Made by a program: the position numbers and the translations under genes. The notes below the pieces were generated by a model. It did no database searches. It was not told where the DNA came from and was given only the letters and a program-made list of their open reading frames with translations. A DNA stretch of 64,000 nucleotides from a virus. The stretch spans positions 48,038-112,037 of the IMG/VR virus record IMGVR_UViG_3300036893_000013. One strand, given 5' to 3'. Shown here piece after piece: positions 1 to 64,000 of this stretch. How positions within the stretch are numbered: the stretch's first letter is position 1; each line of letters starts with the position of its first letter.

Positions 1-3000
1 AACGTTGTAGTTTATAGTGCTTCCGGGAGGGGAATAGACCATATAGAAACTAATAGTATTGTTGGCGAATGGTAGAGCAGGCGAAGTAGTTGGAAGAGTT
101 TCTCCTGACGTACTGTGGTACCATACGCCGTATTGAATCTCAGCCGGATAGACTCCGGCAGCAGGAAAAGTAACCTGAACAATACTTGATGCAATACTAA
201 GACCAGAAGATGGGTAATTAGCACTCATGATCTTATATCCTTTGATCGGTGTGCCGGTAGAAAAGTTGTAAGTGTTAGGATTGCCGCTATTGTTCCAAGT
301 CATAGGTCCAATTGCAGAAGGTACTAATGTAGCCCCTGAATCAGCGGTTCCTACGTCAGCCGCAGGACCATAGTTAGAATGATTAAGTGGTGCTGTGAAT
401 GTCATCCCAGAAACAGAATCAATACTAACTGTCTCTCCGTTGAGAAACGTAGCGTTAGATAGTCCGGCAAAAGTAAGCTGCACCCCAACGCTAACTAGAG
501 AGGCTAGGGTTCTGTCGCACTGCACAGTTACTTCATTGTTATTAACAGTAATATTTGTTACATTCAGAGATATAGACCCATTACCTATGCCCCAGAACAT
601 AGCTACTTGGTGACCAAACGTAAAAGTGTAAGTTCCCGGGGCCGGAATTATAAAGACCGGTAGCATGGCAATACTTAAATTTTCCATCGCAGAGGGAAAC
701 AGTGTGCTTAATGTGCCACTTAGTGTTCCATCTCCATAGCTAAAAACACCTACTTCGACCGCATTAGTTCCGCCTTGAGCACTGAGAAAGAAGCTACTCA
801 TAGTACCACTACCAGTTGCTGTTGAGACAGGCTGAGTACCATTTTGGCTCATTGGAGTATTAAAAGTACTGCCCGGAGGTCCGTTAGGAAGCTCACCCGC
901 CGCACCTACATCGCTATTCTTCTGACTATTACATTGCCAGTAATAGACAGGAAAGTTGCTTCCCTGAGTCATTATGCCCGTATAGGGTTGAAGCTGGTAA
1001 ACACAGTTGGTCGATCCCGGAGTATCTTCAATGATATGTCCAGATGAATATATCGTATGAGCAGCCCAAGTAAGAGTGGTATCTGAATCGTTAGATAAGC
1101 ACTTCCACTTGGCGGTTCCGTCTGTAGTAATCTGCCCGACAATAGTACTACTAGTAGTCCACGGCGCAGTACCCCCAGAAACCCCACTGTCTACTAACTG
1201 CTGAAGATACTTGCTACCACTAACAGTAATGATAATAAACTGCCATCTGTTGTAGTAAGTATTTGCTTTCCAACCAGATACGGCATTATTAACAATTACA
1301 TTAGGAGCAGTGCTCCCCCCGGCCATTCCCCAGTTCCAGACAATACCCCCATCAACAGAACTACCTCTGTTAATCCATAATGCAGACCCATCTATGGTAG
1401 TTGTACCTTCTGTTAATGGCCACTGAACAGCATTGTTTGCGGTATAACTAGATATCGGATTACCCCCAGAATTAACTGTTGGAATCTCAAGATCAGTAGT
1501 CGGAGGATAATAGCTAGAACCCAAAGCAACTATATTTACCGTACATCCTGTACCAGATATACCGGCTGTAGTAGCAACACCATTTTCAGTAGAATATCCA
1601 GTTCCTACATCTGTTATCTGGATAGTAGCAACACCACCAGTTGACCCGGTTAAACTAGCTACTCTAAACTGTGCTGTCCCAGAAGTACCAGACTGAGTGG
1701 GGAATAACCTATCACCTATTGCATATCCAGTACCGGCAGTTCCCAGTGTTCCTGCTGTAATACCTCCCACAAGAACTCCAGTTATATTTACAGTCGCCCC
1801 GGTCCCCGTACCGTTAGTAGTGGTGCTCACACCAGAAGCTACAGTGTAAGGCAGATACCCAGCGTTGTGAACTGTAAGACCAGTTATTGTAGTTCCCGAT
1901 ACCGTAGAGACTGTATAAGAGGCCCCGGCCCCCGAAACTTGTGTTGGATATACTAAATCTCCTACATTATACCCAGTCCCTCCTGACCCCAAGGAAAAAG
2001 TGGCAATCTGTCCACCACTGACAGTAAGTATATTGAAGGTTGCTAAAGTACCTGTTCCAGAAGTAGTAGTAGCTAGTCCGGATGCAGCAGTATATCCAGT
2101 AAAACTAATTCCTTGATATACCAATCCTATGGTTGCGGGAATGCCATTAATACTCTCTACTAGAAAGACAGCCCCGGAAGCTGGAGAACCTACCGGAACC
2201 ACTGGATATATAGCTTCTCCGACACTATATCCGGTACCACTTGCAGCTACCGAAGCAGAAGTTAGAGGACCGCCAGCATAGGTATTAGGAACTTCTGCGC
2301 TGAACTGAGTACCAGAGCTTACTATATTTACGGCTAATCCAGTACCAGAAGTAGCAGTAGTAGGGATATTAGTAGCTGAATAATAACCTTGTCCAGCAAC
2401 CTGAATAGCAATTGCAGTCGCTACTCCGGTACATAATGTTACTCCTGTAACAGCACTAATCGATACGGTAGCAACTTGAAAATAACCCCCTGAACCGCTA
2501 GTTTCTTCCGGAAAAATAAAATCTCCGACAGCATATCCAGTTCCCCCGACTGCTACAGTTGCCCCAGTTAAAGAACCTCCTGAAGTAGTTATATTAAGGG
2601 TGCAATTGACACCAATTCCAGACGTTGTGGTAGAGACATTACTACCGTTTATATACCCTGCTCCAGCAGAAGTTCCAACAGAAGTTACTTTAACTTGCCC
2701 ATTCATACTCCCAGCCGGAGTAGTTTGGGAGAGAGAAACAATTTCCCCCACAGTATAACCTTGTCCACCGAAATATAGACTGGCAGTATTTATAGGACCA
2801 ACAATATTCTCTATGGTTAAGGTTACACTCGTAGACCCCAAAACTTGAGTTACTAACGAATCTCCAGAAAAATAAAGTTGAAGACCAGATTGCAGTACTT
2901 GAGAGGCAGTTGGAAGGGGATTCGAATTAACATCTGTAGCCCGCATGGTAAACACAAAGGTCGAGTTATAAATGTAGAAACTAGACAACTGCACTACCGT

Positions 3001-3630
3001 TCCTATTAACTGTTCTACATTACCATTAGGATCAATGATGAAGGAGTTAAGTTCATAAGGAGTAAAATTGTACGGATTCAAGACAGCGTATAAGTTGCCG
3101 TTCGCTACTGCAATTTCTTGAAGAACAGTGGAATAAGGGATTCTCGTTTGAAGGGTATTAACCCATTTCTTCTGATTAGCTCCATCCCCCCAAAATAGAA
3201 CGTTCCCCACACTCTGCATATAACTCTGTCCAGAATACGGACTTTTATTCCAGATATCTATCTGACCGTTATTTGAGGCATCATATAAGGCAGATTTGGT
3301 ATCCACCATAGTTTTTATTTGTTCAGTATTAGCATTGAATAATCTAAACTCATAAAAACCATTTATATTACTCCACGTGTTACTATTCCACACGGAATTC
3401 CCCGGACGGCGAACCACTGTAAGTCGTTGGCTGAGTTCCAGATTTTCTCCCCCAAGAAAGGCATCTCCTCTAGGCCCGTAAAATTTCTCTTCCAAACGGG
3501 TAGAAGCGGCATCTCGTATAGCTGCGCGGTTGCTCCATAGCCCAGTAGTCCATCTTGCCCCCTGATAAAGAGCAGACTTCCTAGAAGGGCGGGGAGGTTG
3601 GGCACCGGCTACTTGTAGAGGATTAGGCAT
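1..3630 (-). CDS. Tail nozzle / tail tubular protein B-like (P22 gp10/T7 gp12 type) with large repeat insertion; 3' end beyond window
   Basis: Missing from the ORF track, probably because it has no stop in the window. Manual translation from ATG 3630: MPNPLQVAGAQPPRPSRK...ENLELSQRLTVVRRPGNSVW; the frame is open in every segment checked, including at base 1. RRPG motif, QSVGNVLFWGDG..KKW and WNWG segments, five GxGYxVG(D/E) repeats. Confidence 0.7.
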   Translation of the reverse strand, partial: MPNPLQVAGAQPPRPSRKSALYQGARWTTGLWSNRAAIRDAASTRLEEKFYGPRGDAFLGGENLELSQRLTVVRRPGNSVWNSNTWSNINGFYEFRLFNANTEQIKTMVDTKSALYDASNNGQIDIWNKSPYSGQSYMQSVGNVLFWGDGANQKKWVNTLQTRIPYSTVLQEIAVANGNLYAVLNPYNFTPYELNSFIIDPNGNVEQLIGTVVQLSSFYIYNSTFVFTMRATDVNSNPLPTASQVLQSGLQLYFSGDSLVTQVLGSTSVTLTIENIVGPINTASLYFGGQGYTVGEIVSLSQTTPAGSMNGQVKVTSVGTSAGAGYINGSNVSTTTSGIGVNCTLNITTSGGSLTGATVAVGGTGYAVGDFIFPEETSGSGGYFQVATVSISAVTGVTLCTGVATAIAIQVAGQGYYSATNIPTTATSGTGLAVNIVSSGTQFSAEVPNTYAGGPLTSASVAASGTGYSVGEAIYPVVPVGSPASGAVFLVESINGIPATIGLVYQGISFTGYTAASGLATTTSGTGTLATFNILTVSGGQIATFSLGSGGTGYNVGDLVYPTQVSGAGASYTVSTVSGTTITGLTVHNAGYLPYTVASGVSTTTNGTGTGATVNITGVLVGGITAGTLGTAGTGYAIGDRLFPTQSGTSGTAQFRVASLTGSTGGVATIQITDVGTGYSTENGVATTAGISGTGCTVNIVALGSSYYPPTTDLEIPTVNSGGNPISSYTANNAVQWPLTEGTTTIDGSALWINRGSSVDGGIVWNWGMAGGSTAPNVIVNNAVSGWKANTYYNRWQFIIITVSGSKYLQQLVDSGVSGGTAPWTTSSTIVGQITTDGTAKWKCLSNDSDTTLTWAAHTIYSSGHIIEDTPGSTNCVYQLQPYTGIMTQGSNFPVYYWQCNSQKNSDVGAAGELPNGPPGSTFNTPMSQNGTQPVSTATGSGTMSSFFLSAQGGTNAVEVGVFSYGDGTLSGTLSTLFPSAMENLSIAMLPVFIIPAPGTYTFTFGHQVAMFWGIGNGSISLNVTNITVNNNEVTVQCDRTLASLVSVGVQLTFAGLSNATFLNGETVSIDSVSGMTFTAPLNHSNYGPAADVGTADSGATLVPSAIGPMTWNNSGNPNTYNFSTGTPIKGYKIMSANYPSSGLSIASSIVQVTFPAAGVYPAEIQYGVWYHSTSGETLPTTSPALPFANNTISFYMVYSPPGSTINYNV

Positions 3631-4847
3631 TAATGAATAGAACCACCTGAAATTTTTCCGTAAAGGCCACTATTAGTGGTGGCAGTGTTGATGGTATAAG
3701 CCCCATAAGAACTTACCGTTGAATCTGAAAGTGTACTTGTGCCTGCCACTACGTTAAGAGTAGTCACAGTACTATTGATAGTTATGGTATTACTTGATCC
3801 CGAAAGAGAGGTGCCGGTACTGCATCCGGTTCCCGCGCCGTTTGTTACTGGAGTTGTGCCATTCTCCGTATAACACATAATTGTAGTTCCAGAATTTGAG
3901 TTAGAACAGGTAACTGTTATGGAAGAACTTGAGACACCAGACCCGGGAGTACAGGTAGGAGCAGTTGCATTTCCACCGCTGTTCACGGTGTAACTGAAGT
4001 TATAAACCCAAAGAGGTCCGACTGTATTTCCATCAGTTCCAGCCGTAAGACCCACATAAGCTGTGTTCATGCTGCCGACGATTGACGGAATGTTAACGCT
4101 AGTCCATACATTATGAAAGCAAGTCGAAGAAGAGGTTGGAGTACACGTTCCTCCAGCAGTAATATCATAGAGATTTAGAGTGAAATTTGAACCATCATAA
4201 ATAACTGTGGCCGAATAAGTGTCTCCAGTCGTGGTGTTAACGGTCGTGGCTGGAGAATTTAATGGTACCGGAGAGGTACTGATCTTACTAGGAGTGTAGT
4301 CCGAGTTATACGGAGGAATACAAGGAGACTGACTAGCTTGATAAATCTGAGCACTGCTGTAACTGAATGGAAAGGGCCACACAGCACTAGATGACAGTGT
4401 ACTGATCTGATCGAGTTCTAGAGCAAAAACATTATTAGGTTCGGGAGGTACGAAAGCTTGATAAAATCCACCTTCGCATCCGGCCCCGGCAACGAAGGTC
4501 TGTCCTTGTGCTCCTCCCAGATTGTTCGTATTGTTCAGAGTGAAAGCAATATTGACACCGTTTGGTACGAAGGTAAAAGTAGAGGTAAAAGCTTGTACAT
4601 TAACGGCGTAGTAATAAATCAAACTTGAAGACCCATGCCCGGCTCCGTTAGGCTGCAAAAGAATATTACTACTTGAAACACTTGAATCTGAGTTATTGAA
4701 AAACTGGAAACCCGGATTTCCATATTGCTGTACACTACACGTTCCAGATGTCGCAGCAATCCAGTTTCCTTGTGTGCAACTGAATATTGACTGCGCCGAA
4801 ACAAGGGAACTGAAGCAAATAATGCCAAGAATGAGTAGTATTTTCAT
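3630..4847 (-). CDS. Secreted L-type (ConA-like) lectin-domain protein with C-terminal chitobiase/Fn3-associated domain
   Basis: Signal peptide MKILLILGIICFSSLVSA|Q; FTSTFTF..IAFTL, ALELD, AYVGLTAGT lectin motifs; CYTENGTTP; paralog of 18610-19875. Confidence 0.7.
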   Translation of the reverse strand: MKILLILGIICFSSLVSAQSIFSCTQGNWIAATSGTCSVQQYGNPGFQFFNNSDSSVSSSNILLQPNGAGHGSSSLIYYYAVNVQAFTSTFTFVPNGVNIAFTLNNTNNLGGAQGQTFVAGAGCEGGFYQAFVPPEPNNVFALELDQISTLSSSAVWPFPFSYSSAQIYQASQSPCIPPYNSDYTPSKISTSPVPLNSPATTVNTTTGDTYSATVIYDGSNFTLNLYDITAGGTCTPTSSSTCFHNVWTSVNIPSIVGSMNTAYVGLTAGTDGNTVGPLWVYNFSYTVNSGGNATAPTCTPGSGVSSSSITVTCSNSNSGTTIMCYTENGTTPVTNGAGTGCSTGTSLSGSSNTITINSTVTTLNVVAGTSTLSDSTVSSYGAYTINTATTNSGLYGKISGGSIH

Positions 4848-6272
4848 TTACTGTATTGTTGTGCCAGAATTATATACATCACCGGAGTTAAATGCACTAG
4901 CAGAGACACACCCGGGGGTTACAAGTCCGGTTGGTAAATTGGTGGAACATAGCCACTGCGGATAGAGCGGATCATACCGACTAGTATTTGAGACTGTCTG
5001 ATAGCCGTATGCTGCTGCTACAGAAGTTGGGGTAAAATTAGAAATTAGTGTAGCCATACACGCTACGGTACTCGCATACGAAGAACAAGATGGTGCTCCC
5101 GGAACTGTTGGATTACTAAACGAAACGGCTGTTCCGATGGTATTATTAGGACCATAAGCAAATGATCCTGAAGTATAAATTATAGTATTGTTTCCACTTA
5201 CTCCCGAAGCATATGTGCTGTACAAATGATCGGTCGCATTTCCGTTGCCGACAGCCATCGCGTAGATCGCATTACCACCAAGACCCGTAGCTGTCGATGT
5301 CTGGAGAAGGTTGTTCCAAGCCTGCACATTGTAAGCTGAATAAAGAAATAGTTCTCCAACATCTGTGCGATTTTGATGTGTATCCCGAAGATTACCCCAA
5401 GAGGTATTGTAAAGCATATACACATTACCTAGCGAAGAACCCACTGAATTATAAGGCACTTCAAGGCCGCTGCTGCCGTTCCCTACAGTAATATTGTTTT
5501 GTACAACGACTTGTTGAGAATATGGAGTACCACTCGACTGGGAATAATCTAATGAATCTACGATAATTCCTTCTCCATCTGTTGAACCTCCTCCATTACA
5601 GGTGGCAGGATCATAGTTGGCATAAGAAAAATTACCCGCAATATAGATATGAGTGCCGGGACTGGTGTCTTTAGCAAGAGGTTGATAGACACTTATACCA
5701 CTATAACAGGCAGTATTTCCCTGAGCAGCGTTATAAACTATATCCCCTACAATTGCAATGTAATCTACCGAGTAGCTAGTACCGTCATTAAATGTGGAAA
5801 ATCCACCTCCAATACAGCCGTTAGCTATATCGTCAACAAAGGCAACATCGTACACTTCTGAAGGTGTAGTTTGATTAGGGGAGGCCATAAAGCATCCTAT
5901 GTATTGCTGAGGAGCAGAAGAACCCTGAACTTCCCACCCAGCAATCATCCAATGCGGCTTATCTACCCAGAAGTAGCCCGTAGAACCACTAATGATACAG
6001 GCATCAAAGGTGGTACATTTAAGAGTGGCAAAACAGTGGCCTGACCCAGTAACCGCGCCCCATTCCCCTTGCCAGAAGTTCCACCCGCTATACGAAGAAG
6101 AAGCAGCGGCTGTGATTATATCACCACAATTAACGGCATGGTTTGGACTGAGCCAAGGTGTTCCGGTAGAGGTTCCGTTATTTGAGTCACTTCCCGACGG
6201 CGACAGATAGTAGTTTGTCGCAAAACAGGGAATGGCAAACAGAGATATAAATATTAGAAGATATCTTATCAT
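4848..6272 (-). CDS. Secreted right-handed beta-helix (pectin lyase-like, DUF1565-type N-terminus) protein
   Basis: Start moved to ATG 6272 (MIRYLLIFISLFAIPCFA|T); YYLSPSGSDSNNGTS..PW motif; DGEGIIVD, NNITVGNG coils. Confidence 0.7.
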   Translation of the reverse strand: MIRYLLIFISLFAIPCFATNYYLSPSGSDSNNGTSTGTPWLSPNHAVNCGDIITAAASSSYSGWNFWQGEWGAVTGSGHCFATLKCTTFDACIISGSTGYFWVDKPHWMIAGWEVQGSSAPQQYIGCFMASPNQTTPSEVYDVAFVDDIANGCIGGGFSTFNDGTSYSVDYIAIVGDIVYNAAQGNTACYSGISVYQPLAKDTSPGTHIYIAGNFSYANYDPATCNGGGSTDGEGIIVDSLDYSQSSGTPYSQQVVVQNNITVGNGSSGLEVPYNSVGSSLGNVYMLYNTSWGNLRDTHQNRTDVGELFLYSAYNVQAWNNLLQTSTATGLGGNAIYAMAVGNGNATDHLYSTYASGVSGNNTIIYTSGSFAYGPNNTIGTAVSFSNPTVPGAPSCSSYASTVACMATLISNFTPTSVAAAYGYQTVSNTSRYDPLYPQWLCSTNLPTGLVTPGCVSASAFNSGDVYNSGTTIQ

Positions 6273-8467
6273 TAGTTGTGCGCCATCATTCCAATCTGGT
6301 TGCCTGACCCCCACGATGCTGTTGGAATAGTGATTGTTGACGGTAGTTGCCCGTTTGTGGATGTTTGACTTACAGGCTGACTGGCATTATATGGGGTGAA
6401 ACCTTTCCACTCTTCGTCAAGATTAAGAACAGTGGCATTTCCGGTTACCGCCATATAATAATACTGACCGGCTGCTGGAGCAGTTAAAGTTACAGGGGAA
6501 GATTGGGTAATTGCCTGATCCCATTGACCAGTATGAGTTATGGCTACACCTTGAGAACCGGAACCAATATCAGCAACTAGAGGGCAACTTGTTCCACCTA
6601 GAGCACAAGGACCATAAATACCTATGTCGTAGTAATGTCCAGAAGTAGTGTCATCAGTAGAAACTTGGAAATCTAGATAAGAAATTTTCTGAGCGGTCGC
6701 TGGCCCGTTTACGATTACCCAAGTATAAACAGTTCCAGCAGTTCCTACTCCGAAACTTCCCTGACTGGTTGAACCCATTGAAATGGGCCAGATAGAAGCA
6801 GAAGTGGAACTTCCGCTAGCACAGTTTGCCACATAAGCATCTGTTGCAATATCAGTGTTACTTGCACAAGATTGTGTCGGAGCGGTAGGAGTTCCTGTAA
6901 GAGCAGGAGAAGCAGCAAGTACAACGTTGCCAGTACCAGTACTTGATACATACCCAATTGCCGACCATCCGCTAGATGGAGTACCTGCGGTCATGAACTG
7001 GGTTCCGGAAGGAGCAGTTGTACTCGGTTGCCATCCGTAAGCAGTAGCAGAAGTCGAGGAGAATCCACCAATAGCGAAGTCGTGTGTAGGGATAGTTTGA
7101 TTTGTAGTGTTACCACCTAAATACATCATACCGGCATCTCCAGAAGGGGGAGCAGAACCAATTGGTCCAGCGGAAGCTGTAATACCTCCGCTACCGGCGT
7201 ATGTTAAGGTATTAGCAGTTGTTGCCCCATCATCGAGGTTAGAATCCCCACTAACCGTGCTACCAGTTGACGAATACCATGTAATATGACCAGCATTTCC
7301 ACTACTAACCGTGCCCCCGCCTCCCACAAAAGTACATGTGGATATTGCACTAGAAGGAGTTCCGCAGCTTAAAAGTGGTGTCGAATTGGTGGGTCCAGTA
7401 GCTGGTAGCTGGAGAGCATAAGCTGTAAAAGAAGCTGACGAGGGTCCCATAAATCCAGTGGTATTCGAAGTAACGGCCTGATTTGCTGTATTGCCTATAA
7501 GAGAAATATATCCAGAATGCACACCGTCTGAAGTCGCTGAAACACCAGAACTAAAAGCCGCAGAAGTACCAGTAAGTGCTCCGGTTAAAGTGCCTCCTGT
7601 AAGAGGAAGATCGAGAGTGGCACTGTTAGCCACACACGAGGCGCAAGTACCAGTTAAGTTGGTAATTACTCCGGAAGCGGGAGTTCCTAACGCAGGAGTG
7701 ATAAGGGTAAGATTGGTTGCACTCAATCCACTAGGAAGAGTTGTGCTTTCGGAGGGAACTCCGCTGCCGTTAGTACTTACAACTGCATTATTTACAGGAG
7801 TAACTCCAGCCAAAGCCGAAGTAGTACCTGCGCTATATACGATTGAATTAGTAGCTAAGTTAGCAAGAGTACCGAGATTTGCTGCTGTTGCTGCGGTTGG
7901 ACCCGCACTTGTTGAATCAAATTGAAATCCGGAAATAGCCGATCCACCTACTTGAGATACTGTTCCTGTTTGTGTATACCACGTAACATCGTATTGGGGT
8001 TCAGCGGTTACTGTTCCTGATCCGGAAGGAGTTTGGCAAGCTCCATCTCCTCTGAGATACGTAGAGGAACTACAAGTTCCCGACCATAACCCATACACAT
8101 CCGCTGCGACTGCTATAGAAGGTACACCGGTAGTTGTAGTATTTTTTAAAATACCTGTTCCAAGGCCGGACAGAAGGGTTCCGTTAATACCTTTTACAGT
8201 AGTAGCACCCCCTGTAGAAGTACTGACAGCATCGCCAGTAAGGGCATTGAAGGTACCACTTCCACCAAAAGCTGTCCATGTGTTTGTTGCAGAACAGTAG
8301 TATGGAGATTCAATCCCACCAGAAAGCAGGTAGAAATTAATCACAGGACTACTAACCGAGCAAGTCGCGGGGAGACTAGAACCACTACCGTAACTTACAA
8401 CTCCGCTTTGTGGTCCCGTCTGCGCGAGAGCGGGGAGTGCGAAAAATAAAAATAAGAGTTTTTTCAT
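6272..8467 (-). CDS. Signal-peptide-bearing fibre-like virion protein
   Basis: MKKLLFLFFALPALA|Q; fibre motifs LTGDAVST..TVKGING, TYLRGDG, LPLTGGTLTGALT, SPALTGTPTAPT. Confidence 0.65.
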   Translation of the reverse strand: MKKLLFLFFALPALAQTGPQSGVVSYGSGSSLPATCSVSSPVINFYLLSGGIESPYYCSATNTWTAFGGSGTFNALTGDAVSTSTGGATTVKGINGTLLSGLGTGILKNTTTTGVPSIAVAADVYGLWSGTCSSSTYLRGDGACQTPSGSGTVTAEPQYDVTWYTQTGTVSQVGGSAISGFQFDSTSAGPTAATAANLGTLANLATNSIVYSAGTTSALAGVTPVNNAVVSTNGSGVPSESTTLPSGLSATNLTLITPALGTPASGVITNLTGTCASCVANSATLDLPLTGGTLTGALTGTSAAFSSGVSATSDGVHSGYISLIGNTANQAVTSNTTGFMGPSSASFTAYALQLPATGPTNSTPLLSCGTPSSAISTCTFVGGGGTVSSGNAGHITWYSSTGSTVSGDSNLDDGATTANTLTYAGSGGITASAGPIGSAPPSGDAGMMYLGGNTTNQTIPTHDFAIGGFSSTSATAYGWQPSTTAPSGTQFMTAGTPSSGWSAIGYVSSTGTGNVVLAASPALTGTPTAPTQSCASNTDIATDAYVANCASGSSTSASIWPISMGSTSQGSFGVGTAGTVYTWVIVNGPATAQKISYLDFQVSTDDTTSGHYYDIGIYGPCALGGTSCPLVADIGSGSQGVAITHTGQWDQAITQSSPVTLTAPAAGQYYYMAVTGNATVLNLDEEWKGFTPYNASQPVSQTSTNGQLPSTITIPTASWGSGNQIGMMAHN

Positions 8468-8470
8468 ATT

Positions 8471-9580
8471 TTAGTATCCGTAGTAATAGCCGTAATTAAA
8501 GGGACTTGCAGGACCAACAGGATAGAACGGACCTAAAACAGAATCTCCGGACATTTGCGTATCGGGGAAAATACTCCATGCCTGTTCTTCCCTCTCTCCT
8601 GCTCTTATAGCTTGCTCAATTTGTTCATGCCACATCTGATTCTGCATAGCTGCGCGGGGGGAATTAGCATGTTGAAGGCATTTAGCAACAAATCCTTCCC
8701 GGAAAAGATAAGCTAAATCATCTGGAACTGGAGAAATAGTCTGGTCTAAATACTTGAATCTAGGTGCTCTACGTTGGTAAACAATCCAAAATAACCAAGT
8801 AAATCCGCCTTCAGCAGGCAGAGGATTTACTCTTATAGCAAAGCCATTAGGATTAGCTACTGTCCAAGTAAGAGTACCGTCAGGTACCGTAGTACCCGGG
8901 GGCGAGGCGGGAGGAAGTTCCGGAGCAGTAGAACCCGAAGTTCCAAAATTAGCACCCGTACTGTTATAGGGATTAGGTGTCGGTAAAGGAATATTAGTCC
9001 CTTGATATCCTTGAACATTAGGAGTAAGGCCCATGATAGAAGTGTCTAGGAATAGCATGTTCCCATTAGCATCTACGATTTGTTGAATAGGAGTTTGCGG
9101 AGAACCAGAAGTACCATATCCGCAGTTGTATACTGTATTAGCAGTCCAAGTACCAAAATTACACTGGTTATTAGGTATAAAGCATACTATACTGGGATTT
9201 CCCTGATAAGGAGTAAGTCCCATGTCTCTATTAGTTTCCATAAGAAACAGTGGTTTTGGACAGAGATTGCCTGTATTAGTGTTATTATTGATATCAATTC
9301 TAAATGCTGACGTTAGCCAGCCCACGTCAGTTAGATTAGTAATATAGTCTTGCTGTAGAGAATTAGATAAGAATAAGGGAACATAAGACGCATTCCATCT
9401 CCAATTCAAACCTTGCGATAGAATTTTTTGAAGAACATCGTTAGCGAAGGTCAGCGCTGGTTCAAAAGTATAGCCACCCGCAGGAAGAATTGGATTACAC
9501 TCAGAAAAACTTCTAGCATAATCAACTACTTCCTGTAGGGTTATAGAGCTAGGTGGAACTAGATTTGGAAGAACAGGCAT
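8471..9580 (-). CDS. Head-tail adaptor / tail tubular protein A-like with inserted WxANTxY...DGTxxW module
   Basis: ITLQEVVDYAR N-terminus, WRWN..DY..GW, RVNPLP, VPDDLAYLF; paralog of 19876-20610. Confidence 0.6.
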   Translation of the reverse strand: MPVLPNLVPPSSITLQEVVDYARSFSECNPILPAGGYTFEPALTFANDVLQKILSQGLNWRWNASYVPLFLSNSLQQDYITNLTDVGWLTSAFRIDINNNTNTGNLCPKPLFLMETNRDMGLTPYQGNPSIVCFIPNNQCNFGTWTANTVYNCGYGTSGSPQTPIQQIVDANGNMLFLDTSIMGLTPNVQGYQGTNIPLPTPNPYNSTGANFGTSGSTAPELPPASPPGTTVPDGTLTWTVANPNGFAIRVNPLPAEGGFTWLFWIVYQRRAPRFKYLDQTISPVPDDLAYLFREGFVAKCLQHANSPRAAMQNQMWHEQIEQAIRAGEREEQAWSIFPDTQMSGDSVLGPFYPVGPASPFNYGYYYGY

Positions 9581-9588
9581 GGGTTTCC

Positions 9589-10260
9589 TTAATTAATCAC
9601 TGAACCTGTCAGGTTTTGTGGAGTGGGTGGAGTTGGTATAGAGGGGGCAGTAGCCACGACAACTGAAAAGGTATTACTAGGGGCACTTTGCGTACCCGCC
9701 GCGTCAACTGAAACTACGTAGTAATCATATGTAGTCGAAGCATCGATTGTTTTATCAGTATAGGTTGTAGTTTGTATAGCTGTTGGTGTCAGTTGTATTG
9801 CTGACCCTCCAGCAACAGATCGAAATACAAGGTACCCAGTTACAGCCGGAGTGCTAGTAGTAGGAGCTTGCCATACGAGTGATACACCACAAGCCGGATT
9901 AGGATCAGTAGCACAGAACAGAGCGGGAGTTACTGGAGTTACTGGGGTTACTGGAGGCGTTGTTCCCGCAGCATTGACCGTCAGCGTCAATTTCGTCGTC
10001 GTATAAACACCAGCCGTGGGCGTGGCCTGCTGAACCTCGATATTATAGGTTCCTGCTGCCGTTGGAGTACCTGAAAGAATTCCAGTGGTGTTATCGTAAC
10101 TTAATCCGTCTGCTGATATCTCCTGTATACCGTTAATTGTGACCAGATAACCGCCGTTTGAAACAGGTGCCGCAATAGCCTGACTGAAAGGTACCCCTAC
10201 AGTTGCGGTTGTGGTTTGAGCGTAAACAGTAGATGCCAGCAAAAATAGTATTAGTTTCAT
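9589..10260 (-). CDS. Secreted putative Ig + fibronectin type III protein
   Basis: MKLILFLLASTVYA|Q; GLSYDNTTGILSGTPTAAGTY (He_PIG-like); LVWQAP..GYLVFRS..YTD..YYVVSVD..SAPSN (FN3). Confidence 0.75.
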   Translation of the reverse strand: MKLILFLLASTVYAQTTTATVGVPFSQAIAAPVSNGGYLVTINGIQEISADGLSYDNTTGILSGTPTAAGTYNIEVQQATPTAGVYTTTKLTLTVNAAGTTPPVTPVTPVTPALFCATDPNPACGVSLVWQAPTTSTPAVTGYLVFRSVAGGSAIQLTPTAIQTTTYTDKTIDASTTYDYYVVSVDAAGTQSAPSNTFSVVVATAPSIPTPPTPQNLTGSVIN

Positions 10261-13200
10261 TTTAATTGTACCTGTTTGGCGATTAAGTTCCCACTCAGTC
10301 CAATTGGTGGAGGAAGCGGTACTGAGCTAAAGTTAGCTGTAAACGTAGAAGCTTGATTTAAAGAGAATTGAGGACATGGATTTATTGTGCCTACGCAAAC
10401 AGCACTACCTGATGCCCCGGACCACCCTGAAAAAGCATATCCCGGATTAGCCACTGGAGTGCATGGTCCGATCAATGTACCAGAAACATAAGAAGCTGTA
10501 GCACAATTTGTACCTGTAATATATCCGTTCGAAGCTATGGTAGTCAGGGAAACTCCGCTAGTAATTACCCATGTTCCACCTTCAACTGCTGAAGAAGTAT
10601 ATCCGGCTTGACATGCAATTACCCTCATCGTGGTTGTTGTTGAAAATGACTGTGCAGCATACGCAGGACTAGAACAGGTTGGTGCTGAGCCATCTAAAGT
10701 CATGAACATAGAGCAACCAGAAGTTGGAGAAGTCCAACTTACTGAAACAGGAGGAGTAGAGTAAGTGCCTGAATAGTTCGGTGGGTTTTGATAAGGATTC
10801 CCGCAAGTAGAAGTACCTCCCGTAAAAGTTGCAGTTACGGTGGTTGCAGTTGTCAAAACAAACGAAGGACATGGATTTGTTGTTCCACTGCAAGCAGCAT
10901 TGCCAGATACCGTCCATCCTGCAAAGGTTGATCCACCGGTGGCTGTTGCTGTCAAAGGACCTATAGTTGTACCTGATGTATAAGAACCTGTTAAAGAATT
11001 TGTACCAGTAATTGTGCCTGTTCCAGACCCAGAAGTTGAAACAGTTAAACTTACTAATGTACTTCCTCCAATAAGTGGATGTGGATACTGGGCAGGAATA
11101 TATGCAATAGTCCAAGTATTTGTAGAGGTACATTTGAACAACTCACCTTGTCCAAACCCATTGCCACTGCTATTCCAGTTCCCCTGATCTGTCGCCCAGT
11201 ACCCTACGCCTGTAGTGCAGCTAGAGGGCCGATTCGCTAATGCACCAAACCCAACACCGCATGTGTAATTTCCGGACCCTGCGTTACAAGTTGTTGAACC
11301 ATTAAATGGAACTGTTGTTGAAGTTTGTGCTGTTGGACCGGAGAGGCCCCCAGCCTTCCAATCGTCGGTGTAGAAATCACGATTTTGGATGGTCTGTCCA
11401 GCATAATTAGTCCCGAATTGTTGACCTAGAAATGAGGCGGGGGTAATGGTATCATCCCATTCATAAGCAGGATCAAGCACTTCGTTCATCGGCGCGGTTG
11501 GAGTTGGTACTGCCGCTCCTGAAATATAAGCCCCTTGCCCTCTTCCCCACTGATCTTCGCAAACCGTGGCCCGGATGATCTTATAAGTATCTCCGGGATT
11601 GTAAGAGGCCCCGTTGTTGATTTCGGCGTACATCGTCAGGGTGTTGTTAGTGTTGGATGTGATCTGCGCACCGAAGCTTTGCGTTGTATCGTAGAAGAAA
11701 TAAGGTGCGCCATAAGGTGCCCACTGATTAGTTGTCCAACTCTTCGACGTATCGGTAATCGTTGTTGTCCCGCCCCCAGTCAGCGTGCTTGAGACATAAG
11801 TCACATTGTCCACGGTATCGCCGGGATCGATTGAGGTCAATCCACCGCATGTTCCGAAAAAGGGGTTAGCTAGAGCAATACGGTAGGTCGTACCGTCCAT
11901 GATCTGGTTAAAGTAAGCTCCACCTGAACTAATACCGGTATTACCAAATGCAATCCCTGTACCACCCCTGAATGAGACAACAGCATCACCGCAATTTAAG
12001 GTACAAGTAAGCACATTTCCGTATGTTTCTGTATGTCTTCCAGACCTCGGTCTGCCAGTCGAATCTGTTCCGTGAACGGCTGTATAAGCAAAAGCGTTGT
12101 AACCTATCGAATGATTAAAGCGATTTACGACTCGGCATCCACCACTTTGGTTAACTGTGATACCAGCTTCGGTGCAATCATTGAATGTGGAACCATTTAA
12201 ATTAACCTGATTATTTTCTGCAAACCAGTTAGTCAATCCGCCGAAACTATCTGGTTGTGCCCATGAGTTATCGCCAAACTGTCCCACCCCGAGATAGGAG
12301 GACATCTGTGCGGTGTAAAGATGGTTTGAAAGACTACCTGTTGGGAGGGTGGAGTGATCTACAACTCCAATGGCATCATCCACTCGGATCATGTCCACTG
12401 TGTTATCGCCGTTGCCGGATTCAGTCCACTGCGTTGAAATGCCAAAACCGATGTTATCAACACGCACTTGAGGAAATCCGGCAGAAGTGGATGTTCCCTC
12501 GATAAATACCACTCCACCCAAACTCGTAGAACCGTTGATTGGGTCCAGATTCATACTCTCAAGTTTCGTTACATTACTAGTTCCATTATATGTAGGCTGA
12601 AGGAACCAGATAGGACCACTCGGATTGTTGGATTTTATCGTTAGAGTATTAGAACCTGATCCAAATGTTGATGTGCCTGTATTAGCACCTGCGTTTGGAC
12701 CAGTAATATCAATTGAAGCTGTTACTACTACATCAGTTGTCCACGTACAGGTGCCCGCAGGAATTGAAATAATATCTCCATTACAAGCAATATGGGCCGG
12801 TCCATTGATAGCTGAGTTGACATCGGATTGGTTGCAAGATGCAGCCGTGTAATTACCACATCCTGTAGAAGTACCGCTGGCACTGAGAGTTGCATTTGAA
12901 CTTAGTGTGCAGGAAGCTGTCCCCGTTCCTGAAACCCCGCTACAAGACCCAGTACCAGACCACCCAGAACTGAACGTATACCCAGCACTTGGCGTAAACG
13001 TGCATGGTCCAATAGAAGTTCCTGAAGCATATGTTCCAGTTGCACAATTAGCACCCGAAATTGTACCGTTGGTTGCGGTTACCACCAATGAATAATTAGT
13101 AGGTGTAGAGCCAGTACTTACAAAAGTAGTGATGCTTTGTGCAGGTATCGTGTAGGTGAATGACTGACTTGAAACGGTTATATTTGCCAACTGCTGAATA

Positions 13201-14474
13201 CTTTGAGTTGCAGAAGTAATGGTTGGCGTAAGAGTCGTGAACGTCGGGGCGTTCGTGATGTTGAAAACTTGGGAGAGCGAGGACCCGGTGTAGTTAGTCG
13301 CGATGATGACCAGTGTGTTTGAAGAAGTTTGTTGATACGCTGAAACTGTAACTCCGCTTTGCGGGTTGTGCGTAGCACTAATACGGTAGTAGCCGGGTCG
13401 AACGAATTTGCTGTACTGTGCTAATACGTAAGCCCTATCTGCAACCGCATATCCGCTTGCAGCATTGGCTATAAGCGAGCCGTTGCTTGTTGTTCCTGCC
13501 CCTCCAGCCTGATTGAAGTCGATTAGCTGCCAGAAAAGCCACATGTTAGCTCCATCTTGCATCCGCTGATCGATGATCGCACCCCAACACAAACCGTCTG
13601 AAATCGTGGCGGTGAAGCTTGAATACGAACCGCACGCCGGACCATAGCTGGGACCTTGTGATGCTTCTGTTTCCCACCATTTCTTTCCGCTTGCCCAACC
13701 CGCAGGATAAGTGGCAGGACTTACTGGAGGTACTCCACCAGAAAGAAAAGCATCGTAATCGTGCCAATCTGCGACTCCAAGATAAGTCGTGCAGGAGGGG
13801 TCTGTACCGCAAGTTCCACCACTCGATGATACCGCACTGTACTGGTAAGAAGTGGGCATGAGGATTAGTGCCGGGATGCTTTGGGAAGCGAAGGTCGGTC
13901 CTAGATTAGTTTTGATAAAAGTATCGATGTTTCCCGAAGACCATAAGGCACTGTCATACGTCTCGCATTCTTCAGGCTCGTTTTGGACTCCCATTCCGTA
14001 TAACTGAATACCATAGTAGGTCGAGAGGCTTTTGTAGAAGTTTGCGCCCCAGATTGCGTAGTCGCCGTAATGTCCAGATGCAAGTGCTCCTGAACCGGGA
14101 TTACATATTGTGCTGTTATTGGTGGTATATATGGCGGGCGGGGACCAAGGATGAGAGATAATTCTCACGTTTTGAGATGCAGCGTACTGCAAGTCGGCAA
14201 TTACAGATCCAGCGCATCCAGAATTAACAGTCGTACAACTTTGGCCGGGACCATCCTGATGGCCATTAGTCTGCCCTATCCGCAAAACTGACAAACCGAG
14301 TTGCCCTGTTCCATTTCCGAAGAAAAATTGCTGGTGTGCATTAGACATGGAAGTAGTCCAGCCTTCGTTCGAACCACCGAAGCCATCGATTATCTGGGCT
14401 GGGGCAGTCCAGTTGATGGTGGCCTGTCCAGCAAGCGAGAGCGGAAAGAGCAGCAGAAGTATAAGTCTTTTCAT
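10257..14474 (-). CDS. Secreted multidomain GH30 glycoside hydrolase + beta-helix + InlB-B-like repeats + chitobiase-C domain
   Basis: Start moved to ATG 14474 (MKRLILLLLFPLSLAG|Q); QIIDGFGG, PWSPPA, QNEPE (acid/base), WETE (nucleophile), YSKFVRPG; second domain GDIISIPAGTCTW; GYxFSGW repeats. Confidence 0.8.
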   Translation of the reverse strand: MKRLILLLLFPLSLAGQATINWTAPAQIIDGFGGSNEGWTTSMSNAHQQFFFGNGTGQLGLSVLRIGQTNGHQDGPGQSCTTVNSGCAGSVIADLQYAASQNVRIISHPWSPPAIYTTNNSTICNPGSGALASGHYGDYAIWGANFYKSLSTYYGIQLYGMGVQNEPEECETYDSALWSSGNIDTFIKTNLGPTFASQSIPALILMPTSYQYSAVSSSGGTCGTDPSCTTYLGVADWHDYDAFLSGGVPPVSPATYPAGWASGKKWWETEASQGPSYGPACGSYSSFTATISDGLCWGAIIDQRMQDGANMWLFWQLIDFNQAGGAGTTSNGSLIANAASGYAVADRAYVLAQYSKFVRPGYYRISATHNPQSGVTVSAYQQTSSNTLVIIATNYTGSSLSQVFNITNAPTFTTLTPTITSATQSIQQLANITVSSQSFTYTIPAQSITTFVSTGSTPTNYSLVVTATNGTISGANCATGTYASGTSIGPCTFTPSAGYTFSSGWSGTGSCSGVSGTGTASCTLSSNATLSASGTSTGCGNYTAASCNQSDVNSAINGPAHIACNGDIISIPAGTCTWTTDVVVTASIDITGPNAGANTGTSTFGSGSNTLTIKSNNPSGPIWFLQPTYNGTSNVTKLESMNLDPINGSTSLGGVVFIEGTSTSAGFPQVRVDNIGFGISTQWTESGNGDNTVDMIRVDDAIGVVDHSTLPTGSLSNHLYTAQMSSYLGVGQFGDNSWAQPDSFGGLTNWFAENNQVNLNGSTFNDCTEAGITVNQSGGCRVVNRFNHSIGYNAFAYTAVHGTDSTGRPRSGRHTETYGNVLTCTLNCGDAVVSFRGGTGIAFGNTGISSGGAYFNQIMDGTTYRIALANPFFGTCGGLTSIDPGDTVDNVTYVSSTLTGGGTTTITDTSKSWTTNQWAPYGAPYFFYDTTQSFGAQITSNTNNTLTMYAEINNGASYNPGDTYKIIRATVCEDQWGRGQGAYISGAAVPTPTAPMNEVLDPAYEWDDTITPASFLGQQFGTNYAGQTIQNRDFYTDDWKAGGLSGPTAQTSTTVPFNGSTTCNAGSGNYTCGVGFGALANRPSSCTTGVGYWATDQGNWNSSGNGFGQGELFKCTSTNTWTIAYIPAQYPHPLIGGSTLVSLTVSTSGSGTGTITGTNSLTGSYTSGTTIGPLTATATGGSTFAGWTVSGNAACSGTTNPCPSFVLTTATTVTATFTGGTSTCGNPYQNPPNYSGTYSTPPVSVSWTSPTSGCSMFMTLDGSAPTCSSPAYAAQSFSTTTTMRVIACQAGYTSSAVEGGTWVITSGVSLTTIASNGYITGTNCATASYVSGTLIGPCTPVANPGYAFSGWSGASGSAVCVGTINPCPQFSLNQASTFTANFSSVPLPPPIGLSGNLIAKQVQLK

Positions 14475-16504
14475 TATTGTAAAGCCACACTCACGTTGAT
14501 GAAATTTTCCGTGGTCCCAGTCGTCCATGTTGGGGTATAGAGTCCCGCTGATGCCTGCGTATAATGACCTCCCGCTTGGGTGGCTCCTGCCGAATTGGTT
14601 GCGTTTATATCGAACGAAAAAGGAGATGGAGCACTAAGAGCTACCCCAGCCCCTATTCCAATGAACGTGAGGACTAGAGAATTTGCTGCGGTAGTAGTAA
14701 GGGAAGAACCTGTACAACTGGACGAGCAGGAGGCCGTGCCGTAACTGGACAGCACGATCCCTGTTGTCGTGGCATTTGATATCTGTTCTAAGACTCCACC
14801 CATCCCAGCATAAGAAGTTGAGGTTCCTGATACTGTGACCGTACAAGAACCGGTGACATTTGCAACCCCTGTCCAGATTGACTGGCCCGAGGACCCGGTG
14901 GTTGGTGAACCCTGTGCAGTCCAAGTGGGTACACAACCTGAAGGCGTGTTCCATGCTGTAACGTTAATTCCAAGACCCCAAAGTACCAGCGTATTTCCAG
15001 TCGTGATTGATAATGTGACCGTGCTAGACGGATTTACACTGTAGGCTCCTACCACACCAGCAGCAGATACAAAAGTCGGATTACCGCCCCCTCCACCTGA
15101 TCCTCCACCAAGCACAATCCAAGTTCCGGAAGACCCATTACAAGCAACGAAAGCAAAATTTGATCCGCCACTAACATAAGTAGCACCAGAAATAGCGGAT
15201 GTTGAATCTGTAACTGTTGCGGTGGGCCAAGGTTGAGACATGCTACTGCTACAAGTAGGAATAGGATTTGATGAGGCATTGCCAGCGGTGTATGATATGA
15301 CACCGGGACCTGTACCAGCTATAACTACAGGAACATGGGCAGTCAGATCACCACTGTTGGTAATATTGTAATCGAAGGGTAGATATGAAGTGGCTGTTGT
15401 AGCTGTAGCCGCCATAACTCCATACCCGGCAATTTGGCCGGTAATAGAACCTGCGGGAGTACACCACGTACCGTTACCACACCAGACAGTTGAACCAGAG
15501 GCTCCGGTTCCCCCATTAAAATTAGCTATTTGTAGATTTCCTGTAACTCCACCAGCACCCGTCCCAGCTAGGTTAATTGCGGGAATAACCGAGGAGTTCA
15601 ACAATCCACTTGAAAGCTGTGGAATGTCTGAGCCTGAATTACCGACAGTATAACTTGTTCCCCACCCAGAACCAGTTGAGTTTGCAAGTCCGGCCCCGGG
15701 GTAGGTTGAAGAGGCGCAAGAAGAACAAGAAATACTAATACCTAAAGCAGTGGTGGTAATAGAAAGGGGAGAGTTGGCAGTAATATTTGTGCCTATATAG
15801 CTACCCAGATCATATAGTTGAGGAGCTATTAGACTTCCGGTAGGTTCTTCTCCTAGAAAATAAGCATGTCCAGTAGTGGTCTGGCCCGATACATAGGATG
15901 TAGTGTTAGCGCTGGACTGATAAGGAATAGAGCCTAAACTACCCCCAGCTAGTCCTCCGGCATATCCAGTGGTATTAGCACCATTGTTAGGGATATCTCC
16001 TGAAACTAAAGCTCCATAATTAGGAACACCGGCAGACCCAGTATGATTTCCCCATATATAATGAGCAGAAGTACTACCTAAAGAGAGGGTAACTCCTCCG
16101 ACAGAATCATTATTAGTGTAAAAACTTCCATCGCCGGAAACCGAACTAACTCCGGAACCAGAACCCCCTCCAGTATTACCAATCTGAACAATGGTATTGT
16201 TGCATTGACTATATGAAGAACAAACTTTCTCAACCACTCTTGTTCCGGTCTGAACGTAGTAACTATATACTCCGAATGCATTAGCAGGAAAAGGTTGAGT
16301 TAAAGGAGCGGTAAGTGCCTGATCAGAATAAACTGTTTGCGGTGTAGAACATTGTGCCAGCGAATTATATGTACAAACTGATATCTGAGCATTTGGGATA
16401 ATAGTAGCATAGTTACCGCCAGATTTGGTTATAGCAGTATTCCATCTCTGGGCAGACTGGCCTAGAAGCATGGTAGGAAATAATAGCAGCAATAAGTATT
16501 TCAT
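14474..16504 (-). CDS. Signal-peptide-bearing tail fibre/spike-like protein
   Basis: MKYLLLLLFPTMLLG|QSAQRW; N-terminal IPNAQISVC..YSDQALT..QP..ANAFGVYSYY domain shared with next gene; fibre motifs GSIPYQS, GVTGNL..NGGTGAS. Confidence 0.65.
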   Translation of the reverse strand: MKYLLLLLFPTMLLGQSAQRWNTAITKSGGNYATIIPNAQISVCTYNSLAQCSTPQTVYSDQALTAPLTQPFPANAFGVYSYYVQTGTRVVEKVCSSYSQCNNTIVQIGNTGGGSGSGVSSVSGDGSFYTNNDSVGGVTLSLGSTSAHYIWGNHTGSAGVPNYGALVSGDIPNNGANTTGYAGGLAGGSLGSIPYQSSANTTSYVSGQTTTGHAYFLGEEPTGSLIAPQLYDLGSYIGTNITANSPLSITTTALGISISCSSCASSTYPGAGLANSTGSGWGTSYTVGNSGSDIPQLSSGLLNSSVIPAINLAGTGAGGVTGNLQIANFNGGTGASGSTVWCGNGTWCTPAGSITGQIAGYGVMAATATTATSYLPFDYNITNSGDLTAHVPVVIAGTGPGVISYTAGNASSNPIPTCSSSMSQPWPTATVTDSTSAISGATYVSGGSNFAFVACNGSSGTWIVLGGGSGGGGGNPTFVSAAGVVGAYSVNPSSTVTLSITTGNTLVLWGLGINVTAWNTPSGCVPTWTAQGSPTTGSSGQSIWTGVANVTGSCTVTVSGTSTSYAGMGGVLEQISNATTTGIVLSSYGTASCSSSCTGSSLTTTAANSLVLTFIGIGAGVALSAPSPFSFDINATNSAGATQAGGHYTQASAGLYTPTWTTGTTENFINVSVALQ

Positions 16505-18309
16505 TAGTTTCCTAGATACTCCAGCTTATAGTGAACATCGTAACTTATGGTTCCGCTGGCCGTTACTAACGGAGTAATAGTAGTATTTACGGCTGCGTAG
16601 AAGACGGCACTGTACTGGTCCCACGCAGGAGCACTGGACCAGATATCGTTCCAAGTAAAGGTGTTGCCCGAAGTATGGGCATTTTGATAAGTAACTGTTA
16701 AAGTAGTATGGGGCGAACTAGTTTCACTAACCGCATTTACATAATATGTAAACCGATACATACCTGCTACGGGGGTGGCGTAGCCGGAGGGAGCATAAGT
16801 AGTTGTCTGAGCGGTAGCAGATAAAGATTGCACTATAGAAGAACTTGTGTATTGACTTATTGGAAAACCAACATAACTGCTGCCGTTCCAATAACATAGA
16901 TTTATTTGATTTGAGAAGGTTCCACCACCAACACTGCAATCAGTTGGAGTTTGACCGTCTGATACGAAACTTACCGATTGGTAAGCTGATCCCGGATTTG
17001 GTAGTCCCGCTATGTTTGTAATATAATTTAGGTTCGGCCAGTTAGGACTTATACCTAATGTATTTAGTGTAGAATTGTAATATAATGGGGGTTGAACTAG
17101 TAAATTTGAACTGCTTGGGGGAGCAGTTCCTGTATAATGAACTTCAAGACCCATTAGGGGAATATATATACTGCCCTGTCCATTACAGCAGCGGGAGGCA
17201 TTCATTTGAATAGCTGAATAGTTTGTAGGTAGGGCACTAAAAGCAACAGAAACTTGCCCCAACGGATAGTCTAGAGCAGGCTGTGAAGCTCCATTAACTC
17301 CTTGAAGCATAGAAGCTCCACCGGGGATGGTTCCGCCACCAGCACTATTTACCCACATACCCTCGAATTCGGAGTTTGCCATGCTAGAGGCTGATATCAT
17401 AAAAGCATATACAGCCGTTATGTTAGATTGAGTAACATAAGAAGGTAATGTAAAATTCGATACCGTAATACCAGAACTCCCTGTACCGTCTACAAGTCCT
17501 CCAAAATATTGTCCAGCAGCATTCTGATAGCAAATAGGATTCGCACCTATACCAGTGTTGGTAATTGTACAACTTGTTCCAAATACTAGCACGTACTGGC
17601 CTGTACCTTGTGGTACATATTGGGTAGCTAAGTTGGAAGCTGCTACATATGCACTTAAATCTCCTCCACTATCGCTTTGGAAAGTTACAGCTACATTTCC
17701 TGTTGGAGGGGTTGGGGTAGTATCATTAAAGTTCAGCAGGACTTGATCTGTAAGATTGGTTCCATTATGCTGTAAAACAAGTTGTTTAGCGCACCCGGAA
17801 GTAGTAGCTCCTCCTAAAGAATCTATACAGAGAAGAGAACCAGAAGAACCTATAGTCCCAGATGAGAGTAGTTTACTGTCAGTTCCTTGAACACTATAGC
17901 TACTTCCCCAAGCTGTACCTGTAGAAACGGGAACTCCCGCTGGGGGATAGACCATACTTCCATTTCCGGTATTGCCTATATAAACATCGTAAAAACTACA
18001 TTGATTATATGGCGCACATACTTGCTCAACTACATGAGTTCCGCCATCGACATAATAGCTATATACCCCTACTCCATTTGCAGTAAGAGGTTGAGTAATT
18101 CCTTGGGTCAAAGCCGGGTCAGAATATATAGAAATTTGACTTATACAATTAAGAGAAGAGTTCCATTCACAAACTGTAATTTCTGCGTTGGGAATAACAG
18201 TAGAAAAATTACTGCCTGAAGCAGGTACCGTTGCTGTACTCCATCTCTGGGCAGACTGACAAATTCCGGAAAGTGGAAAAAGTAGAAACAACAGCAAAAG
18301 CTTATTCAT
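16504..18309 (-). CDS. Signal-peptide-bearing tail fibre/spike-like protein (N-terminal paralog of 14474-16504)
   Basis: MNKLLLLFLLFPLSGIC|QSAQRW; IPNAEITVC..YSDPALT..QPLTANGVGVYSYY. Confidence 0.65.
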   Translation of the reverse strand: MNKLLLLFLLFPLSGICQSAQRWSTATVPASGSNFSTVIPNAEITVCEWNSSLNCISQISIYSDPALTQGITQPLTANGVGVYSYYVDGGTHVVEQVCAPYNQCSFYDVYIGNTGNGSMVYPPAGVPVSTGTAWGSSYSVQGTDSKLLSSGTIGSSGSLLCIDSLGGATTSGCAKQLVLQHNGTNLTDQVLLNFNDTTPTPPTGNVAVTFQSDSGGDLSAYVAASNLATQYVPQGTGQYVLVFGTSCTITNTGIGANPICYQNAAGQYFGGLVDGTGSSGITVSNFTLPSYVTQSNITAVYAFMISASSMANSEFEGMWVNSAGGGTIPGGASMLQGVNGASQPALDYPLGQVSVAFSALPTNYSAIQMNASRCCNGQGSIYIPLMGLEVHYTGTAPPSSSNLLVQPPLYYNSTLNTLGISPNWPNLNYITNIAGLPNPGSAYQSVSFVSDGQTPTDCSVGGGTFSNQINLCYWNGSSYVGFPISQYTSSSIVQSLSATAQTTTYAPSGYATPVAGMYRFTYYVNAVSETSSPHTTLTVTYQNAHTSGNTFTWNDIWSSAPAWDQYSAVFYAAVNTTITPLVTASGTISYDVHYKLEYLGN

Positions 18310-18601
18310 TCTTTTTACCCTTAAGGATGTTTAATATATCAGTAATACTGCCCGATGCCCTGTTAACTCCATAAGGAGCAGTAAAGAAAAGAACCAGCGC
18401 AGAAATTATTAAAGGAATTGCCGCTAACCATGAGTTGAGTATAACCACATCCGTGATTTTTATTATGTGATCAAATACTTCTATAAGGATATAAGATGAA
18501 ACTATAGCAAGAATTGTACTTAGGACACGACTACTCGATCCATTTCCGTTATCTGAATACACAGATTGGAAAAAAGCACAGAATTTACTTAGAAAGTTCA
18601 T
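18302..18601 (-). CDS. Putative holin
   Basis: 99 aa, two hydrophobic helices after SSSRV motif, basic C-terminus. Confidence 0.5.
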   Translation of the reverse strand: MNFLSKFCAFFQSVYSDNGNGSSSRVLSTILAIVSSYILIEVFDHIIKITDVVILNSWLAAIPLIISALVLFFTAPYGVNRASGSITDILNILKGKKNE

Positions 18602-18609
18602 AAATTTCC

Positions 18610-19875
18610 TTACGGTAGCGTGACTGTTTGCGCGGGAATGGTAACTGTAATGGGACTTCCGCTCGTCTGAATTGTCAGTGTTTGGGCTGGAATACTTAAA
18701 CTGGCGGGTAGGGTTACTGGAATGTTGATCGTGTAGGACACTATCGAGGTTGATGATTCGGTGTCGCCGGGTGCCGTTGCATAAGCTGCGATGCTTTCGT
18801 TCTGACCTACTGTAAGCGGCTTGGTATAGATCGTCTCTGCTGCGCCGTTGACACTGTAATAGATGGTTGCGCCGGGAGTTGTGTCCGAAATAGTGACTGT
18901 TTGTGCCAAAGTGTAAGTGCCCGGTCCCGGTAAAAAAGTCGGTGTATCAACCGTTGGTGCAGGGGCTGCAACAGAACCCGTTGTATAACTGAATTGACGG
19001 ATGACAAGAGGGGTAACGGCTCCGTAAGGAGTATCCGAAGTGCCTGCTGTTAATCCGGCATAAGCTGTACTTCCACCTACCAACGAAGGAATGTTTACGT
19101 TGGACCAAGTGTACGTAAAACATCCAGACCCGGGGCACGATCCACCAGCACTTACATCGTAGAGATTAAGCGTTACATTTGAGCCGTCGTAGCTAATAGT
19201 TGCTGAATAGGTGTCCCCTGTACTTGTATCACTTGAGGATACAGGAGAATTCAAAGAAACAGGAGCGGTGCTGATTTTGCTTAGAGCGTAATCAGTAGAG
19301 ACTGGAGCGGGGATACACGGCGATTGATTACTTGAGTAGATTTGTGTGCTACTGTGACTAAACACAAAAGGATACGGAGCACTTGCTGATAGGGTGCTGG
19401 CAGAGTCTAGTTCAAGAGCAAATACATTATTTGGCTCTGGGTTAGGTGGTGTTTCCTGATATCCGAATGCCTGATAAAATCCCGCTTCGCATCCTGCTCC
19501 AGCCGTGAAGGTTCCACCCTCTGCTGAATTTGTACCCGGCTGATTATTCGTGTTATTCAGAAGAAAAGCCACGTTAGCCCCATCTGGAATAAACTCAAAG
19601 CTGGCAACGAAATTGTTGACAGGTAGGGGTTTCTGGTATATAAGTGAAGTCGATCCATGACCAGACGGCAGTCCAACCATAGTCAAAGCTGATCCAGATA
19701 TACCTGAATTGTTCTGTGGTGAATTTAGATAGAAGGGAAAGTTTCCAAACCCACCTTGTACACTAACAGCACAAACTGCTGCGGGGACTGTATTAAAGCC
19801 AGAACAATTAAACCCGGTCTGACCATACACATACACAGGAAGAGATAGTATAAAAAGTAGTATAAAATTTTTCAT
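18610..19875 (-). CDS. Secreted L-type lectin + chitobiase/Fn3-associated domain protein
   Basis: MKNFILLFILSLPVYVYG|Q; AGAGCEAGFYQAF, NNVFALELD shared with 3630-4847; TPTFLPGPGTYTLAQTVTISDTTPGATIYY. Confidence 0.75.
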   Translation of the reverse strand: MKNFILLFILSLPVYVYGQTGFNCSGFNTVPAAVCAVSVQGGFGNFPFYLNSPQNNSGISGSALTMVGLPSGHGSTSLIYQKPLPVNNFVASFEFIPDGANVAFLLNNTNNQPGTNSAEGGTFTAGAGCEAGFYQAFGYQETPPNPEPNNVFALELDSASTLSASAPYPFVFSHSSTQIYSSNQSPCIPAPVSTDYALSKISTAPVSLNSPVSSSDTSTGDTYSATISYDGSNVTLNLYDVSAGGSCPGSGCFTYTWSNVNIPSLVGGSTAYAGLTAGTSDTPYGAVTPLVIRQFSYTTGSVAAPAPTVDTPTFLPGPGTYTLAQTVTISDTTPGATIYYSVNGAAETIYTKPLTVGQNESIAAYATAPGDTESSTSIVSYTINIPVTLPASLSIPAQTLTIQTSGSPITVTIPAQTVTLP

Positions 19876-20610
19876 TTAGCTTCCGCTACGACCTTGACGA
19901 CCAATTGCTCCGGTCTGGGACACAGATTGTGTTTCTCGTTGATAAATCAAATGTGGAAATAGAAAGATATTTTTCTGAGTTTCAGAAAGTCCTTCAGAGG
20001 CAGCAATAACTTGTTTAAGAAACTCCTGATGAGCAAAGGCAAATCTTTCATCGCCTTTATATTCATATGTTTTGGCTAAGTAGCCTTGGTTATATATATA
20101 AGAATAATAATCGGGAATGGGCGACCAAGTATCAAAAACAGTACCGAAAGTTGGAGACGATTGTTGATATAAGATATTTAGAACATAGGCTTTATCAGGT
20201 ACAGGCATCAATCTGAAAGTAATATTGCCGTTGTTATCGTCAAATACTGGTGAGATATAGGCAGGTTGTCCTAACCTAGTTTCACCGACTAACGCCATGT
20301 TAACTTCAAGCTCTTTGGAATAAAGGACTTGGTTGCCATCGGTATTAGGAGGAAATACTATGGTAGCTTTTTCAATCCAGCCAAAATTAGATACAGTAAC
20401 TTGATAGTCAGAAGTACCCGGTTCACAAACTATAGGAGGTACTGCTGCTCTATTCCAACGCCAAGCGAAGGGGGGAGCTAACATAAATTGACGTACCCAA
20501 TCGCCTATTGAATACGCCAATGCCCCACTATTCACGTAGAGTAGAGGGGCATTATAGATAAACCGAGAAGTAATATCTATCGTTGTTTTTAACTGGATCG
20601 AGGATGACAT
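19876..20610 (-). CDS. Head-tail adaptor / tail tubular protein A-like
   Basis: FAWRWN..GTSDY..GWIE, FRLMPVPDKAY, IPDYYSYI; position downstream of capsid cluster. Confidence 0.6.
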   Translation of the reverse strand: MSSSIQLKTTIDITSRFIYNAPLLYVNSGALAYSIGDWVRQFMLAPPFAWRWNRAAVPPIVCEPGTSDYQVTVSNFGWIEKATIVFPPNTDGNQVLYSKELEVNMALVGETRLGQPAYISPVFDDNNGNITFRLMPVPDKAYVLNILYQQSSPTFGTVFDTWSPIPDYYSYIYNQGYLAKTYEYKGDERFAFAHQEFLKQVIAASEGLSETQKNIFLFPHLIYQRETQSVSQTGAIGRQGRSGS

Positions 20611-20649
20611 TCTAATCTCTAGAGTTGCACCAATCCGGCCAATCTCGGG

Positions 20650-21156
20650 CTAATTGTTTTTCTTAAAAAGTAAGGCTTCTAATTGTTCCATAGGCATCTC
20701 ATATAACTCTTCAGTAGTGTAGCCTTTAAGACCAAAGTCGGTATAAGAGGTTTTAGTTTTTTCTGGTTCTTTTTTAGCAGGTTTGAGAAAGTTGAATATT
20801 TCTGCTAGAATTCGATCTTTCTCTTCCGGAGTTTGCCTAGCTAGCTGTCTAATAAGCTTTTCGCCGTTGGGAAGATGGTCTAAGAACTGCCCTGACTCGG
20901 GCATCTTTTCGAAGTATGCTATGTTTTCAAAATAGTATTTGTCGGCAGGATCAATATTAGAAATTAATTTAAGGCAGTAAGGACAAACTCCTACAATCTC
21001 TCCCGTAGGTAACTTCAAACAGTGGAAGGCGCGTTTAGGCGAATCCGCTGTAGGTTCAGATTGTCTATGTAAACACTCTTTTTGTCTTGCTTGACGTAGC
21101 TTTATCTTATGAATTTCTATATCCCGAATACCATCGCGGAGACTTTTTTCGTTCAT
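20650..21156 (-). CDS. Hypothetical Cys/His (possible Zn-binding) protein, paralog of 21156-21719
   Basis: CLH..AFHCLKLPTGEIVGVCPYCLK..ESGQF. Confidence 0.7.
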   Translation of the reverse strand: MNEKSLRDGIRDIEIHKIKLRQARQKECLHRQSEPTADSPKRAFHCLKLPTGEIVGVCPYCLKLISNIDPADKYYFENIAYFEKMPESGQFLDHLPNGEKLIRQLARQTPEEKDRILAEIFNFLKPAKKEPEKTKTSYTDFGLKGYTTEELYEMPMEQLEALLFKKNN

Positions 21157-21719
21157 TAGATCAATTCATCCTCAAAATCTTCTAAAAGGGGAGCTTCTTT
21201 TTCAGCCTTTTCTCTGGCTGCTATAACTCTAGCTCTTTCGTCAGGACTTAACCTAGCCAGTTGCGCTTTGATTGGATCAGCCATAATAAACTGTCCTGAT
21301 TCAGCTATCGCACCACTCCGTTTACGGAAGTATTTAGTATCTTCTGGATTAACTGAAGAAATGACTTTGAAGCAGTAAGTGCAGATTCCGATTAGTTCAC
21401 CGGTACAGAGTTTGAGACAGTGAAAAGCAGCTTTACCATTTCTGTCAGTGCCATTTTGTCCTTGCTCGTGTTCGCAAAATCTCTGAGTTCGCTTACGGTT
21501 CTTGAGTTTGTTGATTTCGATACTACGCTGGACTTGTCTTTGTTCTTCCGTAAACTGTTGTTGTTCTGGACTTTTATAAGTAGGAGATAGCTTTTCAAAA
21601 GCTTCAGCTAATGTCTTGGCATTGTCCTTGTTCATCATTGTAAGAAGATTAACAAGGTCTGCTCCAGTTAATGTAATAGGAGCGTTTAAATCAATTTCTT
21701 TCTTTTCTTCCTTTGGCAT
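21156..21719 (-). CDS. Hypothetical Cys/His protein, paralog of 20650-21156
   Basis: CEH..AFHCLKLCTGELIGICTYCFK..ESGQF. Confidence 0.7.
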   Translation of the reverse strand: MPKEEKKEIDLNAPITLTGADLVNLLTMMNKDNAKTLAEAFEKLSPTYKSPEQQQFTEEQRQVQRSIEINKLKNRKRTQRFCEHEQGQNGTDRNGKAAFHCLKLCTGELIGICTYCFKVISSVNPEDTKYFRKRSGAIAESGQFIMADPIKAQLARLSPDERARVIAAREKAEKEAPLLEDFEDELI

Positions 21720-21734
21720 GAACGGAATACCCCG

Positions 21735-22391
21735 TTATCCTCTCTTTTGATTCCTGTAGTTATAAAGGGTTTTTGCCCAGATTTTTTCATCGCAAAACCC
21801 AAAAACTTTATTAACTTCTTGTTCAGTTAAATAACCGTCAATAATTAATTTAAGAAGTACTCCTCGATAACCTCGGTGGGTCTCATCAATAGGTACTCCA
21901 TTTCTATCGTATTTATATGAACTAAACTCTTGGATTCTACCTGATGGAATAAAACCTATGTATCTAACTCCATTAGTATCAACACATCTGGAATCAATTA
22001 TGTAAAGAGAAAATTCATCTAGAAAGTATGCATCTCCCACAATAAGATTGACACCTAGCAGTTCTCTTAGTTTAGAAATGAAGTCGCTGTGCCAGAGCCA
22101 TCTACCTATAGAATCTCTCTCTAGATAGTCTAGTTCATCCGGTCTTCGCTGAGCTTCTACCGCCGCTGAATTCTCATTCATCTCTCGATAACGATGGTAG
22201 TTTTCTTCGATATTAAGCCGGGGGGTATTTAAACACTGATTACACAGGTTTGCATGTCCGTCCCGGCTGCTGGAATCTTTCTTAAACTTCTTATAAATGT
22301 ACGCTCTACGACAAGCTGCACATTCTTTTCCCAGCAAAGAAGAAGAGAATGCAAGATCATGGTCAAGAACATTTTCTGGAGAATGCAACAT
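21735..22391 (-). CDS. Hypothetical protein with N-terminal CxxC...CxxC zinc ribbon
   Basis: KECAAC..F.KD..SRDGH..CNQC. Confidence 0.65.
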   Translation of the reverse strand: MLHSPENVLDHDLAFSSSLLGKECAACRRAYIYKKFKKDSSSRDGHANLCNQCLNTPRLNIEENYHRYREMNENSAAVEAQRRPDELDYLERDSIGRWLWHSDFISKLRELLGVNLIVGDAYFLDEFSLYIIDSRCVDTNGVRYIGFIPSGRIQEFSSYKYDRNGVPIDETHRGYRGVLLKLIIDGYLTEQEVNKVFGFCDEKIWAKTLYNYRNQKRG

Positions 22392-22420
22392 TAAGTCCTC
22401 TCGACACTTAAAATTATTCT

Positions 22421-23113
22421 TTAGATTTGATCTAGTGCGAACTCGCAGATAGTAACTGAGCCACCTGCCGCACTACCAAAAACGGCACTCGGAGTAAAAA
22501 TGAGTTTCGAGACTGTGGTAACTGCCACCTGATTGGAAAGTGCCGCTTGTGTTTTAGCTGTATTACCAACCTGACCATCAAATATTCCACTGAGAGTCTG
22601 AGTGGTAGAATCCCACTGCACAATTGCCTCTAGGTAAAATTGACCAGTAGAAGTCGTGGTTGTACTAGCGTTAGAGATACCAGCAGTTAAAGCAGCAATC
22701 TTGTAGGTGGCGGTGACAGCCGTCCCGTTGTAGATATTTACTGCGACTGTATTCGGACTAGCCGTAACAGTAGTTGGATTAACCGAAGCAGTTCCCATTA
22801 CGCGAAGCTTAAAAGGTCTGCCACTATCAAAGGTAGTAGTACTAAAGAACGGAGGTTCGGTAAACACACTAGTTTTGCGCCCGAAACTCTGACTTGAAAT
22901 AGAACCGTTTTGATTGAATTCAATCGGGCTACCAGACCCAACTAAGTTACCAGTATTACCCTGAGGCACTGTGAGGGTTGCCGAGACCGTGGTCCCTGAA
23001 GTATCTGTACCGAGAGCAAATACCGTTTCGGTAGCACTCGCTAAAGTGAGCACGTTGACTTGGTTCCGTCCGGTTCCACCAACGTAAAGAGCAATTGTAT
23101 CTGAATTAGCCAT
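22421..23113 (-). CDS. Putative capsid decoration/virion beta-protein (paralog of 35635-36237)
   Basis: T/S/G-rich; GRPFKLRV, WDSTTQTLSG, TICEF shared with 35635-36237. Confidence 0.55.
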   Translation of the reverse strand: MANSDTIALYVGGTGRNQVNVLTLASATETVFALGTDTSGTTVSATLTVPQGNTGNLVGSGSPIEFNQNGSISSQSFGRKTSVFTEPPFFSTTTFDSGRPFKLRVMGTASVNPTTVTASPNTVAVNIYNGTAVTATYKIAALTAGISNASTTTTSTGQFYLEAIVQWDSTTQTLSGIFDGQVGNTAKTQAALSNQVAVTTVSKLIFTPSAVFGSAAGGSVTICEFALDQI

Positions 23114-23122
23114 TATTTCCTC

Positions 23123-23737
23123 TTAACTAACGCTAGCTGCGCTTTCATCGTGCTCTAGCGGCTTGAATATTCTTTCTGCTGTAATATTACCGTGACCGTC
23201 AAAGCCTATAGCTACAACGCCACCGGGCTTTACAACTAAACTTTTGTGATCCCCTGTCAATTGTGTTCCGACTTCATGTATAACGCTGCTATGAGCAACC
23301 ACGAATCCCGGTCCTATTTTTGCCGCGTGTTCAAAACATTCAGCTAGAACAGGTAGAATTCTGTCTTTGAATTCGTTGAGGCTTTCGCCTTCTGGAACCG
23401 ATTCGTCGGGGTTATTAATATATTTCTCTAACTCTTTTAGGTTTTCTTCGTTCTTAGGTTGACCAGAAAACTTTCCTAGATTCCACGCTCTTAGTTGATC
23501 TGTGTCTGTAGGTTCTATGTCTGTTCCTTTGGCTAAAATATTTGCCGTTTGGGTGGCCCTTTTTTTGTCTGAAGAAACAATGAAGGAGGGTTTGACCTCT
23601 TCGAGAAATTTTTTAATTTCCTCTGCGTCTTTAAATCCCTCTTCTACTAAAGGAATATTAGCCTCACCACGAAAAAGTCCTTTTTGGTTGTACAAAGTTT
23701 TTCCGTGACGTATGAGATATATGACTGGAGTAAGCAT
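23123..23737 (-). CDS. Histidine phosphatase (phosphoglycerate mutase family)
   Basis: IYLIRHG, SSDKKRATQTA, GESL..F..R, VAHS. Confidence 0.9.
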   Translation of the reverse strand: MLTPVIYLIRHGKTLYNQKGLFRGEANIPLVEEGFKDAEEIKKFLEEVKPSFIVSSDKKRATQTANILAKGTDIEPTDTDQLRAWNLGKFSGQPKNEENLKELEKYINNPDESVPEGESLNEFKDRILPVLAECFEHAAKIGPGFVVAHSSVIHEVGTQLTGDHKSLVVKPGGVVAIGFDGHGNITAERIFKPLEHDESAASVS

Positions 23738-23744
23738 ATTGAGT

Positions 23745-23984
23745 TTATTTACTTTTTGCTTCTCTTTCTCTTTTATATCTTGCGTCTTGTGAAACTTTCA
23801 TTCTCGCTCTATACTCAGGGTCCTCCCAGAGTTTTATGGCTCTGTGCAAGTATCCGCGAGGATTTGTCCTAGCAGAAGACTTATGACTAGTCCATCTGGT
23901 ACTTACATCATACGTCTTTCCAACATACCATTTATCATTAAGAATATTAGTTATTATGTAGATATAAAAATGTTTAGATTCCAT
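23745..23984 (-). pseudogene. Internally deleted GIY-YIG homing endonuclease remnant
   Basis: YIYIITN..YVGKT..RW..H..LHRAIK jumps directly to LWEDPEYR tail; catalytic Glu/Asn region missing; 79 aa. Confidence 0.7.
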
Positions 23985-24371
23985 TTAGCCTACTAGGATA
24001 AATTCACAAGGAGTACCTAGCTGGTTAGAAATAAGAGTTAGAGCAGATATACCATTAGTAGTAGTTACTTCTGAAAATGTAATTAAAGCTCCGGGGTCTA
24101 GAACCACAATACTAGCGGAACTGCCATTTGTAGGTGTCCACGACACAGTTAGAGTCGTACCGGCATTAGCAGACAAATTTTTTATATACAAAAACTCAAT
24201 AGGATTAATGGGTAAGACAACCGCATAAGCGGTGGTACCAACAATAACGCTTTGACCGTAAGTACTTATCTCACCGGTATAAGAGTTATTAAGCGGCTTA
24301 GACAAAGCCACACTCCCGGTCAAGTTATCTGTTAATTTTATTGCCCCTTGAATGGTTGCAGTAACCGACAT
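23985..24371 (-). CDS. Putative small virion (capsid-associated) protein
   Basis: First CDS downstream of MCP; beta-rich, FLYIKNL motif. Confidence 0.55.
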   Translation of the reverse strand: MSVTATIQGAIKLTDNLTGSVALSKPLNNSYTGEISTYGQSVIVGTTAYAVVLPINPIEFLYIKNLSANAGTTLTVSWTPTNGSSASIVVLDPGALITFSEVTTTNGISALTLISNQLGTPCEFILVG

Positions 24372-24402
24372 TTTAATCCTTTAAACTTTTTTCTTAAAAA
24401 TA

Positions 24403-24577
24403 CTAGCAGGGGAATGATCTTAGGAAGGTCTAAAATATCTTTGGCCCGCCTACTTTCCGGGAAATAGAGTTAGCTGTGTGCTTTCTTCTATTTGCCGGAA
24501 GTTTGGCGAAGATACTTTACTTAGCGCACTCCCCCGGCCAAGGGTTTGTGCATTCAGGTTCTTACGAACCCTGCTAG
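24403..24577 (-). ncRNA. Unknown structured RNA (~175 nt) with predicted pseudoknot
   Basis: Closing stem CTAGCAG(GG)/(CC)CTGCTAG, GGTTC-GTAA-GAACC GNRA hairpin, long inner stem, loop UUGGCC complementary to bulge GGCCAA; most G-U pairs favour the minus strand. Confidence 0.65.
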
Positions 24578-24604
24578 ATTAGTAGATCAAGACGTTAGTC
24601 TAAA

Positions 24605-25594
24605 TTAGCTTGAGCTTGTGTTGGACAAGATTTTACGGAGGCGCATCACACTACCCGGAGGAGGTGTAATAGTGAATTTCACATTATAGGAAATCCAGCC
24701 ACCGATAAGTCTTGCAGGGTCTGACACCGAACCACCTTCAGGGGCCATCTGGATGTTCATACTGTAGTTCTTCTTATTTTTATCAGCCGGATTAGGACCC
24801 AAGAAGATACTGAGCAGAGCATCGTCGGCAAAGATGTACGTTGGATAGAACAAGTTGCCTGAAATGGTTGTAGGAGATGCTGTAGTGGTTTCCTTAAACT
24901 TAACGCCAGCGAATTCAAAAGGTGCATCGCGGTCAACAGCCGAGAAAAGCTTCTTCTGAGTATCACTCTGACGCTTCATAATATCGGTCAAACCGTTGAA
25001 GCTAGCATCGTTATACACGTCATGGGTGACGAGAGGATTGATGATACCCGCGTAGGTATCGCCCTCGAAGAACCGGACGTTGATGCTCGACAACTGTTGA
25101 GCGACAGTACGAATGTTAGAAGCGGTAAGAAAGGTACCGGTTGCAAGGGTCTGAAGAACCGTGCTATCAACACCTGTAGTGGAGTCAGCCGCAGTAGACA
25201 CAAGCAGGTTAAGGGTGAGTGCCAAGCGATAGTTCATTTCCTCAGCAAGGCTGGACAGAAGACCCTTATCATCAAGAGCGGTATCCATCAACAGATCAGA
25301 ACTGTTAGTGTAGTCAGCATACTGACCAATAACAGCCTGAATCTTGACTGCGCTTTCAGGAACCGGCGAACCAACAAAACCTTCAGTTGATTGCTGGATA
25401 TTAGAACCCAAAAGGTTATAGGAGAAGAACTGTATAGTGTTACCACTATGCATGGGAAGCGGCCACTGTTTAGTGCAGCCCAAGAAGGGGGTTGACTGCT
25501 TCAAGTTAGGAATTGCTTTACGCTCGTAATAGATAGCTAGAGCGTTAGGAAAGTTGCCGGAAGCAACCGTATTTACTGCTGGTGAATAGGCCAT
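24605..25594 (-). CDS. Major capsid protein (N4-gp56/P22-coat-like HK97 fold)
   Basis: LPMHSGNTIQF, EG..G, IGQYADY..SDLL, IINP..HD, FAGVKF.ET; follows scaffold and portal. Confidence 0.85.
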   Translation of the reverse strand: MAYSPAVNTVASGNFPNALAIYYERKAIPNLKQSTPFLGCTKQWPLPMHSGNTIQFFSYNLLGSNIQQSTEGFVGSPVPESAVKIQAVIGQYADYTNSSDLLMDTALDDKGLLSSLAEEMNYRLALTLNLLVSTAADSTTGVDSTVLQTLATGTFLTASNIRTVAQQLSSINVRFFEGDTYAGIINPLVTHDVYNDASFNGLTDIMKRQSDTQKKLFSAVDRDAPFEFAGVKFKETTTASPTTISGNLFYPTYIFADDALLSIFLGPNPADKNKKNYSMNIQMAPEGGSVSDPARLIGGWISYNVKFTITPPPGSVMRLRKILSNTSSS

Positions 25595-25611
25595 TATGGT
25601 GCCTTAAAAAA

Positions 25612-26754
25612 TTATTGCCGACCTTGTTGCTGGGCGCGTAACTGAGCCGCAGCAATCATCCTTAGGTCTGCTAAGGATATATTTTGAAGGTCTACGTCTG
25701 TCAGCGGCTTCTCTTCTGGAACCACTGCTGGAGTACTACTCCTAGCGGGAATTCCTAAGCCCACTGGCTGTCCGGTAGTTGTAGCAATACGCTGCGGGGC
25801 TGGCACGGATGGACCGGGTACAGTCACTGGTTCGGGTTTATGGGTTGCAACAGAACGGGGAGACTCTGGACGTTCAAACAATTCGCTTTCAACCAGTTCT
25901 TCTTTCGCTGTTTCAAGATTCTCTAGAGTCCACTTACCTCTTTTGTAAACTTCATAAATACAATCATCTACGATAGCTTGAGGGGTGTGTTTTGTAATCT
26001 TTTTATTCAGATAAGATTTTGCCATTCTAGCGACTAATATACGCATATTTGCTTCATTGACAGCATTATCTGCGGTCGTTACGTATTCTAGATAGTCAGG
26101 ATTCTGATTGACAAATTCTGAATTTACTTCGTCTATATTAGCCTTTATATTCTGGGCTTCTACTATTCTTTTAGCTTCAGGGGCAGACTTCAAGGCTTCG
26201 GCAAACTCGTCTGGATTAAGTCCAAATCTTTTCTTTACCCAAGCATCGATAGCTTCTGAAGGATTATCCTGTAGTTTATTTTTAATTTCGTATACATCGT
26301 CTGCGGAAAGATTTTCAACTTTCGCTGTATTTCTTACCGGAGCGGCAGTAAGAGTAGCCTCTTCACCGCCTAAAAGTTTCTCTTTCTTAAGTCTATGAAT
26401 GGCTTTACTTGCTTCTAACTTACCTTCAGCTAAAGTGAAAATCAATTCATCTTTATTAGGTCCATAGAAATTTTCCGCTGTACTATTAGCTTCGCCGGAA
26501 GTCAGGGTTGCTCTCCAACCTCTGCTGGTCTTTTCTAACGTAATGCTGCCACCGTTCTTAGCTATTCTAGTTTCAGGTGAAGTTTCTGTTGGAACTTCTG
26601 GGACTTCTGGAACTTCTGGAACTGTCGGGACCTTGAAATTTTCTGGCTTATCTAATTCTAAAGGAATTTCTTCAAAGAAATCATTACCTGTAGGATTGGC
26701 TAATGATATTCCGCTAGCCCATTCATTGAAAACATCTTTATCTTCGTTCGGCAT
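25612..26754 (-). CDS. Putative capsid scaffolding protein
   Basis: Acidic helical protein immediately upstream of MCP, Pro-rich tail ending DLQNISLADLR. Confidence 0.6.
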   Translation of the reverse strand: MPNEDKDVFNEWASGISLANPTGNDFFEEIPLELDKPENFKVPTVPEVPEVPEVPTETSPETRIAKNGGSITLEKTSRGWRATLTSGEANSTAENFYGPNKDELIFTLAEGKLEASKAIHRLKKEKLLGGEEATLTAAPVRNTAKVENLSADDVYEIKNKLQDNPSEAIDAWVKKRFGLNPDEFAEALKSAPEAKRIVEAQNIKANIDEVNSEFVNQNPDYLEYVTTADNAVNEANMRILVARMAKSYLNKKITKHTPQAIVDDCIYEVYKRGKWTLENLETAKEELVESELFERPESPRSVATHKPEPVTVPGPSVPAPQRIATTTGQPVGLGIPARSSTPAVVPEEKPLTDVDLQNISLADLRMIAAAQLRAQQQGRQ

Positions 26755-26777
26755 TAGTCCTCATTGTCTTAAAATAC

Positions 26778-27113
26778 TTAAGCCCAATCATCGTTATCAT
26801 TTGGTATATTTCTAATCTCGCCTAATGTTATTTTTGCCATCTCACCTGCTTGTATAGCAGATGATACTGCTTCTTTAACATTATTGTAGGCATTTCTAAC
26901 TGAATACCAGACAGAAAAGGCAGCTAAGATAGCTTTATCATTTCCCGGTTGTTGCTCGCCTAGTTGAGTTAGGGCATCCTCTTCGATGCTTTGAAAGGAT
27001 TTATCTATGATATCCCAGCCTTCAGTAGTAAGAGTAAATCGCAGGGCGTTGGCAGTATTTATCTGTTCTAGTAATTGTTCTTCTACATTTTGATCGTAGT
27101 CATAGTCAGCCAT
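26778..27113 (-). CDS. Hypothetical protein (portal-adjacent, Bbp19-like position)
   Basis: TEGWDII motif, between portal and scaffold. Confidence 0.6.
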   Translation of the reverse strand: MADYDYDQNVEEQLLEQINTANALRFTLTTEGWDIIDKSFQSIEEDALTQLGEQQPGNDKAILAAFSVWYSVRNAYNNVKEAVSSAIQAGEMAKITLGEIRNIPNDNDDWA

Positions 27114-27116
27114 ACT

Positions 27117-29210
27117 TTACTCCGGACCAGATTCAGAACCAAAACCGACACCACCGGGGCCGGGATTTCCAGTTAGTGCTTCCGGGGTTGCGCTTACTTC
27201 GAAAGAACGCCTCAAAACCTCGTTTGCGGCTCTAGCCATATTATTTTGTTCGGCAAGAGACTGCTGATGCTCAAACTTAGCTTGCTGCTGAGCATTGTCG
27301 TTCTGCATCTTAGCTTGCTGCATAGCTGCCGGTTGATTCTGCTGGGCCTGTTGTTTTTCTTGTGGAGTCATATCTATAATAACGCTATAGAAGGTTTTCC
27401 AACCGCTGGCCTCAAACATCATTTTCAGAACTTGTACAGTGTCTACTTTCTTACCTTCGGAGGCTAGGGATTGTACAATAAATTGGTTCTGGAGAAATTG
27501 CGTCATAAGGGGAAGTGACTGAGCCATTGCTCTACGTTCACTTAACTTACTTCCCGCTTGTACATCGAATATAAGTCTTGCGTGGCGAATTTCTTCTATA
27601 TTACCACCGGTAGCAAAATACTGATTCTGCAACTCTTCGTTTAGAATTTTTTCTACCATTCCAGCAGGGAGTAGTCTTCTGTTCATTTCATCTAATCGGT
27701 AAAGAAAAGGAATGAACACTTGCTGGGCAAACTTCTCTAAAAATTCTGAGATTTGAACCCCTTGACCGCCTGTGATGGCGTTTGCTCCCGCTGCGGTTCT
27801 GGCAAGGTTGCTATGTCCAGTACTACCCGCAATACCTTGTGATGTAATTTCTCCGGCACCCGAGTTTTGTTCGACTCTAGCCTGAGACAAAGCTAGATGT
27901 TGCCCAGCTTCCGGAACTACGGGAGGTCTTTCTAACGGTTTAAAATCGTCTGCTTCATCTACTTCGAAGACCCGACCGGGATGAATACGAATACTCTGGG
28001 TCGGAATGCTTTTACCACGCTTGCGGGTATAGACTCCTGCAAGGGCGATGGCGGTTGAATCAAGCCATGTATTAACAATTCCTTGCTGAAGTCGCTGCTC
28101 TGATCCAATTGTTCTAGCGAGTCCAAGACCATAGAAAGCTCCCGGAACATCCCACCAGTTGACTGAGAAGAAAGGGATTTCTCCGTAGGGATTAGGTCCA
28201 TTGCAAATAACTTTCTTTTGTTGAACAACGATGATGATCTTTTCTTTATCCCAACGCTCTAATACTTCAAGGGGTTTTTCGAAAGGATCGTCAGTAGCTT
28301 GGGTCCAACGGGGGTTAGCCCTCATATCCCAGACTGCATTTATCCCTGTCTGTTCATCATAAGCCGGAATAGCTTCCTCTGCGGGAGGCATGAACCAACT
28401 CATAACTTCTTGACGGGAGGGTAGAGTATAACCCGGAACATCTCTAAGTTTTTCTAAATCATTGAATGTCATATACATACGGTGTATGACAAACTTAGCT
28501 TCGCGAATATCTGGGGTTCTTAGTGTGGGATCAACCAGAATATCTTTGATGCTCGTGATATTCTCAAATCGTGGTTGTTCGACACTTATTTCATCTGTTT
28601 TTTCTTCTAGAGGAGTATCGGGATCGTGGTAGGTAGTGTCAGGAACTCCGGGAATAGTAGACGGAATAACTGTTTTCTTATCTTCCCTATCATAGTAAGT
28701 ATTTTTCTTTTTATAACTACTCCAACCCCACTTCCAGATATTAGTACCATATAAGCAGGCGTTGAGAACACCACGACGGACTTCTTCTTTGAAGTTAATT
28801 TCTTCTAACTGATAACCAATAATATCCGATATGGCTTCTACAGTTTTATATTGAGTGCCGGGTCTGGGTTGAAAGATGAAGGGAGGATCATCATAAAACA
28901 ACCCATTTAGAATTTGAGGAGTAAGAGAGTTTACTGCTTTGGCGACGGTATAGAAAGGGATATTAGCTCTTTCTAGCTGTGTGCCTTCCCAATATTTAGG
29001 AACAGTGGTAGACTGATATACAATAGAAGCTGAATTCCATCCAGCAATCCATTGCTTAGCTGCTTTAGCAGTTTCCGCGCTATAGGTGTCTCGTAGGACT
29101 AGAGTGAGTGCAGGGTCTTCGGCCCATTTCCCTGTCTTAAGGATTTGGGAAATTACTTCCTCCGTTAGTATCGGAGTGTTGCCGTTTCCTGCATCATCTA
29201 TTAGAGCCAA
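27117..29210 (-). CDS. Portal protein (podovirus-type)
   Basis: 697 aa; LYGTNIWKWGW, NPYGEIPF, FYGLG, RTAAGA, Gln-rich C-terminal barrel; downstream of TerL. Confidence 0.9.
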   Translation of the reverse strand: MALIDDAGNGNTPILTEEVISQILKTGKWAEDPALTLVLRDTYSAETAKAAKQWIAGWNSASIVYQSTTVPKYWEGTQLERANIPFYTVAKAVNSLTPQILNGLFYDDPPFIFQPRPGTQYKTVEAISDIIGYQLEEINFKEEVRRGVLNACLYGTNIWKWGWSSYKKKNTYYDREDKKTVIPSTIPGVPDTTYHDPDTPLEEKTDEISVEQPRFENITSIKDILVDPTLRTPDIREAKFVIHRMYMTFNDLEKLRDVPGYTLPSRQEVMSWFMPPAEEAIPAYDEQTGINAVWDMRANPRWTQATDDPFEKPLEVLERWDKEKIIIVVQQKKVICNGPNPYGEIPFFSVNWWDVPGAFYGLGLARTIGSEQRLQQGIVNTWLDSTAIALAGVYTRKRGKSIPTQSIRIHPGRVFEVDEADDFKPLERPPVVPEAGQHLALSQARVEQNSGAGEITSQGIAGSTGHSNLARTAAGANAITGGQGVQISEFLEKFAQQVFIPFLYRLDEMNRRLLPAGMVEKILNEELQNQYFATGGNIEEIRHARLIFDVQAGSKLSERRAMAQSLPLMTQFLQNQFIVQSLASEGKKVDTVQVLKMMFEASGWKTFYSVIIDMTPQEKQQAQQNQPAAMQQAKMQNDNAQQQAKFEHQQSLAEQNNMARAANEVLRRSFEVSATPEALTGNPGPGGVGFGSESGPE

Positions 29211-29219
29211 AGTCTAACC

Positions 29220-29555
29220 TTAGCCCTTATAGGCTCTGCCGCCATTCCAGCAGCTATTCTGTCCAGTCGTTAGATCAACGCTACCACCACTGCCAGCACT
29301 TGTACCCGCTCCAGCACTTGATTGAGAGGCGCTCTCGCTCGATCCGCCCCAAACAGAAGGACCGGCAATACCTTTACCTTGCGCTGAGTTATTAAAAATC
29401 TGATCGGGAGAAAGCTTGATAATTACATTTGTTGAGCCTTGAGTCTGAGCATTGTCCTTTGAAGGAGCTTCGTAATCCCGAGGATTGGTAAGGTTTTCAG
29501 CAGGTCTAAGAATACTCCCTGAAGTAGACCCACTATTGTTGTTCATGTCAGCCAT
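29220..29555 (-). CDS. Hypothetical low-complexity protein
   Basis: ORF coupled to GT gene. Confidence 0.55.
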   Translation of the reverse strand: MADMNNNSGSTSGSILRPAENLTNPRDYEAPSKDNAQTQGSTNVIIKLSPDQIFNNSAQGKGIAGPSVWGGSSESASQSSAGAGTSAGSGGSVDLTTGQNSCWNGGRAYKG

Positions 29556-30270
29556 TGACTAATTCCTTTTCATCTATTTCTTTTTGCTGTCTAGCTAACT
29601 CTCGCTTAACTGGGAGACTATCTTCTGGCAGGGTGTGAAATTTATTTTTAACGTTGTCGTAATGAGCACAAAGAATTGCCCCGTGCGCTTTGATCTTAAA
29701 GCCTTTTTCTCTTACGGTTTTGCAGAAGTAGATATCTTCACTTACAGCGGTTAAACAATTATCCCCGTTGGCGTCTGGTTTGTACCCCTCTTCTGTTCTG
29801 AAGTAGGGAGCTTCTAGACTCTTAAAGACATCTGTATTGATCATCATACAGCCTGCGCCTGCGGAATCTATATCAAAAATCTCGTTAACTCGCCAGTCAA
29901 GAAAAGCTCCAGTTCCATTATCTCTATAAATTACCGGAGCAGGGGAGTAAGTTTTTGTACAATAAATTCCTGTCGCAACCATTACATTTTCATCAACGCC
30001 ATTGTCGAGAATATGACCTAAGCCTTGAATTGTATGTCTGGGAATGAGTACATCATCATCTAGAAAGAATAAGTATTTACAATTCTGTTCTAGTGCGGTT
30101 TTGACGATAGTGTTTCTCGCTGAAGTTATATCTTGACCTTCTACACAAATCACTGTCTGAGTAGTGTTTACGGGAAAATCTACTGTCTTTAGTGCTACTG
30201 CCCACTTGGGGTGAACCAATCTTCCGCCAAAAGGCAATCCAATTGCAATTCCTACTTGTGCCATAATCAA
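29548..30270 (-). CDS. Glycosyltransferase family 2 (GT-A fold)
   Basis: ARN..V, LFFLDDDV (DxD), GAGCMMI, SEDIYFC, H. Confidence 0.85.
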   Translation of the reverse strand: MIMAQVGIAIGLPFGGRLVHPKWAVALKTVDFPVNTTQTVICVEGQDITSARNTIVKTALEQNCKYLFFLDDDVLIPRHTIQGLGHILDNGVDENVMVATGIYCTKTYSPAPVIYRDNGTGAFLDWRVNEIFDIDSAGAGCMMINTDVFKSLEAPYFRTEEGYKPDANGDNCLTAVSEDIYFCKTVREKGFKIKAHGAILCAHYDNVKNKFHTLPEDSLPVKRELARQQKEIDEKELVNG

Positions 30271-30279
30271 TTTACCTGA

Positions 30280-32244
30280 TTACCCGATAAGTCCTGACCC
30301 TAGAATATTATCCAAGCCATCGGACTCTACATATGGCATAGGATTTTCAAAGACCTCATCTATTAAAAATTCCTCTGGCTGCGGGTTAATATCTAAGGTA
30401 CGATAACTACTTTGCCAGCCTTCAGTAAAGATCATTTCCCAAGAAGCCTTGTCTACATAATTTCTTCTACGGGCGGCTAGTTCTTCTTCTATCTTTTTTC
30501 TCTCCGCTTCCGTAGGGGGAATCATCGGGAGAAAATCCATCTGATAGCTTATGCAATCTGGGATATCATTTTTAGAACTTTTTGTAACCGGTCGAATGAT
30601 TTGTTCAATAAATCTTTCTAACTCTTTCATACCATATTCGAACTTCATTCTACCGTAAAGAATAAGAGGATACAAAGCACTGATTCTATTCTTCTTAGCA
30701 TCTTTACTGACATCAACTTTACGCCAGTATATATGTCGAACTAAATTCTTAACATAAGTATCGTCTGTCTTATCCGCTTCTGCCCATATGGTAGCTTCAA
30801 TCATTCGGATACCTAGCGAATCTTCAATGCTTATTACATCTGGATGATATTTGCAAGCGAATTGTACTAAACCTTGGGCAATAGCAACTGGAGTCGGATA
30901 ATTAGTGCAAACAATGTCAATTATGAATCCGGTTCCCTTAGAGTTCCATAAGCAAGTAGTGCCTACACAGAAGTCATTGTCTTTCTTACCCTTACCGCCA
31001 TTGAGGTCCCATGTTTGAGTAAGTCTTCCGTAAGGTGGAATATCTCTCCAATTGACCGTGTTCTTAAGGATTAATTCCCTAGTGAACATTTGCTGGGTAG
31101 GGGGTATAACATTCTGGCGCATTTGTGTTTCAAATGCTTCAGGTTCTTCCTCATAAGCTACCAGCAGAGTGTCAAAGCTGAGAACTTTAGGCATGAGAAG
31201 AACACAACCTTCTCTACCAGCTTTTCTAAACCACGAAGCTCTGGGAAGATTATATTTAACCAAGTCCATTTCAGCTTCTGGCTTAATTGTCATGGCCGCG
31301 CCAATTAATATCTCAACGCCTTTGCCGATGTTACTAATCTTTTTTTCACCAATACTGAATTCTTGGGAAGTAAATTCGCCTAATTCAGCTTTGGCTATGA
31401 TGTCTCCGTAGAGGTCTAGATCGTGATATCGAGTTCCTAATAGGTTTGTATACCCAAAAGTTCTTAAAACTTTACGGGTAATACCGTATTTCTTTCGAAC
31501 ACTTATGCACTGTTCTTCGGAAGCAGCATTTCTGGTTTCAACCGCATCATCGCCGTGGAATACTTCGAAGTGGAACCCACTTACTGAAGAGGTTACTCCT
31601 CGGGACATGATAGTAGGCTCTCTACGTTTAATCTGAAGTTTAGTCCATTGGGGACTAGAGTATTCTCCAGATGCGGGTAGGTCCTTCTCTAGCAGACAAT
31701 GTTCCGGCCAAAAGAGATTTATTAGAGTAGGTTCAGCCTCTTTTATGGTAAAGAAGCCTCGTATCTCATCTACGATAGCTGAAGCTAAATCATCCGCTGC
31801 GCTTAATACTAGAATACGTATTTTGGGGTCTAGAAGAACCCATTGAATGACATCGAAGATTCCCCATGAACTCTTTAAACTACCTCTAGGATATAAGATT
31901 AATCTTGTCTTAACCTTAGATTGCTGAGCAATAGATTTGGTGGGGTCTTTCTTCACAAACATGTCTATAACATGTTTATGGTTCTCTAACGTCATTAGGT
32001 TTTCTGATATAGGAGCTTCCGGACCACCGAAGGGGTTTGCATCCCACAGAAAGAGATTTAGAAAGTATAGACTTCTGATTGACCTATCTCGTACAACTTC
32101 CCAAATAGGGTGGGCTTGTAGAGCGGTTTCATCTTCAATTTTTTCTTCTGCTAAAGACTTCCATAAGTCTTTATTTTCTTCTATAATCTGGTAAAGATTG
32201 TCATCCGAGACTTCATCCCAATTGTCAATCTCATTTAGATTCAT
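30280..32244 (-). CDS. terL: Terminase large subunit
   Basis: Walker A PRGSLKSS, GFHFEVFHGDD (Walker B), GTRYH, nuclease TWDL...DIPD. Confidence 0.9.
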   Translation of the reverse strand: MNLNEIDNWDEVSDDNLYQIIEENKDLWKSLAEEKIEDETALQAHPIWEVVRDRSIRSLYFLNLFLWDANPFGGPEAPISENLMTLENHKHVIDMFVKKDPTKSIAQQSKVKTRLILYPRGSLKSSWGIFDVIQWVLLDPKIRILVLSAADDLASAIVDEIRGFFTIKEAEPTLINLFWPEHCLLEKDLPASGEYSSPQWTKLQIKRREPTIMSRGVTSSVSGFHFEVFHGDDAVETRNAASEEQCISVRKKYGITRKVLRTFGYTNLLGTRYHDLDLYGDIIAKAELGEFTSQEFSIGEKKISNIGKGVEILIGAAMTIKPEAEMDLVKYNLPRASWFRKAGREGCVLLMPKVLSFDTLLVAYEEEPEAFETQMRQNVIPPTQQMFTRELILKNTVNWRDIPPYGRLTQTWDLNGGKGKKDNDFCVGTTCLWNSKGTGFIIDIVCTNYPTPVAIAQGLVQFACKYHPDVISIEDSLGIRMIEATIWAEADKTDDTYVKNLVRHIYWRKVDVSKDAKKNRISALYPLILYGRMKFEYGMKELERFIEQIIRPVTKSSKNDIPDCISYQMDFLPMIPPTEAERKKIEEELAARRRNYVDKASWEMIFTEGWQSSYRTLDINPQPEEFLIDEVFENPMPYVESDGLDNILGSGLIG

Positions 32245-32351
32245 TTAACAATTTTCTTTACTGCGCCCTTCACTGCTTCCGGACTCGCACCCTTTACTTT
32301 GAGTTTGAGCTTTACTTCGGGTTTCTGCTTTTTTTCTGATTCTTTCTTCAT
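32241..32351 (-). CDS. Small basic protein (36 aa)
   Basis: MKKESEKKQKPEVKLKLKVKG..., ATGA-coupled on both sides. Confidence 0.45.
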   Translation of the reverse strand: MKKESEKKQKPEVKLKLKVKGASPEAVKGAVKKIVK

Positions 32352-32494
32352 GTCTTTTCCTTCGAAGCTTTTTCTGGTAACTTAAGTCCTTTGGATGCCT
32401 GATCGAACTCCTTGACCTTTGCTTTCCCCATTGCTTTCTTCCCGGCTGGGCTGTTCCCCCACCGCTCTTGCTTCGCTGTTTTCCAAGGTGACAT
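32348..32494 (-). CDS. Small basic protein (48 aa)
   Basis: MSPWKTAKQERWGNSPAGKKAMG...EFDQASKGLKLPEK; below ORF-track cutoff. Confidence 0.55.
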   Translation of the reverse strand: MSPWKTAKQERWGNSPAGKKAMGKAKVKEFDQASKGLKLPEKASKEKT

Positions 32495-32511
32495 TCAGGT
32501 ATCCTAATAGC

Positions 32512-32826
32512 CTACATCCCTGCTTGGGGTGCTGGTGCGGGTGCTGGTGCTGGGCCTGCCCCGGGGCTTTCTGCTCCCGGTATTTGGCCTCCGAACTGAC
32601 CCTGCATATGTTGTAGAAGACCGTCACTGTCACTTACTCCGTGAACAGCATCTGGAGTGGGAAGATCATCAGGACCTTGACCCTGATTATCAAAGATATG
32701 ACGAATAACGTGACTACCATCATCCCCATGTTCGATATGAGTATGACGAATCTTTTTACCGGACTTTTTAGGTTTAGATTTTTTGGTCCGTGTTTTCTTG
32801 CCTAGAGATTTTTCTGGGGAGGCCAT
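32512..32826 (-). CDS. Hypothetical basic/His-rich protein
   Basis: ORF track, coupled start/stop. Confidence 0.6.
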   Translation of the reverse strand: MASPEKSLGKKTRTKKSKPKKSGKKIRHTHIEHGDDGSHVIRHIFDNQGQGPDDLPTPDAVHGVSDSDGLLQHMQGQFGGQIPGAESPGAGPAPAPAPAPQAGM

Positions 32827-33023
32827 TAGCTTGAGGTTCCTCCATTATTTGAGATTGGGATAATCTCAGTCGTGTAGCCCCAAGTAATGTAGGGTTGGTA
32901 AGGATAAGGAGTGTAGGGTTGAAAGTCTTGGTTTCTGCGACCACACTTGTCGCAATACCCACAACACGGGCAAATACCGGTGCTAAGACCTTTGGAATTT
33001 TCGTTTGGAAAGGGGTAATCCAT
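32826..33023 (-). CDS. Small CxxC-CxxC protein
   Basis: CPCCGYCDKCG. Confidence 0.55.
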   Translation of the reverse strand: MDYPFPNENSKGLSTGICPCCGYCDKCGRRNQDFQPYTPYPYQPYITWGYTTEIIPISNNGGTSS

Positions 33024-33175
33024 TACTTCACCTTTTTCAGCTTAGGGTTTTTCGCTTTCGCGGACTTACTAGCCCCTCGGGAAGCAGCAGCTAAGATAGC
33101 CCCTGCGGATTCTTTACTTTTACCTTCGCCTTCAATCTTCTTCTGGATTGCGGCAAAACCGGGATGTTTATTCAT
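33023..33175 (-). CDS. Small basic protein (50 aa)
   Basis: MNKHPGFAAIQKKIEGEG...AGAILAAASR..KNPKLKKVK; TAATG-coupled both sides. Confidence 0.6.
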   Translation of the reverse strand: MNKHPGFAAIQKKIEGEGKSKESAGAILAAASRGASKSAKAKNPKLKKVK

Positions 33176-33522
33176 TAGCTTGCACTCGCTCCGCTGCTAG
33201 AGGTCCAAAGATACAGAACTGTTCCTGTAGCTGTGACTCCGGTAACAGCAAAATTCTGCCAAGAAAGTATAGCTTGGCCTGTAAGATTATCATTCAGAAC
33301 TATAGAATATGCGACGTTAGAAGTTGTAACATTAATTGGAGGATAAAGAGCTTGGCTGTTGGAAGGAAGAGTGATAGTTACTTGTCCAGCCGTAGCAGTA
33401 GACCCGGCTACAACCAGCATAAGTTTTAAAATTCTTACTCCGGAACTAACCCCTGCCGATGTTCTATAATTAGAAAAATCGGTAGTTATAACCATAGGAC
33501 CGGTTGTATAGGTATTGGACAT
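33175..33522 (-). CDS. Putative small virion beta-protein
   Basis: T/V/S-rich, coupled. Confidence 0.55.
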   Translation of the reverse strand: MSNTYTTGPMVITTDFSNYRTSAGVSSGVRILKLMLVVAGSTATAGQVTITLPSNSQALYPPINVTTSNVAYSIVLNDNLTGQAILSWQNFAVTGVTATGTVLYLWTSSSGASAS

Positions 33523-34253
33523 TATCTGAGTGCCTTATATGCCTCGGTTCCCCAGTAGAAAGGTTCTGCCATAGGCCCAACGTCCTTAAGGACGGTATAT
33601 GATCTTTTTAACCAACAACTACGTCCAACACACGGCGCAGGATATAGAAATTCGTGGGTTTTTTTAGTGATATCACCACTTAAAATATCTAAATTGCCCG
33701 TAAAATCATAGAGATTTTTGGTCGTGCCGGTAACATATTCAGAGTTTAAGTAGTCATTTAGACTTAAAGTAGTGGTTCTTAATGCACTAAATTCTTCTGT
33801 TGCGGAGCTTTCAACCGAATTAAACCCGTCTATTGTGGTCGAAAATTGCCCTAAATCGCCGGAAAAATCGTTCAAAACCCCAGAGGATTGAATTAAATCT
33901 TGATCTAAATTGCTTAGTGTATCTTCGGTTTTCCGTGCTAGGGCCTGTTCTTGGTTAAAAAAGATACTTTGATTCTTATTAAAACTGTATGCAGCGATTT
34001 CTACTTGTCCAAAAGTACCTCTAACAGTACCTAATGTTCGATTTATATCTGCTAATGTACCACAAGAAGTGGTACAATTTCGGTTTAGATTATCAGAAGT
34101 AGTATTGATATCCTTGTGGGTATCTCGTAGAAAAGATAGTAATTCGGGTTCCACTTTCTGGAATTCTATTACTCCCAACCAAAGAACAAGTGTTAATGAA
34201 AGTAAAAGAGTACTGGTAAGTGCCCCAATTGTTATTGTCAACCACTTAGGCAT
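33522..34253 (-). CDS. Single-pass membrane coiled-coil protein (possible inner spanin-like)
   Basis: Start moved to 34253; N-terminal TM, heptad-rich body. Confidence 0.5.
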   Translation of the reverse strand: MPKWLTITIGALTSTLLLSLTLVLWLGVIEFQKVEPELLSFLRDTHKDINTTSDNLNRNCTTSCGTLADINRTLGTVRGTFGQVEIAAYSFNKNQSIFFNQEQALARKTEDTLSNLDQDLIQSSGVLNDFSGDLGQFSTTIDGFNSVESSATEEFSALRTTTLSLNDYLNSEYVTGTTKNLYDFTGNLDILSGDITKKTHEFLYPAPCVGRSCWLKRSYTVLKDVGPMAEPFYWGTEAYKALR

Positions 34254-34560
34254 TAACTCTATATCTCGTACGAGCGTAGTGCAGTTGTGTACGAGCCATA
34301 CCATCGCCATGTTTATCGATGTATTCAGCAAACTCGCGCAAAGCCGTTAATTCATCGACTGGTTTCCAACGTTTCACTGTAACTTCAGGTCCCATACCCG
34401 ACATATTCAATGTACCAACTTCGATGTTATTCACAAAACCACTTACGGGAGGAAATCCAGATTGAATCTCGGGGAGTTTTACGTGCTCCTTACCGCCCCA
34501 TTCGAAGTGTTCACCTACTTCGAGGTCTTTAAAGTACAATTCTTTGTGCTCGTTATGCAT
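34246..34560 (-). CDS. Hypothetical protein
   Basis: FKDLEVGEHF; coupled. Confidence 0.55.
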   Translation of the reverse strand: MHNEHKELYFKDLEVGEHFEWGGKEHVKLPEIQSGFPPVSGFVNNIEVGTLNMSGMGPEVTVKRWKPVDELTALREFAEYIDKHGDGMARTQLHYARTRYRVNA

Positions 34561-34906
34561 TTTTAATTCCTGCTAAATTCGCTGCTTGTTTTACCAACGC
34601 AGGGTTATTCTTCATTAAATTCTCTACTTCAGTAAGTAGCTGAGGGCTGGCTTGAACTTTAGCTGCGGCTTGAGTAGCTCCACCAGAAGATTGCACTAAC
34701 GCGGCAAACTCACCGAGAGCAGCAAAAGCAATTCTCTCAATGAGTTGGACTTCAGGACCATACACGGGGACTAGTCCACTAATACTTTCAATAACTCCTT
34801 CTTGAGGAGCGATTTTAGTATCTAAAGTGGCTATTGCTTTTCCGGCAACCACTATATCATGGAAACCGGAGGCAAAAAAATGTCCTACAGAAGTCCAGTT
34901 AATCAT
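34553..34906 (-). CDS. Amphipathic helical hypothetical protein
   Basis: ORF track, coupled. Confidence 0.6.
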   Translation of the reverse strand: MINWTSVGHFFASGFHDIVVAGKAIATLDTKIAPQEGVIESISGLVPVYGPEVQLIERIAFAALGEFAALVQSSGGATQAAAKVQASPQLLTEVENLMKNNPALVKQAANLAGIKNA

Positions 34907-35304
34907 TAAGCAATCGGAATAAGGGGAAGAACAGCTTCGATTTCTTCGATCACGCCATTAACCACGGCAGTAACCTTAGTTAGGGTAGTCGCGTCTTTGA
35001 TGTGACCAGCGGTGAGCAGTGACGAAAGATTGCTTTTAACTGCATTCAGAACATTTACAATGGTTGCAGAAGCGTTGGTGCCTGCTTTAGACTGAGCCAA
35101 AAGGCCAGTCAAAGTAGCAAGGTCGGTCTGGGTTTCAGATACGACACTCTGAATGGTAGAAGCATCTGACTCTCCAGCAGTAAGAGCAATAATGCTCTCT
35201 AGCCCGGGTGCGGCAATACCAATACCAGCGGAAACGGTTTGCTCCCAAGTAGTATTCTTAACGAACTTCTTGAAAAAATTTTCTACAGAACTGAAAAAAG
35301 ACAT
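34906..35304 (-). CDS. Amphipathic helical hypothetical protein
   Basis: MSFFSSVENFFKKF; coupled. Confidence 0.6.
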   Translation of the reverse strand: MSFFSSVENFFKKFVKNTTWEQTVSAGIGIAAPGLESIIALTAGESDASTIQSVVSETQTDLATLTGLLAQSKAGTNASATIVNVLNAVKSNLSSLLTAGHIKDATTLTKVTAVVNGVIEEIEAVLPLIPIA

Positions 35305-35305
35305 G

Positions 35306-35521
35306 TTACCTCAATATCGCGGTTGAACCGATTATTACTAGTTTTGCAGTTGGAAATCTAATCCAACATTTAGGTTTTGATATATTGTCTGCGGCTAAAT
35401 CATAGTAAGTAAAGCCGATAGCTTCTATTATTACAGCTTCAAAATGTTGTTGATTAAGAGGATTCCCATCGTCTATTGCCCATATGGGGGGATTAAAATC
35501 TTCAATATATAGCCTATACAA
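35306..35521 (-). CDS. Hypothetical protein starting (TTG) directly after tRNA CCA
   Basis: Upstream part of the track ORF overlaps the tRNA; TTG at 35521. Confidence 0.45.
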   Translation of the reverse strand: MYRLYIEDFNPPIWAIDDGNPLNQQHFEAVIIEAIGFTYYDLAADNISKPKCWIRFPTAKLVIIGSTAILR

Positions 35522-35597
35522 TGGCTCGCCCCGCTGGATTCGGACCAGCATCTCCAGAATTAACAGTTCTGTGCATTGCCAGTTATGCTAGAGGCAA
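35522..35597 (-). tRNA. tRNA-Asn(GTT), T-loop variant
   Basis: TTGCCTC TA GCAT AACTGGCA ATGC A CAGAA CTGTTAA TTCTG GAGAT GCTGG TCCGAAT CCAGC GGGGCGA G CCA; G73; C at position 55. Confidence 0.85.
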
Positions 35598-35634
35598 CCG
35601 AGGGGACCGAAGCCCACCCCCGGACCCCTATACT

Positions 35635-36237
35635 TTAGACGTTTTCGAACAAGAATTCCCTGATCGTTACCGTATTAGCAGCATTACCAGTACCAAAGAC
35701 AAAGGTAGGAATGAAGGTAAGATTAGTGACGGAGAGATTAGTGATCGCGGTAATAGCTACAGAACCAGTAAATACATTATTCACATCGGACTGGAACCAG
35801 CCGTTAAGGTGGCTGGAAGTGGAATCCCAAATGAGGTTATTCTCAAACAAGAAGTTAATGGTCGAAGCGGTGGTAATAGTGTACGAAGACGAAATAGACA
35901 CCAGAGTATCGCTCGTAGTAGTCGAACTAGTACCTTGATATAAACTAACTTGGAAAGTAGTCGAAGCTGATACAGTAACTAATCCAACAATACGAATACG
36001 GAACTGACGACCATCCACACTATCATTTACATAAGTGGGAGAACTAGCCTGAGGATTTGAAGACTGGTAGTTAGGGGCAACAGCGAGGTACAACCCAGCA
36101 CCCGCAGCAAACACAGGAGAGGGAAGACCTTGATAGAGGGCGGTAGCAGCAGGAACCAAAAGTGCGGTTGTAGTTGCGTTGGTAATATTCTGCGCTGGAA
36201 GTGAAACAAAACCGTTAGAACTATTTACATTAGCCAT
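35635..36237 (-). CDS. Putative capsid decoration/virion beta-protein (paralog of 22421-23113)
   Basis: GRQFRIRIVG, WDSTSSHLNG, TIREF. Confidence 0.55.
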   Translation of the reverse strand: MANVNSSNGFVSLPAQNITNATTTALLVPAATALYQGLPSPVFAAGAGLYLAVAPNYQSSNPQASSPTYVNDSVDGRQFRIRIVGLVTVSASTTFQVSLYQGTSSTTTSDTLVSISSSYTITTASTINFLFENNLIWDSTSSHLNGWFQSDVNNVFTGSVAITAITNLSVTNLTFIPTFVFGTGNAANTVTIREFLFENV

Positions 36238-36271
36238 GATAGACCTTTTTATTATGAGATGGGGCTTTTCA

Positions 36272-36765
36272 GGCCGGAGAAGGAGGGGTCACACGGTACC
36301 CCTCAGTTATGTACATACTCGCCAGCATTGCACTGGCATTGCGAAGACGGGAATTTATGACCGGCTAACAAAATCCTCCGGCTCACATAAAACTTATAAA
36401 ACTTATAAAACTTATAAAACTTATAAAACTTATAAAACTTATAAAACTTATAAAACTTAGAACACCGGGCGTTGAGCTTATGCTTGCCCGGTAATCTTAA
36501 GTCCGATTTGTACTCCCTCGGAACCGGGGCAGAAGGATTAAAATCCCTCAAATTCTAAACTTTTTAAACTTTAAACTTTAGCTAGTTTCTCTCACGGGAC
36601 TAGCGACCCTAGTGAACGGCAGGTAGCGACTGCGCGGAGCCTGTAGTTCTAAAAACTAGCGGTCACTGGTGCTCTCAGCTTTAAGCTACACCCGTCCACT
36701 TAAGGGCGGGAGAAGAGGCGCTAATCTCTTTATCCTTCAGTCGGGTCCGCTATCTTGTGCATCTA
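36272..36765 (-). ncRNA. Cluster of unknown structured RNA modules between tRNA-Pro and 36237
   Basis: Closing stems GCCGGAG/CTCCGGC (36273-36382), ACCGGGC/GCCCGGT (36464-36492), GCTAGTTT/AAACTAGC (36581-36660), TAGCGG/CCGCTA (36657-36752) with internal hairpins; no credible CDS. Confidence 0.6.
36387..36458. repeat. Perfect tandem repeat (ATAAAACTT)x8
   Basis: Read directly. Confidence 0.95.
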
Positions 36766-36769
36766 AACT

Positions 36770-36858
36770 TGGTCGGGGTAGGAGGACTCGAACCTCCAGT
36801 GCTCTTAAGCTCCTGTTTCCAAAACAGGTCGGCTACCATTTACCGATTTACACCCTCG
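36770..36858 (-). tRNA. Atypical tRNA-Pro(TGG) with long variable arm
   Basis: Anticodon arm CCTGT-TTTGGAA-ACAGG, T arm GGAGG-TTCGAGT-CCTCC, G72/A73/CCA; variable arm AGCTTAAGAGCACT; irregular 5' acceptor/linker. Confidence 0.7.
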
Positions 36859-36957
36859 GGGCGCGACTCCCGTTACGATAATAGCGTTTGCGGGTGGTGC
36901 CGGGTTGAACAGATTTTCCATCTAATTACTATTATACTCTCTTTTATCGAAAATTTA

Positions 36958-37836
36958 CTAACTTCTAAGTTTTTTTCTCTGTAGACACGCCAAATTTAGT
37001 ATGTATTGTTTAGATACCCCGTATTCTACTGACAATTGTAGCGAGTTTCTTCCCGTATATCTTCTGAAAATTTCCTCTCTGTTCTCTCTGGATATCTTGG
37101 AGTTGGGATGCCTATTTGATTTATGATAATAAAGCATGTTCTCAGCTACAGAAACCCACTCAAGATTTTCTACTGAGTTATTACTTTTATTACCATCCTT
37201 ATGATTAACACAAGATTTGTCTTCCGGGTTAGAAATAAAATGCTTTGCAACTAAACGATGAATAAAATGTGTTTTGACAATCCCATCTTTACTTAGGTTA
37301 ACTCTAGTATATCCATAGAAATCGGGTGGTGTTTGTAATAGATAGGCAATCCCTTTTCTTACTGATATAATCTCCCCTCTAATAGATATCTTATATCTTC
37401 CATACCCTTCTATATATTTCCACTCAGAGGATATATATTCATAATCATCCGAAAGTTTCGTGGACTTTTTAAGATTTGATGTCCTTTTTATCAGCCCAGT
37501 ATCTATAGCATGTTTCATGTTTTGAGACTGTGAACACCACTCTAAATTGTCTGATCTGTTATTTTTTACATCGCCGTCTAAGTGATTAACTATCCTATAA
37601 TTAAATGGATTAGGTTTAAAGGCTAAAGCCACTAATCTGTGAACTAGGCCGAACTTGGGTTTTCCTTGTATGAAAAGACTTAGTTGTATGTATCCTTGCT
37701 GACTTGTGGTATTTAAACTTAGTTCTTTACCTTGTTTACCTTTAATCTTACCAGAACTAGAGGCTTGGTATCCCTCATACCCCGGTATATCTCTCCACTC
37801 CTCCATTAATTTACTTTTCGAGTATTTTCGGGCCAA
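36958..37836 (-). CDS. Homing endonuclease with two NUMOD4-HNH units
   Basis: EWRDIPGYEGY..VHRLVA..VNHLDG..NN..NLEW, repeated twice. Confidence 0.9.
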   Translation of the reverse strand: MARKYSKSKLMEEWRDIPGYEGYQASSSGKIKGKQGKELSLNTTSQQGYIQLSLFIQGKPKFGLVHRLVALAFKPNPFNYRIVNHLDGDVKNNRSDNLEWCSQSQNMKHAIDTGLIKRTSNLKKSTKLSDDYEYISSEWKYIEGYGRYKISIRGEIISVRKGIAYLLQTPPDFYGYTRVNLSKDGIVKTHFIHRLVAKHFISNPEDKSCVNHKDGNKSNNSVENLEWVSVAENMLYYHKSNRHPNSKISRENREEIFRRYTGRNSLQLSVEYGVSKQYILNLACLQRKKLRS

Positions 37837-38012
37837 ACGATTTTTATTTGTGTTTTTGTTGCAATTTCTTCTATTCGAAGGGAAAGTTTATCTTGGTTGG
37901 CCTCGTACATCTCTAACGCCTCGTCAAAAAAGTCAAAACATCTGTCTTGGAAGGGAAGGTTACACCCCGCCCAGCAAACAATGTATTGGACTTTTATAAA
38001 GACTTCTTTCAT
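37806..38012 (-). CDS. Hypothetical protein
   Basis: Coupled ORF. Confidence 0.45.
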   Translation of the reverse strand: MKEVFIKVQYIVCWAGCNLPFQDRCFDFFDEALEMYEANQDKLSLRIEEIATKTQIKIVWPENTRKVN

Positions 38013-38406
38013 ATCAGATTGTCTAGCGCCCCTAAACTTGCTATTCTTCTTATTTCATTCTTAAACGGCTTTCCATGACCGCAGTATGGAGAAATGTAAA
38101 TATGGATTTGCTCGTGTAGAATAGTTTGTTTAGTCAACATGACATGAAAAACGGCGGTTCCTCGGTCCAGAATAATACACTGTTGTCCTTCTGAATCTAT
38201 GCCGACTATACCGTATTCTCCGGCATCTAACCAATCCTCTTCTGCCTCCGCTTGAGTTAGTTGGGTGATTCTAAGGAGAGGCGCTGTAAGAATTCTTGTA
38301 GGAGCTAAACTATTGTTAAAATAGAGTTTATTTGTACGGTTAAAATAGTTCTGATATCGCTTGTTAGGTCGGCATCCCTTTATAATCCTTTTGCCGATTT
38401 TAACCA

Positions 38407-38407
<1 letters not shown>
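38009..38407 (-). CDS. SprT-like zinc metalloprotease
   Basis: NKLYFNNSL, TILHEQIH (HExxH), GHGKPFK. Confidence 0.75.
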
Positions 38408-38766
<359 letters not shown>

Positions 38767-38771
38767 AATTC

Positions 38772-38800
38772 ATTATACCATCTATTTCTTTATTTGTCAA
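38772..38800 (-). promoter_or_regulatory. Sigma70 promoter, leaderless
   Basis: TTGACA-17-TATAAT, 5 nt before ATG 38766. Confidence 0.85.
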
Positions 38801-38804
38801 CTAG

Positions 38805-39236
38805 TTAGTTGTTTCCGTAGTTGTAATAATAAAGGCTTCCACAAGTACTACAGTTGTTTCCGTAGTTGTAATAATAAAGGCTTCCACAAGTACAGTAGTT
38901 TCCAGAACACCAACCGCAAGAGCAGGTAATATTTCCGGAGGAGGTAATATTTCCGGGAATACCAGAGAAAACACCCGGGAGGATATAAGATTTAGGAACA
39001 ATGAACTTATAATCTTCCGAAAACTGGTACCCAAACTCCCATCCCGATTTCTTTTCTATGTATTTATGTTGGATATAAGTATTCCAGTCGTCGGAAGCTT
39101 TTTGTGCTCTAACTAAATCATCATGTTTGTTTTTGCTGAGAACTTGATCCTGTGGGGATAGCTCTATTACTTTAGCCGTTTGAGCCGGAAGTATTGTACT
39201 CACCAGCAAAAATAGTATTTTTATCATTTTTGTCAT
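38805..39236 (-). CDS. Secreted protein with Cys/Tyr-rich duplicated C-terminus
   Basis: MIKILFLLVSTILPA|Q; TCGSLYYYNYGNN x2. Confidence 0.6.
   Translation of the reverse strand: MTKMIKILFLLVSTILPAQTAKVIELSPQDQVLSKNKHDDLVRAQKASDDWNTYIQHKYIEKKSGWEFGYQFSEDYKFIVPKSYILPGVFSGIPGNITSSGNITCSCGWCSGNYCTCGSLYYYNYGNNCSTCGSLYYYNYGNN
38807..38893. repeat. 42-bp perfect direct repeat, period 45
   Basis: 38807-38848 = 38852-38893. Confidence 0.9.
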
Positions 39237-39239
39237 CTG

Positions 39240-39566
39240 TTACATCCTCTGTAAATACATTCTTTGTATTGCAGACACAAACTCTACAATTTCTTTCTCA
39301 GTAGCTTTAGATTCCGGAAGCTGGAAAAATTCCGGGGAGTGTCCTTTTTGAACAACCACTATTATACCGTCAGGAACATGTACATCACGGGAAGCCGAAT
39401 ACTCTCGAAATCCATCTGCCAAAACCCAACGTTTTTTGTTCCCAGACTTAACCTCTATCCATTGTACACCATTTCGGTTAAGAAATCCACAGTCGGTAAC
39501 AGTAGCGATTTTTGAGGCGTTTTTTATACTGACAACCCGGTTTCCTATTTTGAACACTAAAACCAT
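39240..39566 (-). CDS. Hypothetical protein
   Basis: ORF track. Confidence 0.5.
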   Translation of the reverse strand: MVLVFKIGNRVVSIKNASKIATVTDCGFLNRNGVQWIEVKSGNKKRWVLADGFREYSASRDVHVPDGIIVVVQKGHSPEFFQLPESKATEKEIVEFVSAIQRMYLQRM

Positions 39567-39838
39567 CCCTTACTAGGAAGGAAGGGAAGGTCTCTAATCC
39601 CCGAAGCTCGGTCTTCTCTAACCGCTTGTATTTCTGCTATCACCAATTTCCTATCCTCTTTATTCTGTGGATCAGCTAGTTTGATAGAACCTTTACCACC
39701 CTCCCAATTCAACTTCTTTCCAAAGTATACACTAGCTTCAGTTTCAGTACCAAAATACACAAACTTTCCATATTCCGGAAATTCCATGATCCAGTATTCT
39801 GGTTTAGGATCGTCTTCTGGTAATTTAAATAAAGTCAT
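39557..39838 (-). CDS. Hypothetical protein, first gene of the leftward operon
   Basis: Directly behind promoter. Confidence 0.6.
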   Translation of the reverse strand: MTLFKLPEDDPKPEYWIMEFPEYGKFVYFGTETEASVYFGKKLNWEGGKGSIKLADPQNKEDRKLVIAEIQAVREDRASGIRDLPFLPSKGWF

Positions 39839-39843
39839 AATTT

Positions 39844-39872
39844 ATTATATCATTTTTTTGAAAATTTGTCAA
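39844..39872 (-). promoter_or_regulatory. Sigma70 promoter, leaderless
   Basis: TTGACA-17-TATAAT, 5 nt before ATG 39838. Confidence 0.85.
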
Positions 39873-40435
39873 AAAAATTTAGGGAGTAAGAGATATAAAA
39901 AAAGGAGGTGTTTTGGTCAGGTCAGGTAAACGCTGGCGTGCCGTGGCCGGGGGGCTTCCCCATACCCGTCTAGCCTAAAAAGGATGGTATCCCGCACGCT
40001 ACATAATCGTATGTCACGCAAAGCACTCATACTTAGCTCGCCTTGTAATTAACTGAGCTAGACAGCATAAATTATCCGCCTCACCCATAAGAATCTGGCG
40101 AGCTACCAGTCCAATATGGTCCTGTTTGCGCGGGATTGCGCGTAAACTCAATAGAATCAATCGCGTTTAGGAATCGCTGTAATGGCTTCACGCGAGAATG
40201 CGCGAGAATCGTTACAAACTGTAATGATTACAAGTCAGACACATATAGTTAATAGCTCAAGGTCAATCCGTATTGAATCGTTAACACTATTGTACCAGAC
40301 CGTGTAAAGCGTATTGAATCGATGTACTTTAAGCGTAATGATCGATTTTTGATCGATTCCGACCCGTATTGACCCGAAAAAAATTTATTCGGCCCTAGAA
40401 AATCGCTTTACCTATCGTTTTCCACAAGTGGGGTA

Positions 40436-40464
40436 TTGACACGTTTTCGGGAGTGGATTAGAGT
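40436..40464 (+). promoter_or_regulatory. Early promoter
   Basis: TTGACA-17-TAGAGT. Confidence 0.65.
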
Positions 40465-40530
40465 CGAAACACGTCAACCGAACGGTGACGAATTCATGGT
40501 AAAGCCTACCTTACAGGCAATGGAGAAAAC

Positions 40531-40923
40531 ATGACAATGACACTAGCAGAATCGCTCAAGAAAAACGAGGAATTACAGGCACGCATCGCAGAATTGGAGG
40601 CTGCCAAGGCCGGTCGCATCACAGTGAAGATGAGTGAGTTTGGTGGAGGTACCGTTTCAGTGTATGGTATTCGCCGGTTCCCGCTCAGTTTTTTCGCTGG
40701 GGAGTGGGCGAAGATCATCGCAGTTGGACCCGAAGTAGACGCATACATTGCAGCCCATTCCAATGAGCTACGGTGCGCAGCGTTTGCGAAGGAATACTGC
40801 GAGAAGTCGAAAGTCGAGTGGGATTCCAAAGACAAGGAAAACACCGCATACAAGGCGAAGTATGCAGAGGGATACGCGCAAGCGATCAAGAATCCCTCGC
40901 TGTTCTCTTCCAAGAGCAAGTAA
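40531..40923 (+). CDS. Hypothetical protein (VSVYG.xRFP...W family), monocistronic
   Basis: GGAG RBS, own promoter and terminator. Confidence 0.75.
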   Translation: MTMTLAESLKKNEELQARIAELEAAKAGRITVKMSEFGGGTVSVYGIRRFPLSFFAGEWAKIIAVGPEVDAYIAAHSNELRCAAFAKEYCEKSKVEWDSKDKENTAYKAKYAEGYAQAIKNPSLFSSKSK

Positions 40924-40942
40924 GTTGTTCCTGATTCACTCA

Positions 40943-40970
40943 GCCCACTCTTCGGAGTGGGCATTTTTTT
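40943..40970 (+). terminator. Intrinsic terminator
   Basis: GCCCACTC-TTCG-GAGTGGGC-ATTTTTTT. Confidence 0.9.
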
Positions 40971-41273
40971 GCTCAAAAATAAATCCGCTCTACCGTTTCC
41001 GCACGTTCTCCCGTCCTGTATTCGCCCCACTAAATCGCTTTTCTTTTCCCTGTAACGCATTTTCTCTCCATCGGTGGCACTCTCCATCCTTCCCAAACGA
41101 AGTAAATCGCTTTACTGACGATCTGAGCGCTGGTAATCGGTAATCCGATTACCTACAGATATTACTACTATGTCTGTGTGGGGGTTGTTGCGCAATACCT
41201 AATACCGCAGTTAAGTCTAGTATGATCAAGTATATACGTTCGGACACGGTTTCGTGCCGCAAAAAAAATTTTC

Positions 41274-41302
41274 TTGACACATTTTTCGGGCCGTGATACC
41301 GT
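41274..41302 (+). promoter_or_regulatory. Early promoter
   Basis: A/T tract, TTGACA-17-(TGn)TACCGT. Confidence 0.65.
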
Positions 41303-41336
41303 CGAGACGTGCGAAAATTTTTGCACCGGAGGATAC

Positions 41337-41810
41337 ATGGCACGCTACCTTTACAGCGAACTAGCTAGTGCAATACAGGCTAGACGTAATTGCTTGCGAT
41401 CAATGCAGGGTTTAAACCCTAACGCAGTATCAGCCAGTGTTGGTATGAAAGATAATGAGTTTCACAGATTGGAAGGTTGGGTTGATCGTTGGATTGAGTA
41501 TATCCAGCAGTTAACAAAGGACTTACCTTCCGGGGCTGGGTTTGACAACGGTACGAAGATCGACATAGATAGTAGTCATGCCGAGAAGCTGGTATTCACT
41601 ACTTCTTTCCATCACATGAATGAATTTGGGTTCTATGGGTGGACAGACCATGTGATTACAGTTACTCCTTCCTTCACTGGTATAAACCTACGTGTAACTG
41701 GACGTAACCATAATGGAATCAAGGAGTATATACTCGAAACATTCGAGTATGCTTTGACGCGCGAAACTAGTGTTAGTTTGCAGGGTATCATCTCAGAGGA
41801 GGGATTATGA
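41337..41810 (+). CDS. Hypothetical phage protein
   Basis: GGAGG RBS; LPSGAGFD..FHHMNE.G.Y. Confidence 0.7.
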   Translation: MARYLYSELASAIQARRNCLRSMQGLNPNAVSASVGMKDNEFHRLEGWVDRWIEYIQQLTKDLPSGAGFDNGTKIDIDSSHAEKLVFTTSFHHMNEFGFYGWTDHVITVTPSFTGINLRVTGRNHNGIKEYILETFEYALTRETSVSLQGIISEEGL

Positions 41811-41995
41811 CGCTAGAAGGAGCTAGGAAGGAAGCGCAACGTAGGGCTAACGTACTAGGTAATTCCTACATAGTATGTAAGTCCTTAACTGCGTTGGATA
41901 TACCAGAGGAGGATAGGTATATGGTTTGCTTAACGTTGCCTATTCATGCCACGCGCGTTGGGGAGCGTATCTACCCAGAAAGGAAGGAAGTATGA
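41807..41995 (+). CDS. Hypothetical protein
   Basis: RBS, ATGA coupling. Confidence 0.55.
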   Translation: MTLEGARKEAQRRANVLGNSYIVCKSLTALDIPEEDRYMVCLTLPIHATRVGERIYPERKEV

Positions 41996-42420
41996 CAATT
42001 CAAGAAGCAGCACAAACTGCATTGGATGTACAAGATGCGGTTAATCTATCGGCGGTGGCTAGGAGTCTAGTTTCAGTCCTAGATGTATTGTGGACTCAGG
42101 CTAGGGAGGAAGGGAAGGGTACTGACTATGTCAACACTCATCCCATAGTCACCTTGTTTCTGGACAAGCTAACAAGTCTTAACCACGGTGATGTTCTAAG
42201 TTGCTATCCTCTCGTAGAGGAGATGACTAAAAAGGTTGCCGTGCCGGATTGGATGACTGCTAAGCAAGTAGAAGCAGTTCACAATTTGTATACTCGGGAT
42301 AGACAGGGAGTATCGCGGGAGGAGTTTTTCCGGAAAGTGGAAAACTATGGTGACTACTGCGGGTTGTCGTGGTGTGGTATGTTCATTGGGATTGAGAAAG
42401 ACGGATACACTCACAGCTAG
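41992..42420 (+). CDS. Hypothetical protein
   Basis: Start moved to 41992; ends WCGMFIGIEKDGYTHS. Confidence 0.6.
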   Translation: MTIQEAAQTALDVQDAVNLSAVARSLVSVLDVLWTQAREEGKGTDYVNTHPIVTLFLDKLTSLNHGDVLSCYPLVEEMTKKVAVPDWMTAKQVEAVHNLYTRDRQGVSREEFFRKVENYGDYCGLSWCGMFIGIEKDGYTHS

Positions 42421-42429
42421 GAGGATGAA

Positions 42430-42705
42430 ATGCCGGTAACAATCCATGAGTTAGCAGTATATAGGGGCTTGAAGACGGAAGAAGATGGCTCCTATACAAT
42501 GGCGGATATAGAGGAAGTTGGATTGCCTCTATTGTCAGGTTGCGAGAACTGCGGTGCTTCGCTGGCCGCATATAACGCTTATCCCTCTACCACTGGATTC
42601 ATACGTTGTGCTGGTTGCATTGGTAGTCTAGGGTGGACAACAGTTGAGGAGGCTGCTATTGGGTTATTTAACATAGGAGAGGAAGATGGCAACCTATCAC
42701 ACTAA
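42430..42705 (+). CDS. Hypothetical CxxC protein
   Basis: GGAGG RBS; CENC..CAGC. Confidence 0.6.
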   Translation: MPVTIHELAVYRGLKTEEDGSYTMADIEEVGLPLLSGCENCGASLAAYNAYPSTTGFIRCAGCIGSLGWTTVEEAAIGLFNIGEEDGNLSH

Positions 42706-42831
42706 GCACCCATTTCAGCCGGGTCAGCTTACGCAGGTTTGGAATGGAAAAAAGCACGAATGGCAACCAAGTCCACATTTTTGTGTAGTATGTGGGCGTA
42801 AACAGGACCATGTTCTGCATGGAGGGAAAAA

Positions 42832-43137
42832 ATGAGTCTAGCAAGTATCAAGCGGCGGGCTGTTGTGGGAGCTAAACTCCAGATTGTCAGACATGACTGG
42901 CCCATGTTGCGGTTAAATCAAACCGAGGAGGAGTATCAGGCTAAGAGAGATGCTTTCTTTGCTGTACGAGAGATAGTCATCTCTAAGCCCACGGAAATAG
43001 GATTTAGGACGGGGGAGAAAATCTCGTATCTCTCTTGGCCTAAATCTAATGCCGTTAGAGAGACTGCTAATGGGTTTGATGTTGATTTGAAAGGAGATGG
43101 GGCTTTCAGTGAAATCATCTCGTATGAGTGGAGGTAA
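42832..43137 (+). CDS. Hypothetical protein
   Basis: GGAGG RBS. Confidence 0.6.
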   Translation: MSLASIKRRAVVGAKLQIVRHDWPMLRLNQTEEEYQAKRDAFFAVREIVISKPTEIGFRTGEKISYLSWPKSNAVRETANGFDVDLKGDGAFSEIISYEWR

Positions 43138-43138
43138 G

Positions 43139-43342
43139 ATGACAAGCAAACCAATTGAGTATGTAACCATGCCAGTGTCTACCCTGATGGCGTTGATTAC
43201 CATCAAGGATAACCAGTTAAAGCGGATTGTAGGAGATGACCCGGTTTCTGTCATTTCCCGCATAAAACTCCAACATGAGATAGACCAGCTAAGAACGGCT
43301 ATCTTAACAGGACAACAGGTTAACTGCATACCAGTGAAGTAA
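43139..43342 (+). CDS. Hypothetical protein
   Basis: GGAGG RBS, start moved to 43139. Confidence 0.5.
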   Translation: MTSKPIEYVTMPVSTLMALITIKDNQLKRIVGDDPVSVISRIKLQHEIDQLRTAILTGQQVNCIPVK

Positions 43343-43351
43343 GGAGGAGTC

Positions 43352-43945
43352 ATGAAAGTAGTTTTGACAACATCTTTTGGTCGGCTAAGAGCAGCCGGAG
43401 CGTGTTCTCTTAGATACAGACATCTAAGAAAAGCGCTAGGTGAGGAGGAGTATACTGATACTACTCCTATCAACTTACTAACAATACTCAAAACCAATGG
43501 ACTAAGCGATGCACTTTGGGCGATGTGTGCTACAAAACAGAATTGCGATAAAGTGTCTCGATTGATGGCTGCCGATTTCGCTGAATCGGTTCTATTCATC
43601 TGGGAGGCCGCGTATCCAGATGACAATAGACCAGCTATGGCTATCAAAGCAGCAAGGGATTTTGCCGAGGGGAAAATAACTGAAGAGGAGTTGTCAGCAG
43701 CATGGCCAGCAGCAGAGACAGCAGGGTTAGACTCGACGCCATCATGGGCAGCAAGAGCAGCAGCAAGAGCAGCAGCAAGAGCAGCATGGCCAGTACAAAG
43801 GCCAGCATGGGCAGCAGCAGAGACAGCAGGATGGGCAGCATCGGCAATAGGGAGGGAGAGGGAGCTAGCATTAGGTGCAGCAGCATGGGCAGCATCAGCA
43901 TCGGCACGGACCAAAATCTTCGAGAAGTATCTCTCGGAAGTATGA
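43352..43945 (+). CDS. Imm5-like domain protein with Ala/Trp repeats
   Basis: FAESVL.IWE..YPDDNRP..AI.AAR.FA.G; AARAAARAAARAAW. Confidence 0.7.
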   Translation: MKVVLTTSFGRLRAAGACSLRYRHLRKALGEEEYTDTTPINLLTILKTNGLSDALWAMCATKQNCDKVSRLMAADFAESVLFIWEAAYPDDNRPAMAIKAARDFAEGKITEEELSAAWPAAETAGLDSTPSWAARAAARAAARAAWPVQRPAWAAAETAGWAASAIGRERELALGAAAWAASASARTKIFEKYLSEV

Positions 43946-43985
43946 GGAATTTTCCAGTCCGGAAATTTATGAAAGGAGGAGGTAA

Positions 43986-44210
43986 ATGATCTTTCGAGTT
44001 CGTCAGAAACAGACATATTACGAGGATTTCGAGGTATCGGCTGTGAGTGCCTATGAAGCCATTGCGCTAGTAGACTCAGCTAGCGTCGAGTCTCTGGGTG
44101 CGCCGGAGTACCTTGAAACAACCAACACCTACATCCTTGCTGACGACGGCATATTTGCTGCCAAACATCAACCGGAGAATGCTACTCCAGATACTCCAGA
44201 AAGTGTGTAA
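43986..44210 (+). CDS. Hypothetical protein (paralog of 50386-50610)
   Basis: MIFRVRQKQTYYEDFEV..EAI. Confidence 0.7.
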   Translation: MIFRVRQKQTYYEDFEVSAVSAYEAIALVDSASVESLGAPEYLETTNTYILADDGIFAAKHQPENATPDTPESV

Positions 44211-44211
44211 C

Positions 44212-44490
44212 ATGGAAATCAAAACCATCATTCAGCCCCATCCCGGTAGTTTTCACAATACCCGGAAGTCCTATACGTTTAAGTCATTTAAGCGTGTGAA
44301 TCGAAACAACGTGGTTGGCTATCCGCCTGAATATGCCGTTATTAGCTTCTCAGACGGTAGAGTTGACCGAGTGGAGTATAAATCTCGCGCCGAGTATGAC
44401 GCTCACTTGCAGAAAGTTAAGCTGAAGCTGCAACTTCAGCATCAGAAGTCCGGTATTCAGCGCAAAGGTTGCGACTGTGGATACTGCTAG
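44212..44490 (+). CDS. Hypothetical protein
   Basis: Start moved to 44212. Confidence 0.5.
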   Translation: MEIKTIIQPHPGSFHNTRKSYTFKSFKRVNRNNVVGYPPEYAVISFSDGRVDRVEYKSRAEYDAHLQKVKLKLQLQHQKSGIQRKGCDCGYC

Positions 44491-44673
44491 AGTGTTAACT
44501 CTTCGCATTGGCGTACTAAATGGAGTTAAGCCTATTGGTGGTATTGAAAAAGTAGGTTTAGCTCCATTTCCGGCCCAAGGTGTCGAATGGGTTAACGTTA
44601 ACCGTACCGTGGTAGTGGCCACTAACTCTGTGTCTACTAGGATGGTATATGGTCCTTTCTGGGGGAGATTGAA

Positions 44674-44901
44674 ATGAAGGTTTACGTCATTTGGACTTTG
44701 GATGGTGGTCCTTTGGCTGTTGGAACAGACGAACAGGAAACATTTATCAGAGCTAGAGAGCTACTGGAAAATGGAGTTGAAAATGTTCGGATAGCCGAAA
44801 TTCTGATGAACAGTTACGCTCCTTGCGTTCACCGCGAGTGGTTTGTAGATTTGGCAGGTAATGTCAAATTACTAGGTAAGACTCAAAACCGGACTCAATG
44901 A
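44674..44901 (+). CDS. Hypothetical protein
   Basis: RBS, coupling. Confidence 0.5.
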   Translation: MKVYVIWTLDGGPLAVGTDEQETFIRARELLENGVENVRIAEILMNSYAPCVHREWFVDLAGNVKLLGKTQNRTQ

Positions 44902-44917
44902 GGGAGAAGGAGGAAGT

Positions 44918-45163
44918 ATGTTCAAACCAGACATGCAATACAGTTTCGAATTACAGGTAAGACTCGGTACTGTCGTTGTGGCTATTGTGATGGTCCAAGC
45001 GGACACACTCACCGAAGCTGTGCAGATTGCAAGCAAAAACATCTCCGTAGAACAAGTCGAAAAATTGATTCCTACGGAAGCTAAACGAAGAGAGTTACTA
45101 GATAAACTCCAGCAAATACAGCTTCCATATTATCCCCTGTGTGTTCCAACTGATACCGGATAG
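44918..45163 (+). CDS. Hypothetical protein
   Basis: AGGAGG RBS, followed by terminator. Confidence 0.6.
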   Translation: MFKPDMQYSFELQVRLGTVVVAIVMVQADTLTEAVQIASKNISVEQVEKLIPTEAKRRELLDKLQQIQLPYYPLCVPTDTG

Positions 45164-45187
45164 CTTGATCCAACATGCTTAGATCAT

Positions 45188-45214
45188 ACCCCTGCTTCGG
45201 CAGGGGTTTTCTTT
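45188..45214 (+). terminator. Intrinsic terminator
   Basis: ACCCCTGC-TTCG-GCAGGGGT-TTTCTTT. Confidence 0.85.
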
Positions 45215-45359
45215 GGCCCGAATGCCATGCCGCGCCTCGCATCTATACTGGTCAGCAACTTTGGCCCGCGCAAAAAAAAGTTTTCGACAGTTTTTGCGCG
45301 GCTGTGGAAAAGTCGCTCGGACCCGCAAGTAAATCGATTTACCTCGCAAAATTTTTCTC

Positions 45360-45388
45360 TTGACAGCCGCGCTCGGGTCCGGTACGAT
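45360..45388 (+). promoter_or_regulatory. Early promoter with upstream palindrome GTAAATCGATTTAC (45329-45342)
   Basis: TTGACA-17-TACGAT. Confidence 0.75.
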
Positions 45389-45696
45389 CGGATCGGCGCG
45401 CAAAATTTTTTGCGTAGGGAAGGAGGTAGCATAAATGCCCAGACTTTAGCTTTTCTTGGCATTAGAAGCCAGAATGTTAATACTGCCCAAATCTTGAATC
45501 TCATTCAAGAAGCGCTGGGCGGGGGTGATCATTTTTCCTTCCACTCTGAATGAGCACCATCATTCTGATCGAGATAGGCGCAAGGCTGAGATGCCTGTCG
45601 CATTCGCCTAATCGCAGAGGACACGGGCGAACCTGCCCGTGAAATGCGGAGTACCCAAGGGTACGCGGTTCCAATCCCGCATGAAAAGAGGTTTTT

Positions 45697-45840
45697 ATGA
45701 AATTGCGAGCGTTTCTCTTAGGGATGCGAGAATTCCGGCAAAGCTTTACCACGCGCATCGAAGGCGAAGCCGAAATGTCTTACGAATATGGACGCGAGTG
45801 GGCGCACCGTTTAACCTTTCGACGTTTCGAATCTCACTAA
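45697..45840 (+). CDS. Small hypothetical protein (47 aa)
   Basis: GAGG RBS; MKLRAFLLGMREFRQSFTT...YEYGREWAHRLT. Confidence 0.55.
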   Translation: MKLRAFLLGMREFRQSFTTRIEGEAEMSYEYGREWAHRLTFRRFESH

Positions 45841-45995
45841 ACATATCCGCACGATTCTTGAACTCTCCCGTTTTGGCTTCATGGTGGAGATGTTGTTTGT
45901 ATTGCGCTTGTTGAATCGACCAAGGAGGTGATGCTAAGCATATAGCAGGTAATGGTTTACCTGAAATCTCAACTAACAACTTTAGGAGAATCAAA

Positions 45996-46646
45996 ATGTT
46001 GGAAGTACAAGGTAGTAATGTCATCGTTGGGATTGACCGGTCTGGATCGATGGATACCAGAGATGTTGAAGGTCAGTCACGCTACAACTTTTTGAAAGAG
46101 AAGTTGATAGCATTTGTAGGAGAAGCAGTAAAGAGTGCGGCTAACAATCAGGTTACCGCAATCTTCTTCAGTAGCGGAATTCACGATTTAGTACTACGGA
46201 ATTCTTCCGACGCTGAAGCTGCTTTCAACAAGTACCCGGTAGGTGGTAGCACTGCCACCGATCTTGCGATAAACGAGGCTTTGCGTGTCTACAAGGCTAA
46301 CCCCTCAATCCCAGTTCTGTTCTTTTTGGTAACGGACGGTCATCCAGACGACCAAACTCTGGTTGATCGGGCCATCATCAATGTTACCAAGCAGATCACC
46401 CAACCGGAAGACTTCCGTATCATGATTCTGACAGTTGGTCAACGTGATGCGAATCTGACAGCATGGTTGGAACATCTGGATGCCGATTTGGGTCCTGCTG
46501 GAGCCAAGTACGATATTGTGGGGGTCAATAACCTGCAAGAAGTTGATTTCAAAGAGGCTGCGGCTGAACTAATTGCCAGCACAACTACAAACGATGAAGC
46601 TACAGCCGGTGCTACAGCAGGTAAGACAACCCACCGCATCGACTAA
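45996..46646 (+). CDS. von Willebrand factor A domain protein
   Basis: MIDAS DRSGSM, GGST, VTDG. Confidence 0.9.
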   Translation: MLEVQGSNVIVGIDRSGSMDTRDVEGQSRYNFLKEKLIAFVGEAVKSAANNQVTAIFFSSGIHDLVLRNSSDAEAAFNKYPVGGSTATDLAINEALRVYKANPSIPVLFFLVTDGHPDDQTLVDRAIINVTKQITQPEDFRIMILTVGQRDANLTAWLEHLDADLGPAGAKYDIVGVNNLQEVDFKEAAAELIASTTTNDEATAGATAGKTTHRID

Positions 46647-46835
46647 AATTAAACCGGGGGCTACTATGTAGCCCCCACCCAAAGGAGGTAAAATGAAAAT
46701 GAACCTAAGGTTGGCTAGGCTACTGGTTGCTATTGCTTGCTTGCTGGTTGCGAGTCTAGTTTTCAGAGTTAGCTCGTTTGTGATCGTTGCCCTTTTTTTA
46801 GGAGCTTTAGTTAGCTTTCTGGCGTGGAGGAAGTA

Positions 46836-47378
46836 ATGATTTTAGTATTCGTAGCCGTAGTCTTCTTGGATGTGATTTTATCGGGAGACAATGCCCTCGT
46901 AATCGGGGCTGCGGCTAATACTCTCCCCAAAACAGAACGGAATATAGCTATTGTATTCGGAATGGTGCTGGCTGCTGCGACTAGAATACTTCTTTCTTTA
47001 TTTGCTGTATCTCTACTACACTATAGGTTGGTAGGATTTGTAGCTGGTCTTACTCTTATGTTTGTTGATGGCATTCTACTTAAGGGTATAGTAGAGAATA
47101 ACTTACAAGCAAAGGAGCCGAAACAAGGAAAAACATTTTGGAACACTATTGGAATCATTGCCTTATCTGATATCAGTATGTCTCTCGATAACATTCTTGC
47201 TGTAGCAGGAGTAGCTAGAAATCATCCCGTCATAATGAGTTTAGGTTTGATATGCTCTATTGCTTTTGTAGGGTTTGGAGCAAAACTAGCCAGTTCTCTA
47301 CTGGAGAAGTGGAAGTTCTTAAATTGGGTAGCTTTTGTACTGATACTTTTCGTTGCTTTGGAGTTGATTTGGAGTTAA
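46836..47378 (+). CDS. terC: TerC family (YjbE-type) membrane protein
   Basis: DVILSGDNALVI, DISMSLDNILAVAG, multiple TM segments. Confidence 0.9.
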   Translation: MILVFVAVVFLDVILSGDNALVIGAAANTLPKTERNIAIVFGMVLAAATRILLSLFAVSLLHYRLVGFVAGLTLMFVDGILLKGIVENNLQAKEPKQGKTFWNTIGIIALSDISMSLDNILAVAGVARNHPVIMSLGLICSIAFVGFGAKLASSLLEKWKFLNWVAFVLILFVALELIWS

Positions 47379-47566
47379 GGAGGAGAAATGAGAAAGCAGG
47401 AACTGATCACTGAGATAGGGCAGGTAGTACATAACTGCTTGGAAGTAAACGACAACAAAACCGTTCACTATACTTGCGCTACGGTGTCAGGTAGACAGGC
47501 GAAGAATCCCATCATTACGGTTAAGATAGGGGGGATTTTGAGAACATGGACGATAGTGGAGGAAGA

Positions 47567-47794
47567 ATGCAAATAAGCATCGGGCAAATCTTAACTGACT
47601 CCGAAGTAGAAAAAGCAGTTGAGATATACAAGTCAGAAAGCACTCATGGATTTGCAAAGAAAGTTGCAGATCAGATTATCCGCCGCCCACAATTAGCCAG
47701 AATCAACGCGACTTTAGGCCAACAAAACGATCCTATGTACCTAGCATATTGTTTGGAATATGCTATAATCGTTGCTATCACTCGGGGAGGCTGA
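47567..47794 (+). CDS. Hypothetical protein
   Basis: RBS; GQQNDPMYLAY. Confidence 0.5.
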   Translation: MQISIGQILTDSEVEKAVEIYKSESTHGFAKKVADQIIRRPQLARINATLGQQNDPMYLAYCLEYAIIVAITRGG

Positions 47795-48297
47795 ATGAAA
47801 GGAAAACCGTTGGATACATGGCAGATATACTGCTTTTGTATTATAGGGGTTACGGGGATAACCACTATGGTATACGGCGGGCCGGTATGGTATTATGGCA
47901 TACCGTTAGCATTGTTGTGTTTCGTTGCTATGTTTGTGGATTTGAACAGGAGGAAGATGTAATGGAAATTGTTGCTTTGAAAAGGATGTCAAAAAAGAAC
48001 TTCATTCGCTTGCTGGAGATGTCAAAAAAGTATCACGATGGTAGGTATGGTAAGGTTAGAGGATGCTGTGATGATGCGATAGCTATCCGGGAGGCAGAAG
48101 AAGTATTGGAGGAACTTAACCCAAGAGAAGCACTGAATCGTGCTGTGAACCGTGCAATAATCGAGGGTTCGCCAATCTATGTCAATCAACCGGACTGTGG
48201 GCCTTGCGGAATGTTTCTGGATTCCGTATCTGATTCTACAGGGTTTAGCAGTTATGACCCTAATGACAACGGCAATCAACCGAGTTAAGGAGGAGTT

Positions 48298-48690
48298 ATG
48301 AAACTTTCAGAAGCCATTTTGTTGGGGGACACACTGAGGGAGAGGGCGTCCCATGACTACTTGTATACGTGCAATGGTAAGGTGTGCGGATGCGCTCTCG
48401 GAGGAGCCTTACTATCTAGTGGTTTTACTATGGCAGACTTCCGAATTTCCATTTCCGGAATGTCGCCAACTGACATTATTAGACGCTTCTGGCCTTGGTT
48501 TACTCCAGAACATAACCGGCACATATCAGTCAAGTTCAGTAAGGTTTGTAACGGCAAAATGAGTATGGAACAACTGGTTGACTATGTTCGTTCTATAGAA
48601 CCCGAAGAACGTGAAGAACTTGAAGAACCTGAAAGTGAAAAACTCGGAAAGGAGAGAAATGGACAAGAAACAGTTGTTGAAACTCGCTAA
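48298..48690 (+). CDS. Hypothetical protein, MKLSEAI...CALG family
   Basis: AGGAGG RBS; GCALGGAL. Confidence 0.65.
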   Translation: MKLSEAILLGDTLRERASHDYLYTCNGKVCGCALGGALLSSGFTMADFRISISGMSPTDIIRRFWPWFTPEHNRHISVKFSKVCNGKMSMEQLVDYVRSIEPEEREELEEPESEKLGKERNGQETVVETR

Positions 48691-49066
48691 CTTTATGGAG
48701 AAAGTACCTTCAGAAAAATTTAACATGAGTGCATTTGCTATAACTGAACTTGACGACTGCACTACCGCGAAGCAAATGTTAAAAGGCTGTGATACTGCGG
48801 CTTGTTTAGCTGGTTGGACTGTATTGATGCGTGGATATTGTGTCACAAAAGATGAATACGCGAAGAGAAAACACAGAAAAATGCTAAGTATATCAGAAAG
48901 GGCAGCAAAGATACTTCGGTTGGATGTGGAGGAAGAAGAGAAGTTGTTTTATGTGTCGTATTGGCCTCCAGAGTTTCGCCAAAGATTCTATTCTCTGCCG
49001 GACACTGACACCAGACTACAGATAGCCATTGATTTACTCAGATACTTAGCTCAAGGGGGACTATGA
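48659..49066 (+). CDS. Paralog family A (CxTxxCLAGW) protein
   Basis: LLKLANFME..FNM..CDTAACLAGW..LF. Confidence 0.7.
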   Translation: MDKKQLLKLANFMEKVPSEKFNMSAFAITELDDCTTAKQMLKGCDTAACLAGWTVLMRGYCVTKDEYAKRKHRKMLSISERAAKILRLDVEEEEKLFYVSYWPPEFRQRFYSLPDTDTRLQIAIDLLRYLAQGGL

Positions 49067-49449
49067 TGGAAAAAATCAATCTGAAAGAGAATGCTAGGGT
49101 GAAAGAAATCATAAAAGCCGGGTTTCCTCAATACGCGAAACTAACTGCTTTTATAGCAGTGTTTCCGGAATCCGGAATTAACATCAACAGCTATTGGAGC
49201 GGAGGTTCTAGAGATGAATTTTGCATTGTTCATCTACCCACTCTCACCAGAAAGCTATTACCAACTTCTACCCATCCCTACTTCGATATGAAGTCTGTAG
49301 AGGGTAGTACCCCGGATGTAGTTGCTAAAGGGGGTAGTTTAACCCTTATAAGGTTACCAGTTGAGTTTGCCTTAGTATGTGCTGGAACATTTGATGGTAG
49401 ACCAGCGACTGCTCGTGTCTACCTAAATTCCCTTTTGGGGGCAGGATGA
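49063..49449 (+). CDS. Hypothetical protein
   Basis: SYWSGGSR motif. Confidence 0.6.
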   Translation: MMEKINLKENARVKEIIKAGFPQYAKLTAFIAVFPESGININSYWSGGSRDEFCIVHLPTLTRKLLPTSTHPYFDMKSVEGSTPDVVAKGGSLTLIRLPVEFALVCAGTFDGRPATARVYLNSLLGAG

Positions 49450-49845
49450 AAAGAGTGTATTTAGGACCTAATTCGCAAGAGTATTACATGCCTATCGGAG
49501 AGTTCAGACCCCCCAAACAGGGGGAAATGTTTCTTAACCGTAGTCTTGAAAAAGCATTTAGGGCTACAAAAGACATGAAGAGTTCCCATCACATTGCTCG
49601 GAGGGTTGCTGTTGAACCCTGCAAACAGTGTAAAGGGATTGGTAAGGTCGCTAAGGAGGGATAGTGGAACTAAAAATCGGGATGCCTGTCCGCGTTAAGA
49701 ACCTGAATGAGTATGGAGATATCGTGAACATCAAACCAGATGCTCAAGGTATTAACATATATGCAGTTAGAATGGACAATCATTCAATTGCCCCTAACCA
49801 GGATGGCACTTTTTATGCCAGAGAAGAAGAACTGGAGGAAATTCC

Positions 49846-50208
49846 ATGACAGAAGGTAAGCCAAATCTATACATTCTCGATGAGAACGATAACCCTGTCG
49901 AAAGCGATCTGCTCTCGTGGGGACGATGGATGGAGGAAACGAACCGCACGGTAGCAAAAACAAAACTCCCAAACGGAGTCCTAGTTTCCACCGTTTTTCT
50001 TGGCATCGATCACAATTTCGGGGGTGGAAAACCTGTATTGTGGGAGACCATGATCTTCAAAGGACCAGAAGACAAATATCAGGAGCGCTATACATCTTTG
50101 GCAGCGGCAATAGAAGGGCACCGTCGAGCGGTACAACGCGCTACCGAAGCAGAATATGAAGAAATCCTAGGAGAGGAAAATGAAAACAAACGAGGAAATA
50201 GCTGTTGA
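49846..50208 (+). CDS. Phage hypothetical protein
   Basis: VSTVFLGIDH..WETMIF..RY..A..GH. Confidence 0.7.
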   Translation: MTEGKPNLYILDENDNPVESDLLSWGRWMEETNRTVAKTKLPNGVLVSTVFLGIDHNFGGGKPVLWETMIFKGPEDKYQERYTSLAAAIEGHRRAVQRATEAEYEEILGEENENKRGNSC

Positions 50209-50385
50209 TCACCTTATGAAAAGACTAACCGAGTGTGTGGAAAAGCGGAAAGAGATGGCTACTAAAATTACTCAACTCAAAGCCGCTGTTTCTGCCACAA
50301 TTCCGTTAGTTTCTTCTGAACTTGAACGTCAACGCTACAGCACCCAGCTTAACACAATGTTTCCTAAAAAGGAACAGGAGATCAA

Positions 50386-50610
50386 ATGATATACCATGTC
50401 AGACAACGGCAGACTTACTACCAAGATTTTAAGGTAGAGTATGCCGAGTCTCCAGAGGAGGCTATAGACCTAGTAAGTCAAGGGTCTGTATCACCTTCTA
50501 GTGATCCTCAATATCTAGCGGCAGTTGGCATTTATTTGCTGGATGACGAGGGTAGGAAAGCTGCCGACAAACAACCAACCAATGCAATGGTTCCTCTAGG
50601 GGGAGTATGA
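50386..50610 (+). CDS. Hypothetical protein (paralog of 43986-44210)
   Basis: MIYHVRQRQTYYQDFKV..EAI. Confidence 0.7.
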   Translation: MIYHVRQRQTYYQDFKVEYAESPEEAIDLVSQGSVSPSSDPQYLAAVGIYLLDDEGRKAADKQPTNAMVPLGGV

Positions 50611-51005
50611 AAGGACTAACAAATGAGCAAATCGCCTACGCAGCAGGGAGAATCCAAGAAAGGCTCGCTATCTACGCTGAGTCACTTGGCACAACCGCAG
50701 AGTTTCTTACCGAGAGGGTGGCAGCGATTCTTCACCCCTTGGGGAGCGAACGGGGTAGTCATACAATGTCACGTGTGCCAATTCAAGCCCCCAAGTTATC
50801 TCAAAGCAAATGGGGCGAGATGGAAGAGAGTGGCAATGCACGTAGCGATAAAGCATCCACAAGTTCTGGACGTAAGAGAAAATCCAAATCCTCTAAACAG
50901 AAAGAGTACTGGGCAAAAATGACCCCTAAACAACGGACTATTGAGGTAGCTCGTCGGTTAGCGGTCTGGAGACTCAGAAAGAAGAAGGCAGAAAAAACAG
51001 GTTAA
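50607..51005 (+). CDS. Basic hypothetical protein
   Basis: YWAKMTPKQR..EVARR tail; followed by GGGGGA-GCAA-TCCCCC hairpin. Confidence 0.6.
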   Translation: MKGLTNEQIAYAAGRIQERLAIYAESLGTTAEFLTERVAAILHPLGSERGSHTMSRVPIQAPKLSQSKWGEMEESGNARSDKASTSSGRKRKSKSSKQKEYWAKMTPKQRTIEVARRLAVWRLRKKKAEKTG

Positions 51006-51842
51006 CCTGAGGGGGAGCAATCCCCCTTAGAAGGAGGACTATGTACAACATTCTAATGCTTTTGCTTGTCGTGGCGGGAGGAACCGTATCTGCCTACCAG
51101 TTAGCAACCTTTAGTGGTGATTTCATTTTCAACTTACTTGTGCTGTTAGTATCTTGCTTCGGAATTAAGATGATTGTTAGGGAGATGTTAAGTGGAAACA
51201 AAAAGTCTTACAAGTGACTTTCGCGCTAGGGCTACCCCGGCTCAAAGATTAGCCCGTTGGAGAGTTAAACAGGCGGCTAACAAACGTAACAAGGAAAACA
51301 GGTTAGCATTAGCAAATTGGCATAACGCAACGAGAGGAGGTAGGAAACACATTGAACGACCGTTCAGACTAGGAGGGTATAAGAACCCATGACTGTACGT
51401 GTAGGGTCTGGTCTTCACAAATGGTATGTAGGAGAAGTAGCTCCTATAGTGTGGGAAGCATTGTTGGGTAAGAAGTTTACCGAACAACTCATTCAAGAAA
51501 CCCATATCTTGATTCCGGAAGAAAGGGAGAAGAATGGGTATGAAAAGGAGAATTATGGCGAAAAGAGCTAGGTTCTACGTCGGAAGAAAAAACCAAATCA
51601 TGGAGGTTATAGCCTCGCGGGTTAAACCTACCAAAACAACCCACCCACATCACGACTCTTTCATAGGACCTTTTCGGACTCTGAGGGGAGCCAATCACAT
51701 GGCTAACTTCGGGGTTAGAGATGGTCTTCAGACAGTTACTCAAGCTGAGAATGCCGCTGCCGCAGACTGTATCACAGTGTGAACCATGCTTTCAACCGCT
51801 TTTCAACCGCTTTTCAACCGCTTTTCAATCAAAGGAGAATTT

Positions 51843-52388
51843 ATGATTGTCTTTGAAGAAGTTGAACCTGTAGTTGAACCTATTGAAGTTGAACCTATTG
51901 AAGTTGAACCTGTAGCAACGAAAGCAGAAAAACTGCTAGCGTTAGCTGACTTCATCGAAACCCTTCCTCCAGAGAAATTTGAAATGTCATACTGGATAAA
52001 AACAACGTGGTTATCCTCAATTTCGGAAATTTCGGAGCCAAAGAGAACGACAGTATATTTCGATTCAGATGAAATGAGGAATCTTTGTGGGGCAACCGCA
52101 TGTTTGGCTGGCTGGGCTGTGCTTAGCGCCGGTTTCAAAGTAAACTCAAATGCGACTGTTGCCAAAACAATGTTTAATGGACAGAACAATATACAAGAGG
52201 TAGCAATAGAGCTTTTGGAATTAAACAGGTTGGAGGCCCACAAATTGTTCATCTCAAAACAGTGGCCAGATCAGTTTGTACCTAAGAGAAACCTTTTGCC
52301 TCCTCTTATGGACCACGCAGTATCCGGGAGTATAACTCCTCAACTAGCCGCAGCGAGGGTAAGACACTTCGTTGTAGAAGGAGAGTAA
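51843..52388 (+). CDS. Paralog family A protein with N-terminal EVEP repeats
   Basis: LLALADFIE..FEM..CGATACLAGW; preceded by (GCTTTTCAACC)n repeat. Confidence 0.7.
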   Translation: MIVFEEVEPVVEPIEVEPIEVEPVATKAEKLLALADFIETLPPEKFEMSYWIKTTWLSSISEISEPKRTTVYFDSDEMRNLCGATACLAGWAVLSAGFKVNSNATVAKTMFNGQNNIQEVAIELLELNRLEAHKLFISKQWPDQFVPKRNLLPPLMDHAVSGSITPQLAAARVRHFVVEGE

Positions 52389-52575
52389 TGCTCTTTTTAT
52401 GCGCGGAAAGTCCATTGGAAGAAAAGCCCCTGTTCATCCAGTGGACAGATGATGCCAAACTAAAATACTTTCTGGAAGATTGGGAAATAGTTGATCTCGA
52501 AGAGGGTAAGATAGTTTGGAGGGGAGATGTAGCATTAACCCTTGAAGAACCAGAAGATGAAATGGAGATGATGAC

Positions 52576-53073
52576 ATGACAAGAACTGAAATTATTACCG
52601 AGTGGGTTAGGCGACTTCGGAGTGGAATCAAACAGGGCCGCGAGTACCTTAGAACAACTGTGGATGGACAGGATTACTACTGCTGTCTGGGAGTGCTTTG
52701 TGAGATGGCAGTAGAACAGAAGGTAATACCACCTCCGGTCAAAGTCGGGATGGATTGGTTGGGGTGCAAGTGGGAAACAATTCTCATACGTATATTTCAC
52801 GGACTTCCGTCCGGGTACTATAGGTATGAGGGGAATGGTCGCACACTACCCCCAACTGTCTCACAGTGGGCTGGGGTTACGCCGCGCGGTGAGGGGTATG
52901 GAATAGCTTCTCTTGCAAGGCTAAATGATTGGGATCACTTTGATTTTAACCAGATAGCTAACGTAATTGAAGACAGCCTGATAGCTCAGGAGTTTAACCA
53001 GATAGCTGACGTAATTGAAGGCAGCTTGGCAGACGAGGAGCTGGCGACGCAAGCGCCGAAGGATCGGATTTGA
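52576..53073 (+). CDS. Paralog family B (CCLGVLC) protein
   Basis: WVRRLRSG..Q..L..CCLGVLCE..LND..F.QIA..IE. Confidence 0.7.
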   Translation: MTRTEIITEWVRRLRSGIKQGREYLRTTVDGQDYYCCLGVLCEMAVEQKVIPPPVKVGMDWLGCKWETILIRIFHGLPSGYYRYEGNGRTLPPTVSQWAGVTPRGEGYGIASLARLNDWDHFDFNQIANVIEDSLIAQEFNQIADVIEGSLADEELATQAPKDRI

Positions 53074-53124
53074 AAACGTAAGTCGTTTGTTTTCAGTCGT
53101 TTACGTTTTTTGAAAATTTTTTTC

Positions 53125-53153
53125 TTGACACATTTTTTGAATCGGTTTATCGT
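53125..53153 (+). promoter_or_regulatory. Early promoter
   Basis: TTGACA-17-TATCGT with A/T tract. Confidence 0.7.
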
Positions 53154-53225
53154 CGGGTCAGGTCGAATCGTCGGCCCCTAGCTAAAGCGCACTAGAGAAA
53201 GCGCCTTCTACCAAGGAGAAAAACG

Positions 53226-53579
53226 ATGCCAGCACAAATCGTATCCGCTGATTACAACAGTGAACGGGACACATTCATCATCGAAGTCAAGTCCCTCGAT
53301 ACACCTCGTCTCAGCGCATCGGGCGAAACCATCCAAGTTGCAGGAACCAATGGATGGGCGGAACAGTTAGCCGGAGTCACGGGGAAGGATACCGATGGTA
53401 ACCCGGTTCCTCTCACCGCGAAGGTGGAGATTCGCTACAAGAATCCCTACAAGGCCGCTGCGAAGACAAGTAAATCGGGAGCATCTGCCCTCACAACGGA
53501 GGACCTGAAGAAGGCCGCTGCTGCCGGGGTCACGACCAAGGTGATACGCGAAACACACGGGGCTAAGAGGGCGAGTTAG
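53226..53579 (+). CDS. Hypothetical protein (paralog of 53809-54168)
   Basis: AQIVS..QVAGT..EQL.G..GKD.DGN.VPL.A...RY. Confidence 0.75.
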   Translation: MPAQIVSADYNSERDTFIIEVKSLDTPRLSASGETIQVAGTNGWAEQLAGVTGKDTDGNPVPLTAKVEIRYKNPYKAAAKTSKSGASALTTEDLKKAAAAGVTTKVIRETHGAKRAS

Positions 53580-53628
53580 GCCCGGTCGCCCCGCAAGGCG
53601 ATGAAAATAAACGAGTTAGGCGCGGGCC

Positions 53629-53658
53629 TTGACAAACATTCGGGGTCCGCGCTAAACT
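53629..53658 (+). promoter_or_regulatory. Early promoter
   Basis: TTGACA-18-TAAACT. Confidence 0.6.
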
Positions 53659-53808
53659 TTCCGCGAGGCCGGACCTTGCCTCTCCGCTGTATGAAGCGGG
53701 TAAATGATAGAGCGCAATGCTCTTGTATCCACCAAAGAATGTACCTTTAGGGTACTTAACCAGTAGCCTAGCCAACCAAGGAATAAGGCGAAAGGGCAAG
53801 GAGACTGT

Positions 53809-54168
53809 ATGGCTCAGATAGTATCTTTTGCAGTCAACGAACGTGGTAATTACGTTCTCGAAATCAAACGAGCCAAGCAACCATTACCTAGGCAGAGAAC
53901 TACACAAGTTGCTGGCACAACAGTTGATGAACAATTGCACGGACTGTTTGGCAAAGACCCGGACGGAAACGACGTTCCTCTGATGGCTAGTATTTCTGTC
54001 CGCTATTCTAACCAGTATCGTCCGCAGTTAACAAGGGTCAAACCGGTTAAAGCAGAGAAAGAGAATCCCCCCTCGAATCTGCTACCCTTCGATATTTTCA
54101 AACCGGAAGAACCCGAACGAAAGAACGGTACTAGCAGGTTTACAAAAGCTAAATCGTTCGGAGGGTAA
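53809..54168 (+). CDS. Hypothetical protein (paralog of 53226-53579)
   Basis: AAGGAG RBS; shared motifs. Confidence 0.75.
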   Translation: MAQIVSFAVNERGNYVLEIKRAKQPLPRQRTTQVAGTTVDEQLHGLFGKDPDGNDVPLMASISVRYSNQYRPQLTRVKPVKAEKENPPSNLLPFDIFKPEEPERKNGTSRFTKAKSFGG

Positions 54169-54186
54169 CAGACTTTAACTTCCCCT

Positions 54187-54217
54187 GACTCCAGCCTACG
54201 GGCTGGGGTCTTTTTTT
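54187..54217 (+). terminator. Intrinsic terminator
   Basis: GACTCCAGCC-TACG-GGCTGGGGTC-TTTTTTT. Confidence 0.9.
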
Positions 54218-54643
54218 GCGCTTAAAAAATTAACCTACCTCTTTTATCCCCGAAGGTAAAGCGATTTACCAACCTCCCAGACCGCGCCCGGGCGGGCGGG
54301 GCGGGGAAGTTAAGATCCCTCTTTACCCCCGTTAGAAAATCGATTTATCGGTCGCTACCCGAAACTTAAGGGTTTGAACTGAATACTCCACCATATATAT
54401 GATGCTAGCTGCGGCTAAGTCGCACAAGACCTCATGCCGCAAAGCGCCAGAAATTCGCCGTCCTTATAGGTTAGCCAAAGTAAAAATTTTCGCGACCCGA
54501 CCCGTGTGGAAAACCCGCGCTAGGCAGCTCGGAAGTGCTTTATTTTCAACGAGTTGCAACCCGAAAAAAAACTACTTGCGTTTTTTTCGCGCGCCGCGCA
54601 GGATTGTCCCCGTTGGGAAAAAAATTTTTTTTGGGGGAAAAAA

Positions 54644-54925
54644 ATGACACCAAGTATACCACTAGCAGACATCACACTTACCCTGCAAGATACGGATTGG
54701 ACTACGGTAGATCGGTTAGAAATAAGAGGGAGTAGGGATGTTGTGGTAGAGGATGAATACTCCCGTACCGTAGAAGACAACCATAACCCAGAATTCTATT
54801 CTATCTTTATCCATCAGCAAACAGGAAGTAGTTGGATCGCTGATAGGAGAACTCTTAGCGAAGCAAGAGAGTTTGCGGGATGCCTTTCAGATGAACATGA
54901 ATTGTATTTAAGGGAGTTTGTATGA
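54644..54925 (+). CDS. Hypothetical protein
   Basis: Start moved to 54644. Confidence 0.55.
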   Translation: MTPSIPLADITLTLQDTDWTTVDRLEIRGSRDVVVEDEYSRTVEDNHNPEFYSIFIHQQTGSSWIADRRTLSEAREFAGCLSDEHELYLREFV

Positions 54926-56221
54926 AAAAGAAAATTGAACTTGAGGACGGGGTGTATATCAGTATACAATACGAAACCCTCCATGCTCATGTAGTTTGTA
55001 ATGGAGAAGAGGAGTACGATAACAGCTATATTAACCGCGACTATTTAGACTGGGAGCATGATCTGATATGGACAAATTTGGACTAAGAATGGACCTAACC
55101 CTTGCAGAATTGAGGGAAACCAGAAGGGTTTGCAACCTGCCTTGTGAGAACTATGCCCCTAACGACTGTTCAGGGGAGGGTTTGAATTTCTCAGATATGT
55201 GTACTACCTGCAAGCAATACTGGAAGTTAGCGGCTTCAGCAACTACCGGAGCAACACCCCAAGAAATACTGGATAATTTTCGTGGATATAAGGGGGTAGT
55301 GAATTGAGGAGGAAGTATGGACGATGAACTTGCTCGCTGGGAAGATGATGGAGGCTTCGTGCTTTCATATTCTCAGAAAGAATCTACCGTAGTAGTCAGG
55401 TGTTCCAGCCTTTCTGAAGTGAAAGACATCATTGCCAAAAACACGAACAATGATACACGGTGTATAGGAGTGGTAAAAAATGACCCTCGAAGAAGCGAAA
55501 CAACTGGCGAAAGATAAGTTGGGGGTCGAGGTACTGACCCCTGAAGGGATGGTGAGCAGAGTTTACAATGCCATTTGCATGAATGAAGACGGTATCTTTC
55601 GTGTTTATGGAGATGGAGTACTTTTGGGAGAAAGTGCTATATCCGCGCTTATTGCTTGGGAAGATGCAGTTGATACTCTACCTGACTTCTTTTGTAGGAA
55701 CTTTCACAGGGTAAAGAATTATTATCTTCTTGGGGATCACTACATTAAAAAGGAGAAACATGACGGCAAAGAGAATAGCAGAGGCCAAGAGAAAGATGAC
55801 TCCCCCTCCTCACAAGGTGGTCATGCACACCATCAGCGTTCACCGACTTGAGTTGTTCTTTGGAATAGGGGCAGCAAGCTTTGTTTTGGGGTTTCTGCTG
55901 AAGAGTGAGAGTTGCAAGCATTTCGCAGAATTCACCATCATGCCCTGTTTGGAAGCTGTTGTTTCTAGGAGGATTGAGTGAAATTGGAATATATAGAACC
56001 TGAAAGCAACTTTGAAATCCGGGTGGGAACTTTCCATTATACGGAAAATGGAAAACCCGTAGAAGCTGAGTTCTTCATCCGGACTTGTCAAGATGACACA
56101 GAAAAACAGGCTTCGGACTACAATGAGCAGCTTTGTAACGAGTGGGACAAGTTAGAAAGTTCTGGGAAGCTAGCGATAAGCTATGTGGAAGTAATCCCGA
56201 ACCCCATATTTTAAGGAGAAC

Positions 56222-56536
56222 ATGAAAGCTACTTTGATAAAGCTAGATGTAGAAGGTGGACCTACTATGGTTCCTGTAGGTCCGGGTGCAGAAGTGGGGG
56301 CAGTATTTGAGGTAGACCCTACAGGACTAAGTATGGAGTTTGTCCAGCACATCCCAACGGGTAGAGTACTCCCAATACCAGTGATTGCAGTACTATCGGG
56401 GCCTGATGGAAAGCGAAAGAAAGGTACTGTCCTTCCTCTTGAGCTTTTGAAATTCGAGAGTATGACGGAGGGTGAGATGTTTGAAATGGTGTCGATGTTT
56501 GAAGGGGCACCGGAGACGGAGGGTTATGTCAATTAG
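56222..56536 (+). CDS. Hypothetical protein
   Basis: AAGGAG RBS. Confidence 0.6.
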   Translation: MKATLIKLDVEGGPTMVPVGPGAEVGAVFEVDPTGLSMEFVQHIPTGRVLPIPVIAVLSGPDGKRKKGTVLPLELLKFESMTEGEMFEMVSMFEGAPETEGYVN

Positions 56537-56843
56537 AGAGTTTGCTGCAAGAGTAAATCCTGCTAAATTCGGGTTTAGTCCTAAATTGACCTCCATCGTT
56601 GGGGCAATTATAGGGTTTGACTATGGCGATGGTTTACATCACCTAACAATTACAAGCGACGGGTTTGTAACTGGGTTTGTAGCTGAAATTTCTGTCTTCA
56701 TAGGGGATGTTGAAGGGATGGAATATACCCTCAAAATCTGGAGGGATAGTCTTAGCAAACAAGACAGAAAGAAGTTTGATGTGTTATTTAAAAATAACGT
56801 CACAGACTGGAGGGAACATGCTGTATTACCACGGAACCGTTAG
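56526..56843 (+). CDS. Hypothetical protein
   Basis: Start moved to 56526. Confidence 0.55.
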   Translation: MSIREFAARVNPAKFGFSPKLTSIVGAIIGFDYGDGLHHLTITSDGFVTGFVAEISVFIGDVEGMEYTLKIWRDSLSKQDRKKFDVLFKNNVTDWREHAVLPRNR

Positions 56844-57237
56844 GGACTATTTACCTTCGATCATGTCTGAAGGGTTGAAGCCCTCGCCAGAAAACATGTG
56901 GAAAGTAACGTCTTTTGGGAAAGAAATAGAAAGCACAGAAGAATCTCAGTGCTGTGTATATCTAACTGCATCTAAACAAATTGCAGAGGGTTTTGCAAGA
57001 GGAAAAACTCAGTATTTGAGGACTAAACCGGGAAATTACTTTACCTTCTTTTTTATTAAACCAAACGGAGAAATAGCAACAAAATTCATGCGTAAAAAGC
57101 TAAACACGCCGGTGTTAACCACCTCACCTGTAGTTTTGAAAATCGACATGGATTACCCAACAGAAACAGACCCACACACGACATACGGTAGTATATATAG
57201 GGGTATTATTCCCCCACAACAGATAGGAGAATTATGA
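56818..57237 (+). CDS. ADP-ribosyltransferase-fold protein (Tpt1/KptA C-terminal-like)
   Basis: YHGT...SI..EGLKP...VYLT...A..FA...PVVLKID. Confidence 0.6.
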   Translation: MLYYHGTVRDYLPSIMSEGLKPSPENMWKVTSFGKEIESTEESQCCVYLTASKQIAEGFARGKTQYLRTKPGNYFTFFFIKPNGEIATKFMRKKLNTPVLTTSPVVLKIDMDYPTETDPHTTYGSIYRGIIPPQQIGEL

Positions 57238-57677
57238 ACAAAAATACGAAACGTAAGTTGGAAAATCTAGCTGCTTTCATCGAGAAATTGCCGAGGAAAG
57301 CCTTTAACATTAACATCTGGGCGAAAAACAACAAACGTCACTTCGATTCGGATGGAAAGATAGTCCCCAGAAATATTGTCAGTAAAAAAGACTTGAATAA
57401 CTTAGAAGAATGCGGGACTACTTGCTGCATAGCTGGATGGCAAGTTGTAAGAAAGGGCTTTTCCGTAACAAACTTGGGAACAGTGAGTAAGGGTGGAAAA
57501 TTCATCAACTCAGCGCCAATTCTAGCAGCAGAACAGTTAGGACTAAATCTGGATGAGAGCAGCGCTTTGTTCTATCCTAGAGAGAGTAAGCTTAGGGTTT
57601 TAACAGGAAAAACCTTCACCAATACCCCGAAGGGCGCAGCAAAACGTATCAGATACTTTATCAAAAATGGAATATAG
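57234..57677 (+). CDS. Paralog family A protein
   Basis: LENLAAFIE..FNI..CGTTCCIAGW..T.KGAAKRIR. Confidence 0.7.
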   Translation: MNKNTKRKLENLAAFIEKLPRKAFNINIWAKNNKRHFDSDGKIVPRNIVSKKDLNNLEECGTTCCIAGWQVVRKGFSVTNLGTVSKGGKFINSAPILAAEQLGLNLDESSALFYPRESKLRVLTGKTFTNTPKGAAKRIRYFIKNGI

Positions 57678-57686
57678 GAGAATAAC

Positions 57687-58061
57687 ATGCAGGATAAGTA
57701 CAACTTCGTAGCCAGAAAAAACGATGTGGACTATATTCGTATAGTCCGTGAAGCCCCCAAAAATACTCCTTTTATTCTTGTAGAGGAAAAGAACAGAAAA
57801 GGACAGCCAAGGGTATCTGTTCTTTTGATACACAAATCTGTCCTCTCTCACCACAAACTACAGGGTATGGAAGTTTCGGGGGAGAGCATTTCGCCTAGCT
57901 GGGGACATAAAAACTCACCTTTTGAAGACAAAAAGCTGCTATACTCATATAAGTATGTAGTTTTCCAAGGTAAGCTACCCGGATTTATCAAGAAAGAAGT
58001 AGAGTCCCTCCGGGTCGCTCTAAACCCAAAAGATACTAAGGTATTGGTAACTTACCTTTAA
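57687..58061 (+). CDS. Hypothetical protein
   Basis: AGGAG RBS. Confidence 0.6.
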   Translation: MQDKYNFVARKNDVDYIRIVREAPKNTPFILVEEKNRKGQPRVSVLLIHKSVLSHHKLQGMEVSGESISPSWGHKNSPFEDKKLLYSYKYVVFQGKLPGFIKKEVESLRVALNPKDTKVLVTYL

Positions 58062-58070
58062 GGAGGATTT

Positions 58071-58445
58071 ATGAGTGAAATGAGTGAAATACGTGCAAAG
58101 TGGGTTGCGGCATTAAAAAGTGGCGAATATAGTCAAACCAGAGGTATGTTACGTAGAAGAGATGGTTTCTGCTGCTTGGGAGTTCTTTGTGACCTCGCTG
58201 TTAAAGAGGGAATTATACCAGAGCCAACTTTAAGCGTTGGAAATAAAATTTACTCTTATGATGAGGAGGCTGGGGTACTTCCGGTAAAGGTACGAGAGTG
58301 GGTTGGGTTAAGTGATGTTCATGGTAACTACGCAACATCTTCACTAATAACAGACAATGACGGCGGTAGAAGTTTTAATGTAATCGCTGAAATTATCGAA
58401 AGCGAACCTAAAGGTTTATTTAAGGAGAACAATGAAGCTAAGTAA
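58071..58445 (+). CDS. Paralog family B protein
   Basis: KWVAALKSGEY.Q..FCCLGVLC..ND..F..IA.IIE. Confidence 0.75.
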   Translation: MSEMSEIRAKWVAALKSGEYSQTRGMLRRRDGFCCLGVLCDLAVKEGIIPEPTLSVGNKIYSYDEEAGVLPVKVREWVGLSDVHGNYATSSLITDNDGGRSFNVIAEIIESEPKGLFKENNEAK

Positions 58446-58809
58446 TCAACAAAAAGTAATTAACAAATGGGTCCGCGCTCTTAGGAGCGGAAAGTATAAA
58501 CAAACTGAGAGCTATCTTCAAAACGAGAAAGGCTTTTGCTGCCTAGGAGTGCTGTGCGAACTGGCTGTAAAAAAAGGAGTAATCTCTCCCGCTAAAAAAA
58601 CAGGCGATTTTTATACCTATGCTAAGAAGGCTGATATTCTACCTATAAAAGTAAGAAAGTGGGCTGGGCTAAAGCAAAATGATGGGTATTTTAAAGGCGA
58701 GGACGGCCCCACCACCCTTACTATGTTAAATGACCACCAAGGAAAAACTTTTAAAGAAATAGCCGATGTTATTGAGAGCAAGCCTCAAGGTCTTTTCAAG
58801 GAAGAATAA
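58432..58809 (+). CDS. Paralog family B protein
   Basis: KWVRALRSGKY.Q..FCCLGVLC..LND..F.EIADVIE. Confidence 0.75.
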   Translation: MKLSNQQKVINKWVRALRSGKYKQTESYLQNEKGFCCLGVLCELAVKKGVISPAKKTGDFYTYAKKADILPIKVRKWAGLKQNDGYFKGEDGPTTLTMLNDHQGKTFKEIADVIESKPQGLFKEE

Positions 58810-59049
58810 TGTTTGTTGGAATAGATTTTCCTGATCGGTTTGAAAACGACAATTTCTCCATTCGCCGGAGTATTGGAAACTGGTATGATCCAGAATCCCT
58901 TATCTCCGGCGAGGAGATTAAGCAAGGCATGAGCTACACTAACTCTAAAAGATTTTGGATGGATGAACAGCAGTACTTAGATGCGGTAGAAGGGTTACTA
59001 ACCGTAGATGAAATACTAATGTTAGCCCCACGTAAATTAAAGGAGAATA

Positions 59050-59973
59050 ATGGCAGTCATATGGAATGAAGCGGCAGGAGTGGACAGAACCGCCAACGGC
59101 GGGTATACGGTCCTCCCTAAAAACGTTGTACTAAAACCAGAGTTCAGCGGAAGGTCAGAAGAAACTGATGTTTCTGAACTAGCTGAGGATATTAAACATA
59201 ATAAACAAATTGTTCCAGCGCTCTGCTATAAGGACGAGGATGGCTGGCCGGTCCTAATTGCTGGTCATCGTAGACTGAGAGCTATCTCTCTTATTAACGA
59301 GGGCCTTCCGGAAGAAGATCAACTCCGTCTAAAGTTCAACTATGAGAAGGTAAAAAGTGAGGAGGAAGCTCTTGACATTACAGTTGCAGAAAACAGAAAC
59401 CGAACAGACATAAATCCGCTCGATGATAGCTACAACATCTCAGTGTATATGACTAAGTTCGGGAAAGGTATTGAAGAAATTGCCCTTAAGTACTTCCCGG
59501 GGGCAAAAGATGAAAAACTTAAGTCTGCTATTATTTGGGTTAGAGAACGTCAAAGATTGTTAGAACTATCTCCTGAAGCGCAGGAAAGGCTTCGTAATGG
59601 GGAATTCTCTACCTCTGCTGCCCTGCAATTAGCTAAACTCCAGCCAACAGAACAGAACCGGGCAATTCAAAACGCGGAGAAGTCTGGAAAGAAACTCAAG
59701 GTGAAGGATGCTATTGCAGCTAAGAGAGCTGAAACCAACCCAACTCCTGCTAAGCTATTGAAGAAACTCAAGATACTGGCAGAAGTAGCTGGGGCCTTGG
59801 CTGCTGAAGATATGGCTAAGGAATTTCATCGGAGCAGAGACCCGGAGATGATCAAAGAGTTTGCCCCCCAGCTTCTTGTAATGTGCTACAAACTAGGGAT
59901 TGCTTTAGAACCACACTCCCAGAAATGGGCTGAAGAAAACAAAAGCCTACAAACAGCTTTTGATGGTGTATAA
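59050..59973 (+). CDS. ParB/Srx N-terminal domain protein
   Basis: LAEDIK..QIVP, LIAGHRRLRA, EN..R.DINPLD. Confidence 0.85.
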   Translation: MAVIWNEAAGVDRTANGGYTVLPKNVVLKPEFSGRSEETDVSELAEDIKHNKQIVPALCYKDEDGWPVLIAGHRRLRAISLINEGLPEEDQLRLKFNYEKVKSEEEALDITVAENRNRTDINPLDDSYNISVYMTKFGKGIEEIALKYFPGAKDEKLKSAIIWVRERQRLLELSPEAQERLRNGEFSTSAALQLAKLQPTEQNRAIQNAEKSGKKLKVKDAIAAKRAETNPTPAKLLKKLKILAEVAGALAAEDMAKEFHRSRDPEMIKEFAPQLLVMCYKLGIALEPHSQKWAEENKSLQTAFDGV

Positions 59974-60384
59974 ATGACTCTAAAGGGTACTGATTTAGAC
60001 CAAATGTTTACCCTACAAAAGGGTTTATGTTTCTGGTGCGGAAGGGAAATGTTGCCTATAGGGTCTCCAGACTGTCTTCCGCTATCCCCTACTAGGGATC
60101 ATATTATACCCAAAGCAGCTAAACCGCCCAAAGCTAAACCGGGGTCTCTATCAGAGAATGTAAAAGCGTGCTGTTACGAATGTAATAACCTCCGAAGCAG
60201 CTTCAACCCAGAAGCTATTAGGGTCCAAAGAGAAGAACAACAGAGACGAATTGACAAGCACACTGTAACCATCGGCAAACTGAAAGATTTAGTAGTAGAA
60301 CAAGAAACAATAATCAAGAGGCTTAGTAATCAGTTATTAGATAAACTAGAGACCTCTTGGTGGAAAAGGATATGGAGAAAATGA
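59974..60384 (+). CDS. HNH endonuclease
   Basis: CFWCG..TRDHIIP..N...CCYECN. Confidence 0.8.
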   Translation: MTLKGTDLDQMFTLQKGLCFWCGREMLPIGSPDCLPLSPTRDHIIPKAAKPPKAKPGSLSENVKACCYECNNLRSSFNPEAIRVQREEQQRRIDKHTVTIGKLKDLVVEQETIIKRLSNQLLDKLETSWWKRIWRK

Positions 60385-60854
60385 AAAAAGCACTCAACAA
60401 AGCAGGAATCCTACAACTAGCTGACGATCTAGTCGCTCATCCTAAGTTATACGCACAACATACCTTCGGGCAAAAAGAAGCTTGTGGTACCATTCGGTGT
60501 TTGGCTGGGCAGTGCTTAGCCTCAGAAATCGGAATGCGAAAATATAACAAACTTGTTCAAAAATTCTGGAGCTGCGAGGAGGATTATGTTGGGGAGTTCA
60601 CAAATAGCTGCATTGCTTCAGGTAAAAAACAGTTGGGGATTACCACCACGAAGCCATATCCGACAATATTTGATACTATAAATGAATGGCCCCTCGATCT
60701 TCAAAAGGAATACTACGAGGCTACAACCCCGAAACAGCACGTCATCGTAGCTCTAAAGGCCCTACAGCGTCTCCGGCCTAACGGTACTATCGACAACAAG
60801 GACGTTGTACACACCGAAATACCGCAGCTAGCATCCCTTAAGGAGGGTAAATGA
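60381..60854 (+). CDS. Paralog family A protein (divergent)
   Basis: ILQLADDL..CGTIRCLAG..WP. Confidence 0.65.
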   Translation: MKKALNKAGILQLADDLVAHPKLYAQHTFGQKEACGTIRCLAGQCLASEIGMRKYNKLVQKFWSCEEDYVGEFTNSCIASGKKQLGITTTKPYPTIFDTINEWPLDLQKEYYEATTPKQHVIVALKALQRLRPNGTIDNKDVVHTEIPQLASLKEGK

Positions 60855-61102
60855 TCTACACCGACGAACAAATCGAGGCAATGACAACAGAAGAAAAGAC
60901 GAAAATGTGCCGGGATAAAATAAAGGAGAAGTATCCCGAACTTAGCCCGGAAATGCGGGACAACATATTGAAGGATTACTACTGGTGGTATAAGGCAGGC
61001 ATAGACGAGGGTGCAAAACAGGCCCTAGAGGATTATCTACCAAAAATCTTGGAAGAAGCCTTGGGAGCAACTAACATAAAAGTAAAAGCATTCAAGAACT
61101 AA
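60851..61102 (+). CDS. Hypothetical protein
   Basis: RBS, coupling. Confidence 0.55.
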   Translation: MIYTDEQIEAMTTEEKTKMCRDKIKEKYPELSPEMRDNILKDYYWWYKAGIDEGAKQALEDYLPKILEEALGATNIKVKAFKN

Positions 61103-61114
61103 AAACTAAAAAAA

Positions 61115-61408
61115 TTATTCAGCCGGAGGCCCAGCCTCCGGTTTTTTTTGTTCCTCTTCCTTAACTTTTTTCCCCTCCAACGCCTTGATAATCGCTCTTT
61201 CCTTATCCGTTTTTTTCCTCGGGATACGTCGCATAGGAAGGGCCTCAAGAGCGATCTTAGCGGCCTGTATACGCTCCGCAACGGTAGCGTTAGGGTCTTC
61301 CAATATATCTGTTAAAGCGGCTAGCAGCCGGTTGGCATACCCTGTGATCTTCCTTTTTCCGGATTGCGGAGAAGGAGGATTGTATCCGGACTTTCCTTTT
61401 ACAAACAT
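61115..61408 (-). CDS. DUF5681-like / possible terminase small subunit
   Basis: FVKGKSGYNP N-terminus, helical ERIQAAK..L; the only credible reverse gene in this block. Confidence 0.45.
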   Translation of the reverse strand: MFVKGKSGYNPPSPQSGKRKITGYANRLLAALTDILEDPNATVAERIQAAKIALEALPMRRIPRKKTDKERAIIKALEGKKVKEEEQKKPEAGPPAE

Positions 61409-61728
61409 TTTTTCCTTTTACTATATTGATGCAGTAAGCTGCTTCAGAATATACAGGGGGACACCCCCTGTAACCCCCACTTGACTGGCCGTTCCGCCTT
61501 CGGCTGCACGGAGTCATTATTTTTATCTTTAGTTTTATTAGCAGTTAAAGAAGGATTATATTTGATTACTTCTTTTACTGTTAGTATGAAATATAAAGAT
61601 AATGATAATTCCGTCGATGGACGAGTATACGAGTCCGAGCCAAATGAAGCCAGCGTAGCGTTAGCGGAGCTATCCAGATTAGTACAGGTACCAGTTAATT
61701 CACTTCAGGATTCCCCTTACATATATAT

Positions 61729-61822
61729 ATGTTAACACGCATTTTCCGAAAAGTCAAGGGTTTTTAACAAACTTTTAACAATTCTTTTTTAATTTGACTT
61801 TTGCTACGAAAAATGCTATAAA
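61729..61822. promoter_or_regulatory. Divergent promoter pair
   Basis: Minus: TTGACT-17-TAACAT (61757-61729); plus: TTGACT-17-TATAAA (61794-61822), 5 nt before ATG 61828. Confidence 0.7.
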
Positions 61823-61827
61823 TAAAC

Positions 61828-62010
61828 ATGAGTAAAAAGAGCCAATTGCACACTAATTTAAAGATCGCTAAAGAAAAAACACTTAAAGCCATTAAAAGTG
61901 GGGTAGCGCTAGAAAGGCACAAAAGAACACATAGAGGTACTTTTGACCCCAATTGTCCTGCGTGTTTGGAGTTGACTTGTAAGATGAACTGTAGTACTAT
62001 GGAGGAATAA
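61828..62010 (+). CDS. Small hypothetical protein (leaderless)
   Basis: H..H..CPAC. Confidence 0.5.
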   Translation: MSKKSQLHTNLKIAKEKTLKAIKSGVALERHKRTHRGTFDPNCPACLELTCKMNCSTMEE

Positions 62011-62849
62011 TGATAAAAATTACAAACATTTGGGGTGAAGGGGAAGTTAAGTACAAAAGTTTTGTATTTTCCGGTGGGGAAGTACAGGTTAAGTTAGAAG
62101 AAGAAGATACACTTTATGAATTATATTATAAACCGTTACCGTTACGTTACAATCTTACCGCCCATCTGACTAACTCTAATGATATCTTTGAGTTGGCTCT
62201 ATTAGCAGACGCGCTAAGACGTAGACACGGCAAGTCTTTGGAGCTATGCCTTACTCTTCCTTATGTACCATACGCTAGACAAGATAGAGCTATGACGGAT
62301 GGGGAGAGTCTAGCCCTTAAGGTATTTGCAAACTTCCTTAACTCGTTAAAGTTTGATAGCGTAGAGGTATGGGATGTACACAGCGACGTGGCTTTGGCTC
62401 TGATAGACAGATCGCGTAACAAACCTGCGGAGGACCTATTTACCTCTAGGGTCATCACAGAAGCCGTTAGGGGGTCTAGTCTGGTATCTCCAGATGCCGG
62501 AAGCCTAAAGAAGGTAAACAAAATAGCTCAAAAGTTTGGAAGGCCAGTTATACAGGCTTCTAAAAACAGGTCAGTAACCGATGGAAGTATTACCGGTACG
62601 GTGGTATATTCCGAACATCTTGGGGATAAGAACGTCCTTATTGTCGATGATATCTGTGACGGGGGAAGAACCTTCATTGAGTTAGCTAAAGAACTAAGAC
62701 AGTTAACTACAGGTAAGATAGACCTTTATGTAACACATGGAATTTTTTCTAAGGGTTTAGACGTACTGTTTGAGCACATAGACACTGTATACTGTGCCGT
62801 GCCGTTCCCTAGCGTAGATCGCAGTAACCCTAATTTGGTTGTGTTATGA
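62010..62849 (+). CDS. prs: Ribose-phosphate pyrophosphokinase-like (possible Adps of NARP1)
   Basis: FSGGE, PYVPYARQDR, DVHS, SPDAG, IVDDICDGGRTF, VTHGIFS. Confidence 0.9.
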   Translation: MIKITNIWGEGEVKYKSFVFSGGEVQVKLEEEDTLYELYYKPLPLRYNLTAHLTNSNDIFELALLADALRRRHGKSLELCLTLPYVPYARQDRAMTDGESLALKVFANFLNSLKFDSVEVWDVHSDVALALIDRSRNKPAEDLFTSRVITEAVRGSSLVSPDAGSLKKVNKIAQKFGRPVIQASKNRSVTDGSITGTVVYSEHLGDKNVLIVDDICDGGRTFIELAKELRQLTTGKIDLYVTHGIFSKGLDVLFEHIDTVYCAVPFPSVDRSNPNLVVL

Positions 62850-63277
62850 AGTTTGACCCTTATATGAATGGTAGAGTATGTGTAGATCGTCTCATGGACG
62901 AATATCATGCTCACAAGAAACTTATAATAGCCGTGGACTTTGATGATACGGTTTATGATATACACAGCAAAGGATTCCAGTTTCCGGAAATTTGGGACTT
63001 GTTAAAAGAATGCAAAAGCAAAGGGTTCTATATAGTAGTTTTTACTGCTAGTGCTCCAGAAAGATATGAATTTATTACTCAACACTTTAAAGATAATGGG
63101 ATAGTAATTGATTCTATCAATAAGAATCCCATTGAACTAACTTACGGAAACCACGGCAAGATATATTACAATATCCTCCTAGATGATAGAGCCGGGTTAG
63201 GACAAGCATTTAGTATCTTAAACATAGTGTTACAAAGGATTAGAAAGGAAATTGAGGATAATTGCAAAGTAAGTTAA
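62846..63277 (+). CDS. HAD-superfamily hydrolase
   Basis: IAVDFDDT, FTA, K..Y..LDDRA. Confidence 0.8.
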   Translation: MKFDPYMNGRVCVDRLMDEYHAHKKLIIAVDFDDTVYDIHSKGFQFPEIWDLLKECKSKGFYIVVFTASAPERYEFITQHFKDNGIVIDSINKNPIELTYGNHGKIYYNILLDDRAGLGQAFSILNIVLQRIRKEIEDNCKVS

Positions 63278-63512
63278 GAGATTTTTACGTCTATTTGTTA
63301 CTTAGGGAGAATGGAACCCCGTTCTATGTTGGTAAAGGTAGAAAAGATAGATGGAAACATCACGAAAAGAGATGTTACAAAAACAATACTCACAAAGATA
63401 AAGTTCTCCGTCATATGTTAGATATGAAGGAAAAAGTTATTTACATAAAATTTGCAGAAAATCTAACTGATGATGCTGCTAAGCATCTAGAAAAAGAGCT
63501 TATAAAAAAGAT

Positions 63513-63891
63513 GGGATTTACGTACTTGACTCCCTTGGAGGGGAGAACGCATGAAATACGAGATGAACCGAGAAGTTCTGAGCGCCGTCCATGACGAGCG
63601 TGTCTTTCAGAATCGCAAATGGGGAACTGTTGACGAACATCCTCACGAGGTCGGGGGATACCTGACGATCATGCGGAAATTACTCACAGATGCTGAGGCG
63701 GCCTGGGCGTCAAATCGTGGCGATGAAGGTGCCTTAGATGAAATTCGCAAAGTTGTAGCGGTCGGATTTGCTTGCATGGAGCAACACGGAGTTCCGATTC
63801 GATCACCACTAGCGTTCATCGCTCTGCAAGGTGGTCATGTACGTCACAGCGTTGAGGGTGAATGAATCAGGGACTCAAGTATATAAGTCCC
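63513..63891. mobile_element. Non-autonomous mobile insertion cassette (IS1595-family-like ends)
   Basis: TIRs GGGATTTACGTACTTGACTCCCT / AGGGACTCAAGTATATAAGTCCC (19/23), TSD AAAAAGAT at 63505-63512 and 63892-63899. Confidence 0.85.
63551..63865 (+). CDS. MazG-like all-alpha NTP pyrophosphatase (cassette passenger)
   Basis: ERVFQ..KWG..EVG..DEIRKVVAV..ACME. Confidence 0.6.
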   Translation: MKYEMNREVLSAVHDERVFQNRKWGTVDEHPHEVGGYLTIMRKLLTDAEAAWASNRGDEGALDEIRKVVAVGFACMEQHGVPIRSPLAFIALQGGHVRHSVEGE

Positions 63892-64000
63892 AAAAAGATA
63901 GGCAGGCATCCGAAAGGGTCTTTAACTAACGGAACGGACGGTGGAGATGGAACTACTAACTTTTCTTCCGAGGTAATAGAAAGAATTAAAAAGAAATTAC

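Follow-up and report, generated by a model that had tools for sequence, protein, structure and literature searches.

Host-like signal peptides and paired cysteines point to extracytoplasmic folding of proteins encoded among the tail genes of a soil phage

Introduction

Why would a tailed phage equip proteins encoded in its fibre slot with signal peptides, and where would such proteins act? The question is raised by an uncultured phage from soil with a 112-kb genome, in which leader-bearing genes lie among the tail genes. Its host is probably a member of the Acidobacteria. The analysis centred on a 64,000-nucleotide stretch of this genome (the window), and no paper on leader-bearing tail-slot phage proteins of this kind was found in the literature.

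The tail slot and its boundaries

The slot begins at adaptor 1 (19876..20610, minus strand; 244 aa, 1 Cys) and ends at a repeat-rich protein of 1799 aa with a large repeat insertion, the initial 1210 aa of which are encoded in the window (1..3630, minus strand). Both are leaderless, as is adaptor 2 (8471..9580, minus strand; 369 aa), a paralogue connected to adaptor 1 by BLAST. Of the proteins named in a reading of the letters alone (hereafter the sequence-only reading), an adaptor and the portal were borne out by Pfam as SU10-type, with PF24175 SU10_adaptor at E 8.7e-7 for adaptor 1, and the portal (2 Cys) and MCP (1 Cys) are indeed leaderless and poor in cysteine. The 1799-aa protein is called nozzle-like on account of its position and SU10-type neighbours, a label given without a family match. 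Identities to phage Tunturi_3 were 31% for adaptor 1 (gp13), 34% for adaptor 2 (gp12) and 36–46% across the N- and C-terminal thirds of the nozzle-like protein (gp19). Within the slot, a 99-aa protein (18302..18601, minus strand) had been read as a holin; two hydrophobic segments, seen by eye, and a charged C-terminus fit this, whereas searches of Pfam and PHROG gave no match, and we refer to it as holin-like. Copies with 59% identity occupy the same position in two related loci (L007 and L009), and in close relatives the gene is kept directly before the N-module genes described below.

The order adaptor 1, leader proteins with the N-module protein first, adaptor 2 and nozzle was kept in relatives at portal identities of 47–50% and G+C contents from 0.46 to 0.61. 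Copies of adaptor 1 (44–53% identity) lie directly upstream of leader-bearing genes, copies of adaptor 2 (40–85% identity) were found in seven related loci, and the nozzle-like gene also follows adaptor 2 in L004, L007, L022, L025 and L028. The fibres of SU10 are encoded in the equivalent slot (PMC9509320), as are those of Tunturi_3. L022 and L025/L027 have just one large gene in the fibre slot, which encodes a leader protein, and their flanks, as far as examined, revealed no further large fibre or spike gene. The leader-gene cargo changes fast between close relatives.

Signal peptides follow the pattern of the host

Signal peptides had been claimed at eight starts, and all of these proved to be true ATG starts of minus-strand ORFs encoding n-h-c leaders, each adjoining or overlapping the stop of the preceding gene in a taATG arrangement. 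All eight leaders have 1–2 Lys/Arg, an uncharged hydrophobic run of 11–14 residues and a small −3/−1 site; a lipobox was sought and found in none of them. Leaders were called with a heuristic of our own combined with inspection. The heuristic flagged eight of the nine slot ORFs of at least 200 aa vs. one of 42 elsewhere in the genome (Fisher p = 1.2e-7). The sole ORF flagged outside the slot turned out to begin with an N-terminal membrane anchor. 

Glutamine occupies position +1 in 7/8 leader proteins of the window, and in 26/30 leader-flagged proteins of related loci. A count by eye in 400 kb of Tunturiibacter gelidiferens gave Gln at +1 for approximately 18 of 22 leaders of the SPI type. That the window leaders follow the host's own pattern, Gln at +1 included, is well supported by this comparison. 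Conservation in homologous phage loci, which had been suggested as a check, was complete among the BLAST matches (30/30 leader-flagged), and the N-module family representatives passed the heuristic in 138 of 150 cases.

Cysteine parity and probable oxidative folding

Mature cysteine counts in SP405, SP474, SP731, SP223, SP1405, SP676, SP601 and SP421 are 10, 12, 12, 2, 36, 14, 12 and 6, respectively, and thus even in all eight (p = 0.004); the four even counts reported before (10, 12, 2 and 6) were recounted and found correct. Of 26 relatives with a cut before Gln, 24 likewise had an even count, vs. 57 of 118 leaderless proteins, and cysteine content was 2.17% in leader proteins vs. 0.64% in other late proteins. 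The alignment of six cysteines between the lectin paralogues SP405 and SP421 held exactly for five columns, the sixth being off by two residues. The N-module contains one invariant Cys pair, and L025 encodes a leaderless 171-aa copy of the module (hhalign probability 97%) with no cysteine at all. 

Because the leaders are accompanied by paired cysteines, the eight late proteins very probably fold outside the cytoplasm. Export and oxidative folding, both part of the sequence-only reading, gain sequence support from the host-like leaders and their conservation, from Cys parity and from the Cys-less leaderless copy, and we predict both with considerable confidence.

Spike-type proteins

SP601 (16504..18309, minus strand; 601 aa, leader cut GIC/QS) consists of the leader, an N-module of approximately 95 aa with 4 conserved Cys, a Gly/Ser linker and a variable 480-aa part that has mosaic segments in common with other members of the N-module family. 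The N-module of SP676 (14474..16504, minus strand; 676 aa, LLG/QS) shares 57% identity with it, while the C-terminal parts differ. The best fold matches of the SP676 N-module model (pLDDT 78.7) were tail-complex chains of Pan3 and Pam1 and the tailspike N-domains of Sf6 and P22, with Z of 7.8–9.3; beta-sandwiches of this kind are common, and generic ones come within 1–1.5 Z of these phage anchors. Those BFVD matches that have a name were phage proteins of the tailspike or pectate-lyase type (E 3e-6). In a profile search the N-module headed at least 719 protein clusters. Distant relatives also have its gene in this slot, in first place; the member in L028 contains a GDSL esterase, and another (L016) lies between portal and scaffold, outside the tail slot. 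The module also occurs in solitary Acidobacteriota chromosomal genes (L019 and L020) with no phage genes alongside and, therefore, appears to work without a virion.

SP731 (6272..8467, minus strand; 731 aa, ALA/QT) is Gly/Ser/Thr-rich and fibre-like. Searches of Pfam and PHROG gave no match, and its fibre-shaft segments share 64–85% identity with internal parts of three N-module members (P0045, P0034 and P0075). Tail-fibre motifs had been noted in three proteins; this agrees with the common N-module of SP601 and SP676 and with the shaft segments of SP731. By these features SP601, SP676 and, perhaps, SP731 would constitute the spike/fibre type.

Host-type proteins

SP421 (18610..19875, minus strand; 421 aa, VYG/QT) combines an L-type-lectin-like domain with 6 Cys and a CHB_HEX_C/Fn3_assoc domain (Pfam PF13290, E 2.8e-10), and its residues 282–397 share 37% identity with Tunturi_1 gp17. 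SP405 (3630..4847, minus strand; 405 aa, VSA/QS) is its lectin paralogue (51% identity) with an additional 4-Cys C-terminal domain. The Atlas clusters nearest to SP421 are bacterial, some from Acidobacteriota, with Lectin_legB, CHB_HEX_C and Fn3_assoc (score 0.93, features only), and the pair most resembles bacterial lectin architectures as judged from protein-language-model features alone, without alignment. 

SP474 (4848..6272, minus strand; 474 aa, CFA/TN) is a right-handed beta-helix enzyme of the Pel9A/DUF1565 type (Atlas structure match, TM 0.90). Its 693 homologues (48–66% identity over full length) are mostly unnamed metagenome proteins and include chromosomal proteins of Silvibacterium and of Acidobacteriaceae MAGs on contigs of 0.5–2 Mb; most of those inspected have a similar leader and mature start. 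SP1405 (10257..14474, minus strand; 1405 aa, LAG/QA) comprises a GH30-like barrel (PF02055, E 2e-5, 24.2 bits with the cut-off at 23), a central Cys-rich region, InlB B-repeats (PF18998, E 5.7e-13) and CHB_HEX_C (PF13290, E 2.9e-9); by its Pfam matches it is an assembly of domains often found in bacterial glycanases. Leaders are present on all of its phage homologues, which measure 465 aa in L009, 845 aa in L026 and 1038 aa in L007. SP223 (9589..10260, minus strand; 223 aa, VYA/QT) has an Ig-like region and an fn3 domain (Pfam E 2.9e-4, under the cut-off), and this fn3-like stretch (residues 67–210) gave PHROG matches to tail and decoration proteins. 

An anchor domain was found in neither SP474, SP1405 nor the lectin pair, all of which look like ordinary secreted Acidobacteria-type proteins. 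The description of the locus as a virion appendage module consequently fits SP601, SP676 and perhaps SP731, but not the anchorless host-type beta-helix enzyme, GH30 protein and lectins.

Proposed export followed by docking at lysis

In the proposed route, the eight proteins would be substrates of Sec and signal peptidase I in the Acidobacteriota host; they would enter the periplasm, be cut mostly before Gln and fold with disulfides formed by host machinery. The leader genes lie head to tail with those of the adaptors and the nozzle, which suggests one late transcript. Two kinds of protein would be made, a spike/fibre kind (SP601, SP676 and probably SP731) and an anchorless host-type kind comprising glycan-active enzymes, lectins and Ig-like proteins (SP474, SP1405, SP405, SP421 and SP223), and all eight would build up in the periplasm until lysis breaches the inner membrane. 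The spike-type proteins, in which (for SP601 and SP676) an N-module resembling the particle-binding domain of podovirus tailspikes precedes swappable distal parts, would then dock via this module on otherwise complete, spike-less particles, and the anchorless enzymes and lectins would be freed to cut or bind the host exopolysaccharide matrix. Spike addition is the final, spontaneous assembly step in P22-type phages. Tailed-phage particles are assembled in the cytoplasm, and docking would therefore require mixing of the compartments, for which the time available may be a matter of seconds. 

Leaders, their conservation, the Cys pattern, synteny and host-type families are features of the sequences, from which we infer export itself, disulfides, docking and its timing. 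Docking of two or three spike-like proteins at lysis is given slightly less than an even chance, and the route as a whole, including free release of the rest, is held just as tentatively. The alternative offered by the sequence-only reading, remodelling of the matrix or cell surface, appears nearly as likely as docking and is probably true of some of the eight proteins.

A plausible, though less probable, alternative is that all eight proteins are exported and none enters the virion, forming a cassette of glycan enzymes, lectins and domesticated, WceF-like tailspike relatives that act in the periplasm or outside the cell. Such a cassette would thin or remodel exopolysaccharide or destroy the receptors of the dying cell, allowing progeny to get away without loss on debris, and the particle would recognize its host through leaderless candidates, namely the nozzle, with its large repeat insertion, and small homologues of the N-terminal ends of gp15 and gp20 from Tunturi_3. 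This reading is favoured by the lack of an anchor in SP474 and the lectin pair and by the frequency of their families (for the lectin pair by Atlas features alone) in Acidobacteria chromosomes, by the glycanase-type domains of SP1405, by the solitary chromosomal N-module genes and by the fast cargo turnover. Moreover, WceF, an exported bacterial protein, retains a P22-type head-binding domain (PMC7949094) and was among the fold hits. However, the fibre slot of L022 and L025/L027 holds no large gene besides that of the leader protein, an N-module that stays constant while distal parts vary is what characterizes particle-bound receptor-binding proteins, and leader-bearing tail-end proteins of Cellulophaga phage phi10:1 are labelled structural from MS/MS, all of which argue against this reading.

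It is improbable that the leaders serve no export of the virion pool and that assembly follows the usual cytoplasmic course, with cysteines reduced until release and the hydrophobic N-terminus acting, e.g., as a transient membrane tether or phage protease target. This is the textbook route, signal-like N-termini of Porphyromonas phage capsid proteins were taken by Matrishin et al. for prohead-protease substrates (PMC10367356), and searches for phage-encoded DsbA, thioredoxin and signal peptidase found none. Yet the leaders mirror the host pattern down to Gln at +1, cellular homologues bear the same leader, and other than through oxidative folding it is difficult to see why Cys counts are even and why leader and cysteines have disappeared together in L025. 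Least likely of all is display off the particle, on the outer surface or vesicles of the infected cell, as MAT-fibre-like decoys, adhesins or agents of superinfection exclusion: N-module genes do occur in Acidobacteriota chromosomes, but none of the eight showed a lipobox, a T9SS C-terminal domain or a signal for targeting to the outer membrane, these late genes are enclosed by tail genes, and a lytic phage would profit little from display at so late a stage.

Comparison with known systems

To our knowledge, podovirus anchors are made without a signal peptide, acquire their fold in the cytoplasm and have no conserved Cys pair. In other respects those giving the best fold matches, from P22 gp9 (1lkt, 8tvr), Sf6 gp14N (7sg7), Pam1 (7eeq) and Pan3 (9vyg), resemble the N-module: a beta-sandwich of approximately 100 aa at the mature N-terminus comes first, then a linker and an exchangeable distal part, and several paralogues per genome are encoded beside adaptor and nozzle. 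Sequence similarity is undetectable, and generic beta-sandwiches score nearly as high. 

The closest cultured relative, Tunturi_3 (PP885686), shares 35–36% identity in the portal and 35% in the MCP and has homologous adaptors and nozzle, but its own fibres (gp14–gp18) are leaderless. Tunturi_1 (PP887698), likewise cultured and from the same host genus, represents a separate phage lineage. Its gp12, gp13, gp14 (tail spike), gp16 and gp17 combine a leader with an even number of Cys; the terms "signal peptide" and "mass spectrometry" are used nowhere in the main text of the Tunturi paper (PMC11924767). 

In the cultured phage phi10:1 (KC821618), four consecutive tail-end proteins (gp091–gp094) have leaders cut before Gln and are labelled "structural protein ... 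experimental MS/MS" in the GenBank record, and a leader-bearing pectate lyase (gp095) comes next. It differs in that it is a siphovirus whose host is a marine Bacteroidota member and in that gp091–gp094 contain only 0–2 Cys; no sequence similarity was found between these and the window proteins, and no paper commenting on the phi10:1 leaders was found. Leaders of Porphyromonas gingivalis phage proteins (PMC10367356) also mimic the host's Gln-at-+1 pattern (Q-rule), but these proteins, again from a Bacteroidota host, were interpreted as modifying the envelope, and none was named as a tail part. 

WceF of Pantoea stewartii (6tgf; PMC7949094), in which an N-terminal head domain of the P22 type is joined to a body that cuts glycan, is exported folded because it has a Tat signal, and shows that such a module functions without a virion, in parallel to the solitary acidobacterial genes; unlike the window genes, it is chromosomal and lies within an EPS gene cluster, outside any phage tail operon. 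The MAT fibres of Bdellovibrio bacteriovorus (PMC10769870) are proteins of a predatory bacterium and the likeness is one of layout: in many paralogues a signal peptide and a conserved beta-rich N-domain of approximately 130 aa precede a long fibre with an adhesive tip that varies.

Genome context and organization of the late genes

The whole record of 112,037 bp (completeness estimate 98%), of which the window covers bases 48038-112037, encodes a portal and an adaptor that were both assigned to the SU10 type with Pfam (PF23899, E 8.6e-27, and PF24175, E 8.7e-7, 30 bits against a cut-off of 27, respectively). The closest cultured relative was the acidobacterial podovirus Tunturiibacter phage Tunturi_3, with 35-36% identity in the portal and 35% in the MCP; it also has homologues of both adaptor paralogues and of the nozzle-like giant. 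A 34-aa stretch with 97% identity is common to the proteins encoded at either end of the record (window 63262-63594 and G000:C1:30-299, the latter in whole-record coordinates), pointing to a terminal repeat or to a complete genome with circular permutation. Genes for tRNA-Asn and tRNA-Pro (window 35522-35597 and 36770-36855) are adjoined by an HNH/NUMOD4 homing-endonuclease-like gene (36958-37836).

The late genes of the window are all on the minus strand. Their order is adaptor 1 (19876-20610, -, PF24175), SP421, a 99-aa holin-like protein, SP601, SP676, SP1405, SP223, adaptor 2 (8471-9580, -, a paralogue of adaptor 1), SP731, SP474, SP405, and a nozzle-like protein (starting at 3630, -), where SP denotes a protein with a predicted Sec signal peptide (leader) and the number is its length in amino acids. 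Since each start overlaps or adjoins the preceding stop, these twelve genes probably form one coupled transcription unit. The region between adaptor 1 and the nozzle-like gene is referred to as the slot. A histidine-phosphatase-family gene (window 23123-23737, -; PF00300, E 1.4e-33) lies among the head genes, and occupies the same place in the related phages L004, L022, L025, and L028.

The nozzle assignment was based on gene order and on homology to Tunturi_3 gp19, named 'head decoration protein' in its record; no Pfam match was obtained across the 1210 aa within the window. This gene contains, at window ~1500-2800 (-), at least six repeats of a domain with the motif G-[TQ]-G-Y-x-[VI]-G-[DE], an insertion that L022 and L025 lack in their shorter nozzles. 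It may constitute a glycan-binding array. The 99-aa membrane protein showed a holin-like layout by eye (two hydrophobic segments and a charged C-terminus) and had no family match, and no endolysin was identified within the window. A 102-aa protein of the early region (G000:C1:13333-13641) has a lipoprotein-type leader with a lipobox ending in Cys, and is a candidate spanin or exclusion lipoprotein.

Leaders and cysteine content of the slot proteins

Leaders were scored with a self-written, untrained heuristic (positive n-region, uncharged h-region of 7-15 residues, small residues at -3/-1, no lipobox). All eight proteins to which the sequence-only reading had assigned Sec-type leaders satisfied it, and the assignment was borne out by the distribution of matches: 8 of the 9 slot ORFs of at least 200 aa were flagged vs. 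1 of 42 in the rest of the genome (Fisher p = 1.2e-7), the sole match outside the slot being a membrane anchor. The internal ATGs proposed as starts of SP474 (6272) and SP1405 (14474) were also right, because both overlap upstream stop codons.

Predicted cleavage sites and mature Cys counts were VSA|QS and 10 for SP405, CFA|TN and 12 for SP474, ALA|QT and 12 for SP731, VYA|QT and 2 for SP223, LAG|QA and 36 for SP1405, LLG|QS and 14 for SP676, GIC|QS and 12 for SP601, and VYG|QT and 6 for SP421. The even counts reported earlier for part of the set thus extended to all eight proteins (p = 0.004). Cys made up 2.17% of the residues of the leader proteins vs. 0.64% in the remaining late proteins, and the two giants of ejection type encoded downstream (1794 and 609 aa) contain none.

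Conservation was assessed in IMG/VR regions around adaptor 2 homologues. All 30 BLAST matches to the leader proteins of the window were leader-flagged, so that no homologue without a leader was found among them, and most of the inspected cellular homologues of SP474 carry a leader as well. In loci where the upstream flank could be read (e.g., L004/L005 and L007/L008), large leader-bearing, Cys-rich ORFs were present at the same place. Mature Cys counts in these other loci were even in 24 of 26 leader proteins cut before Gln (p = 5e-6), vs. 57 even and 61 odd counts among proteins without a leader.

No Por_Secre_tail or related Pfam match indicative of a T9SS C-terminal sorting domain was obtained for any of the eight proteins. 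An 'LTGSVI'-like C-terminal tail, suspected to be shared by four window proteins, was rejected as it was not seen across relatives. Two small proteins encoded outside the slot also have leaders cut before Gln: a Cys-free 119-aa protein that contains a long Pro-Thr repeat (window 38407-38766, -), and a 143-aa protein with 7 Cys and repeated YYNYGNN motifs (38805-39236, -), for which no PHROG match was found.

Gln at the +1 position and the host

Gln was found at the predicted +1 position in seven of the eight leader proteins, as well as in the two small proteins outside the slot. This corresponds to the published 'Bacteroidetes Q-rule' (PMC5837995), where Acidobacteria are never mentioned; a follow-up study in mBio considered the rule not applicable to other phyla (PMC10653852), and Matrishin et al. 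reported Q-rule leaders on unnamed Porphyromonas phage genes (PMC10367356). To sample a host-type genome, leaders were counted by eye in 20 stretches of 20 kb (L033-L052; 400 kb) of the Tunturiibacter gelidiferens chromosome. Contrary to PMC10653852, the Q-rule seems to hold outside Bacteroidota, since Gln occupied +1 after approximately 18 of the 22 SPI-type leaders in this sample. A type-I glutaminyl cyclase (PF05096) was not found in the T. gelidiferens genome; an acidobacterial Q-rule bears on the spread of N-terminal pyroglutamate capping.

SP474 (A|TN) is the only leader protein of the window that breaks the rule, and the inspected cellular members of its family start near A|T-x-Y-F. Because the Gln pattern is like that of Tunturiibacter and the SP474 exception is like that of its cellular family, the predicted phage leaders copy host export signals in detail. 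No phage-encoded DsbA, thioredoxin, or signal peptidase was found in the phage genome, so the phage would rely on those of its host.

Gln at +1 and a G+C content of 43% had suggested a host among the Bacteroidota; this idea was dropped because members of the N-module family (described below) occur in Tunturiibacter, Acidobacteriales, and Acidiferrales genomes. It was also countered by the named relatives of SP474, which are Acidobacteriaceae, and by the Gln at +1 in Tunturiibacter itself. The evidence points to a host within the Acidobacteriota.

A conserved N-terminal module in the tail slot

SP601 and SP676 have their leader and approximately 95 residues in common (57% identity) and diverge beyond; this N-terminal module is hereafter the N-module. 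A word-indexed homologue search returned the query alone, and an exhaustive profile search was needed: among 1.84 billion representatives it retrieved 719 clusters (E up to 1e-3), and the matching proteins were 400-2600 aa long and nearly always had the match at residue 1. The leader heuristic was satisfied by 138 of the 150 best clusters; Cys content was near 2%, and one Cys pair is invariant in the module. Family members were located on ~100-kb contigs and in Acidobacteriota genomes, namely that of T. gelidiferens and one MAG each of Acidobacteriales and Ca. Acidiferrales. The gene was solitary, with no adjoining phage genes, in both chromosomal loci that could be read. No match was obtained by tblastn against 50,697 cultured phage records, and kinship to the N-domain of the Tunturi_3 fibres gp14/gp15 was rejected (hhalign probability 0.07%).

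The best PDB fold matches of the N-module model (pLDDT 78.7) were tail-complex chains of Pan3 and Pam1 and the tailspike N-domains of Sf6 and P22, with Z values of 7.8-9.3. Foldseek gave an E of 4e-3 against PDB and down to 3e-6 against BFVD, where the named matches were phage tailspike and pectate-lyase-type proteins. As generic beta-sandwiches (carboxypeptidase-regulatory, CnaB, teneurin) reached Z values of 7.5-7.8, close to those of the anchors, the modelled fold gives moderate evidence for a tailspike-type anchor. Full-length SP601 gave no usable structure prediction (pLDDT 36.7).

Gene order was kept in phages with portals just 47-50% identical and G+C contents of 0.46 to 0.61: adaptor 1, leader proteins (the first being an N-module member), adaptor 2, and nozzle. 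In L022 and L025/L027, the slot contains just a single large leader protein. The slot is occupied by fibres in Tunturi_3, and likewise in SU10 (PMC9509320). In proteins encoded beside adaptor and nozzle, the N-module comes first and is followed by distal parts that vary. These distal parts are mosaic, as SP731 shares stretches of 55-66 aa (64-85% identity) with N-module family members; one member in L028 has a GDSL esterase and a weak C-terminal K1-lyase match. The synteny argues for spikes. PDB sequence searches with SP731, SP421, and SP474 gave nothing usable.

A natural control is provided by a 171-aa N-module copy in L025 (L025:9446-9961; hhalign probability 97%), which has neither leader nor Cys and lies directly upstream of a leader-bearing 994-aa member. 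This copy may be a cytoplasmic stub, a dock, or a decoy. In L016 (7989-12560; also in L015 and L012), a leader-bearing N-module protein of 1523 aa is encoded outside the slot, between the portal and scaffold genes, and an 866-aa member is encoded inside it. Just left of the window (G000:C1:45623-46205, -), two short genes encode leaderless proteins, one of 121 aa without Cys and one of 71 aa with a single Cys, which match only N-terminal parts of gp14/gp15 and gp20, fibre proteins of Tunturi_3; both resemble 'anchor-only' stubs of fibres, the distal parts of which are missing in this phage.

Putative host-type enzymes and lectins

SP474 had 693 homologues with 48-66% identity over the full length, mostly unnamed metagenome proteins. 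Silvibacterium and Acidobacteriaceae were represented among those that are named or lie on contigs of 0.5-2 Mb, and a similar leader was seen in most of the homologues inspected. The Atlas structure had a TM score of 0.90 to a 475-aa cluster whose commonest phylum is Acidobacteriota; for Pel9A-like clusters the score was 0.69-0.73. Both the fold and the mature start, which is typical of the family, fit a right-handed beta-helix of the Pel9A/DUF1565 type; SP474 itself had no Pfam match at E 0.01. Judging by homology and modelled fold, SP474 is a captured host-type secreted beta-helix enzyme.

SP421 and SP405 had an Atlas similarity of 0.93, in features only, to bacterial Lectin_legB + CHB_HEX_C + Fn3_assoc architectures, and no Pfam lectin match. 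The GH30 match of SP1405 was marginal (PF02055, 24.2 bits vs. a cut-off of 23, over just 100 residues) and PF17189 stayed below its cut-off; InlB B-repeats and CHB_HEX_C are also present. Because SP474, SP421, SP405, and SP1405 have no anchor module, they were not classed as virion appendages. The earlier description of the whole set as a virion appendage module therefore goes too far; it may apply to SP601 and SP676, based on N-module and synteny, and perhaps to SP731, based on its mosaic segments.

Proposed assembly route and alternatives

From leaders and Cys counts, it is very probable that the proteins are exported by Sec, cleaved, and folded with disulfides in the periplasm. SP601, SP676, and perhaps SP731 might then dock on particles, for which we consider the chances slightly short of even. 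Docking would be feasible because, in assembly of the P22 type, tailspike addition is the last and a spontaneous step, and one that also proceeds in vitro on spike-less heads. Once released, the enzymes and lectins that lack an anchor would most likely act free on exopolysaccharide. We tentatively propose that, in this clade of podophages of Acidobacteria, the last step of virion assembly occurs outside the cytoplasm: Sec-exported, spikes trimmed before Gln and linked by disulfides would join spike-less particles via the conserved N-module, and would do so no earlier than the breach of the inner membrane at lysis; the exported pool of spikes and captured host enzymes would also strip the matrix of the dying cell.

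Alternatively, the whole set could be a free secreted arsenal comparable to WceF (PMC7949094). This is a serious if somewhat less probable reading, with which the anchorless proteins agree; the N-module and the slot synteny argue for spikes instead. That the leaders are not used for export is very improbable given their host-like pattern and the even Cys counts, and display on the cell surface in the manner of MAT fibres (PMC10769870), which would likewise employ exported proteins, is at least as improbable.

Significance and comparison with known phages

If receptor-binding proteins did take a conserved Sec route, the assembly pathway would gain both a compartment and a timing step. The textbook view is, to our knowledge, that every part of a tailed phage folds and assembles in the reducing cytoplasm. 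Such a route would explain how soil phages obtain disulfide-stabilised spikes, and recombinant production of spikes or depolymerases would call for expression in the periplasm or under oxidising conditions. Leader-bearing proteins might otherwise be rejected as non-structural by annotation pipelines. Literature searches returned no paper on Sec-routed tail fibres or tailspikes of tailed phages, and the words 'signal peptide' are absent from the main text of the Tunturi paper (PMC11924767).

The question is testable now, because the cultured phages Tunturi_1 and Cellulophaga phi10:1 have the same feature. In Tunturi_1, gp12, gp13, gp14 ('tail spike protein'), gp16, and gp17 begin with leaders, like the window proteins; mature Cys counts are even in the four with a readable cut site, and in gp14 if a Cys of the presumed leader is removed. 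In phi10:1, gp091-gp094 all begin with leaders cut before Gln and are followed by a leader-bearing pectate lyase. The GenBank record labels these four 'structural protein; annotation based on experimental MS/MS proteomics analysis'. This label is the sole hint from experiment that proteins of this kind accompany particles, and co-purification is possible. The window is a further well-documented case of leader-bearing tail-slot proteins.

Follow-up and report, generated by a model that had tools for sequence, protein, structure and literature searches.

A covariation-supported RNA family with a loop–bulge pseudoknot in the late structural operon of uncultured phages

What is encoded in the 233 nt that separate the major capsid protein gene of an uncultured phage from the next gene of its late structural operon? 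The locus lies in a 64,000-nucleotide stretch (hereafter the window) of a 112-kb IMG/VR virus record with an estimated completeness of 98%. A preliminary description, made from the letters of the window, had placed here a multistem RNA in which a hairpin loop pairs with a bulge of a neighbouring arm, and its coordinates (24403–24577, minus strand) and motifs proved exact. Using homologue searches, comparative folding and covariance modelling, we find that this element belongs to what comparative sequence evidence indicates is a real and well-supported RNA family, with a covariation-supported pseudoknot and confined to a small clade of uncultured phages. Below we describe its setting, the support for its fold, its relation to known RNAs and the roles that it may play.

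Genomic setting of the element

All genes that flank the element in the window lie, like the element itself, on the minus strand. In the direction of transcription, an SU10-type portal gene (27117–29210) is followed by a gene for a 380-aa protein, then by the major capsid protein gene (24605–25594; 329 aa, without intron; phrog_1357 major head protein, E = 6e-13) and, after the 233-nt gap, by a gene for a 128-aa protein (p128; 23985–24371) with its own Shine-Dalgarno (SD) sequence and ATG. The capsid protein shares 35% identity with the protein annotated as major head protein in Tunturiibacter phage Tunturi_3, a podovirus with an Acidobacteriota host and the nearest isolate, and its reading frame is intact: residues 1–329 align end to end with relatives, and the frame closes with a TAA stop codon. 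p128 has no Pfam or PHROG match. Its AlphaFold2 model is all-beta (pLDDT 77), the fold matches are weak, of jelly-roll or beta-sandwich type and chiefly to uncharacterised phage proteins, and from its position it is probably a beta-sandwich capsid accessory or decoration protein. A truncated GIY-YIG fragment of 79 aa (23745–23984, minus strand) abuts the p128 stop codon, and the large terminase is full length (phrog_38, residues 17–585 of 654). Inside the structural module, just downstream of p128, sits a histidine-phosphatase superfamily gene (23123–23737, minus strand; His_Phos_1, E = 1e-33), a position that is conserved, with ORFs of about 200 aa following p128 in the related loci L001, L002, L009 and L012. 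Elsewhere the window holds a Twister-P5 ribozyme match (45613–45680, plus strand; 43.7 bits against an Rfam gathering score of 37.6) and two tRNA matches (35525–35597 and 36781–36845, minus strand), the second at 29.9 bits against a gathering score of 29.

Throughout the family the element lies between the major capsid gene and p128, with immediate neighbours that vary. Immediately upstream lies the capsid gene in some members and, in others, a small ORF that ends with a stop codon in or at the outer helix of the RNA; in L005, L006, L008, L009 and L012 the stretch from the capsid gene to the element holds a GIY-YIG gene as well as one or two small ORFs. The placement directly after the major capsid gene that had first been described is thus true of the window but is not a conserved feature, and these intervening genes weaken the suggestion of a role tied specifically to the capsid gene. 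The GIY-YIG genes of the relatives are free-standing homing-endonuclease genes of 176–250 aa (L009:4717–5247, L006:2058–2783, L012:5153–5905), whose products might recognise the invariant blocks of the element as target sites. The small ORFs, absent from the window, encode 39–60 aa that are rich in Ala, Pro and Glu at the N-terminus and conserved at the C-terminus, which ends in LADHGIH(F/L)K (L009:5247–5366, L012:6083–6226, and L006:3128–3283 and 3273–3455, a tandem duplicate). The capsid genes of relatives are, moreover, split by group I introns into two to four or more exons, the window's copy being intron-free. Intron-bearing capsid regions occur in L006, L008, L009, L011 and L012–L018 (for example L016:3577–6293 and L012:4625–4814), and the Rfam model Intron_gpI (RF00028) finds 14 intron segments in them, six in L016 alone, which makes the capsid gene of these relatives unusually intron-dense.

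On its downstream side the element keeps a fixed relation to a translation start. In every member an SD sequence and a start codon follow within 16–35 nt, and a run of U (4–6 U within about 9 nt) begins 0–3 nt after the closing helix; in the window these parts span 24369–24402 (minus strand), with the U-run at 24393–24402, the SD sequence AAGGA at 24377–24381 and the p128 ATG at 24369–24371. The gene so started is p128 in 12 members, a 63-aa ORF with a signal peptide in L012 and a 50-aa ORF in L016 and L091; p128 lies further downstream in these last three. Between the element and p128 in L012 there is a small ORF (L012:6287–6610) with a lipoprotein-like signal peptide (MKKIFILCFLALILACG...) that looks like a moron. 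A motif of the rough form A/U-AUUUUU(U)AAG, of which the U-run is part, recurs 10–30 nt upstream of the p128, capsid and 380-aa start codons of the window (24393–24402, about 25605–25625 and about 26770–26790, minus strand). Its presence before the capsid and 380-aa genes as well leads us to regard it as one component of a strong site for translation start, where it might act as a strong enhancer of initiation or as a signal of late genes.

Comparative support for the fold and its loop–bulge contact

Related copies were not to be found by DNA similarity. The intergenic region matched nothing among 50,697 phage records, and BLASTN of the region against the first loci, 18 viral loci collected from capsid-protein homologues, gave a single 43-nt match. 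Aligning the spaces upstream of p128 homologues exposed the family, with the invariant blocks CCUUGGCCGG and CGGGCCAAG standing within otherwise diverged sequence. Members were gathered from capsid and p128 homologues, by scanning for motifs, by scanning viral and metagenome contigs with p128 alignments, and with the covariance model R1; a scan of viral contigs with the single p128 protein had returned nothing where the alignment-based scan succeeded. The family as defined here comprises 19 matches, which reduce to 15 distinct full-length sequences, the divergent lineage L016/L091 included, all on uncultured phage contigs and with one element per genome. Motif scans for further variants of the kissing pair returned only known members and chance matches, and the 53 motif matches in 185,579 GTDB species genomes were all chance matches, none fitting the model, so that no copy was found there. 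Model searches of Tunturi_3 and of three related genomes found the element absent. More distant phages that carry p128, among them a complete 62-kb genome and Tunturi_3, thus exist without it, and the family is small and limited to one clade.

The folding energy of the window's copy is consistent with a structured RNA. The 175-nt stretch has a folding energy of -62.6 kcal/mol, whereas 200 dinucleotide shuffles of it give -43.1 +/- 4.2 (z = -4.6). The opposite strand gives a z of -4.3, and energy alone therefore cannot choose between the strands. Nor does it choose between folds, the one first described and the comparative one being isoenergetic in the window (-55.5 and -56.1 kcal/mol). The choice comes from the relatives. 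A GNRA hairpin GGUUC-GUAA-GAACC (24557–24570), part of the fold first described, competes with helix b in the window and is found nowhere else, and the proposed helix GAAUG/CAUUC is shared by the window and L002 only; in place of both, relatives form a middle helix and helix b. The other parts of that description, namely the outer helix, both parts of the second hairpin, and the long arm with its bulge, were borne out against the 14 other distinct members.

According to the comparative evidence, an RNA domain that folds independently is encoded here on the gene strand; it measures about 175 nt, or about 205 nt when its flanks are included. In the predicted structure a long closing stack (the outer and middle helices, with a 7-nt 3' bulge between them, and helix b) leads into a three-way junction with two arms, hairpin c and arm d, which a 6-bp kiss holds firmly alongside each other. 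The outer helix, first described as CUAGCAG/CUGCUAG, extends to 9 bp in the window (CUAGCAGGG at 24569–24577 paired with CCCUGCUAG at 24403–24411). Across the family it has 6–13 bp in 15 of 15 members and at least eight different sequences, among them CUAGCAGGG, GCUAGUAGG, GGGUGG, GGGCGG and a 13-bp version in L032. The single-stranded 3' bulge between the outer and middle helices reads AGAUCAUUC in the window (24412–24420) and is a conserved 7-nt UACAUCC or UUACUCC in relatives; inspection by eye for a pairing partner (GGAU, GGAG and GAAU were the candidates) showed none that is consistent across members. The middle helix, of 3–4 bp, covaries (UUUC/GAAA, AUC/GAU, UCG/CGA, CCC/GGG). MAFFT could not bring the closing helix, the middle helix and the 3' bulge into columns, and these three parts rest on duplex predictions for each sequence and on inspection. 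In helix b, formed in the window by UAAGAA (24559–24564) and UUCCUA (24421–24426) with one A.C mismatch, all six pairs change on both sides, with 83% of cells paired and variants such as GUAGAA/UUCUAC, GCGGGA/UCCCGC and GAGA/UCUC.

The two arms differ in how tightly they are constrained. Hairpin c (24520–24557) consists of three short helices with A-rich internal loops between them and a UUGGCC cap: in the window 2 bp, an internal loop, 3 bp (the GCAC/GUGC region), a second internal loop, 3 bp (CCC/GGG) and the 6-nt loop. Its helices covary (for example CCC/GGG, CGC/GCG, UUC/GAA), it is 38–40 nt long, and its segments have equal lengths in nearly all members. Arm d (24431–24519) is built from an 11-bp lower stem, a U opposite a 6-nt 3' bulge, a CGC/GCG clamp, a distal stem and a tip, with double-sided changes in 9 of the 11 lower-stem pairs. 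The distal stem is variable (55–63 nt), and the tip loop is conserved, as GC[ACAYM]GC (24473–24481). Sequence conservation is also found in the junction strands UC-AAAA, UAGAUU and AAGACC, the last nearly invariant across the family; in the window the junction strand GACC (24427–24430) directly adjoins the 3' strand of helix b. The pyrimidine-rich segment that the two form (GACCUCCU-like) has a generic likeness to an anti-SD sequence.

Taken over the model-based alignment, 86.8% of pair cells hold standard pairs, compared with 33–45% in controls in which the partners were slid by 1–3 columns, and double-sided changes occur in 31 of 41 pairs, values that none of 500 shuffles reached. Compensatory changes across most helices indicate that selection acts on the RNA fold itself, and the comparative support is unusually clean for only 15 sequences. 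A genuine multistem RNA with a loop–bulge pseudoknot, beyond what a terminator would require, is accordingly upheld by covariation in the 15 distinct members; neither a lack of covariation or conservation nor a folding energy like that of shuffled sequence was seen. The strand is favoured on two counts. G.U and A.C cells number 27 and 21 over the whole structure, which is not decisive; seven A.C cells in c1 look like a one-column register error of the alignment. In the well-aligned arm d (d1 and d2) the ratio of 11 to 1 favours the gene strand. The fixed relation to the downstream start site favours it as well, and it is the strand of all flanking genes.

The contact between the two arms pairs the loop UUGGCC of hairpin c (24536–24541) with the bulge GGCCAA on the 3' side of arm d (24441–24446). 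Both are invariant in 13 of the 15 distinct sequences. L016 and L091 have the loop UUGCCC and the bulge GGGCAA instead, so that the fourth kiss pair has turned from G-C to C-G and all six pairs are still Watson-Crick. The complementarity that had first been noted in the window is therefore kept in all 15 members through one compensatory change: the five kiss pairs that were counted are paired in every sequence, four of them invariant and one present as G-C in 13 and C-G in two. Since the exchange in L016/L091 represents one evolutionary event, the support for the kiss is real but thin. The same exchange removes the GGCC palindrome; what is conserved is thus not the ability of identical loops to pair with one another. 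An intramolecular kiss is the most likely form, judging from the lengths of hairpin c and the lower d stem, which are constant in nearly all members, as such a dock would require, while the outer helix and the distal arm vary.

Relation to known RNAs

At gathering thresholds, the 4227 models of Rfam 15 find in the whole window only the two tRNAs and the Twister-P5 motif, all outside the element. Relaxing the limit to E <= 10 yields one chance lncRNA match outside the element in a search of the element with 200 nt on either side, and nothing meaningful for the L009 and L016 copies. The impression that the RNA fits no known riboswitch or ribozyme consensus thus agrees with the lack of an Rfam 15 match for three members, on which we regard the element as a new RNA family and fold; "new" refers here to the family and the fold and not to a demonstrated new mechanism. 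The catalogue of Fremin et al. 2023 (PMC10690425) lists about 10,000 unnamed candidate structured RNAs from IMG/VR, many of them candidate leaders and five upstream of a major capsid protein family, and the element may already be among these unnamed candidates.

In its general plan the element resembles the purine (add-type) riboswitch and other three-way-junction aptamers, which likewise have a closing helix, a junction with conserved strands, and parallel arms held by a distal tertiary pairing, and in which the pyrimidine-rich 3' strand of the closing helix could alternatively pair with a downstream SD sequence. In contrast to these aptamers, the element is about three times larger, has an additional long bulged closing stack, makes its contact between a hairpin loop and an internal bulge (6 bp) and not between two loops, and has no Rfam match. 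As a structured leader directly before a gene needed in set amounts it also recalls the T4 gp32 leader pseudoknot and P22 scaffolding autoregulation. However, the downstream gene varies among members of the family, and the gp32 pseudoknot is a far simpler structure.

Possible roles in the late message

We tentatively favour the view that the element works in cis, as a domain of the late mRNA through which expression of the next cistron is controlled. It would be transcribed within the late polycistronic message, since 16–35 nt leave no room for a promoter before the next start codon, and would act in cis on the cistron that follows, usually the gene for the 128-aa putative capsid-accessory protein. 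In this mechanism the pre-folded, kiss-locked domain would insulate the strong U-run/SD start site downstream, helix b would sequester its own anti-SD-like 3' strand, and the compact 5' structure might protect the downstream message or bind a factor. At the conserved junction, translation or decay could be tuned by a small ligand or by a protein, for example a structural protein not yet assembled, and such tuning would set the ratio of accessory to capsid protein. In line with this proposal, an SD sequence and ATG lie 16–35 nt downstream even where the downstream gene differs (L012, L016), and the start motif shared with the capsid and 380-aa genes marks that gene as highly expressed. We found no alternative, switching conformation with covariation, and a fold as stable as this one (about -56 kcal/mol without the kiss) is more in keeping with a constitutive structure than with a switch. 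The proposal is weakened by the related phages, one with a complete genome, that bear p128 and live without the element, and since the downstream gene is not always p128, an operator specific to p128 is doubtful. The invariance of the loop and junction, moreover, would be equally expected of a ribozyme, an aptamer or a trans-acting RNA.

If the element does not serve the next cistron in this way, it may mark the end of the preceding message or belong to an RNA that acts apart from it. As a partial terminator or attenuator, or a stabiliser of the 3' end of the capsid message, the closing helix and U-run would stop or pause the polymerase or block 3' exonucleases and leave more capsid mRNA than downstream mRNA. 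The U-run in every member, the moderately GC-rich closing helix and the location after the most highly expressed gene all fit, but we consider this unlikely: a terminator consensus scan calls nothing at the element, the "stem" encloses about 160 nt, which sets it apart from known intrinsic terminators, similar U-run/AAG motifs with no helix of this kind in front of them are found ahead of the capsid and 380-aa genes, and all downstream structural genes need transcription through the element. Furthermore, the upstream gene is not the capsid gene in several relatives, and L001, L002 and L010 have a separate small GC-rich hairpin right after the capsid stop codon, so that the element is not needed as a 3' hairpin of that message. 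To a similar degree improbable is a processed, stable trans-acting RNA, including a particle RNA like the pRNA of phi29 (RF00044) with "hand in hand" intermolecular pairing. The likeness is considerable, for pRNA is 174 nt long, its bulged terminal helix is formed by the 5' and 3' ends, and its parts include a three-way junction and a hairpin loop complementary to the bulge loop of the other arm (PMC5066667), a size similar to that of the element and parts that the element shares with covariation support; the loop–bulge complementarity is kept through compensatory change, as in the pRNA loop pairs, and the element, whose neighbours vary on either side, behaves like a self-contained module. Yet no member matches pRNA or any other Rfam family by sequence or covariance model, even at E <= 10, the order of the arms is reversed with the bulge on the other strand, and the element lies within a late structural operon with no room for its own promoter, whereas pRNA is an early transcript from near the genome end. 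The phage has a canonical, full-length large terminase, an essential motor part would hardly be missing from related genomes, one of them complete, as the element is, and an intramolecular dock agrees with the constant lengths of hairpin c and the lower d stem.

More doubtful still is a new self-cleaving ribozyme, or a substrate of a host RNase, that would cut the late transcript between the capsid and downstream cistrons. Pistol and hammerhead ribozymes are frequent in phage genomes, and the same window holds a Twister-P5 match. An invariant unpaired junction held by a loop–bulge contact does recall stems I and II of the hammerhead and the pseudoknot of pistol, in which a hairpin loop pairs with the internal loop or bulge of a neighbouring helix and so organises a conserved core. 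Against cleavage, however, the junction strands lack the hammerhead core CUGANGA and the pistol core consensus, there is no match to an Rfam ribozyme family, the pseudoknot partner lies on the opposite helix strand from that of pistol, and about 200 nt exceeds the known small self-cleaving classes. A relic of a mobile element, whether a degenerate group I intron or a homing-endonuclease cassette with a conserved DNA target, devoid of RNA function, would be in keeping with the many group I introns detectable with Rfam in the capsid genes of relatives, with the GIY-YIG genes beside the element there and with the 79-aa GIY-YIG remnant after p128 in the window, but appears very improbable. Its single-copy, syntenic site and the compensatory changes across most helices speak against such a relic, as do a helix topology that differs from the group I core, the capsid ORF's own stop codon and p128's own start codon, and Intron_gpI matches the element of no member. 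A group I intron proper was rejected: none of the 14 RF00028 segments overlaps the element, the window, L009 and L016 copies give no match, and the element interrupts no gene.

Conserved RNAs of about 200 nt other than introns, riboswitches and known ribozymes are uncommon, above all those that combine a multi-helix junction with an established tertiary pairing, and have repeatedly led to new biochemistry. The one described here belongs to the late structural operon of phages that have hardly been studied and is short enough for direct synthesis and for tests of folding, cleavage, multimerisation, and ligand or protein binding. Alongside the cis-acting leader that we tentatively favour, there is some chance, though not a large one, that the element founds a new class of large functional phage RNA, be it a ribozyme, an aptamer that senses a ligand or protein, or a self-assembling particle-associated RNA. 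In each of these forms the covarying loop–bulge kiss would be the key architectural contact, the carriers would be phages distantly related to an Acidobacteriota phage, and an aptamer of this kind would govern the expression of a capsid-accessory gene.

Follow-up and report, generated by a model that had tools for sequence, protein, structure and literature searches.

The stretch of DNA analysed here (the window, 64,000 nucleotides) comprises bases 48038–112037 of a 112-kb, ∼98% complete uncultured virus record. Its non-coding segment 36238–36957, on the minus strand, is flanked upstream by an HNH/NUMOD4 homing-endonuclease gene and downstream by an ORF of 200 residues; the terminase, SU10-type portal and capsid genes lie further downstream of this ORF. 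All genes around the segment are on the minus strand and it is, therefore, read as its reverse complement. ARAGORN identified three tRNAs in the whole genome, tRNA-Leu(UAA), tRNA-Asn(GUU) at 35522–35597 and tRNA-Pro(UGG) at 36770–36855. An earlier note on this DNA had found no credible coding sequence in the segment, and we agree, since the only longer minus-strand ORF (36303–36551, 82 residues, TTG start) crosses a 9-bp repeat that is absent from relatives. The features of the locus are collected in Table 1, in which L numbers denote loci of related phages.

Table 1. Features of the locus in the order in which they are read; positions are those of the window.
Feature	Position	Strand	Evidence and homologs
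HNH/NUMOD4 homing-endonuclease gene, abuts the array promoter	36958..37836	-	PF13392 8e-19, PF07463 2e-14, phrog_59 4e-85
TATAAT box, putative -10 of the array promoter; transcript start would be near 36923	36931..36936	-	inferred from conservation
Conserved 5′ leader before the tRNA, ends in a GGGG-N7-CCCC type hairpin	36859..36904	-	aligns in 4 phages
tRNA-Pro(UGG), 14-nt variable arm, damaged acceptor 5′ strand (bulged A 36856)	36770..36858	-	ARAGORN 36770-36855
AAGUUU linker sharing the final A of CCA	36765..36770	-	CCA-AGUUU also in relatives
Unit 1, four-way-junction RNA	36657..36752	-	L002:2529-2619, L003:3305-3395
Unit 2	36581..36643	-	L001:363-425, L003:3410-3471, 89-95% identity
Triple AAGUUU linker (AAAGUUUAAAGUUUAAAAAGUUU)	36557..36579	-	motif count
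Unit 3a	36502..36549	-	L003:3712-3757 (85% identity), L005:3806-3900
Unit 3b, GC-rich hairpin ACCGGGC...GCCCGGU, then U-rich	36464..36492	-	window only
(AAGUUUUAU) x 8.1 perfect tandem repeat	36387..36459	-	TRF, 100% matches; this phage only
Conserved 5′ leader of the 200-residue gene	36238..36347	-	aligns in L001-L004
Gene of the 200-residue β-sandwich protein	35635..36237	-	AlphaFold model, pLDDT 84

The tRNA array and its relatives

Close relatives of the 200-residue protein, with sequence identities of 72–84%, are encoded on IMG/VR and JGI contigs. The window, L001, L002 and L003 are independent sequences (L003 being the same as L004, L007, L009 and L013), while L005 (the same as L014 and L024) and L015 are more distant relatives. 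In all of these relatives, four to six soil phages, the gene sits within a tRNA array, the usual order being Pro, Ala, a CUA (amber) suppressor, Trp, the 200-residue gene, Gln and Asn. In L015, another HNH endonuclease gene interrupts the array. A search for wider relatives based on the terminase led to phages at 49% identity that have no tRNA array at the corresponding place. The window is without the Ala, suppressor, Trp and Gln tRNAs that its relatives carry. Since these relatives carry tRNAs between the same non-tRNA modules (units 1, 2 and 3a), the stretch in the window is, judging from these comparisons, a depleted phage tRNA array that kept its non-tRNA cassettes, a character of the whole stretch that the earlier note had missed.

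The window, L001, L002 and L003 all have a TATAAT box followed by RGTA at the head of the array, with a similar spacing to the conserved leader downstream. The box is extended to TGnTATAAT in the three relatives and lacks the extension in the window; a consensus scan of the minus strand did not find a full sigma-70 site. The hairpin at the end of the leader is present in all four phages with no covariation. The tRNA-Pro that follows is 92–95% identical to its copies in L001 and L002, and its match to the Rfam tRNA model is weak (29.9 bits for a gathering score of 29, covering model positions 10–63 only). In the L001 and L002 copies, the acceptor strands (CGGGGUG/CACCCCG) pair perfectly over 7 bp. 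Where the leader meets the tRNA, 7 nt are missing from the window, a loss that leaves the acceptor with either two mismatches or a bulged A, and the tRNA-Pro may thus be crippled.

Folded units and the leader of the downstream gene

In blastn searches with the units of the window, L002 and L003 matched unit 1, L001 and L003 matched unit 2, and L003 also matched the 5′ half of unit 3, of which L005 has a diverged copy. L001 contains unit 2 alone, L002 contains unit 1 alone, and L003 contains units 1, 2 and 3a. In the relatives, the units occupy slots between tRNAs, singly or in differing combinations and orders, and some of the modules are parted by tRNAs and even by ORFs. This distribution bears on the possibility, raised in the earlier note, that all 520 nt belong to a single large, ornate RNA like GOLLD or ROOL. 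An extended GC-rich segment without coding capacity next to a phage tRNA would suit such an RNA, as would the fold of the whole region, which beats those of shuffled sequences (z = −3.6). However, units that are found separately and in differing orders do not constitute one large RNA; moreover, no conserved long-range helix was identified and the GOLLD and ROOL families of Rfam are unmatched. We therefore regard this reading as barely credible.

In unit 1, purine-rich junction strands connect the closing helix and hairpins a (AAGAG/CUCUU), b (loop CUUAAGU) and c (GCU/AGC); the unit starts 17 nt past the CCA of tRNA-Pro in the window. Its 67-nt core is 88–96% identical across three phages, with substitutions that are located in loops or are compensatory. 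In hairpin a, an A-U pair is exchanged for C-G (AAGAG/CUCUU to CAGAG/CUCUG), and the innermost pair of the closing helix changes from C-G to A-U. The outer closing helices have unrelated sequences, yet are paired in all three phages. The four-way junction is the minimum free energy (MFE) fold in L003 and lies within 2.3 kcal/mol of the MFE in the window, while the MFE fold of L002 retains the closing helix and the first two hairpins (a and b) and differs in the third. The multibranched fold with three hairpins that had been described for 36657–36752 is thus borne out in three phages, both by MFE or near-MFE folds and by compensatory changes.

In unit 2, a CAGG/CCUG helix surrounds a GCG/CGC hairpin; the single strand GCCGUUCACUAGGGU is conserved, and the 3′ helix, in which 36604–36600 pair with 36585–36581, has an A-rich loop. 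This 3′ helix is GCUAG/CUAGC, GCCAG/CUGGC and CCCAG/CUGGG in the three phages. Two of its five pairs show a compensatory change, the remaining pairs are invariant, and 100% of the alignment cells are paired; the observed covariation score was reached in 59 of 500 shuffles. A GGG:CCC pairing could give an H-type pseudoknot, of which the 5-bp stem covaries (2 pairs) and the 3-bp stem is invariant. A covariance model of unit 2 did not find additional copies in 35 loci (323 kb). The larger unit proposed earlier, 36581–36660, has a conserved core, but its closing stem (CUAGUUU/AAACUAG) exists in the window only and is missing in relatives. Similarly, the window does contain two copies of the GUCGCUA said to be shared by the inner hairpins of this unit, of which the second is not conserved.

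Unit 3a is a 7-bp hairpin followed by CCCC-GGU-UCCGA-GGG-AGUACAAA-UCGGA, which forms a helix and, possibly, an H-type pseudoknot. An A-U pair of the hairpin is G-C in L003, and a different hairpin is found at this place in L005. L005 retains both helix strands and has 34 nt inserted precisely in the long loop. The pseudoknot stems show no compensatory change. As the 3-bp stems of units 2 and 3a are invariant, their H-type pseudoknots are possible rather than proven. No local fold is more stable than unit 3b (−15.9 kcal/mol, z = −3.3), for which blastn did not find a homolog in the relatives and which was not called as a terminator. Thus, within the single unit that had been drawn at 36464–36553, the 5′ part (36549–36502) is conserved, whereas the hairpin at 36492–36464 is specific to the window.

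Since only three independent sequences are available per unit, the covariation counts are small, and most unit helices never vary among these sequences. Compensatory changes, which the earlier note had suggested as a check on the stems, are present in hairpin a and the closing helix of unit 1, the 3′ helix of unit 2, the hairpin of unit 3a and hairpin A of the leader (see below), but most helices are invariant. Folded singly, units 1, 2 and 3a are not unusual (z = −0.9, +0.7 and −0.7, respectively), and the case for them is, therefore, comparative and not thermodynamic.

The cores of the units are 85–96% identical, compared to 57–89% for the orthologous neighbouring tRNAs and 71–78% for the adjacent coding sequence. 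This better conservation, relative to the genuine tRNAs and the gene alongside, is the best argument that units 1–3 may have a function of their own, while part of the high identity could stem from recent cassette exchange instead of selection. We also considered the units as functionless, decaying tRNA relics accompanied by a microsatellite. The loss of the Ala, suppressor, Trp and Gln tRNAs from the window, the 7-nt deletion in tRNA-Pro, and the restriction of the repeat and hairpin 3b to this phage are consistent with decay. However, the unit cores are more conserved than the functional tRNAs alongside, their changes are in loops or compensatory, and units 1–3 fit no tRNA model in the searches described below, such that a relic origin of this kind appears very unlikely. 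At the level of sequence comparison, the modules, their independence of each other, their conservation and part of their pairing can be taken as established.

The earlier note had left these RNAs without a family, which still holds: cmscan of units 1–3 against Rfam gave no match, and only tRNAs were matched at the locus in the window at gathering cut-offs, in 36150–37050 at E-values up to 10, and in L003 at E-values up to 1. The only tRNA found in 36150–37050 at E-values up to 10 was tRNA-Pro, which was also the sole call of ARAGORN in its standard, relaxed-with-introns and armless mitochondrial modes. A segment of L003 (3771–3878) that resembled, by eye, a tRNA with an insertion was called by neither ARAGORN nor Rfam. 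No match was obtained by blastn against 50,697 phage records, and scans of IMG/VR for exact patterns of the cores of units 1, 2 and 3a returned only the same small clade and chance matches in coding sequences. Complementarity to other parts of the phage genome, as expected for antisense targets, is at chance level (175 complementary 10-mers compared to ∼146 expected, the longest match being 14 nt).

One or more of the units might be self-cleaving ribozymes that process the tRNA precursor, akin to the HDV-like theta ribozymes, which are located within 5 nt of phage tRNA ends and often beside suppressor tRNAs (PMC10879173). The relatives do have suppressor tRNAs, and a twister-P5 match (Rfam) is located elsewhere in the same window, at 45613–45680. 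However, unit 1 of the window begins 17 nt after the CCA and not at the CCA. Furthermore, cmscan with permissive filters matched none of the twister, twister-sister, pistol, hatchet, hammerhead and hairpin ribozymes at E-values up to 10 in the region, and the HDV family was likewise not matched by Rfam at E-values up to 10. A scan of 36200–36960 on the minus strand with an HDV-like descriptor, which was cruder than the published one, matched only the AU tandem repeat. A ribozyme identity is, thus, highly improbable.

The conserved leader of the 200-residue gene is arranged as UCUUC, hairpin A (36337–36321), hairpin B (36304–36283) and an AAAGG ribosome-binding site, with the ATG at 36237. The loop of hairpin A is UGCAAUG in the window and is conserved as YGCAAYG. 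Three of its five pairs show compensatory changes over six phages, and the observed score was reached in none of 500 shuffles. Hairpin B differs in sequence among the phages, with the pairing present in every one. L085, whose protein is only 39% identical and encoded downstream of a 13-tRNA array, shares the UCUUC-hairpin A-hairpin B layout. Both hairpins that the earlier note had placed in a unit at 36273–36382 are, thus, real and covarying, but its long closing stem has no partner in relatives; instead of being a free RNA, this unit is mostly the 5′ leader of the downstream gene. The protein has 70 homologs, roughly 45 of them closer, and matches no family of Pfam or PHROG. Its fold weakly resembles lectin-like domains and the C-terminal domains of phage fibres and spikes, and a scan of GTDB genomes with a profile of the protein had no matches.

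The presence of this leader raises the question of whether units 1–3 also act in cis, within a long 5′ untranslated region controlling the stability or translation of the mRNA of the 200-residue protein. In every relative, the modules are upstream of, and co-directional with, this same gene, and the proximal 110 nt are clearly a conserved leader. However, the canonical tRNAs that the relatives carry between the units and the gene must be excised, which would sever the units from the mRNA, and the presence or absence of a unit is independent of the gene. We consider such a cis-acting role unlikely.

AAGUUU linkers and the 9-bp repeat

AAGTTT starts on the minus strand at 36770, where it overlaps the last A of the CCA, at 36578, 36571 and 36562, and eight times at 36458 to 36395 within the perfect 9-bp tandem repeat, giving 12 copies between 36395 and 36770. 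The placement described in the earlier note (after the CCA, as a triplet and in the eightfold repeat) is accurate on the minus strand, and the AAGUUU that it had reported after the capsid gene is present at 24388. The motif occurs 38 times in the remaining ∼63 kb of the minus strand, which corresponds to ∼0.4 expected per 700 nt, compared to three independent sites, or 12 copies, observed here; copies inside one tandem array are not independent, and three sites were counted accordingly. The 9-bp repeat is not found at the corresponding position in L001–L003 and probably represents a slippage expansion of the linker motif.

In the relatives, CCA-AGUUU is found at the tRNA-Trp of L001, the tRNA-Ala and tRNA-Trp of L002, and the tRNA at 3224–3292 of L003. 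AAGUUU, thus, follows five tRNA CCA ends (one in the window and four in relatives), as well as two unit ends in L003, namely the 3′ ends of units 1 and 2. It does not follow every tRNA of the relatives, as others are followed by different AU-rich runs. The core of the RNase E consensus is RN|WUU (PMC5222698), and in tRNA operons of E. coli RNase E cuts 1–3 nt past each CCA (PMC2190699). AAGUUU contains A-G|U-U-U, which corresponds to RN|WUU with a U at +2, and is located between predicted helices. Based on this match and on the position of the E. coli cuts shortly past the CCA, the AAGUUU linkers are putative processing sites of the RNase E type, provided that the host has this enzyme.

AAGTTT could also act mainly at the DNA level, as a cassette-border repeat for the shuffling of tRNA-sized cassettes, possibly aided by the neighbouring homing endonuclease. 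The modules have (A)AGTTT at either border and their order is shuffled between relatives, the motif probably expanded by slippage in the window, and HNH genes abut the array here and interrupt it in L015. However, the motif directly follows the CCA of ordinary tRNAs, for which RNA processing is the textbook reading (PMC2190699), and we find a mainly DNA-level role rather improbable. The two roles do not exclude each other, and the repeats at cassette borders could additionally serve recombination.

Comparison with known systems and a proposed processing scheme

Small stable RNAs encoded in phage tRNA clusters, such as species 1 and 2 of T4, have been on record for fifty years. The annotated record of the T4 tRNA cluster contains two “small, stable RNA” genes, rnaC (species 1, 139 nt) and rnaD (species 2, 119 nt), and the homing endonuclease segB. 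Like units 1–3, whose membership of such a cluster is seen through the clusters of the relatives, rnaC and rnaD are non-tRNA RNAs, between tRNA size and 140 nt, encoded within a phage tRNA cluster and co-oriented with its tRNAs, and both arrays have a homing-endonuclease gene inside or adjoining. The sequences differ: the best local match between the units and rnaC or rnaD is 9 nt, which was equalled in 30 of 300 shuffles and is not significant, and the covariance model of unit 2 (R1) had no match in the T4 locus. In addition, rnaD ends in CCA, whereas units 1–3 do not, and SegB is a GIY-YIG endonuclease, compared to HNH/NUMOD4 in the window. The T4 tRNA cluster is the closest known case, with units of the same kind and unrelated sequences.

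The tRNA-like structures of plant viruses (TYMV type) have pseudoknotted acceptor arms. Units 2 and 3a resemble them in that each may end in an H-type pseudoknot, with stems of 3 and 5 bp and an A-rich loop, and in occupying a tRNA slot, but lack a 3′ CCA or a conserved tail, and their 3-bp pseudoknot stems are invariant. Like the units, the theta ribozymes are small and structured and lie within phage tRNA arrays of lineages with suppressor tRNAs (PMC10879173); however, their HDV-like nested double pseudoknot, P1-P2-P3-P1.1(-P4) with the cleavage site at its start and a catalytic C in J4/2, could not be threaded onto units 1–3. GOLLD and ROOL, similarly, are phage non-coding RNAs near tRNAs, but are single RNAs of 500–800 nt (PMC12286853), compared to the separable modules of 48–96 nt in the window. 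The linkers resemble the spacers of bacterial tRNA operons, which are AU-rich and single-stranded, directly follow the CCA and fit RN|WUU (PMC2190699, PMC5222698). Those spacers belong to host operons and are unstructured; cleavage of the phage linkers is putative. The leuZ 3′ETS sponge is an example of a functional RNA derived from a non-tRNA part of a tRNA precursor (PMC2190699, PMC5222698).

Based on these comparisons, we consider it fairly probable that the locus is a minus-strand unit resembling a tRNA operon, from which three tRNA-sized folded RNAs would be processed, together with a hairpin-capped mRNA. The polycistronic cassette cut at AU-rich linkers that the earlier note had put forward is consistent with the tRNAs found between the same modules, the shared TATAAT box, and the AAGUUU after CCA and module ends; transcription, cleavage at the linkers and stability of the RNAs are what we infer beyond this. 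A single transcript would begin behind the conserved TATAAT box and would carry, in order, the leader, the damaged tRNA-Pro, units 1, 2 and 3a, the phage-specific hairpin, the microsatellite and the hairpin-capped mRNA of the 200-residue protein, a structural-type protein whose gene is followed by tRNA-Asn. Cuts by the host RNase E or a similar enzyme would fall in the single-stranded AAGUUU linkers (A-G|U-U-U), and RNase P would cut at the 5′ end of the tRNA. The released folded modules would accumulate as small stable RNAs, and the mRNA of the 200-residue gene would then start with protective hairpins.

Our working guess is that the small RNAs bind a protein that normally handles tRNA. The earlier proposal that they serve as decoys for host defence is pure speculation. 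A more specific version draws on the middle hairpin of unit 1, in which the loop CUUAAGU matches six of the seven bases of the anticodon loop (CUUAAGA) of the phage tRNA-Leu(UAA). CUUAAGA is present twice more in exposed parts of the transcript that would carry unit 1, so that CUUAAG(A/U) occurs three times within 310 nt at positions predicted to be exposed. Unit 1 would then be a tRNA-shaped RNA without a T-arm, and the module set would act as a decoy or sponge for a protein that reads the anticodon loop of tRNA-Leu, such as an anticodon nuclease or a modification enzyme. We regard this as a doubtful idea; were it true, the module set would have been retained although most of the real tRNAs were lost.

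In the four to six genomes that make up this small instance, the locus adds three uncatalogued folded RNAs to the small stable RNAs of phage tRNA clusters. The units are conserved more tightly than the tRNAs and were kept where most tRNAs were lost, which argues for an action independent of decoding. Learning their binding partners could bear on how phages handle host defences directed at tRNA, or RNA processing.

Remote homologs and the age of the tRNA-array association

The gene for the 200-aa beta-sandwich protein lies downstream of the depleted tRNA array, and its remote homologs (28–39% identity) at two further loci, L085 and L088, are likewise found downstream of large tRNA arrays. The array of L085 consists of 13 tRNAs, the last of which is located ∼100 nt ahead of the homolog gene, while that of L088 contains 6 tRNAs and stops ∼2 kb upstream of the corresponding gene. 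Retention of the association among such remote homologs shows that the link between this gene and tRNA arrays is old.

Locations of features at the array, elsewhere in the window and at related loci
Feature	Location	Strand	Remarks
HNH/NUMOD4 homing-endonuclease gene	window 36958-37836	-	adjoins putative array promoter
Tandem repeats	window 38807-38903, 38920-38956		45-bp (∼2 copies) and 18-bp
Candidate twister-P5 self-cleaving ribozyme	window 45613-45680	+	Rfam match, full model length; 43.7 bits vs gathering score 37.6
tRNA-Pro(UGG)	window 36770-36858	-
tRNA-Pro(UGG)	L001:177-263; L002:1673-1758
Amber-suppressor (anticodon CUA) and odd tRNAs of relatives	L002:2318-2392; L003:3148-3222; L015:674-747
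tRNA arrays upstream of remote homologs	L085:1-2500; L088:1-550

Endonuclease genes and additional elements

The homing-endonuclease gene next to the array resembles, in its placement, segB of the T4 tRNA cluster. The same likeness extends to L015, a more distant relative, where an ORF (L015:990-1590) with a Cys-rich HNH-like motif, recognized by eye, separates the leader hairpins from the gene of the 200-aa protein. Upstream of the endonuclease gene in the window, the 45-bp and 18-bp repeats are located at the edge of, and partly inside, a minus-strand ORF (38805–39236).

The arrays of the more distant relatives contain minihelix or tRNA-like elements (L005:3520-3577 and L015:585-660), which end in CCA followed by AGUUU and are additional non-canonical cassettes. 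An element of a closer relative (L003:3771-3878) has D-arm and T-arm sequences of tRNA type and complementary ends, with ∼50 surplus nucleotides in the middle; it was not called as a tRNA by ARAGORN (introns allowed) or Rfam. Two short Cys/Pro-rich ORFs with hydrophobic N-termini are also present within the L001 array (L001:460-835).

tRNA-Pro and the CUUAAG motif

The tRNA-Pro(UGG) has a class II-like variable arm of 14 nt and is 92–95% conserved across three phages. In the window, its gene has lost 7 nt, and the 5′ strand of the acceptor stem is damaged as a result. Within 310 nt, three copies of the palindrome CUUAAG(A/U) are predicted to fall in loops or linkers (CTTAAG starting at window 36804, 36699 and 36496); the genome as a whole has 44 per 112 kb. 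The motif matches the anticodon loop CUUAAGA of the phage tRNA-Leu(UAA) (genome 6633–6715); the pattern as a whole is a post hoc observation.

Suppressor tRNAs and stop-codon recoding

Amber-suppressor tRNAs are encoded by relatives, and one tRNA of the L015 array is odd in having the anticodon UUA together with a C at position 33. No suppressor tRNA is present in the window, whose ORFs remain open when read with table 11. Thus, stop-codon recoding may vary within the clade.
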